64,000 nt of DNA from Vulcanimicrobiota bacterium. GTDB lineage: Bacteria > Vulcanimicrobiota > Vulcanimicrobiia > Vulcanimicrobiales > Vulcanimicrobiaceae. Under the pieces are notes generated by a model. That model saw only the letters and a program-made list of their open reading frames with translations, did not search any database and was not told the origin of the DNA. Location: positions 448,001-512,000 of the forward strand of contig CAWGBN010000006.1 in assembly GCA_963820825.1 (NCBI GenBank), written 5' to 3'. The translations under genes were made by a program, and so were the position numbers. Shown piece by piece: positions 1-64,000 of the stretch. Every line of letters starts with the position of its first letter. Position 1 is the first letter of the stretch.

Positions 1-309
1 ATCGACCGGCCGCCGCCGTTCCTGCGCGATGGAATGAGCGCCGAGATCACGATTCTCACCACCGATCTTCCCCGCGCGATCGCCGTTCCCGACCGGGCGA
101 TCGGACGCGACGGTGCGGGAGCGTACGTCTACGTCGTGACGGGTGGAAGCGCGCACCGCCGGCCGGTGCGCGCTGGCGCGGCAACCGAAACGGCGACGGT
201 GATCGAATCGGGGCTGCGCCCGGGCGACGTGATCGTCGCGCGCGACGTCAGCGGATTGCACGACGGCGATCGTGTCGTGGGCGCCACGCCCGATACGGGA
301 CGTCCGTGA
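1..309 (+). CDS. Efflux RND/HlyD-type periplasmic adaptor subunit, C-terminal part (5' truncated by window)
   Basis: GMSAEITI..AIAVPDRAI..VYVV..RRPVRAG..IESGLRPGDVIV is the typical membrane-fusion-protein C-terminus; GTGA overlap with next gene. Confidence 0.8.
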   Translation: MDRPPPFLRDGMSAEITILTTDLPRAIAVPDRAIGRDGAGAYVYVVTGGSAHRRPVRAGAATETATVIESGLRPGDVIVARDVSGLHDGDRVVGATPDTGRP

Positions 310-1142
310 ACACGCCCGAACGGCCCGGCGGAAGCGGGCTTTTTCGCGAGCGCGCGATCGAATCGATCGATTCGGTCGAACGATTCGATGAAGCGATCGA
401 CGTCGTCTCGTCGCATAGCGTCTTCGCGCTCGCCGCGATCGGCGCGCTGCTCTTCTGCGCACTGGTCTGGGCGATCTTCGGACGCGTTCCCGTCGGTCTG
501 CAGGGGCGCGGCGTCATCGTCGCCGGAAGCGGCGTCCAACCCGTCGTCGCTCCGGCCGAGGGCACGTTGATCGCGCTGCCGGGTCAGGTCGGCGCTCCGG
601 TCGCGCAAGGCGCCGCGATCGCGCGCATGCGCACGACCGCCGGCGAGATCGTCGCGCTGCGCGCGCCCGCCGCCGGACGGCTCGCGCAGCGTTCGCCGCA
701 ACTCGGAAGCTTCGTTCGCGCCGGCGACGCGGTCGCGACGATCGAGCCCGTCGCGGCGAGTCCGACCGCCGTGCTCTTCGTTCCGGTCGAGACCGACCGT
801 CGCGTCGCCGCAGGGATGCCGGTGCGCTTATCTCCCGCCGACGCGCGCCCCGATGTCTTCGGCTTTCTGCGGGGACACGTGACGTACGCCGCGCCGTTTC
901 CGGCGAGTCCGGATCGCGTGCGAGCGGCCCTGCAGAACGACGCCGTCGCATCGGGGTTCTCGCCGGATACGCCGGTTCGTGAAGTACACGTCGCGCTCGA
1001 CGTGGACGCGCAAGGAGATCTGATCTGGTCGGGCCTGCGAAACTCCGGACGCGCGCTCTCGCCCGGCACCCCGTGCTACGCGACGATCGTCGTCGAGCAA
1101 CGGGCACCCATCTCGTTCGTGCTGCCGCAAACGCAAGAATGA
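306..1142 (+). CDS. NHLP/bacteriocin-system HlyD-like secretion protein
   Basis: N-terminal LFRERAIE..S.ERFDE motif, single TM segment, GRVPV..GRGVI, C-terminal GTPC.ATIVVEQRAPISFVLP; directly upstream of C39 ABC transporter. Confidence 0.85.
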   Translation: MNTPERPGGSGLFRERAIESIDSVERFDEAIDVVSSHSVFALAAIGALLFCALVWAIFGRVPVGLQGRGVIVAGSGVQPVVAPAEGTLIALPGQVGAPVAQGAAIARMRTTAGEIVALRAPAAGRLAQRSPQLGSFVRAGDAVATIEPVAASPTAVLFVPVETDRRVAAGMPVRLSPADARPDVFGFLRGHVTYAAPFPASPDRVRAALQNDAVASGFSPDTPVREVHVALDVDAQGDLIWSGLRNSGRALSPGTPCYATIVVEQRAPISFVLPQTQE

Positions 1143-3283
1143 GCGCCGCCATCCCATTGGTGCGCACGCCGACGGTGCTGCAGATGGAGGCCGTCGAGTG
1201 CGGCGCCGCATCGCTGGGAATGATTCTGGGTTATTACGGCCGTCACGTTCCGCTCGAGGTGCTGCGCGATGCCTGCGGCGTTACGCGCGACGGAAGTTCG
1301 GCGGGCAACCTCTTGCGCGCGGCGCGAGCCTACGGCCTCGAGGCGCACGGCTATAAGTACGATATCGCCGAGCTCCGCGCGCTCGCCCCGCCGTTCATCG
1401 TCTTTTGGCAGTTCTATCATTTCGTCGTCGTCGAGGGCTTTACCAAAGACGGCGCGATGCTCAACGATCCGGCCGGCGGCCGGCGCCTCTGCGACTGGGA
1501 GGAGTTCGACCGATCGTATACCGGTGTATGCTTGGCCTTTGCGCCCGGTCCGAGCTTCACGCCGAGCAACGACGTTCCGGCAACGGCGAGCATTCTACGC
1601 GCGCAGCTGACCGGTTCGTGGGGAGCGGTGCTCTTCGTCGTCATCGCGGGGCTGGCGTTGGTCGTGCCGAGCATCGCCTTGCCGACCTTCACCAAGACGT
1701 TCATCGACGAAGTGATGGTCGGAAAGAGTTACGGCTGGGTCTTTTGGATCGGCGTGGGGATCATCGTCAGCATCGCACTGCAAGCCGGATTGCTCGAACT
1801 CCAGCAGCAAGCGATTCTGAGACTTCAAGCGAAGCTCGCGCTTGCAAACGCGAGCCGCATGCTCTGGCACTGCCTGCGCCTGCCGATGACGTTCTTCGCG
1901 CAGCGCTCCCCCGCCGAGGTCGCCAACCGCGTCGCGATCTGCGATCGCGTTGCGGAACTGCTCTCGAGCCGGTTCGCCGCAAGCGCGATCGGCGTGGTCG
2001 CGGCGCTCTTCTATCTCGCTTTGATGGCGTGGTACGATCGCGTGCTCGCCCTCATCTCGCTCGCCATCGCCGCGCTCAACATACTCGCGCTGCGATTCGT
2101 GGCGCGCCAGCGCTCCGACGCAAATGCGACCCTGCTCCAAGAGGAAGCGATGCTGCTGGGTGCATCGGTCTCGGGGTTGGAGCGGATCGAGCTGCTCAAG
2201 GCCGGCGGCGCCGAGAGCACGTTTCTGATGAAATGGCTCGGACGCCAAGCGCGAGTGATCAACGCGCGGCAGCGTTTCGCGGTTCCGTCGCAAGTGCTCT
2301 ACGCGGTGCCGAGGCTCCTCATCACGATCAATATCACCGCGATCCTCGTGATCGGCGGTCTGCGGGTGATCGAGGGCGCCATTTCGATCGGCACGCTCTT
2401 TGCCTACGCGCTCTTGATGCAACTCTTCGTCGCGCCTTTTACCACCTTCGTCGAGCTCGGTGCCGATTTACAGGAGATGGACGGGGACGTACGCCGCATC
2501 GAGGACGTACTGCGCTATCCGCTGCCGCCGGCGCCGGCGATCGAGCGGATGAAACGAATCCGTCTCAGCGGAAAGCTCGAGCTGCGCGACGTCTCGTTCG
2601 GCTACAACCGGCAGATGCCGCCGGTCGTTGCCGACATTTCGTTCGTGATCGCACCCGGGCGGCGGATCGCTCTGGTCGGTCCGTCGGGCAGCGGAAAATC
2701 GACGATTGCCAAAATCGTCTCCGGGCTCTTCACGCCGTGGTCGGGAGGCGTCTTCTTCGACGGCGTCGAGCGCGAGGCCATCGATCCGTCGCTGCTGGCG
2801 ACCGACGTCGCCTTCGTCGATCAAGAGATCTCGCTCTATCCGGGAACGGTGCGCAGCAATCTAACACTCTGGGATCCGGAGATCTCCGATGCAGCCGTCG
2901 AGCGCGCCGCTCGCGATGCCTTCATTCACGCCGACGTCGCGGCGCGGCCGGGCGGATACGAAGCGCCGATGGCCGAGGGCGGAATCAACTTTAGCGCGGG
3001 CCAACGCCAGCGACTCGAGATAGCTCGGGCATTGGTGCGCGATCCCGCTCTCGTCGTTCTCGACGAGGCGACGAGCGCGCTCGACCCGCTCACCGAGTAT
3101 CTCATCGACGAGAGTCTGCGGCGGCGCGGATGCGCCTGCCTGATCATCGCGCACCGGTTGAGCACGATACGCGATGCCGACGAAATTCTAGTGCTCGACG
3201 CCGGGCGAATCGTCGAGCGCGGCACGCACGACGAGCTCCTCGCTCGCGGGGGCCGCTATCTCGCGCTGGTGAGATCGCAGTGA
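1139..3283 (+). CDS. NHLP-family bacteriocin export ABC transporter, C39 peptidase/permease/ATPase
   Basis: TPTVLQMEAVECGAASL (C39 catalytic Cys), HFVVVEG, TM domain, GPSGSGKST, FSAGQRQRLEIAR, LDEATSALD; ATG at 1139 overlaps upstream stop. Confidence 0.95.
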   Translation: MSAAIPLVRTPTVLQMEAVECGAASLGMILGYYGRHVPLEVLRDACGVTRDGSSAGNLLRAARAYGLEAHGYKYDIAELRALAPPFIVFWQFYHFVVVEGFTKDGAMLNDPAGGRRLCDWEEFDRSYTGVCLAFAPGPSFTPSNDVPATASILRAQLTGSWGAVLFVVIAGLALVVPSIALPTFTKTFIDEVMVGKSYGWVFWIGVGIIVSIALQAGLLELQQQAILRLQAKLALANASRMLWHCLRLPMTFFAQRSPAEVANRVAICDRVAELLSSRFAASAIGVVAALFYLALMAWYDRVLALISLAIAALNILALRFVARQRSDANATLLQEEAMLLGASVSGLERIELLKAGGAESTFLMKWLGRQARVINARQRFAVPSQVLYAVPRLLITINITAILVIGGLRVIEGAISIGTLFAYALLMQLFVAPFTTFVELGADLQEMDGDVRRIEDVLRYPLPPAPAIERMKRIRLSGKLELRDVSFGYNRQMPPVVADISFVIAPGRRIALVGPSGSGKSTIAKIVSGLFTPWSGGVFFDGVEREAIDPSLLATDVAFVDQEISLYPGTVRSNLTLWDPEISDAAVERAARDAFIHADVAARPGGYEAPMAEGGINFSAGQRQRLEIARALVRDPALVVLDEATSALDPLTEYLIDESLRRRGCACLIIAHRLSTIRDADEILVLDAGRIVERGTHDELLARGGRYLALVRSQ

Positions 3284-6120
3284 TGCGCGCGAACGAGATC
3301 CGAATTGCCGGCGACGATCTGCTCGTGCTGGCAAACGGGAGAGATGCGTATTGCGTGCGCTCCGGCGAGGCCGCGATCTTCGCCGTCGCCCTCGGCACCG
3401 ACGGGAAACCGGTCGGGCGCCGCTCGTTTATCGGCGGTGCGGGTCCGGGCGAGGTCGTGCTCGGCGCCTCGTTCGAATCGAAAGGCGCGACGTTCGCGCT
3501 CATCGCGGTCGGAGTGGAACCGACGATCTTGGAGCCGTGGGATCCGGCGCACGCCGAGCCGGAACAACGCGATGAGGCGCTTCGGCGGTATCTCACCATG
3601 TTAGTCGGGCGCGATCGAATCGAGATCGACCAGCACAAGGCGCGTCCCGTGCAACCACATCAGGAACTCGAGCTCGCCGCCGGCGAGTACGCGCGCTCGT
3701 CGCATCGTCTGGCGTACGTGCGCGTGGCCGGCGGCACAGCCTATCTGCTCGGCGTGCACCAGTGCGATTCCGGCTCGGGCATCGTTCCGGTTGGGGGCGC
3801 GCTGACGCTGCACGCTCGAAACGGCGCGCGCGTCGAAGCGCTCGCCAACTCGGACGTGAGCGAGAAGGATCTCGAGCAGGCGCTCGATACGGCGCGTGCC
3901 GCGTTTTGGAAACACTGGGCGATGCATGCGGAGCAAGAGGACCACGACCGCGAAGCGATGCGCGCAGCGACGCAGGCTTTCGACGCGCGCGCCCTTGCGA
4001 GCGGGCTCGAGGAGGCAACGCACCTCTTCGAGCGCCACCGGCCGCTGACCAATGCCGGGGACGATCCCATCGTCGCTGCGGCGCGCATCGCCGCGCAAGC
4101 CGATCGGATCGCGATCGCCGCGCCGCGCGAATCGCATAGCGACCTGCAGGGCGCGGTGCAGGCAATCGCCGTGGAATCGCACGTCTCGGTTCGCCGCGTG
4201 CGCCTTCGCGGGAACTGGCACGAGCGCGAGTACGGCCCACTCCTTGCATTTCGCGGACCGCGTCGCACGCCGGTTGCGCTGCTCCCGCATCGTGGCCGAA
4301 CGCGATACGTTCTGGTCGATCCGGCGCGAGTCACCGAGCAGATTCCCGTCGACGAAGTGGTAGCGGATCAGATCGACTCGTTCGCCTACGTCTTTATGCG
4401 GGCGCTTCCGGAACGCGCCGTCGGCGTTTGGGATCTCCTGCGATTCGGATTGCGTCACAGCGGCGTCGATGCAATTCAGATTCTGACGCTCGGACTCGCC
4501 GGAGGCATTCTTGCCGGCGCCGTTCCCTTGGCGACCGCGATTCTGTACGGTACGATCATTCCCGGAGCGATGCGCCCGCAGTTGCTGACGATGATGCTGG
4601 CGCTGCTCGCGATCGCATTGACCGCCGCGGTAACCGAGGCGGTGCGCGGCCTGGCGATCGTGCGCCTGCAAACGCACGTCGGTATGACCCTGCAATCGGC
4701 GGTGATGGAGCGGCTGCTCTCGCTACCGGCCGCGTTCTTCCGGCGATACGAAATCGGCGATCTCGCCGACCGGCTGATGGGCGTCGATCGAATCGAAGAG
4801 TACGTCAGCGATATCACGATCTCGGCGGCGCTGAGCGGGGTCTTCTCGCTGGTGAGCTTCGCGCTGCTCTTCATCTACGACGTCGGCCTCGCGTGGCTCT
4901 GCGCGTTCCTGGCGCTCATCGCAATCGGGGCCGCCGTTACCGAGGCGCTCGCAACGCTCCCGCTGCGGCGTAAGATCTTCGATCGCTACGGCGGCATCGC
5001 CGGCTTCGTCTTGCAGATCTTCAACGGGATCGCCAAGCTGCGTATCGCGCAAGCCGAGACGCGCGCCTTCGTAGGCTGGCTACATCGCTTCGTTGCGATG
5101 CGCCGTTTGACGACGCGGGTCGGCACGATCGTCTACCGCTTCGGAATCTTCAACGCCATTTGGCCTGCCGCGACGACCCTCGCGATCATTTGGTACATCT
5201 TCGTCGTCCGCCACGGTGCTTTCGCGGCGAGTACGTTCATTGCCGCAAGCGCCGCGTTCGGACAGCTTTTGGCGTCGTTGCTCGGCCTCGGCGACGCGCT
5301 GGTCGCCGTGATTCGCGTGATCCCCGTCTACGAGCGTGCCGAGCCGCTGTTGCGCGAGCTTCCCGAGCGCCTTCAGGCACACGGCGATCCGGGAACGCTG
5401 ACCGGCGCGATCGAGCTGCGCAACATGAGCTTTCAGTACGAAGAGGCTCCGGTCGTGACGCTCGACCGGGTGGATCTACGGATCGAGCCCGGCTCTTTCG
5501 TCGCGATCGTCGGGCCGTCGGGGGCGGGGAAATCGACGCTCTTCCGGCTGCTGCTCGGCTTCGAACGGCCCAATCACGGCGCCATCTATTACGACGGGCA
5601 CGATCTGGACTCGGTCGATCTCGCCGCAGTGCGCCGGCAGATCGGTTCGGTCTTGCAGACGGCCGGGGCGCTGCAAGGGACGATCTTCGAGAATATCGCC
5701 GGCGCGCGCTACATAACGCACGACCAGGCGTGGGATGCCGCACGGCGCGTTGGAATCGCCCACGACATCGAAGCGTTGCCGATGCAGCTCGAAACCTATT
5801 TGGGTTCCGACGGCGGAGGGCTCTCGATGGGTCAACGGCAACGCATTGCAATTGCTCGCGCAATCGTCACGTCGCCACGGATCTTACTCTTCGACGAGGC
5901 GACGAGCGCGCTCGATAATGAGACCCAGGCGATGGTGATGAAGACGCTCGAAGCGCTTCACGCCACTCGCCTGGTGATCGCGCACCGTCTTTCGACGATT
6001 CAAAACGCGGACCGGATCATCGTGATCGATGGGGGCCGGATCGTGCAGGACGGGATCTACTCGAATCTCGTTGCAACGGCCGGCCCATTTGCCGATCTTG
6101 CCCGGAGGCAATCAATCTAG
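3283..6120 (+). CDS. NHLP bacteriocin export ABC transporter permease/ATPase subunit (peptidase-less partner)
   Basis: N-terminal cNMP-like extension, VRRVRLRGNW..EYGPLLAF, TM domain, GPSGAGKST, LSMGQRQRIAIAR, FDEATSALD; TGATG coupling at 3281-3285. Confidence 0.93.
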   Translation: MRANEIRIAGDDLLVLANGRDAYCVRSGEAAIFAVALGTDGKPVGRRSFIGGAGPGEVVLGASFESKGATFALIAVGVEPTILEPWDPAHAEPEQRDEALRRYLTMLVGRDRIEIDQHKARPVQPHQELELAAGEYARSSHRLAYVRVAGGTAYLLGVHQCDSGSGIVPVGGALTLHARNGARVEALANSDVSEKDLEQALDTARAAFWKHWAMHAEQEDHDREAMRAATQAFDARALASGLEEATHLFERHRPLTNAGDDPIVAAARIAAQADRIAIAAPRESHSDLQGAVQAIAVESHVSVRRVRLRGNWHEREYGPLLAFRGPRRTPVALLPHRGRTRYVLVDPARVTEQIPVDEVVADQIDSFAYVFMRALPERAVGVWDLLRFGLRHSGVDAIQILTLGLAGGILAGAVPLATAILYGTIIPGAMRPQLLTMMLALLAIALTAAVTEAVRGLAIVRLQTHVGMTLQSAVMERLLSLPAAFFRRYEIGDLADRLMGVDRIEEYVSDITISAALSGVFSLVSFALLFIYDVGLAWLCAFLALIAIGAAVTEALATLPLRRKIFDRYGGIAGFVLQIFNGIAKLRIAQAETRAFVGWLHRFVAMRRLTTRVGTIVYRFGIFNAIWPAATTLAIIWYIFVVRHGAFAASTFIAASAAFGQLLASLLGLGDALVAVIRVIPVYERAEPLLRELPERLQAHGDPGTLTGAIELRNMSFQYEEAPVVTLDRVDLRIEPGSFVAIVGPSGAGKSTLFRLLLGFERPNHGAIYYDGHDLDSVDLAAVRRQIGSVLQTAGALQGTIFENIAGARYITHDQAWDAARRVGIAHDIEALPMQLETYLGSDGGGLSMGQRQRIAIARAIVTSPRILLFDEATSALDNETQAMVMKTLEALHATRLVIAHRLSTIQNADRIIVIDGGRIVQDGIYSNLVATAGPFADLARRQSI

Positions 6121-6126
6121 AGGGAT

Positions 6127-6288
6127 CTACATCGGCTCCGGGTGCTTGAGCGGGTTCTGCGGGGGCCGCGGTCCGCCCGGAGGGTTCGGGCCATCGATCG
6201 GGCTCTTGACTTTCACGTAGCCGCCGCTGACCTGGTCGAGCTTCTCGTCTTCGATTGGCTTCTGCTCTTTACGAGTGTCGTCGCTCAT
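6127..6288 (-). CDS. Putative double-glycine-leader bacteriocin/RiPP precursor (53 aa)
   Basis: MSDDTRKEQKPIEDEKLDQVSGG leader matches (L/I)xxExLxxVxGG; AAGGA RBS upstream; convergent with the C39 exporter. Confidence 0.75.
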   Translation of the reverse strand: MSDDTRKEQKPIEDEKLDQVSGGYVKVKSPIDGPNPPGGPRPPQNPLKHPEPM

Positions 6289-6425
6289 TATGAGTTCCTT
6301 CTTCAGAGGCCGCGGCACAACCGCCGTGGCACCCTCAGAGTACCAATGAAGTGTGAATCGCAGGCGAAGCATTTGCGAAGTAAACGAGCGAGTTAGCGGA
6401 AAACCTTCTCAGGATCTGCACAATT

Positions 6426-8264
<1,839 letters not shown>

Positions 8265-8399
8265 TTTTGGTTAGTTCGCCCTTCGGTGCGTCTTGGCATT
8301 GTTGGTTAGAGGGACAAGGCGACCGCCGCCCCAGGGGCAAAATCCGAGACCGGCGAATTTTGCGTTCGGTATTTTTTGAGCCGGTTTGGAGCGTGGAGT

Positions 8400-9719
8400 T
8401 TGAAGGATCGTACCTACGCATTCGTTGCTGCAGCGCTGCTTGTCGCGTGCGGCAACGCCAACGGCTCGCCTGCACTTCCAAAGGATGCATCGGCAGTCGC
8501 GCGCGCAGGCTTACCGAGCTCCCCGATCGCGCACGTGGTCGTCATCATCCAAGAGAACCGCACGGTCGACAATCTCTTTCAGTTCTTGCCCGGAGCGAAT
8601 ACCGCGAAGTACGGGCTCGATCTCCAGGGTCAAAAGGTGCCGCTCAAGCCGGAGCCGTTGACCGCGCGCTACAATCCGGGGCACCGGCATTCCGACTGGC
8701 TCGCGGACTACAACAGTGGGGCGATGAACGGATGGAACAACGAGCGTTGCTCGGGACACTGCCCGGTTAATCCGGCGTATGGTTACGTCCCGCAAATCGA
8801 AGTCGAGCCCTATTATGAAATGGCCGAGACGTACACGTTCGGCGACGAGATGTTCCAAAGCACCCAAGGCCCGAGCTTTCCGGCACACCAGTATCTCGTG
8901 AGCGGAACCTCGACGAACTTCGACGACTCGCGCTGGCGCGTGGCCGAGGATACCGGCGAGAATCAAGGCGGCTGCGATTCCTTCTCCAATTCAAAGGCCA
9001 AGATGATCAACGCCGCAGGGCGCGAGGGCAATGCCGTCTTTCCGTGTTTCGACCGCGCTTCGATCTTCACGCTGCTCGACACCGCGCAGGTCTCGTGGCA
9101 CTTCTATCAGGTGCGCAAGACCGCCGGGCCGTGGAATGCCGTCGATGCGCTCAAACCGATCTGGGAGAACAAATCGGAGTACTCGTCGCGCGTTACCTCA
9201 CCGTCGTCGCAGGTTTTGACCGATATCGCCCAAGGCACGCTCGCCAACGTCGTTTTCGTGATCCCTACCGCCGCCGAGTCGGATCACGGCGGCGACAACG
9301 ATGGGACGGGACCCTCGTGGGTCGCCTCGATCGTCAACGCGATCGGCTCCAGCTCGTATTGGAACGGCACCGCGATTCTCGTCGTCTGGGACGATTGGGG
9401 CGGCTGGTACGATCACGTCACCCCGACGATCTACAACTCGTACGAGCTCGGGATGCGGGTGCCGCTGCTCGTCGTATCGCCGTATGCCAAAACGCACTAC
9501 GTCTCGCACGTGCAATACGAGTTTGGGAGCATCCTAAGGTTCGTCGAGGAGACCTTCAATCTCGGCTCACTCGGCACGACCGACGCTCGCGCCAACGATC
9601 TCGCCGATTGCTTCAACTTCGGATCGGCCCCGCGCAAGTTCAGTCGCATACGAGCGGCGCACTCGGCGAGCTACTTCCTGCATCAACCGGAGTCGGACCG
9701 GGGACCCGACGACGAATAG
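8400..9719 (+). CDS. Secreted phospholipase C/phosphoesterase (alkaline phosphatase superfamily) lipoprotein
   Basis: LLVAC lipobox; HVVVIIQENRTVDNLF, GPSFPAHQY, WDDWGGWYDHV, LGMRVPLLVVSPYAK; TTG start inferred. Confidence 0.9.
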   Translation: MKDRTYAFVAAALLVACGNANGSPALPKDASAVARAGLPSSPIAHVVVIIQENRTVDNLFQFLPGANTAKYGLDLQGQKVPLKPEPLTARYNPGHRHSDWLADYNSGAMNGWNNERCSGHCPVNPAYGYVPQIEVEPYYEMAETYTFGDEMFQSTQGPSFPAHQYLVSGTSTNFDDSRWRVAEDTGENQGGCDSFSNSKAKMINAAGREGNAVFPCFDRASIFTLLDTAQVSWHFYQVRKTAGPWNAVDALKPIWENKSEYSSRVTSPSSQVLTDIAQGTLANVVFVIPTAAESDHGGDNDGTGPSWVASIVNAIGSSSYWNGTAILVVWDDWGGWYDHVTPTIYNSYELGMRVPLLVVSPYAKTHYVSHVQYEFGSILRFVEETFNLGSLGTTDARANDLADCFNFGSAPRKFSRIRAAHSASYFLHQPESDRGPDDE

Positions 9720-9813
9720 CGGCCGGAGCTTGCGAAGGAACCGGCCGTGCGGTATTATCGGGTGACCGGGCGAGCTCCACGACGGAGCTTGCTTGATATG
9801 GAGAGAGGTAACC

Positions 9814-11856
9814 ATGGAAGGTCATATGTGGCGGCCGTGCCGTTTATTGGCCGGTCCAGCGCTCGTTATTGCGAGCGCTTTGCTGGCGTCCGGATGCGCC
9901 GCGCGCGGCACCGGAACGAGTCCGATCCCGCCCTCCGCCGCGCAAAGCTCGGCGATCGAACGGTCGATGCCGGCCGAAAAGGTTCGCAACGCGCTCGTCG
10001 CTCCGGTCAGCAACGTGAACGATGCCGGCGCCGGCTCGTTGCGCGCTGCAATTGAGGCCGTCAACGCCGCACATGCCGTACACGCGGTCATCACCTTTTC
10101 CACGCACGGCGTCATCAGGCTCGCGTCGGATCTGCCGGCGGTCGCGCGGCCCGTTACGATCGACGGAACCTCGGCGCCGGACTACTCGGGACGGCCCTCC
10201 GTGGCGATCGACGCAAACGGTCACGCCGGTCTGGTCTTTGCCGCCGGATCGGCGAAGTCGGAACTGCTCGGACTAGCAATCGGAGGCGCTGCCGGCAACG
10301 GCGTGACGCTCGACGCGGGATCGATCACGCTCAACCTCGACTACATCGGCTTGAACCTCCAAGGTAACGTGCACGGCAACGCCGGCGACGGCGTCTACGT
10401 TTCGGCGCAGTCGTCGAACGACCGGATCGGCATCAACAAGTCGGGCGCCTCGGGCGAGATCGGCAACGTGATCTCTGGTAACGCCGGAAACGGTTTAAGC
10501 CTGCACGGGTCCTCCGGCGACACGATCGCGGCCAACCGCATCGGAACCAACCTCAGCGGCAAAGTTGCCATCGGGAACGGTCAAAACGGTATTTGGATTA
10601 CCGCCGGATCGAACGGCAACGAGATCGGCGGGACGCGGTTCGTCGATACGGCCACCGGTCAGGCGAACGATCCCACCGGCGACAAAGGAACGCAGCCGCC
10701 GGTCTTCGTCGTTCCGCCCGACGGCAATCTCGTCTCGGGCAATGGGCGCAACGGCATTCTGATCGACGCCGGCTCGGAGAAGAACACGCTCAACGGGAAC
10801 TTCATCGGTACCATCGCAGATGGCGACGGCGCGATCGCCAACTCGGGTGACGGCGTGCGAATTTCCGGAGCAAACGCAAACGTGCTCGCCGGTTGCAAGT
10901 TCGTCAACAACCCATTCGTCTACTACAACGTAATGAGCGGAAATCGCGGAAGCGGGTTACGCATCACCAGCTCCGACGACGTGGTCGTGCAAGGGAACTT
11001 CTTCGGAATCGGCGCGAATAACACGACGGTCGTCGCAAACAACGGCGACGGCATTCTCATCGACGGCAGCTCGCGCAACACGCAGGTGGGCGGCGTAATT
11101 CCGCTCGGCAACGTCTCGGCCGGCAACGTCGGCAACGGCATCGAGGTCGCCGGTAAGGCCTCGGGCTTCATCACCTTCAACACCTTCGGCGGGCTGCTCG
11201 CATTCAAAGGCGCCGCGCCGAACGGCAATGATGGAGTCCTTATCACCTCGACCGGCGGCAATCAAACGGTACGCACCAACGTCCTCTCGGGGAACATGAA
11301 CAACGGGCTCGAGATCGGCGGGGGCGCCTGGGGCGTCACCGTCGGCCCGGACATCATCGGGCTCAGCACGAAAGGCAATAGCCTGCTGCCCAATGGGGGC
11401 GACGGCGTGCTGATCGACGGCAACGCGCACGACAACACCATCGGCGATTACTATCACTCGGTTATCCCGCAGAATACGTTCTCCGGTAATCTCGGCTACG
11501 GTCTGGCAATCATCGACGGCGCGCACGACAACGCGGCCTTCAATAGCTTCGTCGGCGTCGACGTTCCGGGAACCCACGCGCTGGCGAACTATCAAGGCGG
11601 CGTCTACGTCGGCGCGTACGCCGCGCACAATCGCATCGGCGGCACCGCGACCGACCCAAAGGAGCCGAAAAAGAACCTAATCAGCGGTAACGTCGGCAAC
11701 GGCGTCACCCTAGCGACCGGCAGCAGCTATACCGCCGTGATCGACAACTGGATCGGGTTGAACCGGGCCGGAAAGAAGACGCTCCCCAATACGCGACACC
11801 CGATCGTCGTGCAGCGCGGGAGCAGCCACAACAAGATCTCGGGCAACGAGATGTAG
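9814..11856 (+). CDS. Secreted right-handed parallel beta-helix repeat protein
   Basis: LLASGC lipobox; V.NVNDAGAGSLRAAI motif; many NxISGNxGxGI/GNxIG repeats. Confidence 0.85.
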   Translation: MEGHMWRPCRLLAGPALVIASALLASGCAARGTGTSPIPPSAAQSSAIERSMPAEKVRNALVAPVSNVNDAGAGSLRAAIEAVNAAHAVHAVITFSTHGVIRLASDLPAVARPVTIDGTSAPDYSGRPSVAIDANGHAGLVFAAGSAKSELLGLAIGGAAGNGVTLDAGSITLNLDYIGLNLQGNVHGNAGDGVYVSAQSSNDRIGINKSGASGEIGNVISGNAGNGLSLHGSSGDTIAANRIGTNLSGKVAIGNGQNGIWITAGSNGNEIGGTRFVDTATGQANDPTGDKGTQPPVFVVPPDGNLVSGNGRNGILIDAGSEKNTLNGNFIGTIADGDGAIANSGDGVRISGANANVLAGCKFVNNPFVYYNVMSGNRGSGLRITSSDDVVVQGNFFGIGANNTTVVANNGDGILIDGSSRNTQVGGVIPLGNVSAGNVGNGIEVAGKASGFITFNTFGGLLAFKGAAPNGNDGVLITSTGGNQTVRTNVLSGNMNNGLEIGGGAWGVTVGPDIIGLSTKGNSLLPNGGDGVLIDGNAHDNTIGDYYHSVIPQNTFSGNLGYGLAIIDGAHDNAAFNSFVGVDVPGTHALANYQGGVYVGAYAAHNRIGGTATDPKEPKKNLISGNVGNGVTLATGSSYTAVIDNWIGLNRAGKKTLPNTRHPIVVQRGSSHNKISGNEM

Positions 11857-11871
11857 CGCTCGTCGCGTACC

Positions 11872-12792
11872 TTACCGTCGATCGAACCAGAGATACTGAA
11901 GGGCGACGGCGATCGTGGTGAAGTTCTGACCGTAGCGACCGCTCAGCCAATGCGACCACGAGGCCTTGGCCGAGAAGCCGGTTCCGACCGGCTGCGAAAA
12001 CGTCAGGCCGTAGCGCGAGTTCGAAAGTGTGTTGATCGGCGTGGCGCCGTTGACGTCGGTCGCGCCGCCCGTATAGTAGTTCGCGTCGAGCGCCAACCAC
12101 TGGTTTTGGCGAAAGATATAACCGGCGTGAACCTGAAAAATCGCCAGCGGCGCCTGCCGCAGCAGTTGACCGTTTAAGTAATCGGTGTTTGCGGCGAAGA
12201 TCCACATCCCGGCGGAAAAGTCGCTAAACCACTTCCCCATCGGCTGCTCGAAGCCGATCTCCGGCTTGAACGTCCAGCGATTCGAACCGATATTAATGAA
12301 CTGGGTCCGGTCGTAGGTGCCGGTCGGTGCGATGACGGTCAAGCTTACGCCGAGCGTCGTGGTCGGCTTGCGCCGCGCGAATTCGGCCGGCGTGAGCGCC
12401 CGGCCGAGCAGATTCACGCCGAAGCGCGCTCGGAAATCGGGAAATCCAAAGCGCGCGAGCGCTTCGGGATGGCCGAAGACGGTTGCGGTGACGTGCGCGC
12501 CGAGGTACGGAGCGGCGACCGCCCAGTTCGCGGTGCGGCTTCCTAAGCGAAACGTATGCGTAAAGCTCAGGCTGCCGACCGTGATAGCGGGACGCACGTC
12601 GCTGAGCGGTAGCGATGGATCGAGCGGCACCGTTCCGCGCGAGCTGGAGACGACGCCCACCGCGAAGTTCGCGTCGATCGGTGAGGCGGAGTAGGATCGG
12701 GGCTCGAGCTCCTGGCTCATCGCCGGCCTCGCGCTCGCGAGCGGCGCGAACGTTGCGAACGCGCAGAGCCACAGGGCAACGGCGAGTCTCAT
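11872..12792 (-). CDS. Outer-membrane beta-barrel transporter (MetA/phenol-degradation-like family)
   Basis: Signal peptide, QELEPRSYSASP, APTGTYD..INIGSNRWTFKPEIG, C-terminal QYLW. Confidence 0.75.
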   Translation of the reverse strand: MRLAVALWLCAFATFAPLASARPAMSQELEPRSYSASPIDANFAVGVVSSSRGTVPLDPSLPLSDVRPAITVGSLSFTHTFRLGSRTANWAVAAPYLGAHVTATVFGHPEALARFGFPDFRARFGVNLLGRALTPAEFARRKPTTTLGVSLTVIAPTGTYDRTQFINIGSNRWTFKPEIGFEQPMGKWFSDFSAGMWIFAANTDYLNGQLLRQAPLAIFQVHAGYIFRQNQWLALDANYYTGGATDVNGATPINTLSNSRYGLTFSQPVGTGFSAKASWSHWLSGRYGQNFTTIAVALQYLWFDRR

Positions 12793-12811
12793 TGCGCGTA
12801 TCTCCGATTCC

Positions 12812-14038
12812 TTACGGAGTTAGGGCAAAGACGGTTCCTGCGTCGTTCGTCCCGCCGATATCGGTCGTCCCGTAGAGCGTGCCGTGCAATACGGTCAAGC
12901 TGCCTAAGACGAGTTGACCGTCGTTTGGCGGACCTTGGAACGCGTGGAGCACGCGCTCCTTTCCGGCGGGCGTTATGCTGAAGACGGTGCCGTAGCCATA
13001 ACCGTAGCCGCCCCCGTTATCGGTCGTGCCGTAGAGCACGCCGTTCAAAACGACCATATCCGCGGTCGGGTACAGACCATCGTTGCGGCTTCTGAAGCTG
13101 TACAATACGTGCTCGCTGCCGGCGGTGGTCACGCTAAAGACCGTTCCGTGCCCGTGCGTGCCGCCAACGTAAGTCGTGCCGTAGAGCGTACCGTTGAGCA
13201 CGGTGAGGCCGGCCTGCGGATGGCTTCCATCGCTTCCGCCTTGAAAACTGTAGAGCACCCGCTCTCCTCCGGCCGGCGTAATGCTGAAGACCGTTCCGTC
13301 ACCGGTCGTACCCCCGTAATAGGTCGTTCCGTACATCTTACCGTTGAGCACCGTGAGGTCTCCTTCAGGATTGGTGCCGTCGCGGCCACCATATTTGAAG
13401 CTGTAGACGACGCGCTCTCTGCCGCCCGCGGTGATCCTGAAGATCGCGCCGACGTGGTCAGTGCCTCCGTAGAACGTGGTGCCGTAGAGTGCGCCGTTGA
13501 GAACGACCATGTTTACTTCGGGGCTTCCAGCATCGCTCGAACCTTCGAAGACGTGGAGCGTATGTTCCGTTCCCGACGGTGTGATGCTGAAGACCGTTCC
13601 GCTGCCGGAAACGTAAAAGCTATCCGCGGTTGTTCCGTATAGCAGGCCCCGCATGACGGTCAAGCCCGCCCACGGATTCGCGCCGTCGCCGCTTCCCCGG
13701 AAATTGTAGAGCGTGTGTTCCACACCGGCCGTCGTTAGGCTGAAGACGGTGCCGCATCCGCCGTAGCTGAGGCAATTGGAACCGCCCGCGTCGGCGGTGC
13801 CGTAGAGCAGCCCCTTCACGACCGTCAAGCCGCCGATCGGATTTGCGCCGGCACTCCCGTCGAAGTTGTAGACAACCCGATAGCTTGCGGTGGGGCGGTG
13901 CGCAGGGAGCGGGTTTCGGGCAGACCGCATCCCCAACGATGGGCTAAACGAGTGCTGGGAGGCAGCGCCGCAACCTGCGAGCGCCGCGAGAGCCGCGCAA
14001 ACGATCGATGCCCGTGCGGCTGGAGTTAAAGCGTTCAT
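12812..14038 (-). CDS. Secreted tandem-repeat (GloVer-type) beta-propeller lipoprotein
   Basis: LAGC lipobox; about 7 repeats of DGxxPxxxLTVLNGxLYGTTxxGG..GTVFSITPxGxERVLYSF. Confidence 0.85.
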   Translation of the reverse strand: MNALTPAARASIVCAALAALAGCGAASQHSFSPSLGMRSARNPLPAHRPTASYRVVYNFDGSAGANPIGGLTVVKGLLYGTADAGGSNCLSYGGCGTVFSLTTAGVEHTLYNFRGSGDGANPWAGLTVMRGLLYGTTADSFYVSGSGTVFSITPSGTEHTLHVFEGSSDAGSPEVNMVVLNGALYGTTFYGGTDHVGAIFRITAGGRERVVYSFKYGGRDGTNPEGDLTVLNGKMYGTTYYGGTTGDGTVFSITPAGGERVLYSFQGGSDGSHPQAGLTVLNGTLYGTTYVGGTHGHGTVFSVTTAGSEHVLYSFRSRNDGLYPTADMVVLNGVLYGTTDNGGGYGYGYGTVFSITPAGKERVLHAFQGPPNDGQLVLGSLTVLHGTLYGTTDIGGTNDAGTVFALTP

Positions 14039-14150
14039 CGGGCCCCTCCAAAGCCACGGTGCGCCTTTCTGCTCGCTTTGTCAATCGGCGCCTCGAACGT
14101 GTCGTTGGTCAGAGGCGCCGGACCGGCGTAACGAGAAAATCGGCGGCCTT

Positions 14151-14960
14151 ATGGCCACTCCCGTTGTTCAGGGTCTTACCCCCGCAAACGGCATTGCGGG
14201 AACGAGCGTAACGATCGGCGGCACCGGTTTTACCGGCGTCACCGCGGTGAACTTCGGTACGGTCGCCGCCGACGGATTCACCGTTAACAGCGACACGGAG
14301 ATCGTCGCACAAATCCCCGCACCGAATTCCAGCGGACCGGTAGACGTGACCGTTACGAATCCCGACGGCACCTCGGCAACGAGCGCAAACGATCAGTTCA
14401 ACTACAGCCACTGTTGCGTGTCGGCATTTAACGTCCCGACTGCGCGCTCGGGATGCACGACCGTTGCGTCCGGTAGTCAAAAGAAGATGGGCGAGACGTT
14501 CAAGATGGAGATCGACTTCGATTCGTCCGGAGCCGGTTGCGTCTGTTCGTGCGGTGAGTACCGCCAGTTTGTCCGCGGTACGTTCACGGCGAACGGCACG
14601 GCGATCGTTCTTCTGCTGCCAAACCCGGCGGGCGGCGCACCCTTGAAGTTACTTCCTCGGCCCGCGGCCGGCGCCGCGTCGGACAACTTCCTCGAGGACG
14701 GGCTCGCATCACCCTCCAGTGGGATGAACGTGCATTACGGACATCGCTCGGAAGGATCGACCGACACGACGGACACCTACCTGCCCGATCGCGGGACGGG
14801 CTGCCAGTACCGAGGGTACGACTTTCCGGGGCTCACTGCCGCGGTCGGTACGGCGATTACGGTCGATCTCGACTTCCGCGGACAGGCCGTCGATACGTGT
14901 AATGCGGCTGCCTGCGTGCAGCAGAATGAGTGGACCGTGACCTGCTCGGGGACACTGTAA
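14151..14960 (+). CDS. IPT/TIG domain protein with Cys-rich C-terminal domain of unknown function
   Basis: PVVQGLTPANG..GTSVTIGGTGFTG..VNFG..VDVTVTNPDGTSATS..DQFNY (IPT/TIG); C-terminal CVCSCGEYRQFVRG. Confidence 0.75.
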   Translation: MATPVVQGLTPANGIAGTSVTIGGTGFTGVTAVNFGTVAADGFTVNSDTEIVAQIPAPNSSGPVDVTVTNPDGTSATSANDQFNYSHCCVSAFNVPTARSGCTTVASGSQKKMGETFKMEIDFDSSGAGCVCSCGEYRQFVRGTFTANGTAIVLLLPNPAGGAPLKLLPRPAAGAASDNFLEDGLASPSSGMNVHYGHRSEGSTDTTDTYLPDRGTGCQYRGYDFPGLTAAVGTAITVDLDFRGQAVDTCNAAACVQQNEWTVTCSGTL

Positions 14961-15325
14961 TGGATACATCAACCGATCTGACGGCGCAGCAAATCGGCTC
15001 GTATTGGGCCGTTCCCACGATCGACAGCACCGATAATTCGCAGGTGGAAATTCAGGTGAGCGTAGCGGTCACGCCCGATGACGACGCGCTTCAAGGCTCC
15101 GACGTCACCGCGTCGGCGATGTCGAACGGAACGGCGCTCGCACAACTCTCGGGCCCCGATCAATCCTCGCCACTGCCCACCGTGCAAACGCGGGCGATGA
15201 CCGCCTTCGCAATATTCACGTTCGACAATCCGCAGAACTTAGAGATTACTTCGATCGTCGTCGGCGTTCGCGACCAGACCGCAACCTTCGGATCCTCGCC
15301 CGATTCCTCGTTGCCGGTCGCGTAA
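14960..15325 (+). CDS. Hypothetical acidic protein, translationally coupled to the IPT/TIG gene
   Basis: TAATG overlap at 14958-14962; beta-rich acidic sequence. Confidence 0.6.
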   Translation: MDTSTDLTAQQIGSYWAVPTIDSTDNSQVEIQVSVAVTPDDDALQGSDVTASAMSNGTALAQLSGPDQSSPLPTVQTRAMTAFAIFTFDNPQNLEITSIVVGVRDQTATFGSSPDSSLPVA

Positions 15326-15373
15326 GGCGCGCCCGGCGCTTCGGCACTTCAATCTCTAAGAGAAAGCAGAACG

Positions 15374-15793
15374 ATGCAGCTCGAACCGTATCTTCTTTTT
15401 AGCGGCAATTGCGAAGAGGCTCTCAACTTCTATAAGGCCGCTTTTGGCGGCGAGATTGAGGGGCTTTCACGCTGGAGCGAAATGCCGAAGGATTCCGGTG
15501 GCCCAGCGGTCACCCCGGAGACCGCGAACCGGGTCATGCACGCGAGCTTCAAGTCCCCCGGCGTCTCGTTCATGGCGTCGGACGCCACCCCGGGCAAGAA
15601 CTACGGCGAAGGGCCGATCTCGCTCTCCGTTGCCACGTCGGATCTCGCGGAGGCAGAGCGCGTCTTCAACCACCTCGCTGCCGGCGGAACGGTCGAGATG
15701 CCGATGACCGATATGTTCTGGGGCGCGAAGTTCGGAATGCTCACCGACAAATTTGGAATCGACTGGATGGTGAGCTGCCGCACCTCACAGTAA
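15374..15793 (+). CDS. VOC family protein (PhnB-like)
   Basis: LEPYLLFSGNCEEALNFY, VMHA, FMASD, FWGAKFGMLTDKFGIDWMV. Confidence 0.92.
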   Translation: MQLEPYLLFSGNCEEALNFYKAAFGGEIEGLSRWSEMPKDSGGPAVTPETANRVMHASFKSPGVSFMASDATPGKNYGEGPISLSVATSDLAEAERVFNHLAAGGTVEMPMTDMFWGAKFGMLTDKFGIDWMVSCRTSQ

Positions 15794-15800
15794 GGCTTTT

Positions 15801-17234
15801 ATGCTTTGGCGCCTCGTCTCGTTGGCGGTCGCGAGCGGCATCCTGGCTTCGATGTCCGTGGCGGCACGCGCCGCAGACTGGCCGGTCTTCGGGTTCGATC
15901 CGGCGCGCAGCAGCTTCAATTCCGCCGAACGGTCGCTCACGGTCCGAAACGTGCACAGACTGCGGGAGCGATGGCAGATCCCGCTCGGGGACAAAGCCGA
16001 TACCGAGCCGATTCTGCTGCAACGCGTTCGCGTCGGACGGCGCTATCGCTCGATGCTCTACGAGACGCTACGCAACGGAACGACGCTCGGCATCGAAGCG
16101 AGGAGCGGCCACATCGTCTGGCGGTTCGTAACGAAGGGGCCGCAGTACACGCACTCGGCGCCGGTGGCCGATCTTTCCGGAAAGGCTATCTACGTACCGG
16201 GCATCGATGGAAAGGTTCACAGACTCAACCCTTCCAACGGTCACGAGATTCACGGACTCGGTTTTCCGGCAGAGATTACGCTCATGCCCGATACCGAGGC
16301 GACCGAATCGCCGCTCAACCTCGCCAACGGTTACCTGTACGCGACGATCTCGGGCTACGACGGCGATCGCGCGCCGTATGACGGGCACATCGTTGCGATC
16401 GACTTGAGCACTGGAAAGACGTCTGTCTTCAACTCGCTCTGCAGCAACAAGCACGTCCTTCTCGGGGGAAGCGGCTGCGTCGAGCAACGCTCGGGAATTT
16501 GGGGGCGCGGCGGCGCCGTCGTCGATCCGTCTTCGTATTTGAACGGACGCGTCTACGCCGCGACCGGCAATGGCGATTTCGATGCCAACCAAGGCGGCAC
16601 CGATTACGGCGATTCCGTGGTCTCGGTGAGCGCCGATCTCTTGCAGTTCTACGGGAACTACACGCCGACGAATTACGGCCAGCTGGAGAGAGGCGACGTC
16701 GATCTCGGAAGCACCTCACCGGCGATGTTGCCCGACCAGACGTCGAGCCAGACGCCGTGGATGCTCGTGCAAGGCGGGAAAGATGCGGTTTTAAAGCTCG
16801 TGAATCGCGCCGCGCTGCCCGGCGTCGGTAACGAGCTGCAGCTCATCGACTTGCCGGGAGCGCTCTTCGCCAACCCCGCCGTTTGGACCGATCGCTCCGG
16901 CGCGGCGTGGGTCTTTCTCGTCTTCCCCAACGTGGTGCAAGCCTATCGCCTCGAAACGCAGTCCGGACAGAGCCGCCTCGTCGGCATCTGGAACGCCAGC
17001 CCCGGCGAGACCGGCAAGGAAGGCGCGACGGCGGCCGTTGCCAACGGCATCGTCTTCGTCGCCTACGACGGCGCGATCTTTGCGCTCAACGCCATGAACG
17101 GTAACGTGCTCTGGGATAGCGCGATGTACGGCAAGACGATCGGAAGCGTCCACTGGGCGAGCCCCATCGTCGTTAACGGCTCGGTCTACTGTTCCGATGC
17201 CGATGGGAATTTGACCGCGTTTTCGCTGCCCTGA
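15801..17234 (+). CDS. Secreted PQQ-binding-like beta-propeller protein
   Basis: Signal peptide, ADWPVFGFDPARS, GIWGRGG, YAATGNG, DLGSTSP, WASPIVVNGSVY. Confidence 0.85.
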   Translation: MLWRLVSLAVASGILASMSVAARAADWPVFGFDPARSSFNSAERSLTVRNVHRLRERWQIPLGDKADTEPILLQRVRVGRRYRSMLYETLRNGTTLGIEARSGHIVWRFVTKGPQYTHSAPVADLSGKAIYVPGIDGKVHRLNPSNGHEIHGLGFPAEITLMPDTEATESPLNLANGYLYATISGYDGDRAPYDGHIVAIDLSTGKTSVFNSLCSNKHVLLGGSGCVEQRSGIWGRGGAVVDPSSYLNGRVYAATGNGDFDANQGGTDYGDSVVSVSADLLQFYGNYTPTNYGQLERGDVDLGSTSPAMLPDQTSSQTPWMLVQGGKDAVLKLVNRAALPGVGNELQLIDLPGALFANPAVWTDRSGAAWVFLVFPNVVQAYRLETQSGQSRLVGIWNASPGETGKEGATAAVANGIVFVAYDGAIFALNAMNGNVLWDSAMYGKTIGSVHWASPIVVNGSVYCSDADGNLTAFSLP

Positions 17235-17372
17235 CTCCCGTCTACGTCAACGGCGTGCCCGCCGCGATCAAAGAGTATTCGTACCCGGATGGCAAAACGC
17301 GCCGCCGGCTTTGGCGCTTCCGATCTACTGCGCGCGCGTTCATCCAAAGGTCGTCGTGGGGCGGTTGCGCTC

Positions 17373-18470
17373 CTACTGCGCGATGAGCCGCACGCGTCCG
17401 ATTCGGTTGCCGGCCCCTTCGGTGAACCACAGCGTGCCGCGCGGACCAGCCGATATGCCGAGCGGACCGCCGTTCGCACTTAAACCCTTTGAGAACTCAG
17501 TGACACTGCCGTCGGTCGTGATTCGCGCGATCTTGTTGGTTGACGTTTCCGTGAACCACAAGTTTCCGTCCGGACCGGCCGAAATTCCATAGAGATTATA
17601 GTTGCAGCCGCAGTTGCTTATACCCGAGGAGAACTCGGTGATCGTGCCGGCCTTGGTGATCCTGCCGATCCGAGCGGTTTGACCGCTTTCGGTAAACCAT
17701 ACATTCCCATCCGGACCAGTCGCAATGCCTTGCGGATACGCGCCGTAGCTTAAGCCCGATTTGAATATGGTGAAGGCGCCGTCGTTGGCGGCCATCTTGC
17801 CGATCGAATTGCCGGCGTTGGCTTCAGCGAACCACAAGTTGTGCTCCCAACCAAACACGATGTTTTGCGGGTTGCTGTTGTAGGCGGTCGGGATCGAATA
17901 CTGCTTGATGATCTTACCGGCGGTGGTGATTTCGCCGATCTTGATGCCGTTGGGGGATTCGCCGACCTCCGTAAACCAGAGTCTATTCCTTCCCGCCGTG
18001 ATACCGTTTGGCGAACTGTTCGGACTCAGGCCGTTCGAGAATTCGGTGATCGTGCCGCCGGTCGTGATCCGGCCGATCCGATTGCCCGACCCTTCCGTGA
18101 ACCACAGATTGCCATCCGGACCAGCCGTGACGTTCACCGGGAAACTGTTGGCGTGAGGTAAGGCGAACTCGGTGATCTTACCGCTGTACGTAATCCGACC
18201 GATTCGATTGCCGTTACCTTCCGTGAACCACATGTTGCCGTCCGGGCCAGCGGTGATCCCGTACGACAGACTGTTTCCTTTCGGCAACGCGAACTCGCGG
18301 ATGAGCACGCGGTCGATGCTGGCAGGCCGCACCGCGAGTGGTCCCGTTTGTCGCACCGCGTCGGTCGAAGTCAAATTCGTCGGAGTCAGATTCGAGTGGA
18401 AGGTGCCGGAACAGCCGGCTAACGTGGCCACAGCAAAAGCGGCAGTTGCCGCACATATTGGTGAGTTCAT
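17373..18470 (-). CDS. Secreted virginiamycin B lyase (Vgb)-like beta-propeller lipoprotein
   Basis: LAGC lipobox; repeated ITAGPDGNxWFTE..GNRIGRIT..GxITEF. Confidence 0.88.
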   Translation of the reverse strand: MNSPICAATAAFAVATLAGCSGTFHSNLTPTNLTSTDAVRQTGPLAVRPASIDRVLIREFALPKGNSLSYGITAGPDGNMWFTEGNGNRIGRITYSGKITEFALPHANSFPVNVTAGPDGNLWFTEGSGNRIGRITTGGTITEFSNGLSPNSSPNGITAGRNRLWFTEVGESPNGIKIGEITTAGKIIKQYSIPTAYNSNPQNIVFGWEHNLWFAEANAGNSIGKMAANDGAFTIFKSGLSYGAYPQGIATGPDGNVWFTESGQTARIGRITKAGTITEFSSGISNCGCNYNLYGISAGPDGNLWFTETSTNKIARITTDGSVTEFSKGLSANGGPLGISAGPRGTLWFTEGAGNRIGRVRLIAQ

Positions 18471-18606
18471 GATACCTCAATCTAGCGGGATTGCTGGGAG
18501 TCGCTTCAGTCGCTCCCGGACAGATATGCGCCCGGGACGCATCGTCCGAAGTACCGGTCGCGCCCGAAGCCTAACACCACCCCAAGTGGAGCCATGTATC
18601 AATGAT

Positions 18607-18691
18607 GGCGCTGCGGCGCCATCGGCGGAACGGACACTTGGACAACCGACTTGGACAAGTAGAAGGCTTTTGGACGAGGAGAGTGCCGAGG
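18607..18691. repeat. ~85-bp element with tandem ACTTGGACAA direct repeat; inverted copy at 53479-53564
   Basis: GCGGAACGGACACTTGGACAACCGACTTGGACAA occurs here and as reverse complement at 53512-53545, with similar flanks. Confidence 0.8.
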
Positions 18692-18983
18692 CGTGGAGTC
18701 GAGGGCTAAGGCTCTAGAGCGCTCGGACTCGACCGGCCTCATTACGCCGGCACCCCCTCCGAAGAAGGCCGAGCCTCGCCCCATGGCTCCGCGGCCACTC
18801 CAGTTCGAGCGCCTGAATGACTCAACGCGCGACGTTGGCGCCGTGAAGGTCGCTCATTGCGTGGATTTTGCTCTACTTATCGAGATGACGCGGCCGTCGT
18901 TTCTAAGGACCAACGGGGTCGGCCCCACCGAGAGAAAGCCCCGTATTCGCACGTCTTAGAGGGGATGCACGAGGACGCCGCAA

Positions 18984-20438
18984 TCAACGTCGATGAGGCG
19001 ATCCAGGCTGCCCTGGCAAAGCTGACTTAAACCGAGAATCGGAAAAAATCGGCAATCCGTCCGCGGTGGACGCAGTCGAACGGTAGCACTTTAACAAAAA
19101 CCTATAATGTAAGCATCTTTGAAAACTATGGGAGTGTACGGGTCTGGTGGCTCGCACGGTCTTCAAAATCGCTGAGGTCGCCGCAAGGCGACTGGTAGGT
19201 TCGATTCCTACACGCTCCCGCCAAGAAGCCTTGATTTTCTTAGGGGTTTTCGCTCGTCGAGGATGCCTCGGTTGCAGAACGGTTGCAGAAGTATTTAAGG
19301 CGAGCTTCGAAGGGACGCTTTGGACGCGCTCGACCGCCTCCGCTTGCGCGCCTTCTAGTTCGTGGGTGTAGACCGCTAGCGTCGTGCTCGGCGTCGAGTG
19401 CCGCAGGATCGCGGCGACGGTCGTAACGTCGACGCCAGCGCGCACCAGCCAAGAACCGGTTGAATGGCGGATGCCGTGAAGATTGCGCAGGGAAAGGCCC
19501 GCGCGCCTTGCGATCTTATGTACCGCGTCGTAAACGGCACCGGGCGAATACATGCCGCCTCCCGCAGGAGCGAAAACAAAGCCCTCGTCGTCATAGAACG
19601 GCCCCGCAGCGCGCTTGTCGCTCGCCTGCAGCGCGTGTTGCGCTCGGAGAGCAGCGATCGCATTTTCGGAAAGCGCGATGCGTGCGACGAGATGTGTCTT
19701 CGTATCTTTGAGCCACTTACGGCCGGGGACATAGGCCACCGAGTTTTGAATGGTGGCGTAGCGTTCTTCGAAGGCTACGTCGTCCCAACGAAGCCCAGCG
19801 AGCTCTCCGCGACGCAGGCCCGTTTCGAAAGCGAATACGACCATCGGCCCGTAGCGCGTCTTCGACGCTTCGCTGATAAGCCGCCCTGCCTCGGCCCGCT
19901 CATAGTGGCGTGTGGGCTTCTTGCCGACTTGCGGCGCGGAGGCGCGTCGACGGCGAGAGCGTGCGACGGCAGCCACATTGCGCGCGATGAGTTCATGCTC
20001 GACGCCCCACGCTAAGAGCGCAGAAACGAGTGCAAGCGTGTTGCGAACGGATCGCGGCGACAATGGGCCGGCCCCGCCGCTCCAACCTTTGCTGACCAGG
20101 TCCGTGCGCAGTTGCGCTAGGTGAAGCGGCTTCAGCTTCGCGAGCTTGATTGTGGCGATTGTCTCGCAACGGCGAAACGTTTCGCGGTATCCGCGCAGAG
20201 TCGTCTCGGATAGTCCATCCGCTGTGGCCTCGGCCATGTACGCGGCAAAAACCTCGGCGAGCGTAAGCGTCTTAGCCACAAGGTCCGTTCCGCGATCGCG
20301 CGCCGTTAGTGCTTCACGTTCGGCCTTCTCGGCCTCTTTCCGCGTGGAGAAGGTGCCCAGGCTACGCCTCTCTACTGAGCCTTCGGCCCTGGCGAGGACG
20401 ACGGTATAGCGCCCACTCTTGCGCTTGTAGATGCTCAT
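18984..20438 (-). CDS. Tyrosine recombinase/phage integrase (ORF reads through attL, antisense over tRNA-Sec)
   Basis: N-terminal arm-binding-like region, ETGLRRGELAGLRW, K, LHGIRH, LRH..TTLAVYTH catalytic motifs; adjacent to tRNA. Confidence 0.93.
   Translation of the reverse strand: MSIYKRKSGRYTVVLARAEGSVERRSLGTFSTRKEAEKAEREALTARDRGTDLVAKTLTLAEVFAAYMAEATADGLSETTLRGYRETFRRCETIATIKLAKLKPLHLAQLRTDLVSKGWSGGAGPLSPRSVRNTLALVSALLAWGVEHELIARNVAAVARSRRRRASAPQVGKKPTRHYERAEAGRLISEASKTRYGPMVVFAFETGLRRGELAGLRWDDVAFEERYATIQNSVAYVPGRKWLKDTKTHLVARIALSENAIAALRAQHALQASDKRAAGPFYDDEGFVFAPAGGGMYSPGAVYDAVHKIARRAGLSLRNLHGIRHSTGSWLVRAGVDVTTVAAILRHSTPSTTLAVYTHELEGAQAEAVERVQSVPSKLALNTSATVLQPRHPRRAKTPKKIKASWRERVGIEPTSRLAATSAILKTVRATRPVHSHSFQRCLHYRFLLKCYRSTASTADGLPIFSDSRFKSALPGQPGSPHRR
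19130..19223 (+). tRNA. selC: tRNA-Sec (anticodon UCA)
   Basis: 8-bp acceptor GGGAGTGT/ACGCTCCC, 6-bp D-stem with TGGT loop, CTTCAAA anticodon loop, long variable arm GTCGCC-GCAA-GGCGAC, T-arm GTAGG-TTCGATT-CCTAC, G discriminator plus encoded CCA; TATAAT at 19103-19108. Confidence 0.93.
19269..19290 (+). promoter_or_regulatory. Putative integrase arm-type sites (CGGTTGCAGAA x2), element 1 left end
   Basis: Perfect 11-bp tandem repeat ~45 bp inside attL; related pair at 32353-32374. Confidence 0.65.
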
Positions 20439-20487
20439 TCAGGGGCCCCGCTGGACAGTAACTGAACAGAAAAAAGAACACCTGCGC

Positions 20488-21144
20488 TCATTCAGGGCCC
20501 TCCGCTTTGAGGATACGAGAAACGGTCATGCTGCTGGCACCGACCTCTGCGGCGATCGCACGAAGGGTTAGTCCACGCTCGCGCGCGTTGAGGATTGACT
20601 CTCGGATTGCATCGCGGTTCTCCTTGCCGCGTTCCCTCATCGTCGCGGCGCCGTTGCGTGATCCGCGCGCGCGGCCGTCGTCGGTCAGGTTCTGCGGGTT
20701 GCCGAGCTTCTTGCCGCGCGCCTTTGCCTGTGCCAGAGCGGCCTTCGTCCGCTCGCTGATCTTAAGCGCCTCGTTCTCCGCGAAGGTCGCCCGGACGTGT
20801 AACATCATCGCGTCATCGTCCGGCGCGTCGACGCAGGCGAACGCGACGCGCTGTTTGATTAGGCCCGAGACGAAGTGAACGTCGCGCGAGAGACGGTCTA
20901 GCTTGGCGATGACGACGACACCGCGGATGCGGCGAGCCTTGGCGAATGCTTTCGCAAGCTCGGTGCGATCGGTGCGCTTACCCGATTCGACCTCGGTAAA
21001 CGACGAGTCGAGCGTCAGACCGCGCATCGCACAGAACGCCTCGACGGCTGCCTGCTGCGCGTCGAGCCCGAGCCCGCTGTGCCCTTGCTTTTGGGTGCTA
21101 ACTCGGTAGTAGGCGACTGCGATCGGGCGGTCAAAGTTCATCAT
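20488..21144 (-). CDS. Serine recombinase (resolvase/invertase family)
   Basis: AYYRVSTQKQG.SGLGL, EVESGK, IAKLDRLSRD, E..KISERTKAAL..AK.RGKKLG, C-terminal HTH. Confidence 0.93.
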   Translation of the reverse strand: MMNFDRPIAVAYYRVSTQKQGHSGLGLDAQQAAVEAFCAMRGLTLDSSFTEVESGKRTDRTELAKAFAKARRIRGVVVIAKLDRLSRDVHFVSGLIKQRVAFACVDAPDDDAMMLHVRATFAENEALKISERTKAALAQAKARGKKLGNPQNLTDDGRARGSRNGAATMRERGKENRDAIRESILNARERGLTLRAIAAEVGASSMTVSRILKAEGPE

Positions 21145-21150
21145 GCACAT

Positions 21151-21180
21151 ATTGTACCATAACCTTAGACGTTCGTTCAA
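21151..21180 (-). promoter_or_regulatory. Sigma70-like promoter for the resolvase gene
   Basis: TTGAAC-N18-TACAAT with TGn extended -10 on minus strand, ending 7 nt before ATG 21144. Confidence 0.55.
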
Positions 21181-21210
21181 GGTATTGGGACAAGCCACTA
21201 GAAACCGGTA

Positions 21211-21780
21211 TCATCGCCCCCCACCCTTGTTCCGTCCGGGTTTCGTCCGGGTTGTTACTCGTCGCTCCGTCGCCGTGATGGATCGCTCGACCGCCTCCTG
21301 CTCGACCGAGGCAGTCGTAACGCCCCGGTCGCTGCCGTCGGAGGCGTCGTAGTAGTGCAGCAGCTTCATGCAGGCGTCGAGTCTCGTGCGATAGTCGGGC
21401 CAGGAATCGCCATATGGTCCGCCCGGCTTCTCAGCGCCCAACGCGATCGTCACGAGCTGTTCAAGCACGGCGCTCAGGAGGGGCTTCTGCTTCACATACA
21501 TGAGACGGAGTTCGGCGGCAATCCGCGCGCGGACGGTCGGCGCCGCGAGCGATTCTGCGATCGTAGAAGGAGCACGCCCCTCGGCCTGCGCTATCTCACG
21601 GATGCTCTTGCCCTGAACGCGCGCGATGGCACGCCGCTCCTGCGTAGGGCTGAGGCTTTCACGCCGAGCTAGTTCCGCTTTGAGGATGGATCGCACGGCG
21701 CCGTAAACCTCGGGCGAGTCGAGGACCTCGGAAACTCTAATCCGGGCCTTCAGGTCATCCACTGCAGGCTTCTCGCTCAT
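21211..21780 (-). CDS. HTH protein, possibly terminase small subunit-like
   Basis: GKSIREIAQAEGRAPSTI HTH followed by helical PDYRTRLDACMKLL; position after primase in a satellite-like cluster. Confidence 0.45.
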   Translation of the reverse strand: MSEKPAVDDLKARIRVSEVLDSPEVYGAVRSILKAELARRESLSPTQERRAIARVQGKSIREIAQAEGRAPSTIAESLAAPTVRARIAAELRLMYVKQKPLLSAVLEQLVTIALGAEKPGGPYGDSWPDYRTRLDACMKLLHYYDASDGSDRGVTTASVEQEAVERSITATERRVTTRTKPGRNKGGGR

Positions 21781-23810
21781 GCCGCATCCTCGGAACAGGT
21801 GCGGCACACGAAGGTCCCGTCGGCACAATCGAAGCCTAACGCGATGGTCTTACATTTGCGGCAGACCTTTCCGCGATACGAGAGCGGCCCCGTTCGCGCC
21901 GCATTCGTGCCATTCGTGCCAGGTGTTTCATCGCGGCGCGAATGGCGCGAATGGTCCTCACCTGCCGCGATTGTCATCTCTTGAGAAGGCGGATGCCATA
22001 CTGAGCCACTGCCGAAGCCGCGCCGTTCGATCCTGACGCCGAGCCGCCGCGCAGCGCGCTGGAGCGTTCGCTTCGAGATGCGCTGTTTGTCTGCTACGCC
22101 AAAGAGCTCACTCGCCGGCATCGGTTCGCGTAGCATCGAGTAGAGAAACTCCTCGGCGACGGTCCGGTCGTCCCCATCGTCGCGCTGTGCTACGGCCTCG
22201 TCGGCGCTAATCTCGACGCGCTGGCCCCATACCGCGCGACCTACCGGGTGTGCGAAGCACGGAATCGCGGCCTCCGCGATCGTGAAGGCGTAACTGTCGC
22301 CTATAGGTCCCACGTTGTTGCCAGCGTGGGCGAAGATACGCCGCGTCGCGTCGTCTGGGTCGAGCGCGACGCTTAACGTAGAGCGTCCGAGAGCCCCGAA
22401 TCCGACCGAGCCGATGCCCTTGTCCAGTGCCGAACCGGTCGCCTTTCGAACGTGCCGCACGATGAGTGCTCCCACGTTGAGCTTGCGAGCCATCGCGATG
22501 AACGGGACCATCTTCTCGTATGCCTCGGTGTAGCTCGTTGCATCCTTCACGCCGAGAATGCCAAACGTTCCATCCACGAACACGAGCGAGACGCCTTGCC
22601 CGGTTAGGCTCGATTCGATAGCCGGAAGGTCCGCAAGGAAAGAAACCTGACGCCCCTCGCCGTTCTCCGTTGCGTGGATGAAAGAAACTCGCTTGAGGTC
22701 CGCACCGGCTGCGATGAGACGCGGGACAAGCGTTCGCGCCGGATCGTCCTCGCAGGTGATGATGGCGACGCTCGCGCACTCGATTGGCTCGCCGTTGACA
22801 AACGGCGCCCCCGTCGTGATCCGAGCGATAATGTCGAGCGCCAGCATCGTTTTTCCCGTTTTCGTGACGCCCTCAAGCCATGTCGCTTCGCCGCGCGGGA
22901 TGTACGGCCGAACGATGTAGTCCGTCTCTACCGGCGCGATCGTATCGGCGGCGACGAGCCGCACGACACGGCCGCGTTTCTCTCTGTCGAATCTCGGCGC
23001 GCTTTCGATTGCCTTCGCGAGTACCTCGGCACCGTCGCGCTTGAGAAGGTCGCTCGCGTCGAATCCGTCATCGCGATTCGGATCGAGGTCGAGGGCCCGA
23101 ACGTCGTCGCAGATTGTCGAGAGAAGCGCCGCGCGCTGGTTTGCGGCCTTGCGCCCTGGTGCGTCGCAATCGGCGATAACGACGATTTTTCGGGCGCCAG
23201 TGAAGTGTGCGCACCATTCTTGGGGCCACTTGAAACTCGAGCCGCCGGAGTTCGTCGTCGCTGCGTAGCCCTGGTTGACGAGATTCCAAACGTCTTTCTC
23301 GCCCTCTACTACGACGATCGTCTTACCGTCAGCGATAGCCGTGCGAAGTTCCGGCAACCGATACGGTACGTGCGGAACGCCGTGGAGGTTTGGAGCACCG
23401 TCGGCGCGACGTTGTTTAAACACCTTACCGGCGGCCCGCTCGACGATGTAGAGTAGCTTACCGCTCTCGTCGCGGTATTGGTATGTTTCCGTCTCGGCCG
23501 AGTCGGTAGGTACTGTGCGTAGAGGCTGTCGTGAACCTCGCTCTGGTCGCTTGTCAATGAGCCAGGTTAGAGCCTCGGCCTCGTTCCGGGCGCTGCTAGA
23601 GTGAATGACGAGCGCGATGCTGCGCCCGCCGACACCGCAGGGATCGCAATGCCAAACGTCTTTGTCAACGTTCACGCGTAATGACGGATGCCGGTCTGCG
23701 TGCGCTGGATTCACGCAAGGCAGAACTGTGTCTCGCCCCAGGCGCTTACCTTCGGCACCGGGGCGTAGGAGCCGATACGTTTCGAGGACGCTAGGAAGGG
23801 CGTCGCCCAT
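21777..23810 (-). CDS. Primase-helicase (CHC2-like Zn finger, TOPRIM, AAA_25/RecA-like ATPase)
   Basis: CVNPAHADRHPSL..WHCDPCG, VVEGEKD, IADCDAPG, GVTKTGKT, LIVRHVRK. Confidence 0.88.
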   Translation of the reverse strand: MGDALPSVLETYRLLRPGAEGKRLGRDTVLPCVNPAHADRHPSLRVNVDKDVWHCDPCGVGGRSIALVIHSSSARNEAEALTWLIDKRPERGSRQPLRTVPTDSAETETYQYRDESGKLLYIVERAAGKVFKQRRADGAPNLHGVPHVPYRLPELRTAIADGKTIVVVEGEKDVWNLVNQGYAATTNSGGSSFKWPQEWCAHFTGARKIVVIADCDAPGRKAANQRAALLSTICDDVRALDLDPNRDDGFDASDLLKRDGAEVLAKAIESAPRFDREKRGRVVRLVAADTIAPVETDYIVRPYIPRGEATWLEGVTKTGKTMLALDIIARITTGAPFVNGEPIECASVAIITCEDDPARTLVPRLIAAGADLKRVSFIHATENGEGRQVSFLADLPAIESSLTGQGVSLVFVDGTFGILGVKDATSYTEAYEKMVPFIAMARKLNVGALIVRHVRKATGSALDKGIGSVGFGALGRSTLSVALDPDDATRRIFAHAGNNVGPIGDSYAFTIAEAAIPCFAHPVGRAVWGQRVEISADEAVAQRDDGDDRTVAEEFLYSMLREPMPASELFGVADKQRISKRTLQRAARRLGVRIERRGFGSGSVWHPPSQEMTIAAGEDHSRHSRRDETPGTNGTNAARTGPLSYRGKVCRKCKTIALGFDCADGTFVCRTCSEDAA

Positions 23811-24058
23811 TAGAGGCCCTCGCGCGTCGCCAGGAAGTCCGCGATCGCCTGTAGCGTGATTAGCCGACGCCGACCGATGCGAAGCGAGCGAATTTCGCCG
23901 CTTCGGCAGAGCGTCTTCATAGTGCTAAGCGAAACGCTGCAGCGTCTCGCCCCTTCGGAGAGTGAAACCGCGCCTATGGTCGCCGCGTTACCCTGCGGCT
24001 TAGGGTGAATGGCGCTCTGTGCACCGTGGCAAATTTCCATGACCTGAGGATGCGCCAA
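23810..24058 (-). CDS. Excisionase-like (HTH_17/AlpA-type) DNA-binding protein
   Basis: VSLSEGARRCSVSLSTMKTL.RSGEIRSLRIGRRRLI; start uncertain. Confidence 0.8.
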   Translation of the reverse strand: MAHPQVMEICHGAQSAIHPKPQGNAATIGAVSLSEGARRCSVSLSTMKTLCRSGEIRSLRIGRRRLITLQAIADFLATREGL

Positions 24059-24081
24059 GGAAACGCGCGAAAGAGGGGGGC

Positions 24082-24975
24082 ATGTCCACGCTGTTTTCAG
24101 AGGACGATACCCCCCGGAAACGGGCTACGTTCCGGGTTCAAAGCCTCAACGCGCTTGGTGAGTTTTCGGCACCACAAGAGTACCGGGTATTCGAGCTTAC
24201 CGACGCCGAGTTCAACTCCGCCCGTCAGGCCGTGGAATATTCCCGGGAGCGGATCAAGGCGAACGGCGGAAGGTGCGGCTATCGCAGCATCGATAAGCGC
24301 GCCGGTCGCGAAGGGTCAGGGTGGGCGAAAGAGCTTCTGAGCGGGGAGCCGCGCAAGTGGAGCTTTAACGCGGCCATGAAGCTCATGGGCGCCATTGAGG
24401 AGTGCGAACGCGGGCGAGTGCTTAGGGCGCTTTGCGTGAAGAACGGCACCAGCGAACAAGAGCTTCAGCGACGCCACGAGGATTGGCGGGCGGCTGCGAT
24501 CGCAAGCGCTGCGAAGAAGACCGGCGAGGTTGTCGGTGGAATTGAAGTCACGTGGGGCGGAGCGATTCCGCTGGAGTTTGACGATTTCGTCACTAGCCAA
24601 TGCGACAGAGAAACGATGCAGACGATTGACGGCGCTCGACATGCGCTGCTCTTTCGTCAAGTCGTCTCGAGCGGTACGAGTTCGGGCGAGCCGTATCAGT
24701 GCGCCATGCTCTACGAGCCGGATGCAGCATTCGCGATCGCCGCGACAATATCGCGTTACCTCTCCGATAAGGGGATGATCTACGGGGCCGCGGGCGAGCA
24801 GTACAAAAAAGTCTTCCCCGTGCTGTTGGAGCTTCTTAGAACAACCGATGATGACCTTCAATCGTTTCGCAATCGATGCCGGTGGACATTCTGGTCACAT
24901 TTCCGACGATGGGACCCGGAGGCCGTTATGGAAATAGAGCGTCGGATGAACGCGCTGAACGTGGGGATGGGCTAA
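24082..24975 (+). CDS. Hypothetical protein divergent from the xis-pri operon (possible repressor)
   Basis: 297-aa ORF with GAGGGGG RBS; position typical of satellite regulators; weak HTH-like segment YRSIDKRAGREGSGWAKELL. Confidence 0.55.
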   Translation: MSTLFSEDDTPRKRATFRVQSLNALGEFSAPQEYRVFELTDAEFNSARQAVEYSRERIKANGGRCGYRSIDKRAGREGSGWAKELLSGEPRKWSFNAAMKLMGAIEECERGRVLRALCVKNGTSEQELQRRHEDWRAAAIASAAKKTGEVVGGIEVTWGGAIPLEFDDFVTSQCDRETMQTIDGARHALLFRQVVSSGTSSGEPYQCAMLYEPDAAFAIAATISRYLSDKGMIYGAAGEQYKKVFPVLLELLRTTDDDLQSFRNRCRWTFWSHFRRWDPEAVMEIERRMNALNVGMG

Positions 24976-25048
24976 TAAGCATGATTGCATACTTGACATG
25001 GAATCGCGGGCCACAAGCTATCGGCGCCATGCCGCTTCCGCCTGCGCC

Positions 25049-25099
25049 ATGAAAAACCGCCTTTATTACGGCGACAACCTGGACATCATGCGCCGGTAT
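25049..25099 (+). pseudogene. 5' fragment of a site-specific DNA methyltransferase
   Basis: MKNRLYYGDNLDIMRRY is the conserved N4/N6-MTase start, then an abrupt fusion to an IS21 fragment. Confidence 0.6.
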
Positions 25100-25272
25100 C
25101 TTCATCACAGCCATCTTATCGAGATCCGCGGCAAGAGCTATCGCCTTCACGAATCGAGCGTTGCGGCACGCCAACGCAAGGTTCGGGAACCCGCCTAGCC
25201 AAGAAGGAATGCCATATAACTCCTTCTGAGCTAGACGACGGCTTTTGGCCGCATTTCAAGTGGCCACCGAGG
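25100..25272 (+). mobile_element. IS21-family remnant (istB 3' end plus probable right end)
   Basis: LHHSHLIEIRGKSYRL is the IstB C-terminal motif; TGGCCGCATTTCAAGTGGCCACCGAGG resembles an IS21 terminus. Confidence 0.65.
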
Positions 25273-25633
25273 CGGTACGCCGCCCGGGATCAAAGGCTTC
25301 TGATGCGTCGTCGAGCCAAGGGAGGCCCACCACTGACGAGCTGCCTTGCGATTTGCAAAACAGCTATGGCAGTGGTCCGCGCAGAGAGGGTATCCCTTTT
25401 GAGCGCCGGGCGCCTCTTATAATAGGCACCTGCTAATAGGCACCTGCCCCATGCGGTGGTCGCTGACGAGCTGGTATTATCGCTTCGGATGCTGCTAGGC
25501 CATTGCCTATCCGGCATTTCTGCGGGATGGCTAGAATCGCCGCGGAGTTCGCGAATTGGCGGCTCAGCCCTTTCCGAGATTGACTAACGTACCTTGCCTT
25601 AAAGGCAGAACGTCCGGAGGAGTTTACTTAACC

Positions 25634-26671
25634 ATGATTTGCTTAGATTCGATTAAGCGCGGCGCCACAATAGCAACGGTCTTAATGGCCGTCGTAGGGT
25701 GCAGCAACGGTCCCGGTATCTCTCCGTCGGCGATGGTAAGCGCGCCCACCATCAAAGACCTTGCGACGGGCGACCTACGGCCTCTTGGCCAGCACAAACT
25801 TCGGGGCAACGTGGCTCCTGCCGCCGCAACGCGCGGCATTTACGTCGCTCCGGTCAGTGCAGGCTATGTCCTTGGATACAAATACAATAACTCCAAGAAT
25901 AAAGGTACCATCTGTACCATCAAGGGTGCCCCGGGAAATAATCTCAGCGCGGATCAGCATGGAAACTTGATTGACCCAGATGCGGACCCCTACTTGCCTC
26001 ATATGATAGAGGTCTATCAAGGACGGGAGATGTGTGGGACACTTGCTGGGGAAATCCAGGACCCATACGGGCAGCCCTCCGACGCGGCGAGCGGGAACGC
26101 ACTAACACGTGAAATCGCAGTCGCAAATATATTCGATGACTATAACCAGCCAGGCAGCATTTCGGTCTGCTCGCTCGCAAGCGGTTGCACACGTAATCTC
26201 ACGAATCCGGCCATGTACGTCGTCCTTGGCGTTGCTATGGACCGCCGCGGGAACTGCTGGGCAGACGCAAATGACTATTCGAATAAGTCTCACTTAGTCT
26301 ACTTTGCGCACTGCAATGGCGTCGGAGCACTTGCAACAGGTTTCGAAAATACCTCGTACGGTGGCCTGGATGTTGACTCAGACGGCAATCTGGTAACCAT
26401 TAGTGCACACCAATACGCGGTTTACGTGTACTCTGGCTGTAAGCCAGCTTGTACACTCGTTGGCGGGCCAATGTCGTTGATTGGCGGTTCCATTTTTGGA
26501 CACTTGAACCACGCGGGGACGAAGTTCGCGGTTGCTGATATTACAAATCACCAAATCGATATCTATAACTACACGCCGACAAGTCTAGTCTATCAATATA
26601 GCTTCAACAAGGGGCTCTCGCCGAGTCAGGAAATCCTCGGGGTTACCTACAGTCCCGGCTCAAAACGATAG
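25634..26671 (+). CDS. Secreted Cys-rich beta-propeller lipoprotein
   Basis: VVGC lipobox; DPYGQPSD, GVAMDRRGNCW, GGLDVDSDGNL blades. Confidence 0.75.
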   Translation: MICLDSIKRGATIATVLMAVVGCSNGPGISPSAMVSAPTIKDLATGDLRPLGQHKLRGNVAPAAATRGIYVAPVSAGYVLGYKYNNSKNKGTICTIKGAPGNNLSADQHGNLIDPDADPYLPHMIEVYQGREMCGTLAGEIQDPYGQPSDAASGNALTREIAVANIFDDYNQPGSISVCSLASGCTRNLTNPAMYVVLGVAMDRRGNCWADANDYSNKSHLVYFAHCNGVGALATGFENTSYGGLDVDSDGNLVTISAHQYAVYVYSGCKPACTLVGGPMSLIGGSIFGHLNHAGTKFAVADITNHQIDIYNYTPTSLVYQYSFNKGLSPSQEILGVTYSPGSKR

Positions 26672-26841
26672 CGCACTTCAGCTCAGAGGAAACGCCTGGC
26701 TGAGATACGCCGGAAGAGCACCTACGGGTGATCGGCGAGGGAAAACAAAACCTGCGGTGCTCTTTCCTAAAAATGACGTTTTCCAGTGTGTACACGGAAA
26801 TAGGCAACATTTAGAAATTAACTCGTAAGGAAGGAAGTGAA

Positions 26842-27654
26842 GTGCGGCCCATAAAGGTCGGCATAATCGGTTTTGGGACAATCGGCCGGGCGATCGGCGC
26901 AAGAATTCGCGAGCACGCTTCCGTCAGCGATGTTTATGCCACTAACCGAAGTGGAAAGTTTCCGTCGGAACTCCATGGTTTTGTTACTGGATATGGGAAT
27001 CACGCTACGGCAGAGCGTACAGATGTCGTAATGCTCTGCGTAAAACCACTTCAGCTTAGAGGAGTACTTCGAGAAATAGCTGCTGCCTTAAATGGCGATA
27101 AGATCCTCGTAACTTGCGCAGGATCGTTATCCACTGTAACAATTTGCGATTGGCTCGGTAAGGCCGTTCCCGTGATTCGTGCGATGCCGAATATGCCGTG
27201 CAGGATAGGCCAAGGTATGACGGCTCTTGCCCGTGGGCACGGCGTGACATCCGAGCAGTTAGCGATCGTTGAATCTCTCTTTGCGGCGATAGGGCGTATT
27301 GCACTAATTGATGAGCATCTAATGAATGCTGCAACCGCGATCAGCGGCTGTGGCCCCGCATATGCGTACTTGGTAATGGAAGCGCTGTACGAGGCGGGCG
27401 TAAGACTGGGTTTACCAAGAGAAGTCGCGAGGCTGCTAGTGGCCCAAACCACGATGGGTTCTGCAAAGGTGCTTCTGGAAACGGATCTGAATCCGGCACT
27501 CTTGAAAGACGAGGTTGCAACCCCCGCCGGCTGCACGGTTGAGGGATTAGCAGAACTGGAAGAGGGGAGAATCCGACATGCCTTCCTGCGAGCCGCTGAG
27601 GCTGCAGCTAAGCGCAGCATAAGTCTCACAGCAGAGGCCGCTTCTGAGATGTGA
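26842..27654 (+). CDS. proC: Pyrroline-5-carboxylate reductase
   Basis: GIIGFGTIG, LCVKP, VIRAMPN, TAISGCGPAY, LKDEVATPAGCT. Confidence 0.92.
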   Translation: MRPIKVGIIGFGTIGRAIGARIREHASVSDVYATNRSGKFPSELHGFVTGYGNHATAERTDVVMLCVKPLQLRGVLREIAAALNGDKILVTCAGSLSTVTICDWLGKAVPVIRAMPNMPCRIGQGMTALARGHGVTSEQLAIVESLFAAIGRIALIDEHLMNAATAISGCGPAYAYLVMEALYEAGVRLGLPREVARLLVAQTTMGSAKVLLETDLNPALLKDEVATPAGCTVEGLAELEEGRIRHAFLRAAEAAAKRSISLTAEAASEM

Positions 27655-27806
27655 CGGGTGAACCCCTTCCGACGAAGGGAAGACCCCGACGAAAGGTAAC
27701 GGTGATCATGAGTTTATGAAGGAGCGCTGATTCCGCTTATTTAAGGTTTGCTCCGCCTTGGATGCCGCGTAGCATTGCGAAAAAGTGGACTTAGCTGGCG
27801 CTTGTA

Positions 27807-30491
27807 TTGGTGAGTGCAATAGTGGAACACGGTTCAGATATGCGCGCTCCTGCGACGGTCAAAGTGTCATCGTCTAGCGACGCGACGAGCCTTGGAGTAG
27901 GTAGTCGGCCCAAAGTTCCTTTGCTGAATTCGCGGGCCGCGCTGACCGCTGTTCAGGATATTCTGCTTCAGGAAGCAGCAAGTGGAGCGACTATTTTGGT
28001 CGGCGCTGAACGTGGCCTGGGGAAAACTCATTTTCTCGACCAGGTCAAGCGTTTTGCAAGTGCTCAGGATGCAGTTGTCGATTATCAAAGCGGATCAGAC
28101 CTACTGGCAGACCGAGGTAACTGGTCTGGGCCAGTCGGTATTGGCACGCGGCGCTGGGGCGTCTCCATAATCGACGACCTACATGCAGTGAAGGCAAGCG
28201 TGCTGCGGGGCTTTGTACAACTGTGTGAAGTGTCGACGAAGCGTCCAGTTCTTTTGTTAGCCTCGTATATTGACGATTACTCCGTGCTCAGCGAAAACGT
28301 CAGTGATGCCATTTCCCGTGCGATCCACTTGGGTGCGTCTTGCCTATACCTGGCACCTCTCGACGATCGCGATATGCTGTTACTTTTTGAATCGCTCGAG
28401 AATAGCTATCACCTGAGTGTCGACAACGAAGTCAAACAAGACATCATTGAGATGGCTAACGGGAACCCAGGCTTACTCAAAGAACTCTTGCGAGACCTCC
28501 GCTCGGGAGTGTTAGATAAGCACTTGGTCCCGACTAGCGTTTACGTTCGCAACGCGCGAGTGCAAGCGCAGATGTCCCCCGACCTCTATGCAATCCTTCA
28601 AACTGCCGCTGTAATCGGAAGTCGTTTTTACTTTGCTCAGCTTTTGGAATTGATCGATGCTTCAGCGACAAAGATAGCCCTGGCGCTACAACTTGCACGT
28701 AATTTGAACGTTATTGCCGAGGACAGAGAAGACTCTAACTGCTTCTTATTCGTGCAACCAGCGATGCGCAAGGCTATCTATCATACGATGATAGCTGTAC
28801 GCCGACGGTACCTTCATGCTCTAGTCGCGGACCAGCTACGGAATGACGATGGCGCGTCGGCGAGCTGGAGTGAGAAAGAGCGCGAGCTAGGACTGCACCT
28901 GATCTCCGCGGGCAGGTCGGAGGCAGCTCTCCCTCATCTGCTGAGGGCGGCCGACTCCGCGTTCGGCGATGGAGACCGTGAGTCTGCTCTCCGTCTTTAC
29001 AAGTATATTCTCCTATCAGTCGGCGAGACTTCTGAGATTTGGCGACATGTTCACGACCGCATCGCCTCGTGTTATCATTTGATGAACGATTCAAGAAAGG
29101 CAATTGCGCATCTACTAGCACTGGGAGACTTCTTCCGTCGAAACGAGGATCTTCGGGGACGCCTCTCGATTCTAGCGAGGCTTATTCGCATATACGACAA
29201 CCATAGCGAGGCGGCGCTTGCCAAGCAGACATTCGAGGAGTTCAAGAGTGTCGCTGCATTAGGGGGCTGTGCTGAGCATGTCGCCGATGGATACTTATTA
29301 TGGACATGGCATCTTTGGTATTCCGGGAAACGAACGGAAGCAACAGCAAATATTAAAGAACTTGTGGCGCGGTGTAAAGACTCATTGAAATCATATGTCC
29401 CTTTAATGCTTGCACAAGGAATCATCTTTGCTAAGGATCGATCGCCGGAAATGACCTTTGGGCTAGTTGAAGAAGCCGCTCACGTAGCTGCCAAGACCAA
29501 CGTTGCCATGTACGGGTACTATCTTCATGCTAGTGAGATGGCATGGGAACTGGGCTACCTGCAACAGGCAATCAATTATAACGAGCGCGCGCGGCTCGAC
29601 ATGTCTCCGTTGAGCCAGCATAACCAAATGCGGAACCAGATGGCGGCGATCATTAGCATGAAGATCGCGCTAGATTTGGGCCGTTTACAATCATTCCGTG
29701 AACACGCGGAATGGCTTCAGCAACATGGGGTATTCAAGGTGCCCACGGCAGCGCTGTCGACGCTTATAGGCGTTCGAATCGGGGACCCGTTGCTGGTGGA
29801 TGATTGGTTTCGCGGCGATTTGTTAGCAGACGAGGTTAGTTCGGGAAATTTCCAGTGGACGAGCTTGCTTATTGCCGGGTTCGCCGAAACGATGGTCTTG
29901 CGTGGATATACAAAGCAACTACGACTTTCTCTTCATCGCATCGTTAGAAGCACGGCACCTGACCCTCGATATTGGATACCGCTCGCGATTGCCCAGCATG
30001 GTTTTCGTGGCGATGTTGCAGCAGCAAGGGAGCGCATCGTGCGCGAAACCCGTGGTCAGAACGCGGCGATTGCAAAGGCGTCTCTAGCTCTGTTTGAAGG
30101 TATTCTTGCCTCGCGGTTTGGCGACAAGCACCAGGCCAAGGTCGACGGGAAGCGGGCTGCTGCCCTCTTCGGGGAACTCGGGTGGCCATTAATGGTTGCG
30201 AAGTCACTAGAAATAGCAGGATGCCTTGAGGCGGCACGCGAGGGATATCGCACCTGTCAAGCTTGGGGTGATGTTTCACGGCTTTCCCTACGGAGTGTCA
30301 AGCGCCGTAGTTCAGACTTAACGCCACGCGAAGCCGAAGTCAAGTTGCTCCTTGAACGAGGCATGAGCAATCTAGAGATCGCCAGTTCCTTGTCCATCAG
30401 CGGGCGGACCGCTGCGCATCACGTCGAGGCGGTCTTGGGTAAACTGGGGTTACGTTCTCGCTGGCAGCTCGTTCAACAGCGTAACTGTTAG
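27807..30491 (+). CDS. Large ATP-binding LuxR-family (LAL/MalT-like) regulator
   Basis: GAERGLGKT P-loop, IIDDLH, ANGNPG, TPR-like helical middle, C-terminal LTPREAEV..GMSNLEIA..LSISGRT..HV..VLGKLGL; start uncertain. Confidence 0.85.
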   Translation: MVSAIVEHGSDMRAPATVKVSSSSDATSLGVGSRPKVPLLNSRAALTAVQDILLQEAASGATILVGAERGLGKTHFLDQVKRFASAQDAVVDYQSGSDLLADRGNWSGPVGIGTRRWGVSIIDDLHAVKASVLRGFVQLCEVSTKRPVLLLASYIDDYSVLSENVSDAISRAIHLGASCLYLAPLDDRDMLLLFESLENSYHLSVDNEVKQDIIEMANGNPGLLKELLRDLRSGVLDKHLVPTSVYVRNARVQAQMSPDLYAILQTAAVIGSRFYFAQLLELIDASATKIALALQLARNLNVIAEDREDSNCFLFVQPAMRKAIYHTMIAVRRRYLHALVADQLRNDDGASASWSEKERELGLHLISAGRSEAALPHLLRAADSAFGDGDRESALRLYKYILLSVGETSEIWRHVHDRIASCYHLMNDSRKAIAHLLALGDFFRRNEDLRGRLSILARLIRIYDNHSEAALAKQTFEEFKSVAALGGCAEHVADGYLLWTWHLWYSGKRTEATANIKELVARCKDSLKSYVPLMLAQGIIFAKDRSPEMTFGLVEEAAHVAAKTNVAMYGYYLHASEMAWELGYLQQAINYNERARLDMSPLSQHNQMRNQMAAIISMKIALDLGRLQSFREHAEWLQQHGVFKVPTAALSTLIGVRIGDPLLVDDWFRGDLLADEVSSGNFQWTSLLIAGFAETMVLRGYTKQLRLSLHRIVRSTAPDPRYWIPLAIAQHGFRGDVAAARERIVRETRGQNAAIAKASLALFEGILASRFGDKHQAKVDGKRAAALFGELGWPLMVAKSLEIAGCLEAAREGYRTCQAWGDVSRLSLRSVKRRSSDLTPREAEVKLLLERGMSNLEIASSLSISGRTAAHHVEAVLGKLGLRSRWQLVQQRNC

Positions 30492-31047
30492 GTGGGGCAT
30501 GACAGCCAGGCAAGAGCGTGCGGATCATTCTATTCTAGCCAAGGCTTATCCGACTTTTCCGACGTCTTGCGGGCGCAACATCGGTCACCGTTTAGGTGCT
30601 CGATGGAGTCTCTCCTTAGGGTACGCCGATGCACTACGTGCGCGACAGCGCACGCTTCGTGCGGGCGCCGCGCGGTCTCCGCGAACTCGATCGCCGGTGG
30701 ACGGCGGCCGAGCGCGACCTGTGGTCGGAGCTCGGGCGTGCCCAAACGGAGCGCGAAAGTTCCTTCGAGTGCGCGATTCGCAGCATCCCAATACCGTTTG
30801 GCGTGAGCGTCAAAATCTGCCATCGCCTGCTGGGCCATTCATACCGATAGTGTTTGGCAGCGCTCCCGGTGCTGACAAGTACGACGAGGAAACAGTATCC
30901 ATTTATAATCGCGAGTTTGCCGCTGGAGCCAAAGAGTTCCGGGAAAACTTTACGGACGGATACTTCGACCCAAAGCTCGATGAAATCATCGGCAATGGTA
31001 GCGCCGGGAATGTGTTGGGATAGGTCCCAAATCGGGAGCCAGGGATA

Positions 31048-31195
31048 ACTGTGGATTTCCGCCCAAACGGGCAAGAGAGGAGATCCACGCATGCGCAAGA
31101 GCCGGTTCACCGAGGCTCAGATCGTCGCGATCGTCCGAGAGTACGATGCCGGCACGCCGGTCGCGGAGTTGGCGCGCAAACCCTCGAGGGGCTGA
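31048..31195 (+). mobile_element. IS3-family remnant (left end and truncated orfA)
   Basis: MRKSRFTEAQIVAIVREYDAGTPVAELARK from ATG 31091, then breaks off. Confidence 0.7.
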
Positions 31196-31269
31196 CGTGA
31201 GGTGGCGTTTGGCACAACTCATAACTGTGAGGGTGGAATGATTGAAAAGGTTCGGGCGAACTCCTTCGG

Positions 31270-31370
31270 GGTTCGATAGCCGAGCGAAGAATGCGGGCGG
31301 ATCGCGGGGACAGTGGGCCGATGCCTCCGCTCCACCCTTCGCTAAGCAACTTTGTGCGTAGTGACGTGCA
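31270..31370 (-). pseudogene. Fragment of an integrase related to the element 1 integrase
   Basis: SLRTKLLSEGWSGGIGPLSPRSAR versus QLRTDLVSKGWSGGAGPLSPRSVR in the intact integrase. Confidence 0.75.
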
Positions 31371-31542
31371 GCCCATGTGGCCTGTGGCCACCTCAGACCG
31401 TTGCACTCAACGCGGCGGCCGGATAGGGGCCTCGTTTTGAACGGCCTTAGCTCCGCGCAGCCAGGGGGCCGCCGGGCCTCTTCTACGGATCATAGCCCCT
31501 GCAGCTGGGGGTGCAGGATCGGCGTAGCGGTCTGAGGTTCTA

Positions 31543-32139
31543 TTGATTTTGCTCTGGCAAACGTGCTATATGCGGAGCATTGTGAATCGAGATGTTATCG
31601 ACGATGCGAAAGCGCGCGAAATGAAGCTGCTTAAGGGCTCATGGCTTTCATTGCTTATACTTCTGCTTGGCTTAGCCGGAGCGGTGTTGCTGCAGATCCC
31701 CATCGGCTGGCGTGTAGCGATCGGCGTCGTCGCGGTGGTGGCCGCATACATCGCTCGAAACCAGATTGGGGCGCGCGTTTCTGCGATCGAGGCTGGTAGA
31801 TATGCGCCTTTGCGCCCTGGCGCTGCGGATCGAATAGCCGCCGGCATCAGCGCTGAGACCCCTCAGACGCTCACAATAAACGCGGAATCGGGCAGCGACA
31901 TCGACGACGTGGTCGCGGTGCTGAAAACGGCCCTTGAATCGAAAAAATGGGTCATTACAAAGATTGACCACGGCGCGTTGTGGGATGGGGGGAAAGGCAT
32001 CCAAGTCTATTACGCAGAGAGAGCTGCCGCCGCCGGCAAGGCCTTGATCGCAGCAATCAAGGCCGAAAATCTGCCGGTTAGCGGGGCTGGCGATACCACC
32101 GACGGACTGCCTATGCGAATCGCCGTTCGGCACCCGTGA
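31543..32139 (+). CDS. Hypothetical membrane protein (two N-terminal TM helices)
   Basis: Hydrophobic segments WLSLLILLLGLAGAVLL and VAIGVVAVVAAYIA; start uncertain. Confidence 0.55.
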   Translation: MILLWQTCYMRSIVNRDVIDDAKAREMKLLKGSWLSLLILLLGLAGAVLLQIPIGWRVAIGVVAVVAAYIARNQIGARVSAIEAGRYAPLRPGAADRIAAGISAETPQTLTINAESGSDIDDVVAVLKTALESKKWVITKIDHGALWDGGKGIQVYYAERAAAAGKALIAAIKAENLPVSGAGDTTDGLPMRIAVRHP

Positions 32140-32352
32140 TCGACTCGTCTAAGGACCGTAGTTAATTGCGTAGGTGCCTCAGCACGGATCAGAAACTCTA
32201 GAGTCGAGTCCCCAGTGCGCGCCCCTATAGCGACTTCTGTGATACGAAAGCGCCCAGACCGGACCGACACTCGGGACCTCGCAGCTCGGCACCGGCGGAG
32301 GGGTTCAGCTTTGCGCAGGTGCCCGTGCTTAAACCTTCGAGGGCAAGCGCGG

Positions 32353-32374
32353 CGGTTGCAAAATGGTTGCAATC
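32353..32374 (+). promoter_or_regulatory. Putative integrase arm-type sites (CGGTTGCAAAA TGGTTGCAATC), element 1 right end
   Basis: Same GGTTGCA motif and 11-bp period as 19269-19290, ~105 bp inside attR. Confidence 0.6.
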
Positions 32375-32479
32375 GGAGGCGCCTTCCCGTGCCTCTCCAT
32401 ACCCGAAGGTCGAGCAATTGTCTCGTAGTTCCCGCCTTCCGTGACTTACGCTGCCTCTCTAAAACCGTCGCTAGGCTTC

Positions 32480-32503
32480 TTCGATTCCTACACGCTCCCG
32501 CCA
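32480..32503 (+). repeat. attR of element 1 (tRNA-Sec 3' end including T-loop)
   Basis: Identical to 19200-19223. Confidence 0.92.
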
Positions 32504-32727
32504 CCTCCAAATTCTCGCGTATTTGCAAGGATTGTTGCGATGATGGGTGCGCTTCGCTACACCGTTTGCTTCGGTTTTCTTCGAAAAATCCGATTGGCAT
32601 TTGCACACTCCCTCCAACTCCGGGTCGCGGTTGGGCTGCTTTCTCATCGGACACCTTCCTTTTGCGTATTAGGGTGTCCAGCTCCCGACGGGGTCACTTC
32701 GCGGTCCGCGGCGCGGCAGGACCGAGG

Positions 32728-32760
32728 AAAAAGGGGGCCGTGCACAACGCACGGCCCCTT
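32728..32760 (-). terminator. Intrinsic terminator of the element 2 propeller gene
   Basis: GGGGCCGTGC-GTTGT-GCACGGCCCC followed by a T run on the minus strand. Confidence 0.7.
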
Positions 32761-32801
32761 AATTGAATGGTCTGCAGATGCGTGAGTTTAGCGTTTGCGC
32801 C

Positions 32802-33902
32802 CTACGGAACGAGCACTGGGGTAACGGCCACGCTGCTGTATGAGTTGCTGGGTACCCCTATGATGCTCTTTTTCGGTGCACCACCTGCCGGATAGGCATA
32901 CTCACTTGCTGTCTCGCTGCCCGACGTGGCCTGGTAGAGCAACCAAAGGCCGCGGCCTGAGGCCTGGAAGGTAAAGGCTCCGCCATAATGCGAGACGAGC
33001 GAAGTAGTCGAGATTGGACTGCCGAGTGAGCCTCCCTTCGGCGGATTGTAGGTATCGATCACCGCGGTAGGATTTGACCCATCTAGAATAGCGATCCGAC
33101 CAGCCCCGTCAACTTCAATGCCACCGGCGTATTGGATCGTATTGTTGATTGTGAGCGTCCTGACTCTCTTCGCATTGCAGCCGCCGTCAATTTTGCCGAA
33201 TGTCGTTTTGCCCGAGAGGGAACTGTAGACGTAAAGATTTCCCTTGCCGTCGAATCCGCCAACAGCCACGCCATTTGGAAAAGCCTTCGTGCCTTGGGCA
33301 ACTACTGTAGCGCATGGCGTTGTCGAACCGGCGGCGTAGAACATGACACCCTCGCCGCACTGGCTGCCGGACAGAATAGTACAGGTATCTACGGCAACGG
33401 TGCCTTGCCGCGAAACGGCGATGTTGCCGGGGTATCGGCCTGGCTGAAACGTCAACTTTGGCCCGTTTGTGTAAGGGGGCGCGTAGACCGTCACGTTATC
33501 GGCGAAATAATCTACAACATAGAGGTCGCCCGCCGTATCAGTCGCGAGCTCACCTGCAGATTGAAAACCACTCACTTGACCGACCATCTTGTTCTTGCCG
33601 CCTTGCAGAAAGATGTCGACGTTTGCTCCATCGTCTGCCAGGAAGACGAGCGGCTTGCCGACGGCTCCGGGCTCCATGAAGCTCGGCGTTGTCACGCCGT
33701 GACGGGGAACGATGCCTCCGTGCATCGCCAGGAAACTGTTGAGCCGGCCATTTTGAAAGGCTGGTCTTTGGGTGGACGGGCTCCAGGCGGCTGATTGCGC
33801 AAGAGGCGTTGGGGCCATTTGGGAACTGCCTCCGCAACCGGCCAGCGCTGTCAGTGCAATGGACGTGAGGAACGCGTAATCCGCTACTTTATAAATTCGC
33901 AT
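32802..33902 (-). CDS. Secreted beta-propeller lipoprotein (paralog of 40334-41443)
   Basis: LAGC lipobox; GKPLVFLAD, NKMVGQ, VYAPPYT, EYAYPAGG, ends AVTPVLVP; RBS GAGG before ATG 33902. Confidence 0.82.
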   Translation of the reverse strand: MRIYKVADYAFLTSIALTALAGCGGSSQMAPTPLAQSAAWSPSTQRPAFQNGRLNSFLAMHGGIVPRHGVTTPSFMEPGAVGKPLVFLADDGANVDIFLQGGKNKMVGQVSGFQSAGELATDTAGDLYVVDYFADNVTVYAPPYTNGPKLTFQPGRYPGNIAVSRQGTVAVDTCTILSGSQCGEGVMFYAAGSTTPCATVVAQGTKAFPNGVAVGGFDGKGNLYVYSSLSGKTTFGKIDGGCNAKRVRTLTINNTIQYAGGIEVDGAGRIAILDGSNPTAVIDTYNPPKGGSLGSPISTTSLVSHYGGAFTFQASGRGLWLLYQATSGSETASEYAYPAGGAPKKSIIGVPSNSYSSVAVTPVLVP

Positions 33903-34029
33903 GATGAGGTCTCCTCTGAAGTCGAGCAAGGGCGTAGACTCTTGATCCCATCCTGCTCCCGCGGAGGGAAGAGGTCCAGGGACACTCGTACAGATTATTC
34001 GGACAGTTCGACCGCCGATTGGAGGGTGG

Positions 34030-36570
34030 ATGGAGGCTGCCGGTCGACCTCGCTTCGGAGCGCTGCTGCGGCAGTTTCGTCTCGATGCGGGGATGACGCA
34101 GCAAGAACTCGCCGAGCGGGCGAATTTGAGCGCAGATGCGGTCAGCACGCTTGAGCGAGGGGCTCGAACGCGGCCCTATCGCGAGACGATCGTTCTGCTG
34201 GGGCGGGCCCTGGATTTGTCGCCGGAGCGTGAGGCGCTCCTGGCGAGCGCCGTTGGCATCGCCCATCCACCGCGCCGGCGCAGGGAGGCGCTCGAACCCA
34301 TCGCTATTGCGGATCGTTCGCCCCGAGCCGCAAGCGACGCCGGAGCCACAATCTCCCACAGCAGCTGACTTCCTTCGTTGGGCGGGACCACGAGGTCGCC
34401 GAGATTGCAGCGCTCCTGCGCGAGCACCGACTCGTCACCGTAGTCGGAGCCGGTGGAGTCGGTAAGACGCGCGTCGCCGTGCAAACTGGCAGCGACCTAG
34501 TCGACGGCAGTCCGGACGGCGTGTGGATTGTCGACCTTGCCCCGCTTGCGGATCAAACACTTTTGGCGAGCGCGGTTTTAGCGGTCCTGCAGCATTCCGC
34601 AACAACTGGATCTGCCCTAGACGTTGTCGTCGCGTACCTCAAGACGCGCCGCCTCCTACTTATTTTAGACAACTGCGAGCACCTGGTCGTTGCGGCTCGC
34701 GAGATGGCGACTACTATCATCGGGTTGTGCCCAAACGTGCGCATCCTAGCGACGAGCCGCGAGGCGTTGGACGCGCCCGGTGAGCGCGTCTATCGGTTGC
34801 CGTCCCTGGCGGTTCCACCCGATTCGCGTGCGAGTGCACAAGACGCACTGCGCTATGCAGCGGTGGCCCTCTTCGTTGACCGGGCGCATGCCGTCAACTC
34901 CAGCTTTGCGCTCGTCGACGACAACGCGCCGGATGTCAGCGAGATCTGCCGGCACCTAGACGGCATTCCGCTGGCCATCGAGTTGGCCGCCGCTCGCGTG
35001 AAGGTGCTCGCACCGCGTCAGATCGAGCGGCGGCTCGACCAACGCTTCCGATTGCTTACCGGCGGAGACTCGCGTGCCTTGCCGAGGCATCAGACGATGA
35101 CGGCTCTTATCGACTGGAGCTACGACCTCCTGACGGCGCGCGAGCAGAGGTTCTTTGAGTGGCTCTCGGTTTTCGCGGGTGACAGTACGCTGGAGGCGGT
35201 CGACGGCCGTCTGTGCGGCCGATGACGAAGACGATGTCGCGGTGATAGACCTCATCGCGTCGCTCGTGACGAAGTCGTTGCTGGTTGCCGAGTTGGCCGG
35301 CAATGAGCAGCGCTATTGGCTCTTAGAATCATCGCGGCAGTACGCGCGAGACAAGCTGATCGCGCGCGGCGAGCAGGATGATTTCGCACGACGTCATGCG
35401 ATCTTCTATGTGGAACTGGCAGAGCGACGGGAACGCGAGTGGGACACGATTCCCGATCATGCGTGGCTTCCGCAGGCGACAGTCGAATTGGAGAACTGGC
35501 GGGCAGCGCTGGAGTGGGCACTCGCAAGGAGAGGCGACGTAACTTTGGGACAGCGTATGGCTGCCGTACGCGCCGTTATGTGGCGCAGCTTTACGCTGGC
35601 CGAAGGGCGGCGCTGGGTGCGAGCCGCGATGGAACTGGTCCTAGAAGACACGCCGTTCCTTCTTACCGCGCAACTGGAACATAGTGAAGCTGAAGGCGCC
35701 CGTCGATTCGGCGACTTTCAGATGGCATTCACCAAGGCTGAGAGCGCATTGTCGCGATTTTGCAAGCTTGGTGACGCGAGGGGAATCGCTGAGACTCAAA
35801 GTCTAGCCGGCGCGATGCTCTCCGTTCTGGGAAGGCCAGGGGAGGCAGAGCCTCTGCTCCGTGAAGCTTTAGAGGCCGCGGATACAATCGGTGACTGCCG
35901 CTTGAGGGCTAGCACCCTGTTCCGATTGGGACTCGTACGAAACGAAGTTGCTGACTACGCCGGCGCAGAAGTCTATTTCACCGAAGCACTTGAACTTGCA
36001 AAAGCGCTCGGCGCCACGATCATAAGCATCTCGGTGCGCATCGCGCTGGCTCAAAACGAGCACTTTACGGGAAACGCCGAAAAGGCGCTGCAGCTCATTG
36101 AGGATGTGCTGGCAGACTATCGCTCGCTGAACGCCTCAGGAGCGGCGATCAGTGCAGCCTATGCTCTGACGGACAGGGCTACATATCTCATCGCGCTGGG
36201 TCGATACGACGAGGCACGAGTACAAGCCAATAACGCACTGACGGTTGGCCGCGAGGGTCAGCTCGTTTTCGTAATCGCCAGATCGCTGCAGCAGCTTGCA
36301 GTGCTGGCGTTGCTCGGAGCTCAGGTCGAACATGTACCCGCGGCAGCGAGACACGCGGGAGCCGCTCGGCTCTTCGGCTTCGTCCAAGGTCGCCTTACTA
36401 CATTGGGATCACTGGAGGATCTGGAGCGAGACTACTACATAAGCGCCCTCGCGCTGCTACGCGACACCGTTGGTGCCGAAAAACTTACTAAGATGATGGC
36501 CACGGGCGCGACGATGACCGAAGATGAGGCGGTCGCGCAAGCGCACGCGCTCGAAGCAACTTCAGCTTAG
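34030..36570 (+). pseudogene. XRE-HTH + NB-ARC-like NTPase + TPR regulator, frameshifted
   Basis: FGALLRQFRLDAGMTQQELAERA, GAGGVGKTR, LILDNCEH, LDGIPLAIELAAAR and TPRs spread over several frames (breaks near 34300-34370 and ~35200); colinear with intact paralog 37324-39858. Confidence 0.8.
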
Positions 36571-36699
36571 TTCATTGGTCTTCGCTGCTTCTATCGTCGG
36601 TACGCGGGAGCAGCCGGAAGCAAGAACGGCGAAAAGCTCTTTACTTTGCTTGCGTTTTCACCGATTCGACCAGTCTTAGTCTAACAACGGTGTAGCAGT

Positions 36700-36917
36700 G
36701 TATCGGAAGACCACGAGCTCGTAGCTAGTGCAAACGACTTGTTCCTAAAGGCGGAGCGTCTCACTACACCGTTTACTACACAGAATCGGCCAAAAGCGGC
36801 CTGCATTCTATTGGCTTTACCAGCCCTATGCTCGAAATTGCCGGTACAATCAAGGACTTTCGAGGCTCAGAGGGTAGTGGCGGGGACGTTAGGAGAACGT
36901 CCTACACGCTCCCGCCA
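36700..36917 (+). repeat. Conserved cassette right end, copy A (arm motifs 36763-36785; 40-bp core 36878-36917)
   Basis: Aligns with 41690-41910 and 49815-50007; core TGGCGGGGACGTTAGG-AGAACGT-CCTACACGCTCCCGCCA. Confidence 0.88.
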
Positions 36918-37323
36918 GGTCAAAACACTCCCTCCACTTAGCGATTTTCGCCTTATTCTACGCGGGTTTGCGGCGGGCGATGCTTTTCACTACACCGTTT
37001 GCTACACAGATATGGGATCGGTAGGCGCTCGCGCTAGAAGGCATTGCGGAAGACCCCAGCGTCCGATTGTAGCGGCTCAGTGACGGCGAACCCGATTGGC
37101 GTTAAGAAATACGACTTACGGGGGAGCGGCGCGCCGCGCGTTGACAATCGATTGATTTAACGTTCTGCGATTGATCGCATAGCTCCGCACCGGCGCAAAC
37201 AGCGATGTCGCGCCGATCCTGCGTACCGGCGGCTCCAATACGGAACTAGAGCCTTACCGCGGCATCGCCGTTTTTTAGCTGCGGCGCAGCGCGATGTGAT
37301 TGCGAAATTCGTATAGTGTGCTG

Positions 37324-39858
37324 TCATTCAAGCGCGCGCGCTTGGTCGATCGCCTCATCTTCGGACATCGTCGCGCCAGCCGCCATTAAACGCGCGAGCT
37401 CATCATCACTGATCGCTTCTCGAAGCGTGGCCAGCGCGCGATCGCGCTCCTGTGGTATGAAGAACACCTCCGGGATTTCCAATTCAGTAAAGCGAGCGGC
37501 GACGAAACCTAAGAGCCGCGCGGCGCCGGAAAAGCGCTCAGAGGAGACCTGCCCCTCGGTCGGTGGCGAAAACACCGTGACCAAGGCAAGATGCAGTAAC
37601 GAGCCGGCGACCAGCACGCCGATCCGGAGGTCACGTGCAAGTTCGAGCGCTTCGTGTGCACGCGCCCGCGCCTCATCATATCGGCCCAGCACAATAAGGT
37701 ACTGCGAAATGCTGGCGATCATATTCGGGATCTTGGGTGCCGCTGACCAGTGCAGCGACCGAAGAGCTGTGACCGCGTCAGTCATGAGCCGTAGCGCTGC
37801 TTCATAGCTGCCGGCGTCGGCCTCGTTGTCCGCAAGAGATGCCGCAATCGAAGCTGCAAGAATCTCGGCACCCACCATCTTGGCTAGGCCGAGCGCTTCG
37901 GTATAGTATGCTCGCGCCCCGGTGATATCACGACGGCGGAGTGTTGCCAAAAGCCCCATTCTCCGCAAAACGAGAGCGGCCAGCCGCCGATCGCCCAAGG
38001 TGCGGGCTGTCGCGAGAGCTTCGTGCAGCAGCGGCTCGGCTTCCGCAAACCTTTCCAGAATAACAAGCGACGAAGATGCCAAGCCCTGCACCTGAGCGAT
38101 ACCTCGGACGTCATCGACTTCGCGATACCGCACAAGAGCTCGCTCGGCCGCCGCCAACGCGGCGCGGGCATTAGAAGACTCCGAGGCAACTTCAGCATAA
38201 GCATGGTATAGGCGCGCCATGAGACGAAGCGGAGTCCCTTCATCGGCCGATGCGAGTGCCACTTCCACCCAACGTCTCGCCTCGGGTAGCGAGAGGCTGT
38301 ACAATAGTACCATCCGCAAAGTTGCGAGGCGTTGTCCAAGGACGACGTCGCCCCGTTTACTGAGCGCCCAGGCAAGCACAGCACGCCAGTTATCTGATTC
38401 TGCTTGGACCATCGGGAGCCACTCCCGGTCGGGTGTCGCGTTCCACGCGAGTTCGAGCCGTTCGGCTAGTTCGAGGTACGTGAGCGCATGACGCGATGTT
38501 ATTCGCTCCTGCTCGCCGCACGCAATCAGCTTGTCCCGGGCGTACTGCCGCGATGATTCTAGGAGTCTGTAGCGCTGTTCGTCACTAGCCAACTCGGCAA
38601 CTAGCAATGACTTCGTCACGAGCGATGTAATGAGGTCTATCACCGCAATATCGTCTTCGTCATCGGCCGCGCAGACTGCCGTTATCGCCTCCAGCGAACA
38701 GTCGCCCGCGAAGACCGAGAGCGTTTCAAAGAACTTCTGCTCGCGCGCCGTCAAGAGGTCGTAGCTCCAGTCAATAAGGGCGGTCATCGTCTGGTGGCGC
38801 GGCAAGGCACGCGAATCTCCGCCGGTGAGTAAGTGGAAGCGCTGGTCGAGCCGCCGCGCGATCTGACGCGGTGCGAGCACCTTTACGCGAGCGGCGGCCA
38901 ACTCAATGGCGAGCGGAATGCCGTCTAGGCGGCGGCAGATCTCGTTAACGTCCGGCGCGTTGTCGTCGACGAGCGCAAAGCTGCGATTGACGGCATGCGC
39001 ACGTTCAACGAACAGAGTCACCGCTCCGTAGCGCAGTGCGTCTTGTGCAGTCCCAGGCGAATCGGGTGGAACCGCCATGGACGGCAACCGATAGACGCGC
39101 TCACCTGGCTCGTCCAACGCCTCCCGGCTCGTCGTTAGGATGCGCACGTGTGGGCAAAACTCGATGATAGTAGTCGCCACCTCGCGAGCGGCACTGATCA
39201 CATGCTCGCAGTTATCTAAAATGAGTAAGAGGCGTCGCGTCTTGAGGTACGCGACGACAACGTCTAAGGCAGACCCAGTCGTTGCGGGATGCTGCAGGGC
39301 TGCTAAGACTGCGCTCGCCACAAGTGTTTGATCCGCCATTGGAGCCAGGTCGACTAGCCAGACACCGTCCAAAAAACCGTCCAGTAGGGCGCTCCCTATC
39401 TGCAGCGCAACACGACTTTTGCCGATTCCGCCGGCGCCGAAAATCGTTACGAGTCGGTGATCGCGCAAAAGCGCTGCGATCGCCGCGACCTCGCGCTCTC
39501 GCCCAACGAACGAGCTCAAGTGAGCAGAGAGATTGTGCTTTGCCGTCGCTTGCGCGTCGGCACGCACGATCCGTACCAGCGATGCCTTCAACGCCTCGCT
39601 GCTCCCCCGACGGCGCGGCGGATGTGGGATGCCGGCGGCGCTTTCCAGCAGCGCCGTGCGCTCGGGCGGCAACTTAAGCGCGCGGCTGAGCAAAATCACG
39701 GTCTCCCGATGAGGCCGCGTTCGAGCGCCACGCTCGAGCGTGCTGATTGCCTCCATGCTCAGCCTTGCTCGCTCGGCGAGTTCTTGCTGTGTGATGCCGG
39801 CCTCGAGGCGAAACTGCCTCAGCAGTGCCCCGAAGTCAGCTGGGCTGGAAGCCTCCAT
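37324..39858 (-). CDS. XRE-HTH + NB-ARC-like NTPase + TPR transcriptional regulator
   Basis: FGALLRQFRLEAGITQQELAERA, SFVGRERE, GAGGIGKS, LILDNCEH, LDGIPLAIELAAAR, DWSYDLL, TPR helices. Confidence 0.9.
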   Translation of the reverse strand: MEASSPADFGALLRQFRLEAGITQQELAERARLSMEAISTLERGARTRPHRETVILLSRALKLPPERTALLESAAGIPHPPRRRGSSEALKASLVRIVRADAQATAKHNLSAHLSSFVGREREVAAIAALLRDHRLVTIFGAGGIGKSRVALQIGSALLDGFLDGVWLVDLAPMADQTLVASAVLAALQHPATTGSALDVVVAYLKTRRLLLILDNCEHVISAAREVATTIIEFCPHVRILTTSREALDEPGERVYRLPSMAVPPDSPGTAQDALRYGAVTLFVERAHAVNRSFALVDDNAPDVNEICRRLDGIPLAIELAAARVKVLAPRQIARRLDQRFHLLTGGDSRALPRHQTMTALIDWSYDLLTAREQKFFETLSVFAGDCSLEAITAVCAADDEDDIAVIDLITSLVTKSLLVAELASDEQRYRLLESSRQYARDKLIACGEQERITSRHALTYLELAERLELAWNATPDREWLPMVQAESDNWRAVLAWALSKRGDVVLGQRLATLRMVLLYSLSLPEARRWVEVALASADEGTPLRLMARLYHAYAEVASESSNARAALAAAERALVRYREVDDVRGIAQVQGLASSSLVILERFAEAEPLLHEALATARTLGDRRLAALVLRRMGLLATLRRRDITGARAYYTEALGLAKMVGAEILAASIAASLADNEADAGSYEAALRLMTDAVTALRSLHWSAAPKIPNMIASISQYLIVLGRYDEARARAHEALELARDLRIGVLVAGSLLHLALVTVFSPPTEGQVSSERFSGAARLLGFVAARFTELEIPEVFFIPQERDRALATLREAISDDELARLMAAGATMSEDEAIDQARALE

Positions 39859-40055
39859 CCCCCTCCATCGGGTAGCGCCGAATTGTACGAATAACTTGTA
39901 CGAACGTACCTGGACCTCTTCGCCCCAAGGGGAGAAAATGATTGCGCGGGTCTGCCGCCCCACGATGTCGCCGGTCCCGCCGCCCGAGAAGCGCGCGATT
40001 CTCAAGCCTAGCGCGAACCTTGAGCGCGTTACGACTTCACTAAGGAGAGCTCAAC

Positions 40056-40210
40056 ATGAGTATTTCTAACGCGGTGCGCCATGCGTTGAACACATAATCC
40101 CTTCGACGCTGAGCTTAGCCCGCTCGCCGAGCTGCTCTTGCGTCATCCCTGCGTCGGCAAAACTGTCTGAGCAGAGCGCCGAAGTGGAGTCGACTGACCG
40201 TTTCCGTCCC
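40056..40210. pseudogene. Back-to-back remnants: truncated propeller start (+, 40056-40097) and frameshifted XRE-HTH start (-, ~40100-40210)
   Basis: MSISNAVRHAL with GGAGAG RBS resembles MCTSKAASHAL at 40334; minus strand HFGALLRQF / DAGMTQEQLGERAKLSVE resembles the regulator N-terminus. Confidence 0.7.
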
Positions 40211-40333
40211 GCTCCCGGTTGTCGTCCAAACTGTGCAGGTAAAATGTACGGGTGTGCCTGGACCGATTCCCTCTACCGGCGCAGGATGGATCTGACAAGA
40301 ACCCTCTTCCTCTACTCTTACGGGAGAGTCAAC

Positions 40334-41443
40334 ATGTGTACTTCTAAAGCGGCGAGTCACGCGCTCATCGCATCAATTGCACTAGCAGCACCGGCCGGTT
40401 GCAGCGGAGGTTCCGCAATGGCCCCCACGCCTCTTGCGCAATCGAGCGCCGGGAGCCCGTCCCTCCAAGGGCCACCTTTTACAAATGGAAGGCTCAACAG
40501 TTTCAGGACGATGCGCGGAGGCATCGTTCCCGGTCATGGCACGACAAGGCCGAGCTTCTTTAGTCCCGACGCTAAAGGGAAGCCGCTCATCTTCATCGCG
40601 GATTTGCAGAACAACGTCGTGAACATCTATCTGCAGGCCCGCAAGAATAAGATGGTCGGCCAAATTACGGGTCTCAAGGCGCCAGTGGCCCTCACGACCG
40701 ACGCCTCAAGGAATCTATACGTTGGGGAGGAGACCGGAGATGTACTCGTGTACGCGCCTCCGTACACGGCGTCACCAAAGCTGGTACTCGACGACAGCAA
40801 CGATGATCCTTACGCCATTTCCGTTTCACGTCAGGGAATCGTGGCCGTAGCCAACGTCTGCTCATTAACGCCGAGCGGGCAGTGTAATATCAATAGCGGA
40901 AGTGTCATCTTCTACGCCAAGAATGCCACCAAGGCTTGCGCCACTGTTGCCGATCCGACGACCTTAGGATACTACAACGGTGACGCCTTTGCCGACAATG
41001 GAAGGCTTTACATCACGGGATACCTCCCGGCGGGCTCGGATAGCTATTATGCCATAGGCGAAATTAAGGGCGGTTGCCAAGCGAAGCGGATCACGCTGCT
41101 CGCGAAGAGCGGGAGGGTTGCTTACGGCACCATCAAGATAAACAAGGCGGGCCAAATCGCCGTGATTTATGAAGGCACTAGCCCGGAGGTTTTGTACACC
41201 TATGATCCTCCCAAACACGGCTCCCTCGGAAACCCCGTCTCGAGCACCCCTTTGGTCGGTACGACGGCGGCGAGCTTCACATTTCTTGCGTCAGGATCCG
41301 ACGTTTATACGGCCGACTATTCCAACAGCGGCATCGGATCGAGTAGCGAGTATGACTATCCAATCGGTGGGATGGCGGAAAAGACTATCGCCGTTGGCGG
41401 ACTCCCAGTTGATGTGGCGGTCACGCCGGCGCTCGTTCCGTAG
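40334..41443 (+). CDS. Secreted beta-propeller lipoprotein (paralog of 32802-33902)
   Basis: AGC lipobox; GKPLIFIAD, NKMVGQ, VYAPPYT, EYDYPIGG, ends AVTPALVP. Confidence 0.82.
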   Translation: MCTSKAASHALIASIALAAPAGCSGGSAMAPTPLAQSSAGSPSLQGPPFTNGRLNSFRTMRGGIVPGHGTTRPSFFSPDAKGKPLIFIADLQNNVVNIYLQARKNKMVGQITGLKAPVALTTDASRNLYVGEETGDVLVYAPPYTASPKLVLDDSNDDPYAISVSRQGIVAVANVCSLTPSGQCNINSGSVIFYAKNATKACATVADPTTLGYYNGDAFADNGRLYITGYLPAGSDSYYAIGEIKGGCQAKRITLLAKSGRVAYGTIKINKAGQIAVIYEGTSPEVLYTYDPPKHGSLGNPVSSTPLVGTTAASFTFLASGSDVYTADYSNSGIGSSSEYDYPIGGMAEKTIAVGGLPVDVAVTPALVP

Positions 41444-41486
41444 GGCGCAAACGCTAAAACGCACGCATCTTCGGACTGCTTCGATT

Positions 41487-41520
41487 GAGGGGCGTGCGTT
41501 GTGCACGGCCCTCTTTTTCC
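41487..41520 (+). terminator. Intrinsic terminator of the element 3 propeller gene
   Basis: GAGGGGCGTGC-GTTGT-GCACGGCCCTC-TTTTT, homologous to 32728-32760. Confidence 0.7.
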
Positions 41521-41689
41521 GATCGCCACGCTCCGCCCGGGCGTTTGAAGCGCGAATCTATCCAAGGTAGTTTCTGGCAGTCTCTGTCGGATTAGGCCAG
41601 CGGCTTGGCCTCCTTGCTCACGGCAATTGCGAAACTGTTTTTAGCAGCACTTTCGCAGATTCGACCGATTTTGGCCTAACGACCGTATA

Positions 41690-41910
41690 GTGGATCAAAA
41701 TGCCCGCGAGCTCTACGCTAGGGGAAACGATTTGCTCCTAACGGGAGGCGGCTTACTACACCGTTTACTACACAGAATTGGCCAAAACCGGGCTGCGATT
41801 TCTAAGGCTTTCGTAGCCCCATGCGCAAAATTGCCAGTACCAGCAAGGATATTCGAAGCTTATAAGGTAGTGGCGGGGACGTTAGGAGAACGTCCTACAC
41901 GCTCCCGCCA
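41690..41910 (+). repeat. Conserved cassette right end, copy B (arm motifs 41755-41777; core 41871-41910)
   Basis: Core identical to copy A. Confidence 0.88.
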
Positions 41911-42112
41911 GCTTCTCTTTCGCTATTTACACGGTCGATGGCGTCGTCGTACTAAAGCAAGGTGGTCACGATCTTTCCGTAGTTCATGAGGCCTCCCGAT
42001 GCGGTCCGACGATGCCGCGGGCAATCAAGTACATGCGAGTATTGACAACGATAAAGCGCCAGATTTGGTACGGCCAAAAGCGCTCCATAAAGTGGGACTG
42101 CATGAGTCTCTC

Positions 42113-43543
42113 CTATTCCGGGATCAGCTGCCAGCCCGGCCGGGCTTGCAGCTTCCACATAAACGCATCGTGCAGCAATCGCTTAGTCCAGGCGCCCGCC
42201 AACCCGACGTCGAGTTCGCTCAAGCCAAGGTCGCGCCCGTACTCGGGATAGCGCTCGTAGTCGCGCGCAACCGGCACCATGATGATCGAGGCCGCCGAAC
42301 CAGTGAGCAGCGACTGTCCCATCGACGCAATGCAGGCGGCCGGCATCGCGGACAGCGGCTCGCGATGGCTCGGCTCGCCGCCGCGCGCCTGGTCGAGCAC
42401 GTTGAGCGCGACCGTGCGCCCGATGATGCCGGAGGCCATGCCGGTGCGCGGTGCCGTCGCGGTGATCGGCGAGCCGCTCGAGCCCTTGACCGATCTCGAA
42501 AGAGGATGCGGCGGTGCGAACGCGATGCCGGCGGCGTAGATGCGATCGTCATATGGGGATCGATAGATTGCAGGCCAATCGCGCCCGCGGTACTCGGGAT
42601 ACGTCTTCGCGGTATAGTCGGCATCCACGGTCATCAGGCCGTTGCCCTGCGTCATCTTGGGCGTCACGTCTTCACCCCCGACGCCGACGTACCTCAGCGG
42701 GATGCCGCGGAACTGCGGAATAAGCATTGCGAAATCGAACTCCAGCCACGCTGGTTCTTCGGTAGGCGTTTCGTAGAGTAGGCGGCCGGATTCGACATGC
42801 TTGACGCTCGCGGGAAGTATGGTGCGGATCTTCTCTTCGAAAAAGAGACCGCCGATGACGTCCGCGCCGCGAATGACGCGGTCGCCTTTGCGCGCTTCGA
42901 TTCCGTCGACGCCGAAATCGCCCGGCTGGGATTCGTTCGAGAGCCAGATCAAGTCGGCACGTTCGCGCAAGCCGCGCCGGCGCAAGTCGTGATTCACGTT
43001 CATGATGTATTCGAATGCGGCTCCCTCGCAGGTTGCGAGGGGGTGGCCCGTGCCAACGACGATCCGGGCACGCTCGCCCTTTTCGAGCTTTTTTACGATG
43101 TCGCGATATGCTTCGCCCGTGCGGGTCGCGTGCTCGACCGAACAGACGCTTTCCGAGTTCCCGGCCGAAGGTCCGAGTCCCGGGGTTCCCTCGAAGTTCA
43201 AGTACGGGCCGGTCGCGTTGATCAAAAAATCGTAGTCGAGGGTAGAGTGCTCTCCCGAGTCGAGTGCTACGGCGACGCGCCGCTGCGCGAGGTCGACCTC
43301 TTGTGCACGGCCCGCGACGTACTTGATCCCCAGTTTTGCGTATACCTCATCGAGCGCGAAGTAACATCGATCCGGCGACATCGTCCCGACGCCGACCCAG
43401 ATCAGGCTCGGGAACCAGGTGAACCGGTTTCGCGGCGAGACGACGGTGACGTCGACCTCGTCGAGGTGTTTGGAGAGATGCAACGCCGCGGTGTGCCCGG
43501 CAAAGCCGGCGCCTAATACGAGCACGCGTGATTTCATAATCAT
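42113..43543 (-). CDS. sqr: Sulfide:quinone oxidoreductase-like FAD-dependent oxidoreductase
   Basis: VLGAGFAG, WFPSLIWVGVG, YDFLINATG, TCEGAAFEY, FAMLIPQFRG, PRTGM, AACIASMG (two active-site-type Cys). Confidence 0.8.
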   Translation of the reverse strand: MIMKSRVLVLGAGFAGHTAALHLSKHLDEVDVTVVSPRNRFTWFPSLIWVGVGTMSPDRCYFALDEVYAKLGIKYVAGRAQEVDLAQRRVAVALDSGEHSTLDYDFLINATGPYLNFEGTPGLGPSAGNSESVCSVEHATRTGEAYRDIVKKLEKGERARIVVGTGHPLATCEGAAFEYIMNVNHDLRRRGLRERADLIWLSNESQPGDFGVDGIEARKGDRVIRGADVIGGLFFEEKIRTILPASVKHVESGRLLYETPTEEPAWLEFDFAMLIPQFRGIPLRYVGVGGEDVTPKMTQGNGLMTVDADYTAKTYPEYRGRDWPAIYRSPYDDRIYAAGIAFAPPHPLSRSVKGSSGSPITATAPRTGMASGIIGRTVALNVLDQARGGEPSHREPLSAMPAACIASMGQSLLTGSAASIIMVPVARDYERYPEYGRDLGLSELDVGLAGAWTKRLLHDAFMWKLQARPGWQLIPE

Positions 43544-44845
43544 ACCCCCTTGTCGCCAATGCCGGCGACGAAGCGCAGGTGCGCATCAGCGATGCGCAGA
43601 TCCGCCTGCGCGCGGATGAATTGTTGGCGGGCCGACGCGTTACGAGCTTGCGCATCGCGCAGCTCGAGCTGTGTGCCGACCTGTCCCCGGTAGCGAACCT
43701 CCGCGAGACGCTCGTCCTCGGCGGCGGACGTGGCAAGATCGCGGGCGGCGGCGACGCGCTCGGCGGCGGTCTGCAACTCCACGTAGCCTTCCCGCACGTC
43801 CAGCTCGGCTCGAGCGCGTAGCTCGTCGTACTCTGCCTGTGCCTGTGCGAGCGCGTCGCGCGCCGCGGCAACGCGCGCGGCCGTCGCGCCACCGTCGTAG
43901 AGGCGCCAGACCCCTTGCAGCGCGATGACGAATTGATTCGGTATAACCCGGCTGCACCGCCGGTTGGACGTTACCGTCGCTGACGGAGATGCCGACCGAC
44001 GGCCCATTTTCCGCCTGCGCTTCGCGGATGCTGGCCGCGGCAGCGTCGAGCGCGGCGCGAGCGGCTTGCAATTCGCCACGCTGCGCGATCGCCGCTGCCA
44101 CCAGACCCTCCACGCCGGGCATCGGAAGCCTCGTTTCCAGAGTGTCCGATGTTACGATGCGCGCCGTCGCGGGAAGGCCGAGCAGCGTGGCAAGACGTTC
44201 GTGCGCGATGGTGACCGCGCCGTGCGCATCGATAGCCCGGACGCGAAGGTCGGCGAGCTCGGTACGCGCCTCGAGCGCATCGAAGCGCGGCACCGTTCCG
44301 GCCGAGAAGCGCGCCCGCGTATCGTCGTACGAGCGCTGTCCGTCGGCGACCGCGGCGTCGGCCGCCTGGGATGCGGCCATGGCCGCGAGGTCGTCGACGT
44401 ACGCCTGCGTAACGCTCGCGACCAGTCCGCCGCGGGCTTCGCGTTCGGCGGCCGCCGCTTCCGCGTACCGTGCGTCGGCCTGGCCGGCGCGCGCGGCCCC
44501 TTCGCCGTCGTCGAAAAAAGTGTAGCGCGCGGTTACGAGCGGCAAGTTGGTCGCGTTGGGACCGAAAGGCAGTGGGCCGAACGGCGTTGAGAGTTGCGCA
44601 ACCGGATCCGAGGAGACGTACGAATCGCTGACGCTCAGAGTCGGCCCGCGGTCGCCGCGAGCGGCGCGCACGTCATCGCCGCGCACGCGGACCGCCGCAA
44701 TCGCCGCACGATATCCCGGATTGTGGGCTAGCGCCGTATCGATCGCTTCATCGAGCGAGAGCGTTAACGACTGCTCGGCGCGGACCGGCGCAGACATGAG
44801 GAGCAGCGCGAAGACCGCCGCGGCAAGGGAGAAGAGTCTATGCAT
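43540..44845 (-). pseudogene. TolC-family outer-membrane efflux protein, frameshifted near 43935
   Basis: LSLDEAI..ALAHNP N-terminal part (ORF 43640-44875) continues in another frame as LQGVWRLYDGG..RYRGQVGT.LELRDAQ (ORF 43540-44079). Confidence 0.78.
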
Positions 44846-47800
44846 GCCCAGCCTCCTCGACAAGCGGCGACGCAAAGCGGGCGTAGAGCAAGGGGATCGC
44901 CAGCACGGACAAGACCGCAGACGAACTCATCCCGAAGACGAGAGCCCACGCGAGCCCGCTCCAGACGGGGTCGGAAGCAATTACGACCGACGAGAGTACC
45001 CCCGCCGCGGCGGTCATGAAGATCGGCCGCGTGCGGGTGGTTGCAGCGGCGACCAGCGCATCTCGACGGCTCAGGCCCAGCCTGAGCTGATCCTCAATGA
45101 ACTCTATGAGGATGATCGAGTTGCGTACGACGATGCCGACCAGCGCGATCAGGCCGATCATCGCCGTCGCCGAAAAATAGATGCCGAACGGCGCCAGCAG
45201 CGCGAAGCCGGGCATGATGCCGATCATCGCGAGCGGCACCGCCGCCAAGACGATCAGTGGCGTGCGGAACGACCGAAAGCGCGCGACTAGCAGCAGGTAG
45301 ATGAGCAGAAATGCGAGCGCCATCGCGCGCCCGAGGTCGGCGAAGACGGTGAGCGTCATATCCCATTCGCCGTCCCAGGCTATGCTGTAGCCGGGCGGCA
45401 GAGTCAGCCGCGAGAGCGCGATCATCGCCTCGATAACGGCGTAAGTAGAGCTGCGTCCGGCGAGTTCCGCGCCGACGTAAGTTGCGTCACGATAGTCGTC
45501 CCGCTGCAGCGTCGGGGATTGTTGGGTGACCGCGACCCGCGCGATCTCTCCCAGGGGCGTGCTCCCTCCATTCCCCGCCGGTATGCGAATCTGCGACAGC
45601 GACGCTGGATCGCGGCGGAACTCGGATGCGAAACGAACGACGACGTCGACCGGGCGTACGTCGACCGGCGCGTGAATCTCCGATACCGTCGATCCGGCAA
45701 GCGCTATACCGAGGGTCTGTACGACTTCGGCGACGGAGACGCCTGAAAGCGCAGCTTTCACCGGATCGACCTCGACGTGGACCGAAGCCGGCAACGGCTT
45801 GTCGCTTGGATCGACGTCGACGACGCCGTGCTCGCCCTCGAGAATCGATTGGATGCGGGACGCAATTGCTCGGCGGATATCCGGATCGGGGCCGAAGACC
45901 TTGGCGAAGATCGTGTTGCGCACGGGCGGTCCGGGCGGGGTTTGCAGGACGCGCAGCGCCGCACCGAAGCGAGCTGCAACGGTCTGCAGTCGCGGACGCA
46001 GCGTTCGAACGAGGATTGCCGACTGCACGTGTCGCCGGTCCTTCGGCACGAGGTTCACGCGAATATCGGCGAGGTTCGGCGCGTTTCGGAAGAGGGTCCC
46101 CTGAAAGAGGCTGGAGAGATCGGGAACCGAGTTCGTGCCCACGAAAATCTCGTAGTTGCTCACCTCCGGCGTCGCTGCCAATTGCGCTCCGACGGCTTCC
46201 GCGATTGCGGTCGTCGCGGCGACGGTGCTCCAGGGCGGCGCATCGATGGTAACAAGGATTGTCGTTTCGTTGGCGCGCGGTAGCATGCGGAACTGCACGA
46301 GCTGCAGCGCCGGCAACGCAAGTGCGATCGCGAAGGCTAGCGCAAGAGCAACGAGAAAGAGCGAGCCGGCCTGCGGATTGTCCAAAAGACCTGCCAGCCG
46401 GTCACGGACATACGCGACCCACCAAGTCGTCGCGTGGGACGTTTTCAGCGTGCGCTTCCGCAGCAGATGGTAGGTTGCCCACGGCGTTACGGCGACGGCG
46501 ATGAAGAGCGAGGCGAGCATCGCTACCGGAACGTTAATCGGAATCGGCCGCATATACGGACCCATCATGCCGGTCACGAAGAGCATCGGCAGGAACGAAA
46601 GCACTACCGTGATCGTCGCAAGCGCAGTCGGACTAGCGATCTCGCCCACCGCAGCCACGGTCACCGCATCGCGCGGCGCGTTGGGCTTGTTCGCGTAGTG
46701 CCGGTGAATGTTCTCGACCATGACGATGGCGTCGTCGACCAGCAGGCCGAGCGCGAGAATCAGAGCAAAAAGCGTAATTCGGTTGATCGTTTGATGGGCG
46801 AGCATCCCCACGCCGAGGGTCACGAAGAGCGTGAGAGGAATCGCCGATGCAACCACGATCGCCTGGCGCCATCCAAGAACGAGTAAGAGCAATGCGACGA
46901 TGCCAATCGCCTCGACCAACCGTTCGATCAGCTCGTTCACCGCAAGGTTGGCCTTCTCGCCGTAGTCGCGCGTTACGCTCACCGTCACTCCGGGTGGAAG
47001 CTGCGCGGCGCGTACCGTCCCGATGATCCTTTCGGCGATATCAACGGCGTTCGTTCCGGGCTTCTTTGCGATCGCGATGCTGACTGCCGGCTCGTTTCCA
47101 AAAAGCGACTCCGTTTCTGGTGGCGCAATGGTCGCGCGGACGCTCGCGACGTCGCGCAGCGCGACGGGCATGCCGCCGTGAACGCCCACGATCGTCGCGG
47201 CGACATCTTCCGCGTTCAGAAAAGGAGCGCCGCTCCTGACGCTGAGCTCGCGTTCCGTCGAGCGCAGCGGCCCCGCCGGCGAGACGACGTCTGCCGTCCC
47301 AATTGCGCGGGCAACCTGCAGCGGGGAAAGCGCGTAGGCATCCAATCGCACCGGATCGAGATCGACCGCGACTTCGTGCGGCCGATCACCGTAGACCGCG
47401 ACGCTCGAAACGCCGGGCAAAGGTTGGATCGAGGTGATGAGCCGCTGCGCCGCATCCCCCAACTGACCGCGGTCGTAACGGGGGCCGTGCAGTGTCAGGA
47501 CGACGATCGGAATGTCGTCGGTGCTCATCGGCACGATCACGGGCTGCGACGCTCCCGGCGGCAAATCCGTAAGGTGCGCGAAGACCTGATCGTACAGATC
47601 GACAAAAGCCTTCGTGGGATCGTCGCCAACGTGGAAAAGCACGGTCAAGTACGAAGTGTCCTGCGTTGACGTTGCGTAGACGTGCTCGACTGCCGGGAAC
47701 CGCGCGTAGGACGCGCTCGCCTCGTTCGGTGACGGACCGCTGCACTTCGCGCGCGTCGGCACCTGGATAGTGCGTTACGATGATCGCTGCAGGGCGCACG

Positions 47801-47937
47801 ATTTGCGGATTTTCTTCACGTGGCGTCGCGAGGATCGCGAGCAGTCCCAGCGCGACGATTGCTATGACGAGCGTTGGTGTCAGTTTCGAGGTGAGAAAAT
47901 AACGGGCGATTCGCGCCGCCCAGTTTAGGTGTTCCAT
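44838..47937 (-). pseudogene. RND efflux permease (AcrB/CusA family), frameshifted near 47700
   Basis: TPREENPQI N-terminus in ORF 47386-47937; LGLLVDDAIVMVENIHRH, GIVVRNSIILIEF and RTRPIFMT in ORF 44838-47762. Confidence 0.82.
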
Positions 47938-47938
47938 T

Positions 47939-49081
47939 TCACCGGTCGATCGCGATCGTCGCGCCGTCGGTCAAACGTTCGAGATTGGTCGTCGCTACGT
48001 CGCGGTCTGCCGGACGAAGGCCCGTGACTTCGACGTCGTGCATGTCGGCTTTGCCGGTTCGGACCGGCGCGAAGACCGCTTTGCCGCCGGTAATCACGAA
48101 GACCCCGGTTTGACCGTCGCGCGTAACGAGCGCCTCGAGCGGAACCGTCGTGCCGCGCTCGGGCACTCCGCGGAGACGCACGCGCACGAACATGCCAGGT
48201 CGTAGTCCGCGTGTCGCGGGCAGCGCAATGCGCGCCAGCATGGAACGTAGCGCTGGGTCGGCAGGAGAGAGTCCTCGTACCGTACCGATCAGGATTCGAT
48301 CCAGATCGGCGGACTGGACCTCGACGCGACTGCCTTGATGGAGCGCGCCGGCATTTTCCTGCGGTACGGCGACGTCGGCTTCGAGTGTGTCGTCGCTCTG
48401 CACGGCAACGACCGGCGTCCCTGGGCCTACCGCCGTGCCCACATCGGCGAATCGCTCGGTGACGACGCCGTCGAACGGAGCTCGAATTATTCCGTTAGAG
48501 ACCGCAATCGAAGCGGCCTTGGCGGCGGCTCCTGCCTCTGCTGCGGCGTCTGCCGCCGCCGCGCGTTGCGCTTCAGTTTGCGTGGTCACCGCAGAGGCCT
48601 CTCGGAAATCCGCTTCCGACTGGTCGAGCTGTTGACGCGAAATGGCACCCTGCGCGTAAAGCCGCGCCATCCGACGTTGAGTGGCGCGCGCCAATTCCAG
48701 CCGCGCCTCCGTCTGAGCTACGCCAGCCGAGGCCGCAAGGCTCGTTTCGTGCGCGCCGGCGGCGCCGGCAGAGGCTGCGGTAAGTTGAGCGCGATAGGAT
48801 GCGTCGTCGATCGTCGCGATGGGCTGCCCTGCCGTCACGGGGTCTCCCACGCGCACGCGCATCTCGTTAACTCTGCCTGCGACGACCGCTCCCACCTGCG
48901 CGCTCTGCGCAGAGGCGACGCTGCCGGACAGTTCGAGCGTGCTGCCGATGGATCGAATGACGACCGGTGCGGTGTGCACCGGAATAGGTGGCGGCTCGAC
49001 CACTTTTCGCGCGCAACCTCCCGGTGCAAAAGCGGCGGAGAGTCCGAGAATTACCAAGAGGCGACGCAGACGACCCCTCAC
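47939..49081 (-). CDS. RND efflux periplasmic adaptor (MFP)
   Basis: GGC lipobox, GRV..M.V.VGD.V..GQ, IRAPFDGVVT, LRPGMFVRV; GTG start inferred, ORF stays open upstream to 49312. Confidence 0.85.
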   Translation of the reverse strand: MRGRLRRLLVILGLSAAFAPGGCARKVVEPPPIPVHTAPVVIRSIGSTLELSGSVASAQSAQVGAVVAGRVNEMRVRVGDPVTAGQPIATIDDASYRAQLTAASAGAAGAHETSLAASAGVAQTEARLELARATQRRMARLYAQGAISRQQLDQSEADFREASAVTTQTEAQRAAAADAAAEAGAAAKAASIAVSNGIIRAPFDGVVTERFADVGTAVGPGTPVVAVQSDDTLEADVAVPQENAGALHQGSRVEVQSADLDRILIGTVRGLSPADPALRSMLARIALPATRGLRPGMFVRVRLRGVPERGTTVPLEALVTRDGQTGVFVITGGKAVFAPVRTGKADMHDVEVTGLRPADRDVATTNLERLTDGATIAIDR

Positions 49082-49164
49082 GACGCCTTGCGCAAGCCCG
49101 CCAGTGCGATGAGGTTCGACATCAAGCACCGGCCTGTCAGTGACTGAAGGAGGTTCGCGCATAC

Positions 49165-49273
49165 CATAGATTTCGCGACGGATGCATTGGCCGCGAACCG
49201 GCACACCCGTGATTCCGGCGGCTATTCGCAGCAACCGCCCTGCGGCCCCGGACATAAATCTTGCGAGTCCCAT
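49165..49273 (-). pseudogene. Internally deleted DUF2892/YgaP-like membrane protein
   Basis: MGLARFMSGAAGRLLRIAAGI joined directly to GVPVRGQCIR; TM middle missing and no stop before the MFP. Confidence 0.45.
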
Positions 49274-49291
49274 CCGAGGATAGTATATACC

Positions 49292-49307
49292 ATACCCCGT
49301 AGGGTAT
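49292..49307. promoter_or_regulatory. CsoR/CstR-type operator
   Basis: Palindrome ATACCC-CGTA-GGGTAT between the divergent operon and the repressor gene. Confidence 0.78.
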
Positions 49308-49341
49308 TGCAATAAGCGAAGATAACCCTTACTATGGGCGC

Positions 49342-49662
49342 ATGGCTAAGACCCGCGCGTCGGCGAAACGGCCTTCCACCGAACGCCACCTCGATATCGA
49401 GGACGAGACTGCTACCGACATCATCTTGCGGCTGCGGCGAATCGAAGGGCAGGTGCGCGCAATCGAGCAGATGATTGAGCAGCGCCGTGACTGCCATACG
49501 ATTGCCCAACTGATGGGCGCCGCAAAGGCGGCCCTCGAGCGAGCGACGATCCAGCTCATGACGGCCAGCATGGCTGGTTGCCTATCGGCGGGCCGTAACG
49601 GAGCCTACGATCAGCGCGAACTCGCCAAGCTCACCGATACCTTCGTAAAAATTCTCGGTTAG
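49342..49662 (+). CDS. CsoR/RcnR-family metal/persulfide-sensing repressor (CstR-like)
   Basis: RLRRIEGQVRAIEQMIE..RDC..IAQ..AAKAAL..SMAGCL. Confidence 0.9.
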   Translation: MAKTRASAKRPSTERHLDIEDETATDIILRLRRIEGQVRAIEQMIEQRRDCHTIAQLMGAAKAALERATIQLMTASMAGCLSAGRNGAYDQRELAKLTDTFVKILG

Positions 49663-49814
49663 CTGAGAGGTTAGAGAACAAGAGTCCCAATGTCAGCGCG
49701 ACCGTCGGAAGAAGACCGGCGATCTAACGGATTTCGCGAGACTCACTGGGATTAGAAGTGACCGGACGGGACGCAAGAATGCGGAGACCCGTACAGGAGA
49801 CCGCGCGACCTTGA

Positions 49815-50007
49815 GGTTAGTGCAACGATTTGCTCAAAGATGGAGCGGTTCGCTACACCATTTACTACACAGAATCGGCAAAATTGGATTTCGGCGTTTA
49901 TTGGCAGCCGAAGGCTCTATGCGAAAACGGCCGGTATTATCAGGGACTTTCGAAGCCTAGAGGGTAGTGGCGGGGATGCTAGGAGAACGTCCTACACGCT
50001 CCCGCCA
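49815..50007 (+). repeat. Conserved cassette right end, copy C (arm motifs 49852-49874; core 49968-50007)
   Basis: Core TGGCGGGGATGCTAGG-AGAACGT-CCTACACGCTCCCGCCA, 2 substitutions versus copies A and B. Confidence 0.86.
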
Positions 50008-50089
50008 GAATCGCTGCTCAACTCGGAACAACTCGGAACAATCGGCCTCGCGGTCACGCTCCGCTCACTTTTCTCCCCGACTCGACCAC

Positions 50090-50269
50090 GCGATCGAGCA
50101 GGTTCGCGGCGTCCCGCTGGGAACCGAGACCATAAAGACCCATCTCAAGAATATTAAGGCGAAGACCGGCCTGTCGAAGGTTCAACTCGGATTCAAGGTC
50201 CAGGCGCGGCGCTTGGCGTCGGCTGCCGATTTGACGCTTCCGCCTCCGTCAATCGTGGCCGGCGGCTAG
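50090..50269 (+). pseudogene. C-terminal LuxR-type HTH remnant
   Basis: LGTETIKTHLKNIKAKTGLSKVQL with no credible start. Confidence 0.45.
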
Positions 50270-50505
50270 ACCCCTACTGCGCCGCCCGGTTTCGCCGCAA
50301 CAGCACGTCGCGCCGGATCCCCCTTTTGGGTGGTCCTTTCACCCGTTTTAGGGAGCACCAGCAAACTCCCTAACATTGGGAATTATCGTTCGACCCTAGC
50401 TTCGAGACAATCGACGTGGCCGACGGAGAAGTCGGCACCGCCTCGGCCGGCGGCACCGGCCGTTATGGCGAGCCGCTCGCGCGGTTCGCCGCTCGGAGTA
50501 GAACG

Positions 50506-51183
50506 ATGAAAAACGATATCTCGGTTACGCGCATTCTCGCGCCATCGGCTTTTGGCTTTCTGTGGGCTGAGTGCAAGCGGTGCTATTACCTCCAAGTGGT
50601 GCAGGACTTGCGGCGCCCGGGTGCGCCGTTCCCATCGATCTTCTCGCGGATCGACTCTGCGATGAAGCGCCGCTTCGCAGGCGATGAATGGCATTCGTTC
50701 GGACCTGCCCAGCCCCGCTTTAAGGTCGCACACGTTGAACAGATGGTCCGTTCAGTACCCATCATCTTACCCGGCCGAAACGTCGAGATTGTCCTCCGGG
50801 GAAAGTTTGATAGTGTCCTGATGCTAAGTGACTCGCGCAAAGTAATATGCGATTTCAAAACGGCGCCGGTGAGGGCTGACCATCTTGATAAGTACTGGGT
50901 CCAACTTCACGCGTACGCCTACACTTTGGAACATCCGTCTATAGGAAGCCTATCCATTCCGAAAGTAGATGGCCTGGGTCTGGCGGTCTTCGAACGAAAC
51001 GATTTTGCATACAACACTGAAGACGGAGCTTCACTCAGTGGTGCAATGCAGTGGATTGACATGCCGCGGGATGATGATCGCTTTAAGTCTTTCCTTGACG
51101 GCGTGGCCTCGGTGCTGGAGCAGCCTCAGCCGCCCCCAGCAAGTGACAACTGCCAGTTCTGTCGGTTCCGTCGGGCGGCGTAA
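50506..51183 (+). CDS. PD-(D/E)XK nuclease family protein
   Basis: LAPSAF..ECKRCYY, LRGKFD, ICDFKT, QLHAYAY, C-terminal CQFC. Confidence 0.85.
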   Translation: MKNDISVTRILAPSAFGFLWAECKRCYYLQVVQDLRRPGAPFPSIFSRIDSAMKRRFAGDEWHSFGPAQPRFKVAHVEQMVRSVPIILPGRNVEIVLRGKFDSVLMLSDSRKVICDFKTAPVRADHLDKYWVQLHAYAYTLEHPSIGSLSIPKVDGLGLAVFERNDFAYNTEDGASLSGAMQWIDMPRDDDRFKSFLDGVASVLEQPQPPPASDNCQFCRFRRAA

Positions 51184-51391
51184 CGATGATCGCAGGAAGG
51201 TCGGGGTCATTGCTGATTCGGTGGTTTCTCTGGACAAGAGCGCCGTGACGCCGAGGCGCTCTTGCGCGTTTTAGACACCTTCATTGAAGAGGCCGCCGGT
51301 CGTCACCGTGGCCGCGGCGCGGGGGCGAGGCGCCCAGCACCGAACGTTATTAGCCGCCAATCCGTTTATCAGAGCAAGGGAGCCTGGGTAC

Positions 51392-51619
51392 GTGAAGAGC
51401 TTTAATTTGAGTCGCTGCGCGCTAAGCAGTTGCGCCGCTGCGGTATTGCTCGCAGCCTGCGGCGGATCGCAGCCGCCGATCGGCGCGCCGGGCGGGATGT
51501 CAAACGGCTCGTACCCAGCGCCGCACCACAAACACTCGCGAACGTTTAGTTTTACCGGAGCTAAACAAACATTCATGGTGCCGACCGGCGTGACGCACGT
51601 TACCGTTGTTGCGAGTGGC
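51392..51619 (+). pseudogene. Secreted glycine-rich-type lipoprotein truncated by IS3
   Basis: LLAACGGSQPPIGAPG leader and FSFTGAKQTFMVPTGVTHVTVVASG, ending at the IS left end. Confidence 0.7.
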
Positions 51620-51707
51620 AGAGGTGGCCTCGGTTAGCTGAACACCCCGTTGTGTGATGACTTCGCTCTCTGCGGGTCGAAGGGACCAGCGAAAAGGAGC
51701 AGTCATC

Positions 51708-52007
51708 GTGAGTCGTTCTCGTCGTAACCACACGCCGGCCTTCAAAGCCAAGGTGGCGTTAGCGGCAATCAAGGGAGATCAAACCGTCGCGGAGCTCGCC
51801 AAGCGCTTCGACGTCCACCCGAACTCGATCGTTCAATGGAAAACGCAACTGCTCGAGAGAGCAGCTGAAGCCTTTGGCGGCGAGAGTCCCAAGCAAAGCG
51901 GTCCTGATGTTCGGGATTTACATGCCAAGATCGGCCAGCTGGCGCTGGAGAATGATTTTTTAGAACGCGCGCTCGGGCGTATCGACGGGTCGAGCGCAAG
52001 GCGATGA
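51708..52007 (+). CDS. IS3 transposase OrfA
   Basis: RRNHTPAFKAKVALAAIKGDQTVAELA..FDVHPN..LHAKIGQL.LENDFL; candidate slippery site GATTTTTTAG near 51955. Confidence 0.9.
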   Translation: MSRSRRNHTPAFKAKVALAAIKGDQTVAELAKRFDVHPNSIVQWKTQLLERAAEAFGGESPKQSGPDVRDLHAKIGQLALENDFLERALGRIDGSSARR

Positions 52008-52828
52008 TCGATCGCGGCCATGCTTTGCCACTATCACGTCAAGCCGACGTGCTCAACCTTTCGCGCGGCAGCTTATATTACAAAGCCGTCCCGGTCTCCG
52101 ATGCGGATCTTGACCTGATGCGTGAAATCGACGTGTTGCACACCGATCGGCCGTTTTGCGGGGCTCGGATGTTGCGCGACATTCTCCGGCGTAAAGGCTA
52201 TGAGATTGGCCGCCGGCACGTTGGCCGGCTGATGCGCCTAATGGGCATCGAAGCGCTGTACCGCAAGAAGAAAGGCACAAAGACGAATCCCGCGCACCCG
52301 ATCTATCCCTATCTTCTGAGAAATCTCGTCATCGACCGCCCGGATCAAGTCTGGTGCGCCGATATTTCGTACATCCCAATGCGGCGCGGCTTTCTCTACC
52401 TCTTCGCAATCTTGGACTGGCGAACACGGCGAGTGCTGACGTGGCGGCTTTCGAACAGCCTCACGGCTGACTTCTGCATGGATGCGGTCGAAGCGGCGGT
52501 CGCGACGTATGGTTGCCCGGAGATCTTCAATACCGATCAAGGCTGCCAGTTTACGGCGCTGGCGTTCGTCGAGATGCTCAAAAACTATGGAATCGCCATC
52601 AGCATGGACGGCCGCGGCGCCTGGCGGGACAACGTTTTTGTCGAGCGGTTTTGGCGTTCGCTGAAGTACGAGGAAGTCTATTTGCGCGCCTATGAGACCG
52701 CCAGCGAAGCCAAGCACTTCATCGGGCGCTACGTTTCATTCTACAACGCGGACCGGCCGCACTCGGCCCTCGACGGGCAAACCCCGGACGAGGTATACTT
52801 CAATAGGTCGACCGAAAGGGCGGCGTAA
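52004..52828 (+). CDS. IS3 transposase OrfB (DDE)
   Basis: WCADISYI, FNTDQGCQF, DNVFVERFWRSLKYE, YN..RPHSAL. Confidence 0.93.
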   Translation: MIDRGHALPLSRQADVLNLSRGSLYYKAVPVSDADLDLMREIDVLHTDRPFCGARMLRDILRRKGYEIGRRHVGRLMRLMGIEALYRKKKGTKTNPAHPIYPYLLRNLVIDRPDQVWCADISYIPMRRGFLYLFAILDWRTRRVLTWRLSNSLTADFCMDAVEAAVATYGCPEIFNTDQGCQFTALAFVEMLKNYGIAISMDGRGAWRDNVFVERFWRSLKYEEVYLRAYETASEAKHFIGRYVSFYNADRPHSALDGQTPDEVYFNRSTERAA

Positions 52829-52891
52829 CTAGCGTGGTCATCACACAGCGAAGGCCGGTACACTGTTCAAAAAACCGGCGCCACCTCTCTC

Positions 52892-53443
52892 ATGAAAAAA
52901 CTAGGCTACATAGCCGGAGTATGCCTCACGGCGACCTTCTTGGCCGCGTGCAGCGGCGCAAACCAGTCGGTTTCGCCATCGACACCGATGCAATACAATG
53001 TTGAGCGATCGGAAGTTCAGGCTGGCGCCAGCTCGGTGCGTCCGTTATCGTCGCTGAAAGGGGAGACTCTTGCCGCAAGTGACGTCGCGGTCAAAGGGGC
53101 CTGCCCCCAGGCCGTGGCGCAATTCAGCGCGAGCGGCGAAGCGGCTGGACCTTATCCGGGCACCTTTAAAACGACCGGAAGTTGGTACGACACATTCTCT
53201 AATAGGTTCGGGTTTCGATGGCACTTCAAGGAGTCGTTTACGATCACATCTGGGCATAACGCAATCTCCGGCACGATTAGCAAACATCATGGCGGAGAGG
53301 GTGTCGGTCCCATGGATTGCCATCACTTCGGACCGGCCTTTAAAGAGCGTGGGTTAAGGTTCGTGTCCAGGTCACTCGGCATCCGTGGGCTCGCAACGGT
53401 GGGCGACATCAAGAAAGGTTATCTCAAAGAGACCCTTCACTAG
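52892..53443 (+). CDS. Hypothetical secreted lipoprotein
   Basis: MKK..FLAAC lipobox; ASGEAAGPYPGTF motif. Confidence 0.7.
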   Translation: MKKLGYIAGVCLTATFLAACSGANQSVSPSTPMQYNVERSEVQAGASSVRPLSSLKGETLAASDVAVKGACPQAVAQFSASGEAAGPYPGTFKTTGSWYDTFSNRFGFRWHFKESFTITSGHNAISGTISKHHGGEGVGPMDCHHFGPAFKERGLRFVSRSLGIRGLATVGDIKKGYLKETLH

Positions 53444-53478
53444 ATCTGAGGCGCCGCTGGTCTGGCCCGAGACCGCGC

Positions 53479-53564
53479 CCTCGGCGCTCTCCTCGTCGGC
53501 AAGGCTTCCATTTGTCCAAGTCGGTTGTCCAAGTGTCCGTTCCGCTGATAAGTGCCGCAGCGCC
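53479..53564. repeat. Inverted copy of the 18607-18691 element (TTGTCCAAGT x2)
   Basis: Direct sequence comparison. Confidence 0.8.
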
Positions 53565-54352
53565 GGGATGCGTGCGGCAAATCGAAAGTCTACGTGGCAG
53601 ATTACCTGGAAAGCGACGTCGAGATCTACTCGCAAGCCGGCAGCAGTCCCACGGCATGCGGAAAGATCACCATGGGCGTCAGCAGCCCGGAGGGCATCTA
53701 CGTTGATGCCAAGAGTACCTTGTACGTCGCGAATTATATCGGTAGTACCGTAACGGAATATCCGCGCGCCGGCAAAGTGCCTGCGATCACGATCTCGACC
53801 ACCGCCCCGCCGTATGACGTTTTCGTTGGTGTCGATCGCACGTTGTACGTTGCGGAGCCCACCCTCGATCAGGTCGCGGAATACGCAGTCGGCACGACGT
53901 CGCCGAGCCTCACGCTGGCGATAAACGGAGGAGCTTATGGAATGGCCACGGATAGGCGTAACAACCTCTACGTGAGCTACCTAAGTAATTCTGACGGCGT
54001 AAGCCACGTTGAAAAGTTCGCACCGGGGGCGACCACCGGAACCGATCTCGGGTTCACGGTATCCTTCGCCGGCGAGCTCAAGCTCGACAAACAAAACGAC
54101 ATCATCATCGGCGATCGCAATAACAACGTCATCGACATCTTTCCGCCGGGCGCAACGACGCCGAGCAGAACCCTCGCAATCGCGGGGAAGCCCGTCTATT
54201 TCTGCTTGAACCAAGCCGAGACGCTGCTCTACGTGAGCGCTCTGAACCAAGTGCAGATTTTCAACTACCAAAGCGGCGCCCCAGTCGGGAGCATCACGAG
54301 CCGCTTACGAGTGCCGTCGGGCATAGCGGCGCGCCGCCCCGCGCCATACTAA
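53552..54352 (+). CDS. NHL/SMP-30-like beta-propeller protein, probably 5'-truncated
   Basis: PEGIYVD..TLYVANY..VTEYP blades; no signal peptide, unlike neighbouring propeller genes. Confidence 0.65.
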   Translation: MPQRRDACGKSKVYVADYLESDVEIYSQAGSSPTACGKITMGVSSPEGIYVDAKSTLYVANYIGSTVTEYPRAGKVPAITISTTAPPYDVFVGVDRTLYVAEPTLDQVAEYAVGTTSPSLTLAINGGAYGMATDRRNNLYVSYLSNSDGVSHVEKFAPGATTGTDLGFTVSFAGELKLDKQNDIIIGDRNNNVIDIFPPGATTPSRTLAIAGKPVYFCLNQAETLLYVSALNQVQIFNYQSGAPVGSITSRLRVPSGIAARRPAPY

Positions 54353-54436
54353 GAATACCGCCGACGAAGAGCAGCTTCAAACGGCTGCGGATTCCGGTAG
54401 AAGGCTCATCTGCCGAACGTCGGTAAAGAGAGGGGC

Positions 54437-55558
54437 ATGAACTCGCGTATAGTCGTAGCGGTTGCTGCATTCTCCGCCATTCTTGCTGGGTGCTCCGGCC
54501 CGTCGCAATCAAATCTCACTCCGGGGGGCGCACAGAGCGATGCTGGCTTCCGAGCGAAGACCTACACGTACGTCGATCTCGGCCCCGGACCAAATGGGAA
54601 GGATGCGTACGGTTACGGTGAGAGTCCCAGCGCGCAGGCCGGCGCGTACTTCGATCACACGATCTCGTGCGGCAAGGCTTGCTCTGCCAAGGTCTACTAC
54701 CCGCTCGCGTGGTCGGGATCCGGCTCGAGTCCGGTCGTGCTCTTGCCCCAACTCTATGTCGAAGGTTGGGCCTACGGCGCCGGCGGCTCGTCGATCGTCG
54801 GGACCCTCATCACCAATGACGGCGGCTACTTCGGATTTAACCACGCCGCGTTGTGGCAGGGTGCCTCGCATACTTTCACCGACCTCAACCCCGCCGGCAG
54901 TTGCGGAAGCTGTTCGCCGGGATCGAACGCGTACGGCACCAATGGAACGTATATCGTCGGGTCCGGCGGATCGCCGGAACACGCGCTCCTATGGAAGCTC
55001 ACGCAGTTGAAAACGCCGATCGATCTGAATCCGGCCGGCTTTGCATACTCCGAAGCGTACGTGGTGCGCGGCACCGCGCAGGCGGGCTACGCCTACTCGA
55101 GCACGACCTATTCCAACCACGCCGTTCTTTGGCACGGCACCGCCGCGAGTGCGGTCGATCTTACGCCGTCGACTTTGTCGAGCGCCTACGCAACCGGCTT
55201 GGGGCACTTGAGCGAGGTCGGTTGCGGCACGCCCGCCGGAATGTCGGTGAACCACGCGCTTTTGTGGCACGGCACTGCCGCGAGCATGGTCGACCTCCAT
55301 CCCGCAGGCTTTGTCGATTCCTGCGCTCGCGCCGCCCAGGGGAACGTGGAGGTGGGGTACGGACACATCAGCGGCACGGTGCTGCATGCGTTACTCTGGA
55401 GAGGCAGCGCGAAGAGCGCGGTCGACCTCCAGCAGTATTTGCCCGCGAGCACGTTCACGAGTTCGCAGGCATATGCGATCGACACGGGCGGCGACATCCT
55501 CGGCTCCGCATACTCGACGAGCACGCACTCGTGGCACGCGGTGATATGGGTCCCCTGA
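54437..55558 (+). CDS. Secreted repeat lipoprotein (HAF-like HALLW..DLxP repeats)
   Basis: LAGC lipobox; repeated HAxLWxGTAASxVDLxP. Confidence 0.8.
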   Translation: MNSRIVVAVAAFSAILAGCSGPSQSNLTPGGAQSDAGFRAKTYTYVDLGPGPNGKDAYGYGESPSAQAGAYFDHTISCGKACSAKVYYPLAWSGSGSSPVVLLPQLYVEGWAYGAGGSSIVGTLITNDGGYFGFNHAALWQGASHTFTDLNPAGSCGSCSPGSNAYGTNGTYIVGSGGSPEHALLWKLTQLKTPIDLNPAGFAYSEAYVVRGTAQAGYAYSSTTYSNHAVLWHGTAASAVDLTPSTLSSAYATGLGHLSEVGCGTPAGMSVNHALLWHGTAASMVDLHPAGFVDSCARAAQGNVEVGYGHISGTVLHALLWRGSAKSAVDLQQYLPASTFTSSQAYAIDTGGDILGSAYSTSTHSWHAVIWVP

Positions 55559-55605
55559 GCTAGGATCGAGCGCACCGGACGAAACTCGTTAGTTGCTTGG
55601 AGCGC

Positions 55606-56640
55606 TTAGGTCGTCACCGCGACCGCCGGATCGGCCCAGAGGTTCGTGGTTTCCCGAACCACGCGAGCCTCGTCGTGATTCAGATAGCGTGCGGCGCCAC
55701 CTTCCACATATCGCTCGATGCGTGCGACGACCTCGGCCGGGGCAATCATGTCCATGCAGTGCGGCAAGTGGTTCACGACGTCGACGCAGCGCGATCCCGG
55801 TTCGTCCTTGGCGTCACCGTCGCCTAAGCGCTCGGTACGTGCCTTCCAGCACCCGCCGTTATCGCAGCACAGCAGCGAGCCCACCGTGTGGATGAATTGG
55901 TGGTGCGGATAGGCTTCCCAATGCGGCGGTTCGCGCCCACCCGCTACGACGACGCAGGCGCGATTCTTCGGTACTCCGCCCTTGACCTCAACGGCAGCGG
56001 CGAGATGCATGTGCAGCGTTACCGGAGAGAGTACGCCCTGGGCATGATAGGTAAGGCGAAGGAGCTGGCGCAGATCGGTGCGTCCGACGAGATCGATAAC
56101 GCCGCGCAGGTTGGGATGGTAGTGCCGTTCTAGGCCGACCTGGACGAAGAGCACGCGCCCGCGAAGTGCGTCGACGACCGCTTGAAAGCGTTCGTGCGAC
56201 CACCACTTTATGGTGAAGTCGCGCTTGCCGCCGGCGACGACGATCCAAAAGGGCAAGTCGATCCCGACGATCTCCCTGACCTGTGATATCCACGCCTTCT
56301 CGCGCGCTGCGAGGTGAATGTCGCCTTTGAACGCCGTCGTCGCGATGGATACTTCCAGCCGATCGGCGAGAAACGCCGTAAAGCCTTGCACGAAATGGTG
56401 GGGCCGCTGATTGCTGGCGTGGATCAGCGGATAGTGGCACTCGATCTGCTCGGCATCGGGATCGTCGTCGGCAATCGGCGTGACGTACGGGTTGTTCTCC
56501 CAGAGTGGGGCGCACGGGGTGCGTACGTCGGTCAGGAACGCTCCCGGATGGGCCAGATGCAGGTCGCGCACCGCCGCCGTGAGCATGACGATGTCGCCCG
56601 GCGACTGATGGTTTCGAAGGATAAGTTTGCGTGGCGTCAC
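55606..56640 (-). CDS. Glycosyltransferase family 9 (ADP-heptose transferase-like)
   Basis: SPGDIVMLTAAVRDL, LWENNPYV, GGK.D..IKWW, DLVGRTDLRQL, MHLAAAV; GTG 56640 overlaps upstream stop. Confidence 0.82.
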   Translation of the reverse strand: MTPRKLILRNHQSPGDIVMLTAAVRDLHLAHPGAFLTDVRTPCAPLWENNPYVTPIADDDPDAEQIECHYPLIHASNQRPHHFVQGFTAFLADRLEVSIATTAFKGDIHLAAREKAWISQVREIVGIDLPFWIVVAGGKRDFTIKWWSHERFQAVVDALRGRVLFVQVGLERHYHPNLRGVIDLVGRTDLRQLLRLTYHAQGVLSPVTLHMHLAAAVEVKGGVPKNRACVVVAGGREPPHWEAYPHHQFIHTVGSLLCCDNGGCWKARTERLGDGDAKDEPGSRCVDVVNHLPHCMDMIAPAEVVARIERYVEGGAARYLNHDEARVVRETTNLWADPAVAVTT

Positions 56641-57749
56641 TGAAGCATTGCGAGTGCCTGTGCGAGATTCCCCTGACCGAGAATGCCGTCGTGTGCCACG
56701 TATGGTGATGGCGTAACGACCTGGTAGTTTGCCGCGAGCGCGTTGTACGGGTCGGCGCCCGAACCGCCGAGCGCGGCCGCGTTTCGGGAGAAAAACGATC
56801 GAATCGTTTGATTGATCGCCGCGTAGTTCGAAGCGTAAAAATCGTCCTGCGTGTTGTAAATGCCGCGGAAGCGGAAACTCGTTTTCAAATAGTTCGACTG
56901 ATCGTCCGCGCTCAGGCCCTGCAGGCTCTGCAGATCGGCGTTCAGCTTCGCGGTAACGTAGGCGGTATTGGCGGCGAGCTCGTTGGAACCGTTGATGGCC
57001 TCGAAGAGAAAGAGTGCCGCCATCGGACTGGGCAGTCGCTGCTGACCGGATTCCGACTCCATCACCGCAATCGATCCTCCGCCGCCGCTGTGCGCGGAGA
57101 GGATTACGCGTGAGATGCTCGGTGCGCTCGACCACACCCCTGCCGAAACGGCCGCGTCGAGGACCTCCGCGATAAAGGCATTGCTGTTAAACGGCGCGCT
57201 TCCGCTAAAGCCCGATAGCAGCGTTCCCTGCGGCAGGATGGCGATCATCGGCCGCCCGGAGCTCACCACTTGGTCTTCGATCTGATCCACCAGAACGTCG
57301 CGCACGGTACCCGCATCCGGAAGTGTCGAGGCGACGCGCTGGCGGTACCCGATATTGTGCCCGTGCAGGTGCAGGAGCACTTCCACACCGTTACTCGCGT
57401 CCAGCGTACTAGGAACGCACAAGATGGCGCGGCCGGTCGCCGATTCGGTCGTCGCCGGATCGGGCGCCGCCGATTGATTGACGTTAGTAAGCCCTTGCAG
57501 GGGAATTCGGCGGACATTGCTCACGGCACGTTCGCCGCTATTCCATCCATCGGCGACCGCGTCACTCCATCCGCCGATTACGGTCTGACTCGATGCTCCA
57601 TCGCTCGAATCGCCGTCGCTCGATCCGCCGTCGCTCGAAGCGCTGTCAGTCGATGCCGCATCGCTCGACGAATCGTCGGCCGCAGAGCTGTCGCTGCTCG
57701 TGGTATCTGATGAGTCACCGTTCGTTGAGCTGTCGTCGTCGAATGTCAT
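56637..57749 (-). CDS. Alpha/beta-hydrolase-like protein with Asp/Ser-rich N-terminal tail
   Basis: VLLHLHG, ILSAHSGGG nucleophile elbow, late H (VAHDG); ATG 57749 overlaps upstream stop. Confidence 0.65.
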   Translation of the reverse strand: MTFDDDSSTNGDSSDTTSSDSSAADDSSSDAASTDSASSDGGSSDGDSSDGASSQTVIGGWSDAVADGWNSGERAVSNVRRIPLQGLTNVNQSAAPDPATTESATGRAILCVPSTLDASNGVEVLLHLHGHNIGYRQRVASTLPDAGTVRDVLVDQIEDQVVSSGRPMIAILPQGTLLSGFSGSAPFNSNAFIAEVLDAAVSAGVWSSAPSISRVILSAHSGGGGSIAVMESESGQQRLPSPMAALFLFEAINGSNELAANTAYVTAKLNADLQSLQGLSADDQSNYLKTSFRFRGIYNTQDDFYASNYAAINQTIRSFFSRNAAALGGSGADPYNALAANYQVVTPSPYVAHDGILGQGNLAQALAMLQ

Positions 57750-58600
57750 GGTATCGTCCCATTTGCCTTCCATTGCGAGATGAGCTCGTTTGAGGCTTCG
57801 AAGTGCATGCCGTCGGGCGTCGGGTTGAAGCCCGCTCCCCAGAAGAAACTCTCGGCGGCCATGAACGGCGCGAGATCGACGAGTCCCTGCGTGACGGTCG
57901 TCGAGCCGCGCTGCGTGAGCACTCCGCCGATCGTCATATCGATAGCCGTTCCCCAAGAGTGATTCGAGAAGTTGGTCGTGGAGCCGCGCACGTACCGAAC
58001 GCAGAGCATGCCGGCGGTTCCGAGCGCGGCGTAAAGATCGGGCCGCGCGCTTTGCACCGCTGCAAACACGCGCGTCAGCGCATCCACCGCCGGCGATAAG
58101 CCCGTCACGCGGAACGGACCGACGCTGGCCGTCTTCATTAAACTTTGCAATGCCGGCGCCACCGGGCCGCACCCGGGGTCGGGGGTGCCGGGGTTTCCAA
58201 GCGCCGTCAGCATCGTCGCTTGCGAAGCCGAACTCAGGTTGGCGTTGATTCCGCTGGGAATCGGCACGGTTGCGGTGAGGTCGACGCTTGACGAGGTGCT
58301 GGAGGTGCCGGCGTCTGACGAGCCACCGTCCGAGGTGCCGGCGTCCGACGTGCCGGCGTCTGACGAGCCACCGTCCGACGTGCCGGCGTCCGACGTGCCG
58401 GCGTCCGACGTGCCGGCGTCCGAGGTGCCACCATCCGACGCGCTCACCGTTGACGCGTCGTCGCTGGTCGCGCCGTCGCTGGATGCGCCGGCGTCACTGG
58501 AGTCACTGGAATCACTGGAGTCATTACCGTTGCTACCGTTGCCGCCGTCGAACGTGCTGTCCGTTGAGGCGTCGTCGCTGGAGTCGTCTTGGTATGTCAT
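57746..58600 (-). CDS. M15-family metallopeptidase (D-Ala-D-Ala carboxypeptidase/endolysin-like) with Asp/Ser-rich N-terminal tail
   Basis: R.VRG..FSNHSWGTAID..FWG..DGMHFE. Confidence 0.85.
   Translation of the reverse strand: MTYQDDSSDDASTDSTFDGGNGSNGNDSSDSSDSSDAGASSDGATSDDASTVSASDGGTSDAGTSDAGTSDAGTSDGGSSDAGTSDAGTSDGGSSDAGTSSTSSSVDLTATVPIPSGINANLSSASQATMLTALGNPGTPDPGCGPVAPALQSLMKTASVGPFRVTGLSPAVDALTRVFAAVQSARPDLYAALGTAGMLCVRYVRGSTTNFSNHSWGTAIDMTIGGVLTQRGSTTVTQGLVDLAPFMAAESFFWGAGFNPTPDGMHFEASNELISQWKANGTIP
58300..58442. repeat. 15-bp coding tandem repeat (SDAGT/SDGGS units)
   Basis: Repeated GTGCCGGCGTCCGAC variants. Confidence 0.85.
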
Positions 58601-58725
58601 TGCTTGATACTCCGTCGGTTACGTGCGATGTCGCGCTAGGCTCGGGGGCACTCCCTTTTCGGCAGCGACCTCGGCCTGCACTGCTCTTTGGGGATTCTCG
58701 GAAGGCTCGGGCTATGCGCGAATGC

Positions 58726-59235
58726 CTATGGAGCGTGCGAGCGCTGTACGTCGGTATGATAGAGAGCGAGCGTGCCGGCGCCGTAGTGATTCGTGCTATG
58801 CGGGTCGGGGTCGTTCCCCGCCGCTACGCTCTTGTGCACCGTGCCGAATCCGGCATTGTAGGCGATGAACGCAAAGTATAAAATCTCGCTGTTGATGCCG
58901 TTCATGGTCGAGCCGTAACGTTCGCGCAGGAGTAAGCACTCCTTGATTGCCGGAGCGAGAAAGTATTTTGCCCCGACCTCGAGGTTGCTCGCAGGGTCGA
59001 GCATGTTCTGTCCGGTTGCCGTGTAGATGCCGTTGGCGTCGACGCCGTAGGTAATTTGCGCGAGACCCCATCCGCCATCACCACTGCGAGCATCTTTATT
59101 CCCGCCGCTCTCGCGCTCGACGATTGCGGCCAGGGCGCACGGCGGTACGCTCGAGGCGTTGGCGTACTGGTTGACGAGCGCCGCCCACTGGTTGATCGCG
59201 GCGTTTGAGGGATCGCGGTAAGCAACGAAATCCAT
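58726..59235 (-). CDS. Lytic transglycosylase (SLT domain)
   Basis: AAIVERESGG, GWGLAQI, DPASNL..GAKY, AYNAG; GGAAGAGG RBS. Confidence 0.85.
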   Translation of the reverse strand: MDFVAYRDPSNAAINQWAALVNQYANASSVPPCALAAIVERESGGNKDARSGDGGWGLAQITYGVDANGIYTATGQNMLDPASNLEVGAKYFLAPAIKECLLLRERYGSTMNGINSEILYFAFIAYNAGFGTVHKSVAAGNDPDPHSTNHYGAGTLALYHTDVQRSHAP

Positions 59236-59245
59236 AACCTCTTCC

Positions 59246-60160
59246 CTATGGCGATGAGTGCATGTCGTGAGTGGCCGCAAGCGCGGCGGTGACCGTTGCG
59301 GTCGTGAAGATTCGGCGGTCGTCGGCAACGACCGGACTGGTCCGGCAACGGCGATCGTTCCAGCGTTTCGAAGACGGATCGACGACGCGCAGGATCGGCG
59401 ACGACGGCCAGCTGCCGTCGCGAAGCTGAAGCTTGCCCAAGGCGCGAGGCGCCCTCTCGTCGCGGCGGCGCTGCGTCCCATCACGCAAGCGCGCGATGTC
59501 GAGTGCGAGCGCCCGCTCCACGCAGCTTGCGTCCGCTGCCGGGTTCAGCCGCGGAATAGTAAATGCCGGCGCGCCGGGAACGTCGCGCGAGAGCACGAGC
59601 AACTCTCGAGCGAGATAGAGCGCAGACGGCCACCAATACGACGCGGTCTGTTCGCGACGTGCGAGGAAACCCGCGAGCCGAGCGTAACCGCGGCGCATGA
59701 TGACGTGGCCCGACGACAGGAGGCCCGCCATCGCACGCAGCGCGACCGCGGTGACGTCGGGATGGCCGCGGCACCAGCCGCCGCGCGCGTCGCCGGGTGC
59801 ATAGGTCGCAAAGGCGCCGTCGCGCAACTGAAAGCGCGCCAACACCGCATAGTCCCGCAATGCCGGTCTGGCTCCAGCCTGTCGTAAGAACAGAATTGCG
59901 TGCGCCGTCGAGTCGGCATCGGGCGGGCAGTTGCCGTTGTAACCCCAGCCCCCGCGCTCGTGGCGCGACGATTGAATGAAGCGTACGGCCGCCGCCCGGG
60001 CTCGCACGACCCTCGGACCTGGCCAAGCCCCTGCGGCTTGCAGCAAGCGCAGACCGACGTACGCCGTTACCCACGAATCGGAGCGGCCCGGCTTTAAGAG
60101 GAAGTCGCGCCAGGCACCGTCCTCGCTCTGCTGCGCGAGCAGGAACTCGATCGCGGTCAC
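59246..60160 (-). CDS. Prenyltransferase/squalene-cyclase repeat protein (class II terpene cyclase-like)
   Basis: FLLAQQSEDGAW, GGWGYN..PPDADSTA, QLRDGAF, QLRDGSW (QW-like repeats). Confidence 0.75.
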   Translation of the reverse strand: MTAIEFLLAQQSEDGAWRDFLLKPGRSDSWVTAYVGLRLLQAAGAWPGPRVVRARAAAVRFIQSSRHERGGWGYNGNCPPDADSTAHAILFLRQAGARPALRDYAVLARFQLRDGAFATYAPGDARGGWCRGHPDVTAVALRAMAGLLSSGHVIMRRGYARLAGFLARREQTASYWWPSALYLARELLVLSRDVPGAPAFTIPRLNPAADASCVERALALDIARLRDGTQRRRDERAPRALGKLQLRDGSWPSSPILRVVDPSSKRWNDRRCRTSPVVADDRRIFTTATVTAALAATHDMHSSP

Positions 60161-61113
60161 GGTTGCAGCAACGCAAGCGCGCTGATTCCGACGCGCAATT
60201 CGGGTTCGTCTTCGGAACGCTCGACGATGCTCACGATCTCGTGATCGGGTAGACGCTCGTCGGGCACGCCGTCGAGCAGATCGCGGTATGCACCGTGCGA
60301 ACGCCCCGCTCGCGACTGCGCGGCGAGAAAACTCTTTCGAATATGTGCGACGCTACGCAGCGAGCGCGAGCGTACGAACATGGCGAACGCCGCATCGGCT
60401 CCGGGCGTAAGGCTATATCCGAAGTTGACCCAGTTCGTGGCGCTGCGTGCGGGTAAGCCGGAGAGCGCTGCGAAGGCGTCGAGCACCGCCCGCCGGCCGG
60501 GAGCCGCGGCGAGGTAGGCGTAAAACGTTGCGTTTGCGCGTTCGTCCATCGCCGGTTGCCGGAAGTAATACTCCTCCGAGCCACGCAGGCAATCGTATCC
60601 GATCATCATCGCGCGGCTGCTCGGCACGATTTGCCATACGTTCGGCTCGCCGCGCTCGCGTAATACACGCGGAACCTCGATGTACAGCTTCACGCGGACC
60701 GAACTGCCGGCGTGACGGACGCCGATCCATGCGCCCCACCGCAGCGCTCCCGCGGATTGCATGCGCTCCCACGCGCTTCGCCTTTCAGCGGGTACGGCTG
60801 CTCCCAACCGCTCGGCCAACTCGCACGCGGCGCGCAGCCGAAGCCGCTCTTCGACCTCAGGACCGGCGACTTCGGCGGCATAGCGCAGCGCGTCGTCGCG
60901 CGTCGAGAAATCGAATTGCAGAGGACTTCCATCGGTGCTCAACCTGCTGAAGCGCCAGGCGACGCCCGACCACGGCGAACCGGCGAACGCGTCGATGCAA
61001 ATGCGAAGCGTCTCGAGGGCGCCTTCGCGCTCGCCGCTGCGCAGCCGATTGCCGATGCGGGCTGCGACGGCGAGCACGTGTGCCGTTCGTTCGTCGCTCT
61101 CGCAGGCGAGCAT
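60157..61113 (-). CDS. Hypothetical protein, possibly ABBA/DMATS-like aromatic prenyltransferase
   Basis: SRLSTDGSPLQFDFS, LRYAAEV, AWIGV, RVKLYIE; composition differs sharply from the upstream part of ORF 60157-63399. Confidence 0.5.
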   Translation of the reverse strand: MLACESDERTAHVLAVAARIGNRLRSGEREGALETLRICIDAFAGSPWSGVAWRFSRLSTDGSPLQFDFSTRDDALRYAAEVAGPEVEERLRLRAACELAERLGAAVPAERRSAWERMQSAGALRWGAWIGVRHAGSSVRVKLYIEVPRVLRERGEPNVWQIVPSSRAMMIGYDCLRGSEEYYFRQPAMDERANATFYAYLAAAPGRRAVLDAFAALSGLPARSATNWVNFGYSLTPGADAAFAMFVRSRSLRSVAHIRKSFLAAQSRAGRSHGAYRDLLDGVPDERLPDHEIVSIVERSEDEPELRVGISALALLQP

Positions 61114-61121
61114 CGGCGAGG

Positions 61122-63399
61122 CTAAGAGCCCGCGCCGACCAACACGAGCGGATCGCTGGCCGTCACGTAACTTCCGGCCGTCTGCTGGTTGTTCGTTCCC
61201 AGGAGCGTAACGCGATACTGGTATTGATTCTGGGTGCGATCCATTACCGGAACGTGCAACGGTACCGGTGTGCCCGGCGCGGCGATCTCGAGGGTCTTCT
61301 GAAAGCTGTAGTTGTTGGCGGAGTCCTGATATACGGAATTCGACGACGGCGAGCTTGACCTGCGAGGCATCGAAGACCGGTTGGAACGTCAGGTCGAGGG
61401 CACCGGCGAACGGATCGCTCACCACGATCGCGCTGGCCGTCGACGAGACGCTCGGACCGGCGATCGTGGTTCCATCTTTCAGGTAACAATTGGTCGAGTA
61501 CGAGTACGCGTTGTCGGTCTTATCGGCCAGACGAAGCTTCCAACTCTGCGGTGGTGATCCGGGGCGGACGACGATGGTCTGCGCGGCTTTCCATCCGCTC
61601 TTCGCGGTGTATTGCAGCGGAACTTCGATGCGATCGACGACGTTGGGATCGATTCGGCCCGGCGCGATCGTGAGCGAGAGAAATCCGAGGAAATCGTACG
61701 GATCGAGAGTCAGCAGCCGGTTCTCGGTGGTGACCGCGGGGAGTGCGTACTCCAACTGCTCGCCCAGCCAACCCGATTCCGGATCGAACGCGTAATCGGC
61801 GGTATACGTGAACGACGTCGAATTAATCAACCCTTGATAGACGTCCCAGACCTGCTGCAGCTGGTGCGTTGCGTCGAAAACGAATTCGCCGTGCTTGGCC
61901 GGAACCGTCGTCGACGATGGGTCGCCGTAATCGAGCGCGACGTGTGCGGAGGCGAGGCCGATGCCGGCAAAGTCGCGCGGCGGATTGATCGTGACCGAGA
62001 ACTGATTGAAGAACGGATCGTTGCCGCTGACCTTGAGGAAGTGCTTGCTCTGATCGATGCCTTGCAGCAGAAGTCCGAAATACCCCTGGGGTGAGAACGT
62101 GCGCTGCACGGCGCTCATCTGTTTGTATTCGATTTCGACCGTTTTCAGCTCGTCTTGCGAGACGTATTTGAGCCGCAGCGAGAGACCGAACGGCGATGCC
62201 GCCGACGAGGCGCCGGCCGCCGTGCCTGCCGCTTTGGCGATTTGGTTGGCAACCGCACCCGCACCGCCGCTTGGGGCAGCCGATGGCTTGGCGCCGCCGG
62301 CCGCCGCGCTCGAAGCGCTCGGAGGTCTGGCCGCCGATGACGCGGTCGACGATGAGGCGCTCGACGATCCGGCATGCGGCGCCGATGCGCCACTCGAGGA
62401 CATCGAGCTCGACGACGAAGGACCGCCCATCGTCGGGTGCGAGGCGCTGGGGCTCTGCATCGAACTCGACGAATGCGCCGCACTCGAGCTTGCGGATCCG
62501 CCGGGCTGCGTCATGCCACCCGCGGGCGCCGTGCCGCCTGGACGCGCGGGAATGTTGACCGTCGACGCGTCGGCTGCCGCCGCAGTCGTCGGGCTGAGGC
62601 TCGGCGAGAACCACTGCGACATGATTTGGTCTTTGAAGAGATTGAGCGCCCACTGCTCTTGTTGCTCGGTCGAGGCGTCGGCGCTTAGGCTAATGACCTC
62701 GATGTTGATCACGCCGTCTTGACGCAACTTTTCGAAGGTAGCGTCGATACCGGCCGACGCCCAGTACGCCGACGCCGTCAAATCGACGCTGAATGAACTG
62801 TACGCCCGCTTCAGATCGGCGGTGATTTTGACGTCCAGCGCCGGTAAGACGCCGGTAAACTTCAGGTTGTAGATACCGCCGACGGGCGTCATTCCGTCTT
62901 GAAAGGCCTGTTCGAGAATCGTGGCGCCTTCCTCGCTGAGCGTGAGCGCGAAGACCGCGTCGTTGTTTCCGAACAACTCGGGATTGCTCGCGCCGAGAAT
63001 GTTCTCGACCGCGCTGCCCGTACCGGGAGCCGCGGAGGTCCCGCCGCTTCCCTGCAAGTTGAGCGCGACGACCTGCACCGTCCCATCGTCGAACGGTACC
63101 GGGGCGAGCCTCGGCTCCGAAACGTTCGGAAACTGCGTTCGGATTTGACCGACGATCTTCGATTGCGTGTCGTCGCTGACTTTGAGCGCCAACGTCACGT
63201 TCAAAAACCCCGTTCCTTTGATGCCGGCCGATGCGACGTCGGGCTCGTACATGATCAGCAGGAACTGCGGCTCGCTGCTGTCCGCCTCCGACTCTAGCCC
63301 GACGGGGCTCGGAAGATACCAAAACTGGTTCGGATCGGCATGGTCGGGGAAGACCGTGACGCCGTCGACCGTGAAGGTGCCGCTTGAAAACAGGAGCAT
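61122..63399 (-). CDS. Uncharacterised beta-rich protein with Ser/Ala/Pro linker; apparent single-base frameshift near 61335
   Basis: Begins GVTVFPDHADPNQFWYLP; after LAVVEF the natural continuation VYQDSANNY..YQYRVTLL..DPLVLVG* lies in another frame (ORF 61122-61370). Confidence 0.65.
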
Positions 63400-63415
63400 G
63401 CGCAGAAACCTCGCC

Positions 63416-64000
63416 TTAGGTGAGTTGACTCAGCGGAATCGTAACGTTGTTGCCGGCGATTGGGGTCCAATCGATCGACTTGGTCTGACCGTTGTTGAGA
63501 TGAATGTCGGCCCGGTACTGCGGGGCGATCTGATCGTTGAGATAATCGTACGCAAAGCTGCGAACGTCGGTCGCGCTCGTCAGCGTAACCGACTCGGTCG
63601 CATCGATCGCGTTGGCCGGATCGACGTAGCGAAGCTGGACGCCGATCTCCGCGATTTGACTCGCGCCAAAGTCGACCTGTTGCGGGGCGATCGAAAGGAT
63701 TTGATGGCCTTTCATCCCGTCTTGCAAGATCAAGTATTGACTGGAGATGACGGATCCCGGAATCGTCCAGATCTGTCCGTTGGTTCGCACCAGCCGTGCC
63801 TCGTAGTAGATCAAGTTCTGGGTCGGATCTTGGCGGTCGACTTCGAACGGCGGAGCCGTGGCGTTGGCTTGATTGAGCGTGAAGCTCTGCTGCACTACCG
63901 GCGCAGTCTTGTTCGGATAGGCGACGAAGACGAGCGCTTCGACGAACTGCGTCCAGTCGAGCGCGGCCAAGATCGTGAGCGTGATCTTGGTTGGATACGG
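63416..64000 (-). CDS. C-terminal part of a probable paralog of the 61122-63399 protein (5' truncated by window)
   Basis: Similar beta-sandwich pattern: LSIAPQQVDF..VQLRYVDPAN..QYRADI versus LTIAPGRID..VPLQY and YQDSANN..YQYRV. Confidence 0.55.
   Translation of the reverse strand, partial: PYPTKITLTILAALDWTQFVEALVFVAYPNKTAPVVQQSFTLNQANATAPPFEVDRQDPTQNLIYYEARLVRTNGQIWTIPGSVISSQYLILQDGMKGHQILSIAPQQVDFGASQIAEIGVQLRYVDPANAIDATESVTLTSATDVRSFAYDYLNDQIAPQYRADIHLNNGQTKSIDWTPIAGNNVTIPLSQLT

Follow-up and report, generated by a model that had tools for sequence, protein, structure and literature searches.

A probable accretion array of integrative elements at the tRNA-Sec gene of an uncultured Eremiobacterota bacterium

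How did the 3′ end of a tRNA-Sec gene come to be repeated five times downstream of itself, with several of the units between the repeats lacking any recombinase gene? This question is raised by a stretch of 64,000 nt (the window) from a metagenome-assembled genome (9 contigs, 85% complete; G000). The host is an uncultured, soil-type bacterium belonging to the Ca. Cybelea-like Eremiobacterota, a little-studied phylum. We consider it likely, with a probability of about 0.75, that site-specific integrative elements accreted at the tRNA-Sec 3′ end to form this array and that units 2–4 are derived by deletion from a conjugative element (ICE).

The tRNA-Sec gene and its displaced 3′ ends

The tRNA-Sec gene (the selC equivalent) is encoded on the plus strand at 19130..19223 (ARAGORN; Rfam RF01852 with 67.8 bits compared to a gathering score of 47). 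Its last 18 nt, CCA included (19206-19223), represent the att core shared by all units and the attL of the array. Pattern matching in the window revealed five exact plus-strand copies of this 18-mer, TCCTACACGCTCCCGCCA, at 19206, 32486, 36900, 41893, and 49990. Allowing up to 2 mismatches did not add a copy in the window (0.00 expected from 100 shuffles). The copies delimit units 1–4 of 13280, 4414, 4993, and 8097 bp, exactly as given in the original prediction. The cores at the junctions of units 2/3 (36900..36917) and 3/4 (41893..41910) and the last core (49990..50007) are all on the plus strand. At the junction of units 1 and 2 (32480..32503, plus strand), which is attR of the former and attL of the latter, the identity to the tRNA 3′ end covers 24 nt. 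Outside the window, the minus strand of a different contig from the same assembly carries a sixth perfect match to the 18-mer (G000:C4:22771-22788).

With an intact tRNA gene as its starting point and direct repeats of the tRNA 3′ end at the island boundaries, the locus has the features of a tRNA-anchored tandem island array. Synteny is interrupted at this site: in three relatives (G133, G106, and G017) the homolog of G000:C6:524,000-528,000 is located 10-13 kb past the tRNA, compared to ~57 kb in G000, so that island DNA is missing from the same site. The array content is different in each genome examined. The repeats might in principle have been made by mis-joining, given a metagenome-assembled genome of nine contigs in which several genes are frameshifted. 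We consider the chance of this to be virtually nil, because arrays of the same architecture recur in dozens of independent assemblies, single-contig chromosomes included, and because the repeat copies have diverged (76-79%) and have unique contexts.

Unit 1 is a self-contained island with an att type of its own ("type A"; 19224..32479, no strand assigned). According to Pfam, it codes on the minus strand for a tyrosine integrase (19240-20438), a serine resolvase (20488-21198), an HTH protein (21211-21828), and a Zn-ribbon/Toprim/AAA_25 primase-like protein (21777-23810), and on the plus strand for a P5C reductase (26842-27654) and a large LuxR-family regulator (27807-30491). Homologs of its integrase with 77-88% identity are found at selC in G101 and G026. 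The end of unit 1 is unlike those of units 2–4: it has only 24 nt in common with the tRNA (TTCGAT plus the 18-mer), without an R-type arm (see below) upstream. Yet another element type is represented beyond the last core by a left arm ("F1"; 50008..50113, plus strand) which starts with GAATCGC and has ACTCGGAAC repeated twice. This arm is followed by an integrase remnant in G098, G033, and G095; nothing recognisable was found downstream of it in the window.

Attachment arms and cargo of units 2–4

Units 2–4 terminate in a homologous non-coding arm of 166-266 bp with 76-79% sequence identity, in line with the diverged ends of ~200 bp which had been predicted. The right (R) ends show 79.3% identity over 266 bp between units 2 and 3 (36656-36918 vs. 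41651-41911), 78.7% over 197 bp between units 2 and 4 (36726-36918 vs. 49818-50008), and 76.1% over 188 bp between units 3 and 4 (41726-41911 vs. 49824-50008). All R arms are on the plus strand. In that of unit 2 (36656..36899), the direct repeat ACTACACCGTTTACTACACAG (36763-36783) is accompanied by a core-proximal half-dyad; that of unit 3 (41650..41892) has the arm repeat at 41755-41775, and that of unit 4 (49824..49989) has the arm repeat GCTACACCATTTACTACACAG at 49852-49872. In a set of 43 R arms, conservation is greatest in the arm repeats and in the core-proximal 45 bp.

The left arms, also on the plus strand, are of different types. Unit 2 has an "L_C" arm (32504..32640), which begins with CCTCCAAATT and carries a single half-site GCTACACCGTTT at 32556. 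When this end was aligned with 11 further such ends and 2 comparison ends, ~135 bp proved to be conserved in 10 of the 12 L_C-like ends. Unit 3 has an "L_A" arm (36918..37015) with a 19-nt insert, GGTCAAAACACTCCCTCCA, in which a degenerate second copy of the 3′ part of the core is contained, and with the arm repeat ACTACACCGTTTGCTACACAG at 36989-37009. In unit 4, which is flanked by cores and has an R arm, the left-end alignment did not reveal a recognisable left arm. The proposal that the units are defined by their cis ends is supported in that units 2–4 can be recognised by such ends; it needs correction for unit 4, which lacks the left arm. The ACTACAC direct repeats of both arms probably are arm-type sites of an integrase. 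An imperfect dyad is formed by 41 bp around the core, with the T-stem and the acceptor 3′ strand of the tRNA mirrored by element DNA; it may represent inverted core-type sites.

Domains of integrases, resolvases, transposases, relaxases, or replication proteins were not detected by Pfam in units 2–4, neither in ORFs of at least 150 aa nor in 141 extra stop-to-stop frames of at least 60 aa (32013-50266). A six-frame scan of the whole assembly with PF00589 returned 5 matches, and the integrase of unit 1 is the only one in the window. The predicted lack of integrase, relaxase, and replication genes in these units was thus confirmed.

Unit 2 codes for a lipoprotein-like secreted protein without a Pfam family (32802..34148, minus strand), which is 47% identical to its copy in unit 3, and for an XRE-HTH/NB-ARC STAND/TPR regulator (33946..36570, plus strand; Pfam). 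The regulator gene is broken over three frames (33946-34365, 34233-35222, 35134-36567) and is either a pseudogene or affected by assembly frameshifts. In unit 3, the XRE-HTH/NB-ARC/TPR regulator is intact (893 aa; 37324..40005, minus strand; Pfam) and is followed by the lipoprotein-like secreted protein (40184..41443, plus strand), for which no Pfam, PADLOC, or NCBIfam family was matched. The body of unit 4 (41911..49823, minus strand; from Pfam, NCBIfam, and the left-end alignment) contains genes for an FAD oxidoreductase with weak similarity to SQR (42113-43543), an OEP in two frames (43543-44926), an RND pump in two frames (44838-47970), and a membrane-fusion protein (47939-49312), all on the minus strand, and a CsoR/RicR-like repressor gene on the plus strand (49342-49662). 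The fact that several genes in units 2–4 are frameshifted suggests decay; the frameshifts could be assembly errors instead. Close counterparts of units 2–4 were not found among the other arrays that were fetched, with a best cargo identity of 66-72% and no match for the cargo of unit 4.

Differing cargo had been predicted; however, units 2 and 3 have a gene pair in common, its order being inverted, with 73-85% identity over the matched stretches (the regulator genes, inverted relative to each other, show 80.6% over 1565 bp). The mirror order around the core at 36900, together with R arms that are 79% identical, raises the possibility that these units arose by inverted duplication of one unit in this genome. 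This has very little probability in our view. The two units differ in the type of their left arm (L_C at 32504, L_A at 36918), the R arms are direct repeats although the cargo is inverted, and a tree of 38 R arms does not place those of units 2 and 3 as sisters. Moreover, the two genes represent the commonest cargo of the arrays: the lipoprotein-like family is the biggest protein cluster of the array units (28 members), the regulator family has 15 members, and the regulator of unit 3 belongs to a large genome-wide paralog family (28 tblastn segments). In the tree of the 38 R ends, the three ends from the window do not cluster together, which favours independent acquisition, as originally proposed.

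Parent elements and arrays in related genomes

In Ca. Cybelea-like Eremiobacterota, a family of ICEs specifically targets tRNA-Sec, and the R arm constitutes its distal attachment arm. Autonomous members have 32-62 kb and are organized as tRNA-Sec, core, a left arm of ~110 bp, the integrase gene intB (on the opposite strand), conjugation genes, cargo, a right arm of ~200 bp, and core. IntB is a tyrosine integrase of 387 aa that is encoded next to tRNA-Sec in 7-8 of 91 congeners. The 91 genus genomes contain 7 full-length copies and 1 which lacks the first 52 residues (87-100% identity); further loci are truncated at contig ends (two cases) or broken (the copies in G245). The left arm of these elements ("L_I") directly follows the core in all 12 IntB-related loci that include a core, and a tRNA-type sequence is found upstream in 11 of them. 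An integrase beside CTACAC-type ends had been anticipated, and IntB in relatives indeed always adjoins an identical 18-bp core as well as a left arm with the same ACTACAC repeats. The 61.7 kb element of G099 codes for a relaxase, a NikA-like protein, T4CP, VirB4, VirB6, VirB10, SLT, and TraF, so that integrase, relaxase, coupling protein, and the ATPase and channel of a T4SS are all present within the att bounds of an ICE; the 32 kb element of G026 has a partial set (VirB6/8/9/10, SLT, TraF).

IntB was not found in the genome under study, where the best match has 30% identity (the integrase of unit 1 is 28% identical); as the assembly is 85% complete, IntB could be encoded in the missing part. 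The trans-acting recombinase of the original prediction thus has a matching counterpart in relatives but not in this assembly.

The alignment of L_A with L_I arms extends past the IntB stop codon into 9 to ~70 bp of the 3′ end of the IntB gene (only ~15 nt in unit 3), and one L_A copy on a metagenome contig retains an integrase fragment of 66 aa. The BKACE/FMN-reductase/CMD cargo of two short units from other genomes, G078_u1 and G098_u5, corresponds to internal cargo of the G026 ICE with 83-85% identity; this sharing is seen in those units, not in the cargo of the window. Both are integrase-less, have the same boundaries, and show 91.9% sequence identity over 3383 bp, compared to 83.3% between the rpoB regions of their host genomes, while being located at array positions 1 and 5, respectively. 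Some integrase-less units of other genomes thus have evidently moved between species in that state. Left-arm homology through the integrase stop codon, ICE-internal cargo, and a unit with 92% identity compared to 83% for rpoB together argue that units 2–4 are deletion derivatives. A family of non-autonomous cassettes had been proposed: the units are non-autonomous and are recognisable by cis ends but, being ICE derivatives, do not represent a class of their own. The opposing view, that they are just decayed islands, is partly borne out by the integrase 3′ remnants, the 66-aa fragment, and the ICE-internal cargo. Because both putative att arms are retained in units 2 and 3 (L_C and R, L_A and R, respectively), these two are classified as cis-mobilizable elements (CIMEs): integration and transfer genes are absent from units 2–4, and decay from an ICE or IME is indicated by arms homologous to those of the IntB ICEs and by integrase 3′ remnants.

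The array would have arisen as follows. Recombination between attP of an element and the 18-bp core would regenerate the tRNA gene and leave a displaced 18-mer at the far end of the element, and later arrivals at the regenerated tRNA would push earlier elements outward. Unit 1 would be an integrase-bearing island with one att type, and units 2–4 would belong to a second family, from which internal deletions removed IntB and the transfer genes; the putative att arms would have been kept, both of them in units 2 and 3 and the right one in unit 4. Such units could move, alone or within a composite, only with IntB provided in trans by a co-resident ICE. As IntB was not found in this genome, units 2–4 are probably stranded.

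The R arm is present in 53 of 301 genomes of the order, G000 included, and in 49 of 79 within the genus, often in several copies a few kb apart. A 17-mer of the core (at most 1 mismatch) occurs in 84 of 91 genus genomes. With 0-10 copies per genome, and with shared units at different positions, the predicted variation in cassette number and order is indeed observed. From 20 genomes, 48 core-to-core units could be delimited, 37 of them R-ended. An integrase homolog is absent from 33 of these 37 (1.2-23.8 kb, median 5.0 kb); of the other four, two contain integrase fragments and two a full gene. This screen used only two query proteins; additional support came from a Pfam search of cluster representatives, which covered units up to 16 kb, and from PF00589 scans of only 5 genomes. 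Pfam analysis of 77 cluster representatives detected one PF00589 domain, in a non-R unit, and beyond it only IS transposases. In the genome scans, PF00589 was not found inside the G061 array and gave a single faint match (E 0.006) inside that of G098. Since units were recognised through their arms, ascertainment accounts in part for the arm retention.

The census bears on the view that all units arrived as complete, integrase-bearing ICEs, shrank in place, and never moved without an integrase. Integrase 3′ remnants and fragments do exist, fused units have left-arm remnants inside (G245_u0, G098_u5), cargo is pseudogenised in the window, and IntB is missing from most array-bearing genomes. Nevertheless, pure decay in situ appears unlikely to us. 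The 19-nt insertion of L_A is common to 17 closed and 3 open-ended units, none of which has a full integrase, whereas all 12 IntB-related loci have L_I. Several L_A units occur in one array (4 in G061, 5 in G098), and an L_A unit directly adjoins the tRNA in five genomes (G061, G222, G067, G085, G096), in which a close IntB homolog (at least 87% identity) was not found. The integrase-less 3.4-kb unit described above, shared between species with equal boundaries, also speaks against it.

The original prediction had called the array "integron-like", which would imply that a dedicated selC integrase captures promoterless cassettes via folded palindromic end sites. As in integrons, a one-sided serial array lies beside a single recombination site and each unit ends in an imperfectly palindromic site; the 41-nt dyad at the R ends folds as a hairpin (z -2.5 to -4.0). 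The comparison fails in other respects, and we consider an integron-like platform exceedingly improbable. IntI, attI, and Pc are absent; with TIGR02249, IntB scores 45.2 and the unit-1 integrase 29.4 bits compared to a cut-off of 265. IntB is carried by an ICE with conjugation genes rather than by a fixed platform, and the ends are arms of 110-250 bp with direct repeats, resembling attP arms. The number of genes called per unit is 1-13; they occur in both orientations and include the units' own regulators. A predominance of promoterless cassettes with one ORF and a common orientation was not encountered; there are divergent pairs with regulators or an operon with its repressor.

Comparison with known systems

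The pile-up of islands via att-retaining, integrase-less derivatives is of a known kind, found here in a little-studied phylum. The selC-associated islands of Enterobacteria use the same target class, tRNA-Sec; hosts and elements are unrelated.

CIMEs and site-specific accretion are described for ICESt1/ICESt3-related elements of Streptococcus thermophilus (PMC5704250, citing Pavlovic 2004 and Bellanger 2011). In the account given there, CIMEs have lost the integration and transfer genes, have kept attL and attR, and occur in tandem at one site by integration, decay, and further integration, as proposed here. The present case differs in its target (tRNA-Sec), its host (an uncultured Eremiobacterota bacterium), arrays of up to 5-9 units, and the lack of a related ICE found resident in this genome; mobilisation is putative.

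Tandem islands are also found downstream of a small-RNA gene, ssrA, in Dehalococcoides, where 15 lack an integration module and are proposed by the authors to be CIMEs (PMC3146451). According to their description, the direct repeats of the 3′ end have ~20 bp, a conserved sequence is located just upstream of them, the number of islands varies between strains, and insertion occurs in the region of the T-loop, all of which resembles the arrays reported here. However, a CcrB-type serine recombinase, tmRNA, and integrative mobilizable parents are involved there, compared to a tyrosine integrase, tRNA-Sec, and a conjugative parent in our case.

The tandem arrays called by Islander/TIGER likewise have a tRNA gene and its displaced fragments as their borders, and crossover takes place in the region of the T-stem (PMC4383910). 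As described in that work, an array is accepted only if every member has its own integrase and fragment, and 125 tandems of at least two members are reported, only 4 of them with at least three. Integrase-less units like those found here escape such calling.

The repeat array at tRNA-Sec

The 18-mer TCCTACACGCTCCCGCCA was found by pattern matching in five copies on the + strand of the window (19206, 32486, 36900, 41893, and 49990); allowing up to two mismatches adds no match in the window, and the number expected by chance is zero. A tRNA-Sec gene at 19130–19223 (ARAGORN; Rfam RF01852 with 67.8 bits, the gathering score being 47) has the copy at 19206, with its CCA, as its 3′ end. These core copies delimit four units. 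When the 300 bp preceding the copies were aligned, a homologous noncoding stretch was seen before the cores at 36900, 41893, and 49990, with pairwise sequence identities of 79.3% over 266 bp, 78.7% over 197 bp, and 76.1% over 188 bp. This end of units 2–4 is referred to as the R arm. The core at 32486 has only 24 nt in common with the tRNA and is devoid of the homologous stretch. Each R arm contains the direct repeat ACTACACCGTTTACTACACAG (at 36763, 41755, and 49852), which is found once more right of a core, at 36989, the left end of unit 3. An imperfect dyad of 41 nt spans the core, with element DNA TGGCGGGGACGTTAGGA mirroring the tRNA-derived TCCTACACGCTCCCGCCA (folding z −2.5 to −4.0). An Rfam search of 18000–52000 with E up to 1 returned only tRNA-Sec and a sub-threshold symR, and none of its matches fell on the R arm, which is thus not a known RNA.

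Unit 1 (19224–32479) codes for a tyrosine integrase (19240–20438, − strand), a serine resolvase, and a primase/AAA_25 protein (Pfam). Its integrase gene is the only one inside the window among five integrase-like genes found by a PF00589 six-frame scan of the whole assembly. Neither the long ORFs of units 2–4 nor 141 further stop-to-stop frames of at least 60 aa from these units have a recombinase, transposase, relaxase, or replication domain in Pfam. The array with homologous ends and recombinase-free units 2–4, as described in the original prediction, is thus real and beyond chance, and these units are indeed nonautonomous and defined by their ends.

The region past the last core begins with the left arm of a further element type (50008–50113), which is followed by an integrase remnant in G098, G033, and G095, three related genomes. 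A LuxR-like C-terminal peptide that had been read by eye just after the core at 49990 was dropped, as Pfam gave no match for that frame. When 50008–64000 was compared with five single-core genomes, no match was found near their tRNA-Sec. The conserved chromosome is reached again only at ~524,000 of contig C6, ~57 kb after the tRNA, and the variable region therefore runs past the window; this landmark lies 10–13 kb after the tRNA in G133, G106, and G017.

An ICE family specific for tRNA-Sec in related genomes

The R arm has a match in 53 of 301 genomes of the order, including the genome under study; it is found in 49 of 79 genomes of the same genus and in one genome of each of three other genera, with some of these matches covering just the repeat or just the core-proximal 46 bp. 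The copies are often several per contig and a few kb apart. The 17-mer of the core was detected in 84 of 91 genus genomes. With 0–10 core copies per genome and shared units at differing positions, number and order of the units vary among relatives, as had been predicted.

A recombinase acting in trans had also been proposed, and a matching integrase is present in relatives. In G072, G099, G026, and G087, a ~110-bp left arm with the ACTACAC repeat comes after the tRNA-Sec core; it directly precedes the gene for IntB, a tyrosine integrase of 387 aa encoded on the opposite strand. The far end of the IntB element is the 200-bp R arm, 32–62 kb on (the G072 element extends across a contig break, its length of ~43 kb being inferred). 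The 91 genus genomes contain seven full-length IntB copies with 90%–100% identity; partial ones are a G137 copy devoid of the first 52 residues, two copies cut by contig ends, and broken copies in G245. All 12 IntB-related loci that include the core have the same left-arm type (L_I) to its right, and 11 of them have tRNA-type sequence upstream of it. According to Pfam, the G099 element codes for a relaxase, a NikA-like protein, a coupling protein, VirB4, VirB6, VirB10, SLT, and TraF, and the G026 element for VirB6/8/9/10, SLT, and TraF. With these conjugation genes, the IntB family is an integrative conjugative element (ICE) that has tRNA-Sec as its specific target and the R arm as its distal att arm. 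The IntB-bearing records go under the names Candidatus Eremiobacterota, Vulcanimicrobiota, Ca. Cybelea, and, in one case, Acidimicrobiaceae.

At least two more tyrosine-integrase lineages, 33%–39% identical to IntB, are encoded directly beside the same 18-bp core (selC loci of G023, G036, G099, G053, G073, G095, G108, and G229). One tRNA-Sec target is common to several integrase lineages, the IntB and unit-1 types among them.

IntB was not found in the assembly under study (2.98 Mb, 85% complete), the best tblastn match having 30% identity. The unit-1 integrase shows 28% identity to IntB and the ends of unit 1 are devoid of ACTACAC repeats, for which reasons we consider it unlikely that this enzyme acts on units 2–4. 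These units are probably stranded in this genome.

Origin and movement of integrase-less units

The selC regions of 19 further genomes were surveyed together with that of the genome under study, which yielded 48 core-to-core units in 20 genomes. The R arm closes 37 of these, a slightly low count since a variant G026 end was scored as "other". In a tblastn screen (E 1e-4 or better) with just two query proteins, IntB and the unit-1 integrase, 33 of the 37 R-ended units gave no match, two carried fragments, and two carried full genes. Stripped derivatives that retain att sites thus far outnumber autonomous elements. The 33 integrase-less units have 1.2–23.8 kb (median 5.0 kb). PF00589 genome scans of five array genomes gave zero matches inside the G061 array and one faint match (E 0.006) inside the G098 array. 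Among 77 representatives of 123 protein clusters, drawn from units up to 16 kb long, Pfam detected one PF00589 protein, from a non-R unit, and otherwise only IS transposases. The longest arrays have five R ends after the tRNA (G061) and nine consecutive cores on a single contig (G098). The survey of units and the integron-integrase profile result are at odds with the integron analogy of the original prediction; the array is not an integron.

Three left-end types were distinguished. L_I is the type adjoining IntB. L_A, the type of unit 3, has a 19-nt insert in which the 3′ part of the core is repeated in degenerate form; this signature was never seen beside IntB, and no integrase was found in 17 closed and three open-ended L_A units. 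L_C, the type of unit 2, has one half-site in an arm that is conserved over ~135 bp. Unit 4 fits none of the three types. The L_C arm, for example at 32504–32640, ends ~125 bp from the core in CACACTCCCTCCAAC, which resembles the degenerate core copy ACGCTCCCTCCA of L_A arms; this likeness suggests old junctions that may have been nested or rearranged. A tree of 38 R arms is star-like, with good support for only 3 of its 35 inner branches, and says nothing on lineages or on cosegregation with left arms.

The alignment of L_A with L_I arms does not end at the repeat but takes in the IntB stop codon and 9 to ~70 bp of the 3′ end of its gene, beyond which each group diverges into its own cargo; in unit 3, homology past the arm repeat is restricted to ~15 nt. 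In a metagenome scan, none of 12 contigs with the L_A signature (10 having at least 400 bp downstream) has a full integrase after it, and one retains a 66-aa fragment with 56% identity to IntB residues 285–350. The BKACE/FMN-reductase/CMD cargo of short units from G078 and G098 matches DNA from the interior of the G026 ICE at 83%–85% identity. As the arms directly flank this cargo, deletions on both sides are required. A G067 unit has part of the same module (81%). Fused units with an internal left-arm remnant occur in G245 (u0) and G098 (u5). G137 has a 4.4-kb element in which IntB is accompanied by an AbiEii pair and a TraF fragment; it resembles an intermediate stage of ICE reduction. Judged by these sequence remnants, the integrase-less units appear to be decayed ICE derivatives, a known category. 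The original mechanism thus stands with respect to nonautonomous units, a trans integrase in relatives, and independent acquisitions, and has to be revised as to the nature of the units, which we take to be derivatives of this kind.

Alternatively, the L_A units might form a self-perpetuating lineage of integrase-less mini-elements, which would use IntB in trans, move between species within Ca. Cybelea, exchange their cargo, and assemble cassette arrays that serve for tRNA-anchored gene capture; they would be to the ICE what MITEs are to a transposon. In its favor, all 20 L_A units lack an integrase, share the derived 19-nt signature, occur several per array, and are often tRNA-proximal. We consider this tentative, with a probability of about one in three.

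Several comparisons speak for movement of integrase-less units in general. Units G078_u1 and G098_u5 show 91.9% identity over 3383 bp, arms included, compared to 83.3% for the rpoB regions of the same genomes (this baseline was chosen because the window gene tried first is absent from three of four genomes), and they occupy array positions 1 and 5, respectively. A second shared unit is at position 0 in G061 and G096 and at position 2 in G078. Five genomes that lack an IntB homolog at 87% identity or more have an L_A unit adjoining the tRNA; by the usual logic of tRNA-site integration, these units would be the most recent arrivals. Element types also come in different orders: the type-A island (the unit-1 att type) is tRNA-proximal in the genome under study and distal to the ICE in G026. 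It counts against movement that no close counterparts of window units 2–4 were found in the other fetched arrays, with cargo identity reaching at most 72%.

The array belongs to a known kind of accreted island arrays and reveals no new mechanism. Integration, decay, and further integration are described as a route to tandem accretions in PMC5704250. For Dehalococcoides, PMC3146451 reports multiple tandem islands downstream of ssrA, bounded by 20-bp repeats and variable in number, with 15 islands devoid of an integration module being proposed as cis-mobilizable elements (CIMEs). The Islander account reports 125 tandems of at least two members and only four of at least three, the reason being that an integrase is required for each member (PMC4383910); tools that call islands by their integrase would miss most of the variable DNA described here. 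The present arrays differ from known ones by the tRNA-Sec target, the tyrosine integrase IntB on an ICE parent, a host from another phylum, and the large excess of stripped units. The ICE family is precisely mapped for Eremiobacterota, with att site, both arms, and integrase, and the IntB/tRNA-Sec system would be suited to a direct test of trans-mobilization of integrase-less islands.

Cargo and neighboring sequences

One divergent gene pair is common to units 2 and 3, in mirror order: an XRE/NB-ARC/TPR regulator and a lipoprotein-like protein, the latter having no match to a known family. These are the commonest array cargo families (15 and 28 members, respectively), and the regulator belongs to a large paralog family genome-wide. 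PADLOC gave only generic HTH matches for this recurrent cargo and no defense system or family. Unit 4 carries a CsoR-like repressor, an RND efflux set, and an FAD oxidoreductase. Because the arrays carry regulators, secreted proteins, and efflux and metabolic genes, they are a main route of accessory-gene turnover in the genus. The unit-2 regulator (33946–36570) is split over three frames, and the OEP (43543–44926) and RND (44838–47970) genes of unit 4 over two frames each, which reflects either pseudogene decay or assembly frameshift errors.

A lone gene for a PD-(D/E)XK, Cas4-like nuclease (50416–51183) is found just past the array. An IS3-type element (51620–52890; ORF 52004–52828 with rve and HTH_21) is located in the variable DNA past the last core; two sites of G025 have copies of it with 86% identity. 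A repeat of ~100–190 bp occurs at 18561–18749, just upstream of tRNA-Sec, and in opposite orientation at 53462–53565; it has several copies with 80%–97% identity in G133 and may be a MITE-like element. A short repeat at 51393–51500 recurs at many loci of each of the five relatives that were searched (50–107 bp, 75%–96% identity). The gene part at 9200–9700 matches dozens of paralogous loci per relative genome at 68%–77% identity, the gene being a member of a very large gene family in the genus.

A sixth exact copy of the 18-mer is on a separate contig of the same assembly (C4, 24.5 kb), in a locus that covers C4:19097–22816. On the − strand (C4:22713–22816), just 46 bp of the R arm adjoin this copy on one side, while the L_A-type arm on its other side is decayed. 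At a distance of ~3.6 kb, there is a 50-nt tRNA-Sec fragment that extends from the anticodon loop to the T loop and stops exactly at the would-be start of the 18-mer. Genes between or beside the two code for a cupin, an FAD monooxygenase, an epimerase, an nSTAND1-TPR protein of 1297 aa, and a TIR protein. This locus could be the selC region of a variant strain or else a second site. In G025, DNA ~450 bp after tRNA-Sec is 90.6% identical to C4:22946–23866.

What the first reader, a model, noticed from the sequence alone, without database searches (positions are those of the whole stretch)
36878..36917. 40-bp quasi-palindromic core mimicking the tRNA end but with a different 7-bp centre
Seen: TGGCGGGGACGTTAGG-AGAACGT-CCTACACGCTCCCGCCA (also at 41871 and 49968). 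The left arm is an imperfect inverted copy of the tRNA 3' end (reverse complement TGGCGGGAGCGTGTAGG). TAGG/CCTA flank a 7-mer placed exactly like the T-loop, but it is AGAACGT rather than TTCGATT, whereas element 1 attR keeps TTCGATT. Known: lambda-type Int needs identical 7-bp overlaps, Tn916/CTnDOT-type enzymes tolerate mismatches, and integron attC sites act as folded single strands. Inference: either mismatch-tolerant exchange at the T-loop, crossover further 3', or a hairpin substrate. Identical centres would let cassettes recombine with each other.
Basis: partly seen in the sequence, partly recalled or inferred. Interest (0 to 1): 0.8.

Follow-up and report, generated by a model that had tools for sequence, protein, structure and literature searches.

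The report
Attachment site of tRNA-SeC gene cassettes
The 40-base near-palindrome is the conserved end piece of small foreign-gene cassettes stacked behind a selenocysteine tRNA gene; it is most likely the docking site of an integrase that most of these cassettes no longer carry, so it is a familiar kind of site in an unusual form.

Summary
The 40-mer stands at 36878, 41871 (identical) and 49968 (2 changes), and a fourth copy lies on another contig of the same genome.

It is an attachment-site junction. Its right 18 bases equal the 3' end of the tRNA-SeC gene at 19130-19223. Its left 22 bases end a conserved, non-coding element arm of about 165 bp.

Four segments sit in tandem behind the tRNA. 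Only the first (E1) has an integrase, and that one is of another type.

I found 71 copies in the window, contig C4 and the fetched relatives' loci. The arm and core occur in 47 of 90 searched genomes of the same genus. They close cassettes of 1.2-14 kb with very varied cargo; 38 of 44 complete cassettes have no integrase.

The cognate enzyme is an ordinary tyrosine integrase. It lies next to tRNA-SeC in a few relatives, whose elements end in this same core.

The 7-mer always stays with the element arm (0 of 70 hybrids). Exchange therefore lies 3' of it, inside the 18-bp identity, at the known T-stem/acceptor subsite.

The left arm is strongly conserved (94% pairwise identity) but shows no covariation. 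I read it as a double-stranded protein-binding site, not a folded substrate.

Closest known kind: decayed, cis-mobilizable tRNA islands.

The parts
19130..19223 (+). tRNA-SeC gene, the integration target. Its last 18 bases (19206-19223) are the identity block.
   Evidence: ARAGORN; sequence
19224..32503 (+). Segment E1: an island with its own tyrosine integrase (19302-20438, minus strand), a resolvase and a primase-helicase. Its distal junction at 32480-32503 keeps the T-loop 7-mer (24-bp identity). It belongs to a different att type.
   Evidence: Pfam; repeat family D5; tblastn
32504..36917 (+). Segment E2: an integrase-less cassette. Left arm motif at 32557-32570. Cargo: a 448-aa homologue of PQQ-like beta-propeller proteins (no Pfam hit of its own) and an HTH-STAND-TPR gene that appears split.
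36756..36877 (+). Conserved non-coding element arm (P arm) of E2. It carries the direct-repeat motif CTACAC-N6-CTACACAG at 36764-36783, which I read as integrase arm-type sites.
   Evidence: Repeat families D1-D3; 60-copy alignment; no codon periodicity
36878..36917 (+). The 40-bp quasi-palindromic core: 22 element-specific bases (outer arm 36878-36884, inner arm 36890-36894, centre) plus the 18-bp tRNA identity (36900-36917).
36918..41910 (+). Segment E3: an integrase-less cassette. The left arm holds a second degenerate copy of the tRNA's last 12 bases (36925-36936) and the arm motif (36990-37009). Cargo: HTH-STAND-TPR (37324-40005, minus) and a 419-aa homologue of PQQ-like propeller proteins (40184-41443, plus). 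P arm at 41748-41870, core at 41871-41910.
41911..50007 (+). Segment E4: an integrase-less cassette carrying an FAD oxidoreductase, an RND efflux set (OEP, AcrB-type, HlyD-type) and a CsoR-type repressor. P arm at 49845-49967, core at 49968-50007 (2 changes in the left arm).
50008..50045 (+). Start of the flank that follows tRNA-SeC or the last junction in many relatives. It marks the end of the array.

Best explanation
The 40-mer is the core of an attachment-site junction of one family of integrative elements that target the 3' end of the tRNA-SeC gene. Its right 18 bases are the identity block that restores the tRNA on integration. Its left 22 bases are the inner end of the element's P arm. 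In a tandem array every junction has the make-up of an attP site: the P arm of one cassette, the identity block, then the P' arm of the next. I infer that a classical tyrosine integrase binds the repeat motifs in both arms and the core on double-stranded DNA. I also infer that it exchanges strands inside the 18-bp identity, most likely in its first bases, at the T-stem/acceptor-stem junction. The 7-mer and the inverted left arm are then an element-specific binding surface (for the integrase core domain or an accessory protein), not the overlap region. E2, E3 and E4 have lost the integrase. They can move only if a related integrase-bearing element lands beside them (cis-mobilisation), or by homologous recombination between the conserved arms. 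Shown: that the 40-mer is an att junction, the limits of the exchange interval, the link to the integrase, and the absence of integrases from the cassettes. Inferred: the exact cleavage points, the role of the left arm, and present-day mobility.
For: The tRNA end recurs four times in direct orientation behind the gene. With fuzzy matching (up to 7 of 40 changes) there are 71 copies in distinct contexts and 26 distinct sequences. The first 58 came from a pattern scan of species genomes, whose records are almost all titled Eremiobacterota, Cybelea or Vulcanimicrobiota. The arm plus core is found in 50 of 353 genomes of the order and 47 of 90 of the genus. The cognate integrase has 387-410 aa with Phage_int_SAM_3 and Phage_integrase domains. 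It lies directly behind a complete tRNA-SeC in 7 of its 8 close homologues, next to the same P' arm motif found in E2 and E3. In four such genomes the next core downstream lies 6.2, 32.2, 61.7 and 64.5 kb away. Exchange interval: the same cassette follows the tRNA in one genome and a core in another, and the two become identical at the T before CCTAC and stay so into the cassette. Flanks diverge by class right after CCA. None of 70 P-arm junctions has a T-loop-like centre, and none of 31 tRNA-body junctions has the element's centre. The Islander paper names the T-stem/acceptor junction as one of three tRNA crossover subsites (PMC4383910, passages read). The left arm and centre have 94% mean pairwise identity, against 68% and 55% for the rest of the P arm, with no codon periodicity. 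Of 44 complete segments closed by a core, 38 have no tyrosine recombinase, 4 have fragments and 2 have a near full-length gene. The window's only integrase is E1's.
Against: No excised circle or empty site was seen. No sequencing run was listed. All 5 metagenome contigs that hold a close integrase relative together with its att side show the integrated state. No integrase of this type was found in the window's own genome at E <= 1e-40, but that genome is 85% complete. The cleavage points are not mapped, so a single-strand exchange exactly at the left border of the identity would give the same junctions. More distant integrase relatives (40-50% identity) use the same 17-bp identity without a significant inverted left arm. 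Their 5-base inverted matches occur in 32% of random 30-mers of this genome. The palindrome is therefore not a general requirement of this subsite. In the one near-identical cassette pair with different neighbours, identity breaks about 110 bases inside the P arm, not in the core. That points to homologous recombination rather than site-specific exchange in that case. The 44-segment count is biased towards short segments, because only 10 kb on each side of a core was fetched.
Confidence: 0.7

Rival explanations
1. Folded single-strand substrate. One strand of the 40-mer folds into a hairpin whose stem imitates the double-stranded tRNA end. The integrase exchanges one strand at the left border of the identity, and replication resolves the product, as with integron attC sites or the CTX phage.
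For: Both strands fold well (z -4.1 and -4.2). The stem has an outer box, a partly unpaired spacer and an inner box. A single fixed exchange point would also explain why the 7-mer never changes partners. One pair (positions 18 and 22) occurs as G-C, A-T and C-G.
Against: Covariation does not exceed shuffles: score 0.045 against 0.042, reached by 103 of 500 shuffles. Pair 18-22 is unpaired in 8 of 26 distinct sequences and pair 12-29 in 13 of 26. The sequence is conserved, not just the structure (94%). The enzyme is a classical integrase whose elements carry repeat motifs in both arms, the make-up of a double-stranded attP. It scores 44.8 bits against a cut-off of 265 for the integron-integrase model. 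Cassettes hold several genes in both orientations.
Confidence: 0.08
2. Mismatch-tolerant exchange across the 7-mer. TAGG and CCTA are the integrase half-sites in both partners, and the 7-mer is a heterologous overlap, as in the Tn916 or CTnDOT type.
For: The tRNA and the core share the layout TAGG, seven bases, CCTA. The 7-mer is conserved within the family.
Against: Heteroduplex products should leave some junctions with the partner's 7-mer. None of 70 element-arm junctions and none of 31 tRNA junctions has one. Only the last of the 7 positions is shared. More distant relatives have the identity starting at CCTAC with no such left half-site.
Confidence: 0.05
3. The left arm is a relic or serves something other than recombination. 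It could be an old inverted duplication of the tRNA end kept by recent spread and gene conversion, or an insulator hairpin between cassettes. On this view the arrays are reshuffled mainly by homologous recombination between the conserved arms.
For: The palindrome is absent from more distant relatives that use the same site. One near-identical cassette pair breaks inside the P arm. The family is nearly confined to one genus. Most genomes with cores lack the cognate integrase: 6 of the 47 same-genus genomes with a core have a close intact one.
Against: The 23 left bases are far more conserved than the rest of the arm (94% against 68% and 55%). A lineage whose integrase is only 66% identical keeps the same architecture and length. 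The core has no T tract and was not called terminator-like. There is no Rfam match.
Confidence: 0.15

Closest known systems
Genomic islands integrated by tyrosine integrases in tRNA genes, T-stem/acceptor-junction subsite (Islander classification, PMC4383910, passages read)
   Same: Intact tRNA gene plus displaced 3' fragments in direct orientation. The identity block ends at CCA. The integrase gene lies next to the tRNA in complete members. Later arrivals push older ones outward, as also described for tycheposon islands (bioRxiv 10.1101/2020.12.28.424599, passages read).
   Different: Most members here have no integrase. The element side of the core is an extended inverted copy of the tRNA end (outer 7 bp plus inner 5-6 bp), and I did not find this described. 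Islander counts tandem arrays only when each member has its own integrase, so arrays like this one are not scored there.
CIMEs, the cis-mobilizable elements first described with ICESt1/ICESt3 of Streptococcus thermophilus (definition read in PMC5704250)
   Same: They are bounded by att sites of an integrase-bearing relative, lack integration genes, and sit in tandem at the 3' end of a target gene.
   Different: The host is an uncultivated phylum. Up to five complete core-closed segments were seen in one fetched array. Both arms are well conserved. No conjugative partner was identified, and mobilisation is untested.
Integron gene cassettes and attC sites
   Same: Arrays of integrase-less cassettes, each closed by an imperfect palindrome with outer and inner boxes, beside a fixed primary site.
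   Different: The integrase is not of the integron type. The site is conserved in sequence and shows no covariation. Cassettes hold several genes with their own regulators in both orientations. The primary site is a tRNA gene.

Membership tests
tRNA-targeting tyrosine-integrase island | Intact target tRNA gene with displaced 3' fragment(s) in direct orientation | tested here: met
   tRNA-SeC plus four exact 17-base copies on the same strand.
tRNA-targeting tyrosine-integrase island | The identity block runs to the tRNA 3' end and restores the gene | tested here: met
   18-bp identity that ends at CCA. All 31 tRNA-body junctions keep the tRNA's own T-loop-type centre; none has the element's centre.
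tRNA-targeting tyrosine-integrase island | Own integrase gene inside the element | tested here: not met
   E2, E3 and E4 have none. 38 of 44 core-closed segments have none. The feature is met in relatives with the same arms.
tRNA-targeting tyrosine-integrase island | Integrase-dependent excision and integration | not testable with these tools
   No runs were listed and no excised form was found among metagenome contigs.
CIME (cis-mobilizable element) | Keeps the attL and attR sites of an integrase-bearing relative | tested here: met
   The same P' arm motif lies beside the integrase in relatives, and the same core lies at their far end.
CIME (cis-mobilizable element) | [quoted passage not shown] | tested here: met
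   for tyrosine recombinases. Transfer genes were not searched for specifically.
CIME (cis-mobilizable element) | Mobilised in cis after accretion with a functional element | not testable with these tools
   The only hint is the 32-64 kb distance from integrase to the next core in three genomes.
Integron cassette / attC | Integron-type integrase beside the primary site | tested here: not met
   the integron-integrase models score 44.8 bits (cut-off 265) and 28 bits (cut-off 435).
Integron cassette / attC | Site conserved in folded structure rather than in sequence | tested here: not met
   94% sequence identity. Covariation is no higher than in shuffles.
Integron cassette / attC | Mostly single, promoterless genes in one orientation (feature recalled) | tested here: not met
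   Segments are 1.2-14.2 kb, hold several genes on both strands and include regulators.

The most novel reading that the evidence does not exclude
The arrays are a working, tRNA-anchored cassette platform, not a graveyard. Integrase-less cassettes, each with a conserved arm set and the 40-bp palindromic site, would be captured, excised and reshuffled in trans by a dedicated tRNA-SeC integrase that visits the locus. The palindrome would let any two junctions serve as equivalent partners, possibly as a folded or cruciform site. That would be an integron-like gene-capture system built on a lambda-type integrase.
Probability: 0.15. Interest if true: 0.75.

Novelty: new variant of a known kind. Interest (0 to 1): 0.38.

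Why it matters
The finding defines the attachment site, the arms and the cognate integrase of an element family in Eremiobacterota, a phylum known almost only from metagenomes. I found no paper among those listed by my searches that describes it.

About half of the searched species of one genus carry arrays of integrase-less cassettes behind tRNA-SeC. Their cargo includes defence-type genes (Fic, TIR, AbiEii, HipA-like), regulators, efflux systems and enzymes.

The arrays give a clean natural data set on how tRNA islands decay into cassettes yet keep their ends. Current island finders skip such arrays because they require an integrase in each member.

The strongly conserved inverted copy of the tRNA end on the element side is a concrete, testable feature of how integrases read the asymmetric 3' subsite of tRNA genes.

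Tried and rejected
- **RNA gene.** Rfam gave no match at E <= 1 on 36600-37100.
- **Terminator.** The core was not called terminator-like and has no T tract.
- **Protein-coding arm.** Variability in the P arm shows no codon periodicity.
- **tRNA-like minihelix.** I rejected this because the left arm also pairs with the discriminator base and CCA, which stay unpaired in a tRNA (sequence).
- **Sequencing runs.** None was listed for 36000-42500, so no reads were laid.
- **Excised forms.** Among 44 metagenome loci with integrase relatives, 9 are close (91-100% identity). The 5 of these that hold the att side all show the integrated state behind the tRNA.
- **Relative G073.** A decayed integrase lies behind tRNA-SeC, but no distal junction was found within 40 kb.
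- **Inverted arms in distant relatives.** I first read 5-base inverted matches in more distant integrase relatives as a compact core. A control showed such matches in 32% of random 30-mers, so I dropped the idea.
- **Covariation.** It is not above shuffles.
- **A near-identical cassette pair** was meant to narrow the exchange point. Instead, identity breaks about 110 bases inside the P arm.
- **Survey of all tRNA-end copies in the order.** The proportions of junction types therefore rest on the fetched loci only.
- **Earlier notes of this scan.** There were none for this place or sequence.
- **Literature.** Searches on Eremiobacterota, integrase, tRNA and genomic island (none of the 15 papers listed holds the phylum name), on the sublocation paper (none held, id not held), on CIMEs and on tycheposons showed no description of this family.

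Full report
**1. The observation**

The 40-mer stands at 36878-36917 and 41871-41910 without change. It stands at 49968-50007 with two changes, both in the left arm. None of 100 shuffles gave a match.

ARAGORN finds one tRNA in the window, tRNA-SeC at 19130-19223 on the plus strand. Its last 17 bases recur exactly at 32487, 36901, 41894 and 49991.

Identity between the cores and the tRNA is 18 bp. The 7 bases before it read AGAACGT in the cores and TTCGATT in the tRNA and at 32480-32503.

Both DNA strands of the 40-mer fold into a hairpin: -13.1 and -12.9 kcal/mol, z -4.1 and -4.2. The same stretch of the tRNA gene (z -0.6) and the junction at 32464-32503 (z +1.0) do not.

A fourth copy, differing at two positions, lies on contig C4 of the same genome.

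**2. Layout of the locus**

The five copies of the tRNA end cut the region into four tandem segments.

- **E1 (19224-32503)** has a tyrosine integrase next to the tRNA, a resolvase and a primase-helicase. Its distal junction keeps the T-loop 7-mer, giving a 24-bp identity.
- **E2 (32504-36917), E3 (36918-41910) and E4 (41911-50007)** have no integrase. tblastn with six integrase queries finds only E1's gene in the whole window (Pfam).
- **Cargo.** E2 and E3 carry an HTH-STAND-TPR gene and a homologue of PQQ-like propeller proteins. E4 carries an RND efflux set, a CsoR-type repressor and an FAD oxidoreductase.
- **Arms.** Left of each core lies a conserved stretch of about 165 bp with the direct-repeat motif CTACAC-N6-CTACACAG. 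A copy of that motif also lies right of the junctions at 32503 and 36917.
- **The arm is non-coding.** Its variability shows no codon periodicity, Rfam has no match, and the core is not terminator-like.

**3. Relatives**

A pattern scan of one genome per species returned 59 loci, which hold 58 distinct copies. All but two contigs are titled Eremiobacterota, Cybelea or Vulcanimicrobiota; one is titled Bryobacterales and one Acidimicrobiaceae.

Fuzzy matching without fixed positions (up to 7 of 40 changes) over everything fetched gives 71 copies in distinct contexts and 26 distinct sequences. The two commonest forms account for 43 of the 71 and have C where the window has G at position 22. That change lengthens the inner stem to 6 bp. 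The window's centre occurs in 7 of the 71.

A search by reference finds arm plus core in 50 of 353 genomes of the order, including 47 of 90 of the window's genus. That tool scored at most two places per genome.

The copies lie in arrays downstream of tRNA-SeC, in the same orientation.

The sequence after CCA falls into a few recurrent classes:
- three related P' arm classes that share the arm motif;
- arms with other repeat motifs, which I take to be of other integrase types, including the E1 type;
- one class that follows the tRNA or the last junction in many genomes, which I take as the native flank. The window has this class from 50008.

**4. The enzyme**

One P' arm class is followed by an integrase gene or its remnant.

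A search of the order with one such protein found close homologues (85-100% identity, open frames of 376-485 aa) in 8 genomes. It found none in the window's own genome at E <= 1e-40; that genome is 85% complete. The wider tally of 82 of 353 genomes at that threshold includes two unpublished genomes, G245 and G252.

In 7 of the 8 genomes the gene lies directly behind a complete tRNA-SeC with this P' arm.

The protein has Phage_int_SAM_3 and Phage_integrase domains after about 60 N-terminal residues. It is far below the cut-offs of the Xer and integron-integrase models.

In four genomes the next core downstream of such an integrase lies 6.2, 32.2, 61.7 and 64.5 kb away. The 40-mer is therefore the distal junction of elements of this integrase. 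Its left part belongs to their attP.

**5. Where exchange occurs**

- The same cassette follows the tRNA in one genome and another cassette's core in a second genome. The two alignments become identical at the T before CCTAC and stay so through CCA into the cassette. Left of that point only TAGG is shared.
- Right of CCA the flanks differ by class.
- None of 70 junctions with the element's left arm has a T-loop-like centre. None of 31 junctions with the tRNA body has the element's centre.

Each array junction was formed as an attR, so exchange across or left of the 7-mer should have left hybrids. The exchange therefore lies within the 18-bp identity.

This fits the third crossover subsite named in the Islander paper, the junction between T and acceptor stems (PMC4383910, passages read). 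The original sublocation paper is not held, and what I say of it beyond that passage is recalled.

A single-strand exchange exactly at the left border of the identity would give the same junctions. I cannot exclude it.

**6. What the left arm is**

The 23 left bases have 94% mean pairwise identity over 66 copies. Bases -60 to -1 of the arm have 68%, bases -170 to -61 have 55%, and the cargo ends have 15%. The matching limit sets a loose floor on the first figure.

A lineage whose integrase is 66% identical keeps the same length and architecture with six changes. Two of them turn the G-C pair at positions 18 and 22 into A-T.

On the 26 distinct sequences, however, covariation does not exceed shuffles: score 0.045 against 0.042, reached by 103 of 500 shuffles. 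Pair 18-22 is unpaired in 8 sequences and pair 12-29 in 13.

The left arm also complements the discriminator base and CCA, which are unpaired in a tRNA. The symmetry is therefore at the DNA level and is not a tRNA mimic.

I read the arm as a sequence-specific double-stranded binding surface. This is an inference.

It is not a general need of this subsite. Integrase relatives at 40-50% identity use the same 17 bases without a significant inverted arm, and their 5-base matches occur in 32% of random 30-mers.

In 24 of 92 distinct right flanks a second copy of the tRNA's last 12 bases (up to 2 changes) starts 6-7 bases after CCA, against 0.4% in random 40-mers. E3 has one at 36925-36936. The acceptor-strand motif is thus multiplied around the core, which fits a protein recognition element.

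**7. The cassettes**

Of 50 complete segments between two att sites, 44 end in a core. Among those 44:
- 2 hold a near full-length integrase;
- 4 hold fragments of 46-122 aa;
- 38 hold none.

Sizes run from 1.2 to 14.2 kb. Only 10 kb on each side of a core was fetched, so long elements are under-sampled.

Cargo is very varied: Fic (SoFic-like), PRiA4_ORF3, beta-lactamase fold, sulfatase, solute-binding protein, TIR, AbiEii, HipA-like, MFS, erythromycin esterase and others. The HTH-STAND-TPR and propeller pair is the most frequent.

The same cassette occurs at different array positions in different genomes: position 3 against position 1 at 80% identity, and another pair at 92%.

One pair of cassettes is more than 99% identical over about 6.3 kb but has different neighbours. 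It loses identity about 110 bases inside the P arm and regains it in the core. In that case the swap looks like homologous recombination between arms.

Of the 47 same-genus genomes with a core, 6 have a close intact integrase.

**8. Comparison with what is known**

The segments meet the definition of CIMEs: elements that lost integration and transfer genes but kept attL and attR (PMC5704250, passages read). Stacking by repeated integration at one tRNA, with decayed remnants, is described for tycheposon islands (bioRxiv 10.1101/2020.12.28.424599, passages read).

Three things differ here: the extended inverted copy of the tRNA end on the element side, the good preservation of both arms, and the abundance of integrase-less members in one genus.

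None of the papers listed by my searches describes this family; supplements were not consulted. Two earlier notes of this scan describe similar integrase-less or hairpin-rich modules behind other tRNAs in other phyla. I did not test them.

**9. Verdict**

The 40-mer is an att junction core, and the exchange lies 3' of the 7-mer. The hairpin and mismatch-tolerant readings are unsupported but not formally excluded. The finding is a new variant of a known kind and of moderate interest.

Noticed in passing
window 32726-36555 and 37327-41520: The cargo of E2 and E3 is homologous but inverted relative to the att arms (arms of up to 852 nt, 75-87% complementary). The STAND gene is intact in E3 (893 aa) and appears split into several frames in E2.
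   Followed up: partly
own genome contig C4:22771-22810 (locus L004): This is a fourth copy of the core. C4 is 99.86% identical over 11.7 kb to locus L034, whose contig begins inside a tRNA-SeC gene. Either the assembly holds a second arrangement of the array or the population is mixed at this locus.
   Followed up: partly
window 36925-36936, and 24 of 92 right flanks in the loci: A second, degenerate copy of the tRNA's last 12 bases starts 6-7 bases after CCA in one class of cassette left ends.
   Followed up: partly
window 50008-50045 and many loci: The flank after the last junction holds a conserved direct repeat (ACTCGGAAC twice). In one relative it is followed by an integrase fragment, so the 'native' flank may itself be an old, fixed element remnant. 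No integrase remnant is present there in the window.
   Followed up: partly
window 18621-18691 and 53479-53549: A 71-nt inverted repeat (89% complementary) brackets the whole tRNA and array region, 34.8 kb apart. The two copies probably lie in paralogous genes.
   Followed up: no
window 41911-42000: The left end of E4 lacks the family's arm motif and contains a GGTCACG-type word that recalls the arm repeats of another integrase class seen in relatives. E4 may be a composite of two element types.
   Followed up: no
window 19224-32503: E1 combines an integrase, a serine resolvase, an HTH protein and a primase-helicase with cargo (P5C reductase, an 894-aa LuxR-type regulator). This is the integration-plus-replication layout described for tycheposons.
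   Followed up: no
loci L058 and L048 (cassettes c23 and c28): Two cassettes more than 99% identical over about 6.3 kb differ by about 30% in the last 110 bases of the P arm and then share the core. The arm is mosaic.
   Followed up: yes
window 55115-55428: Three tandem copies of a unit of about 133 nt (64-81% identity) lie inside an ORF. They are probably protein repeats.
   Followed up: no
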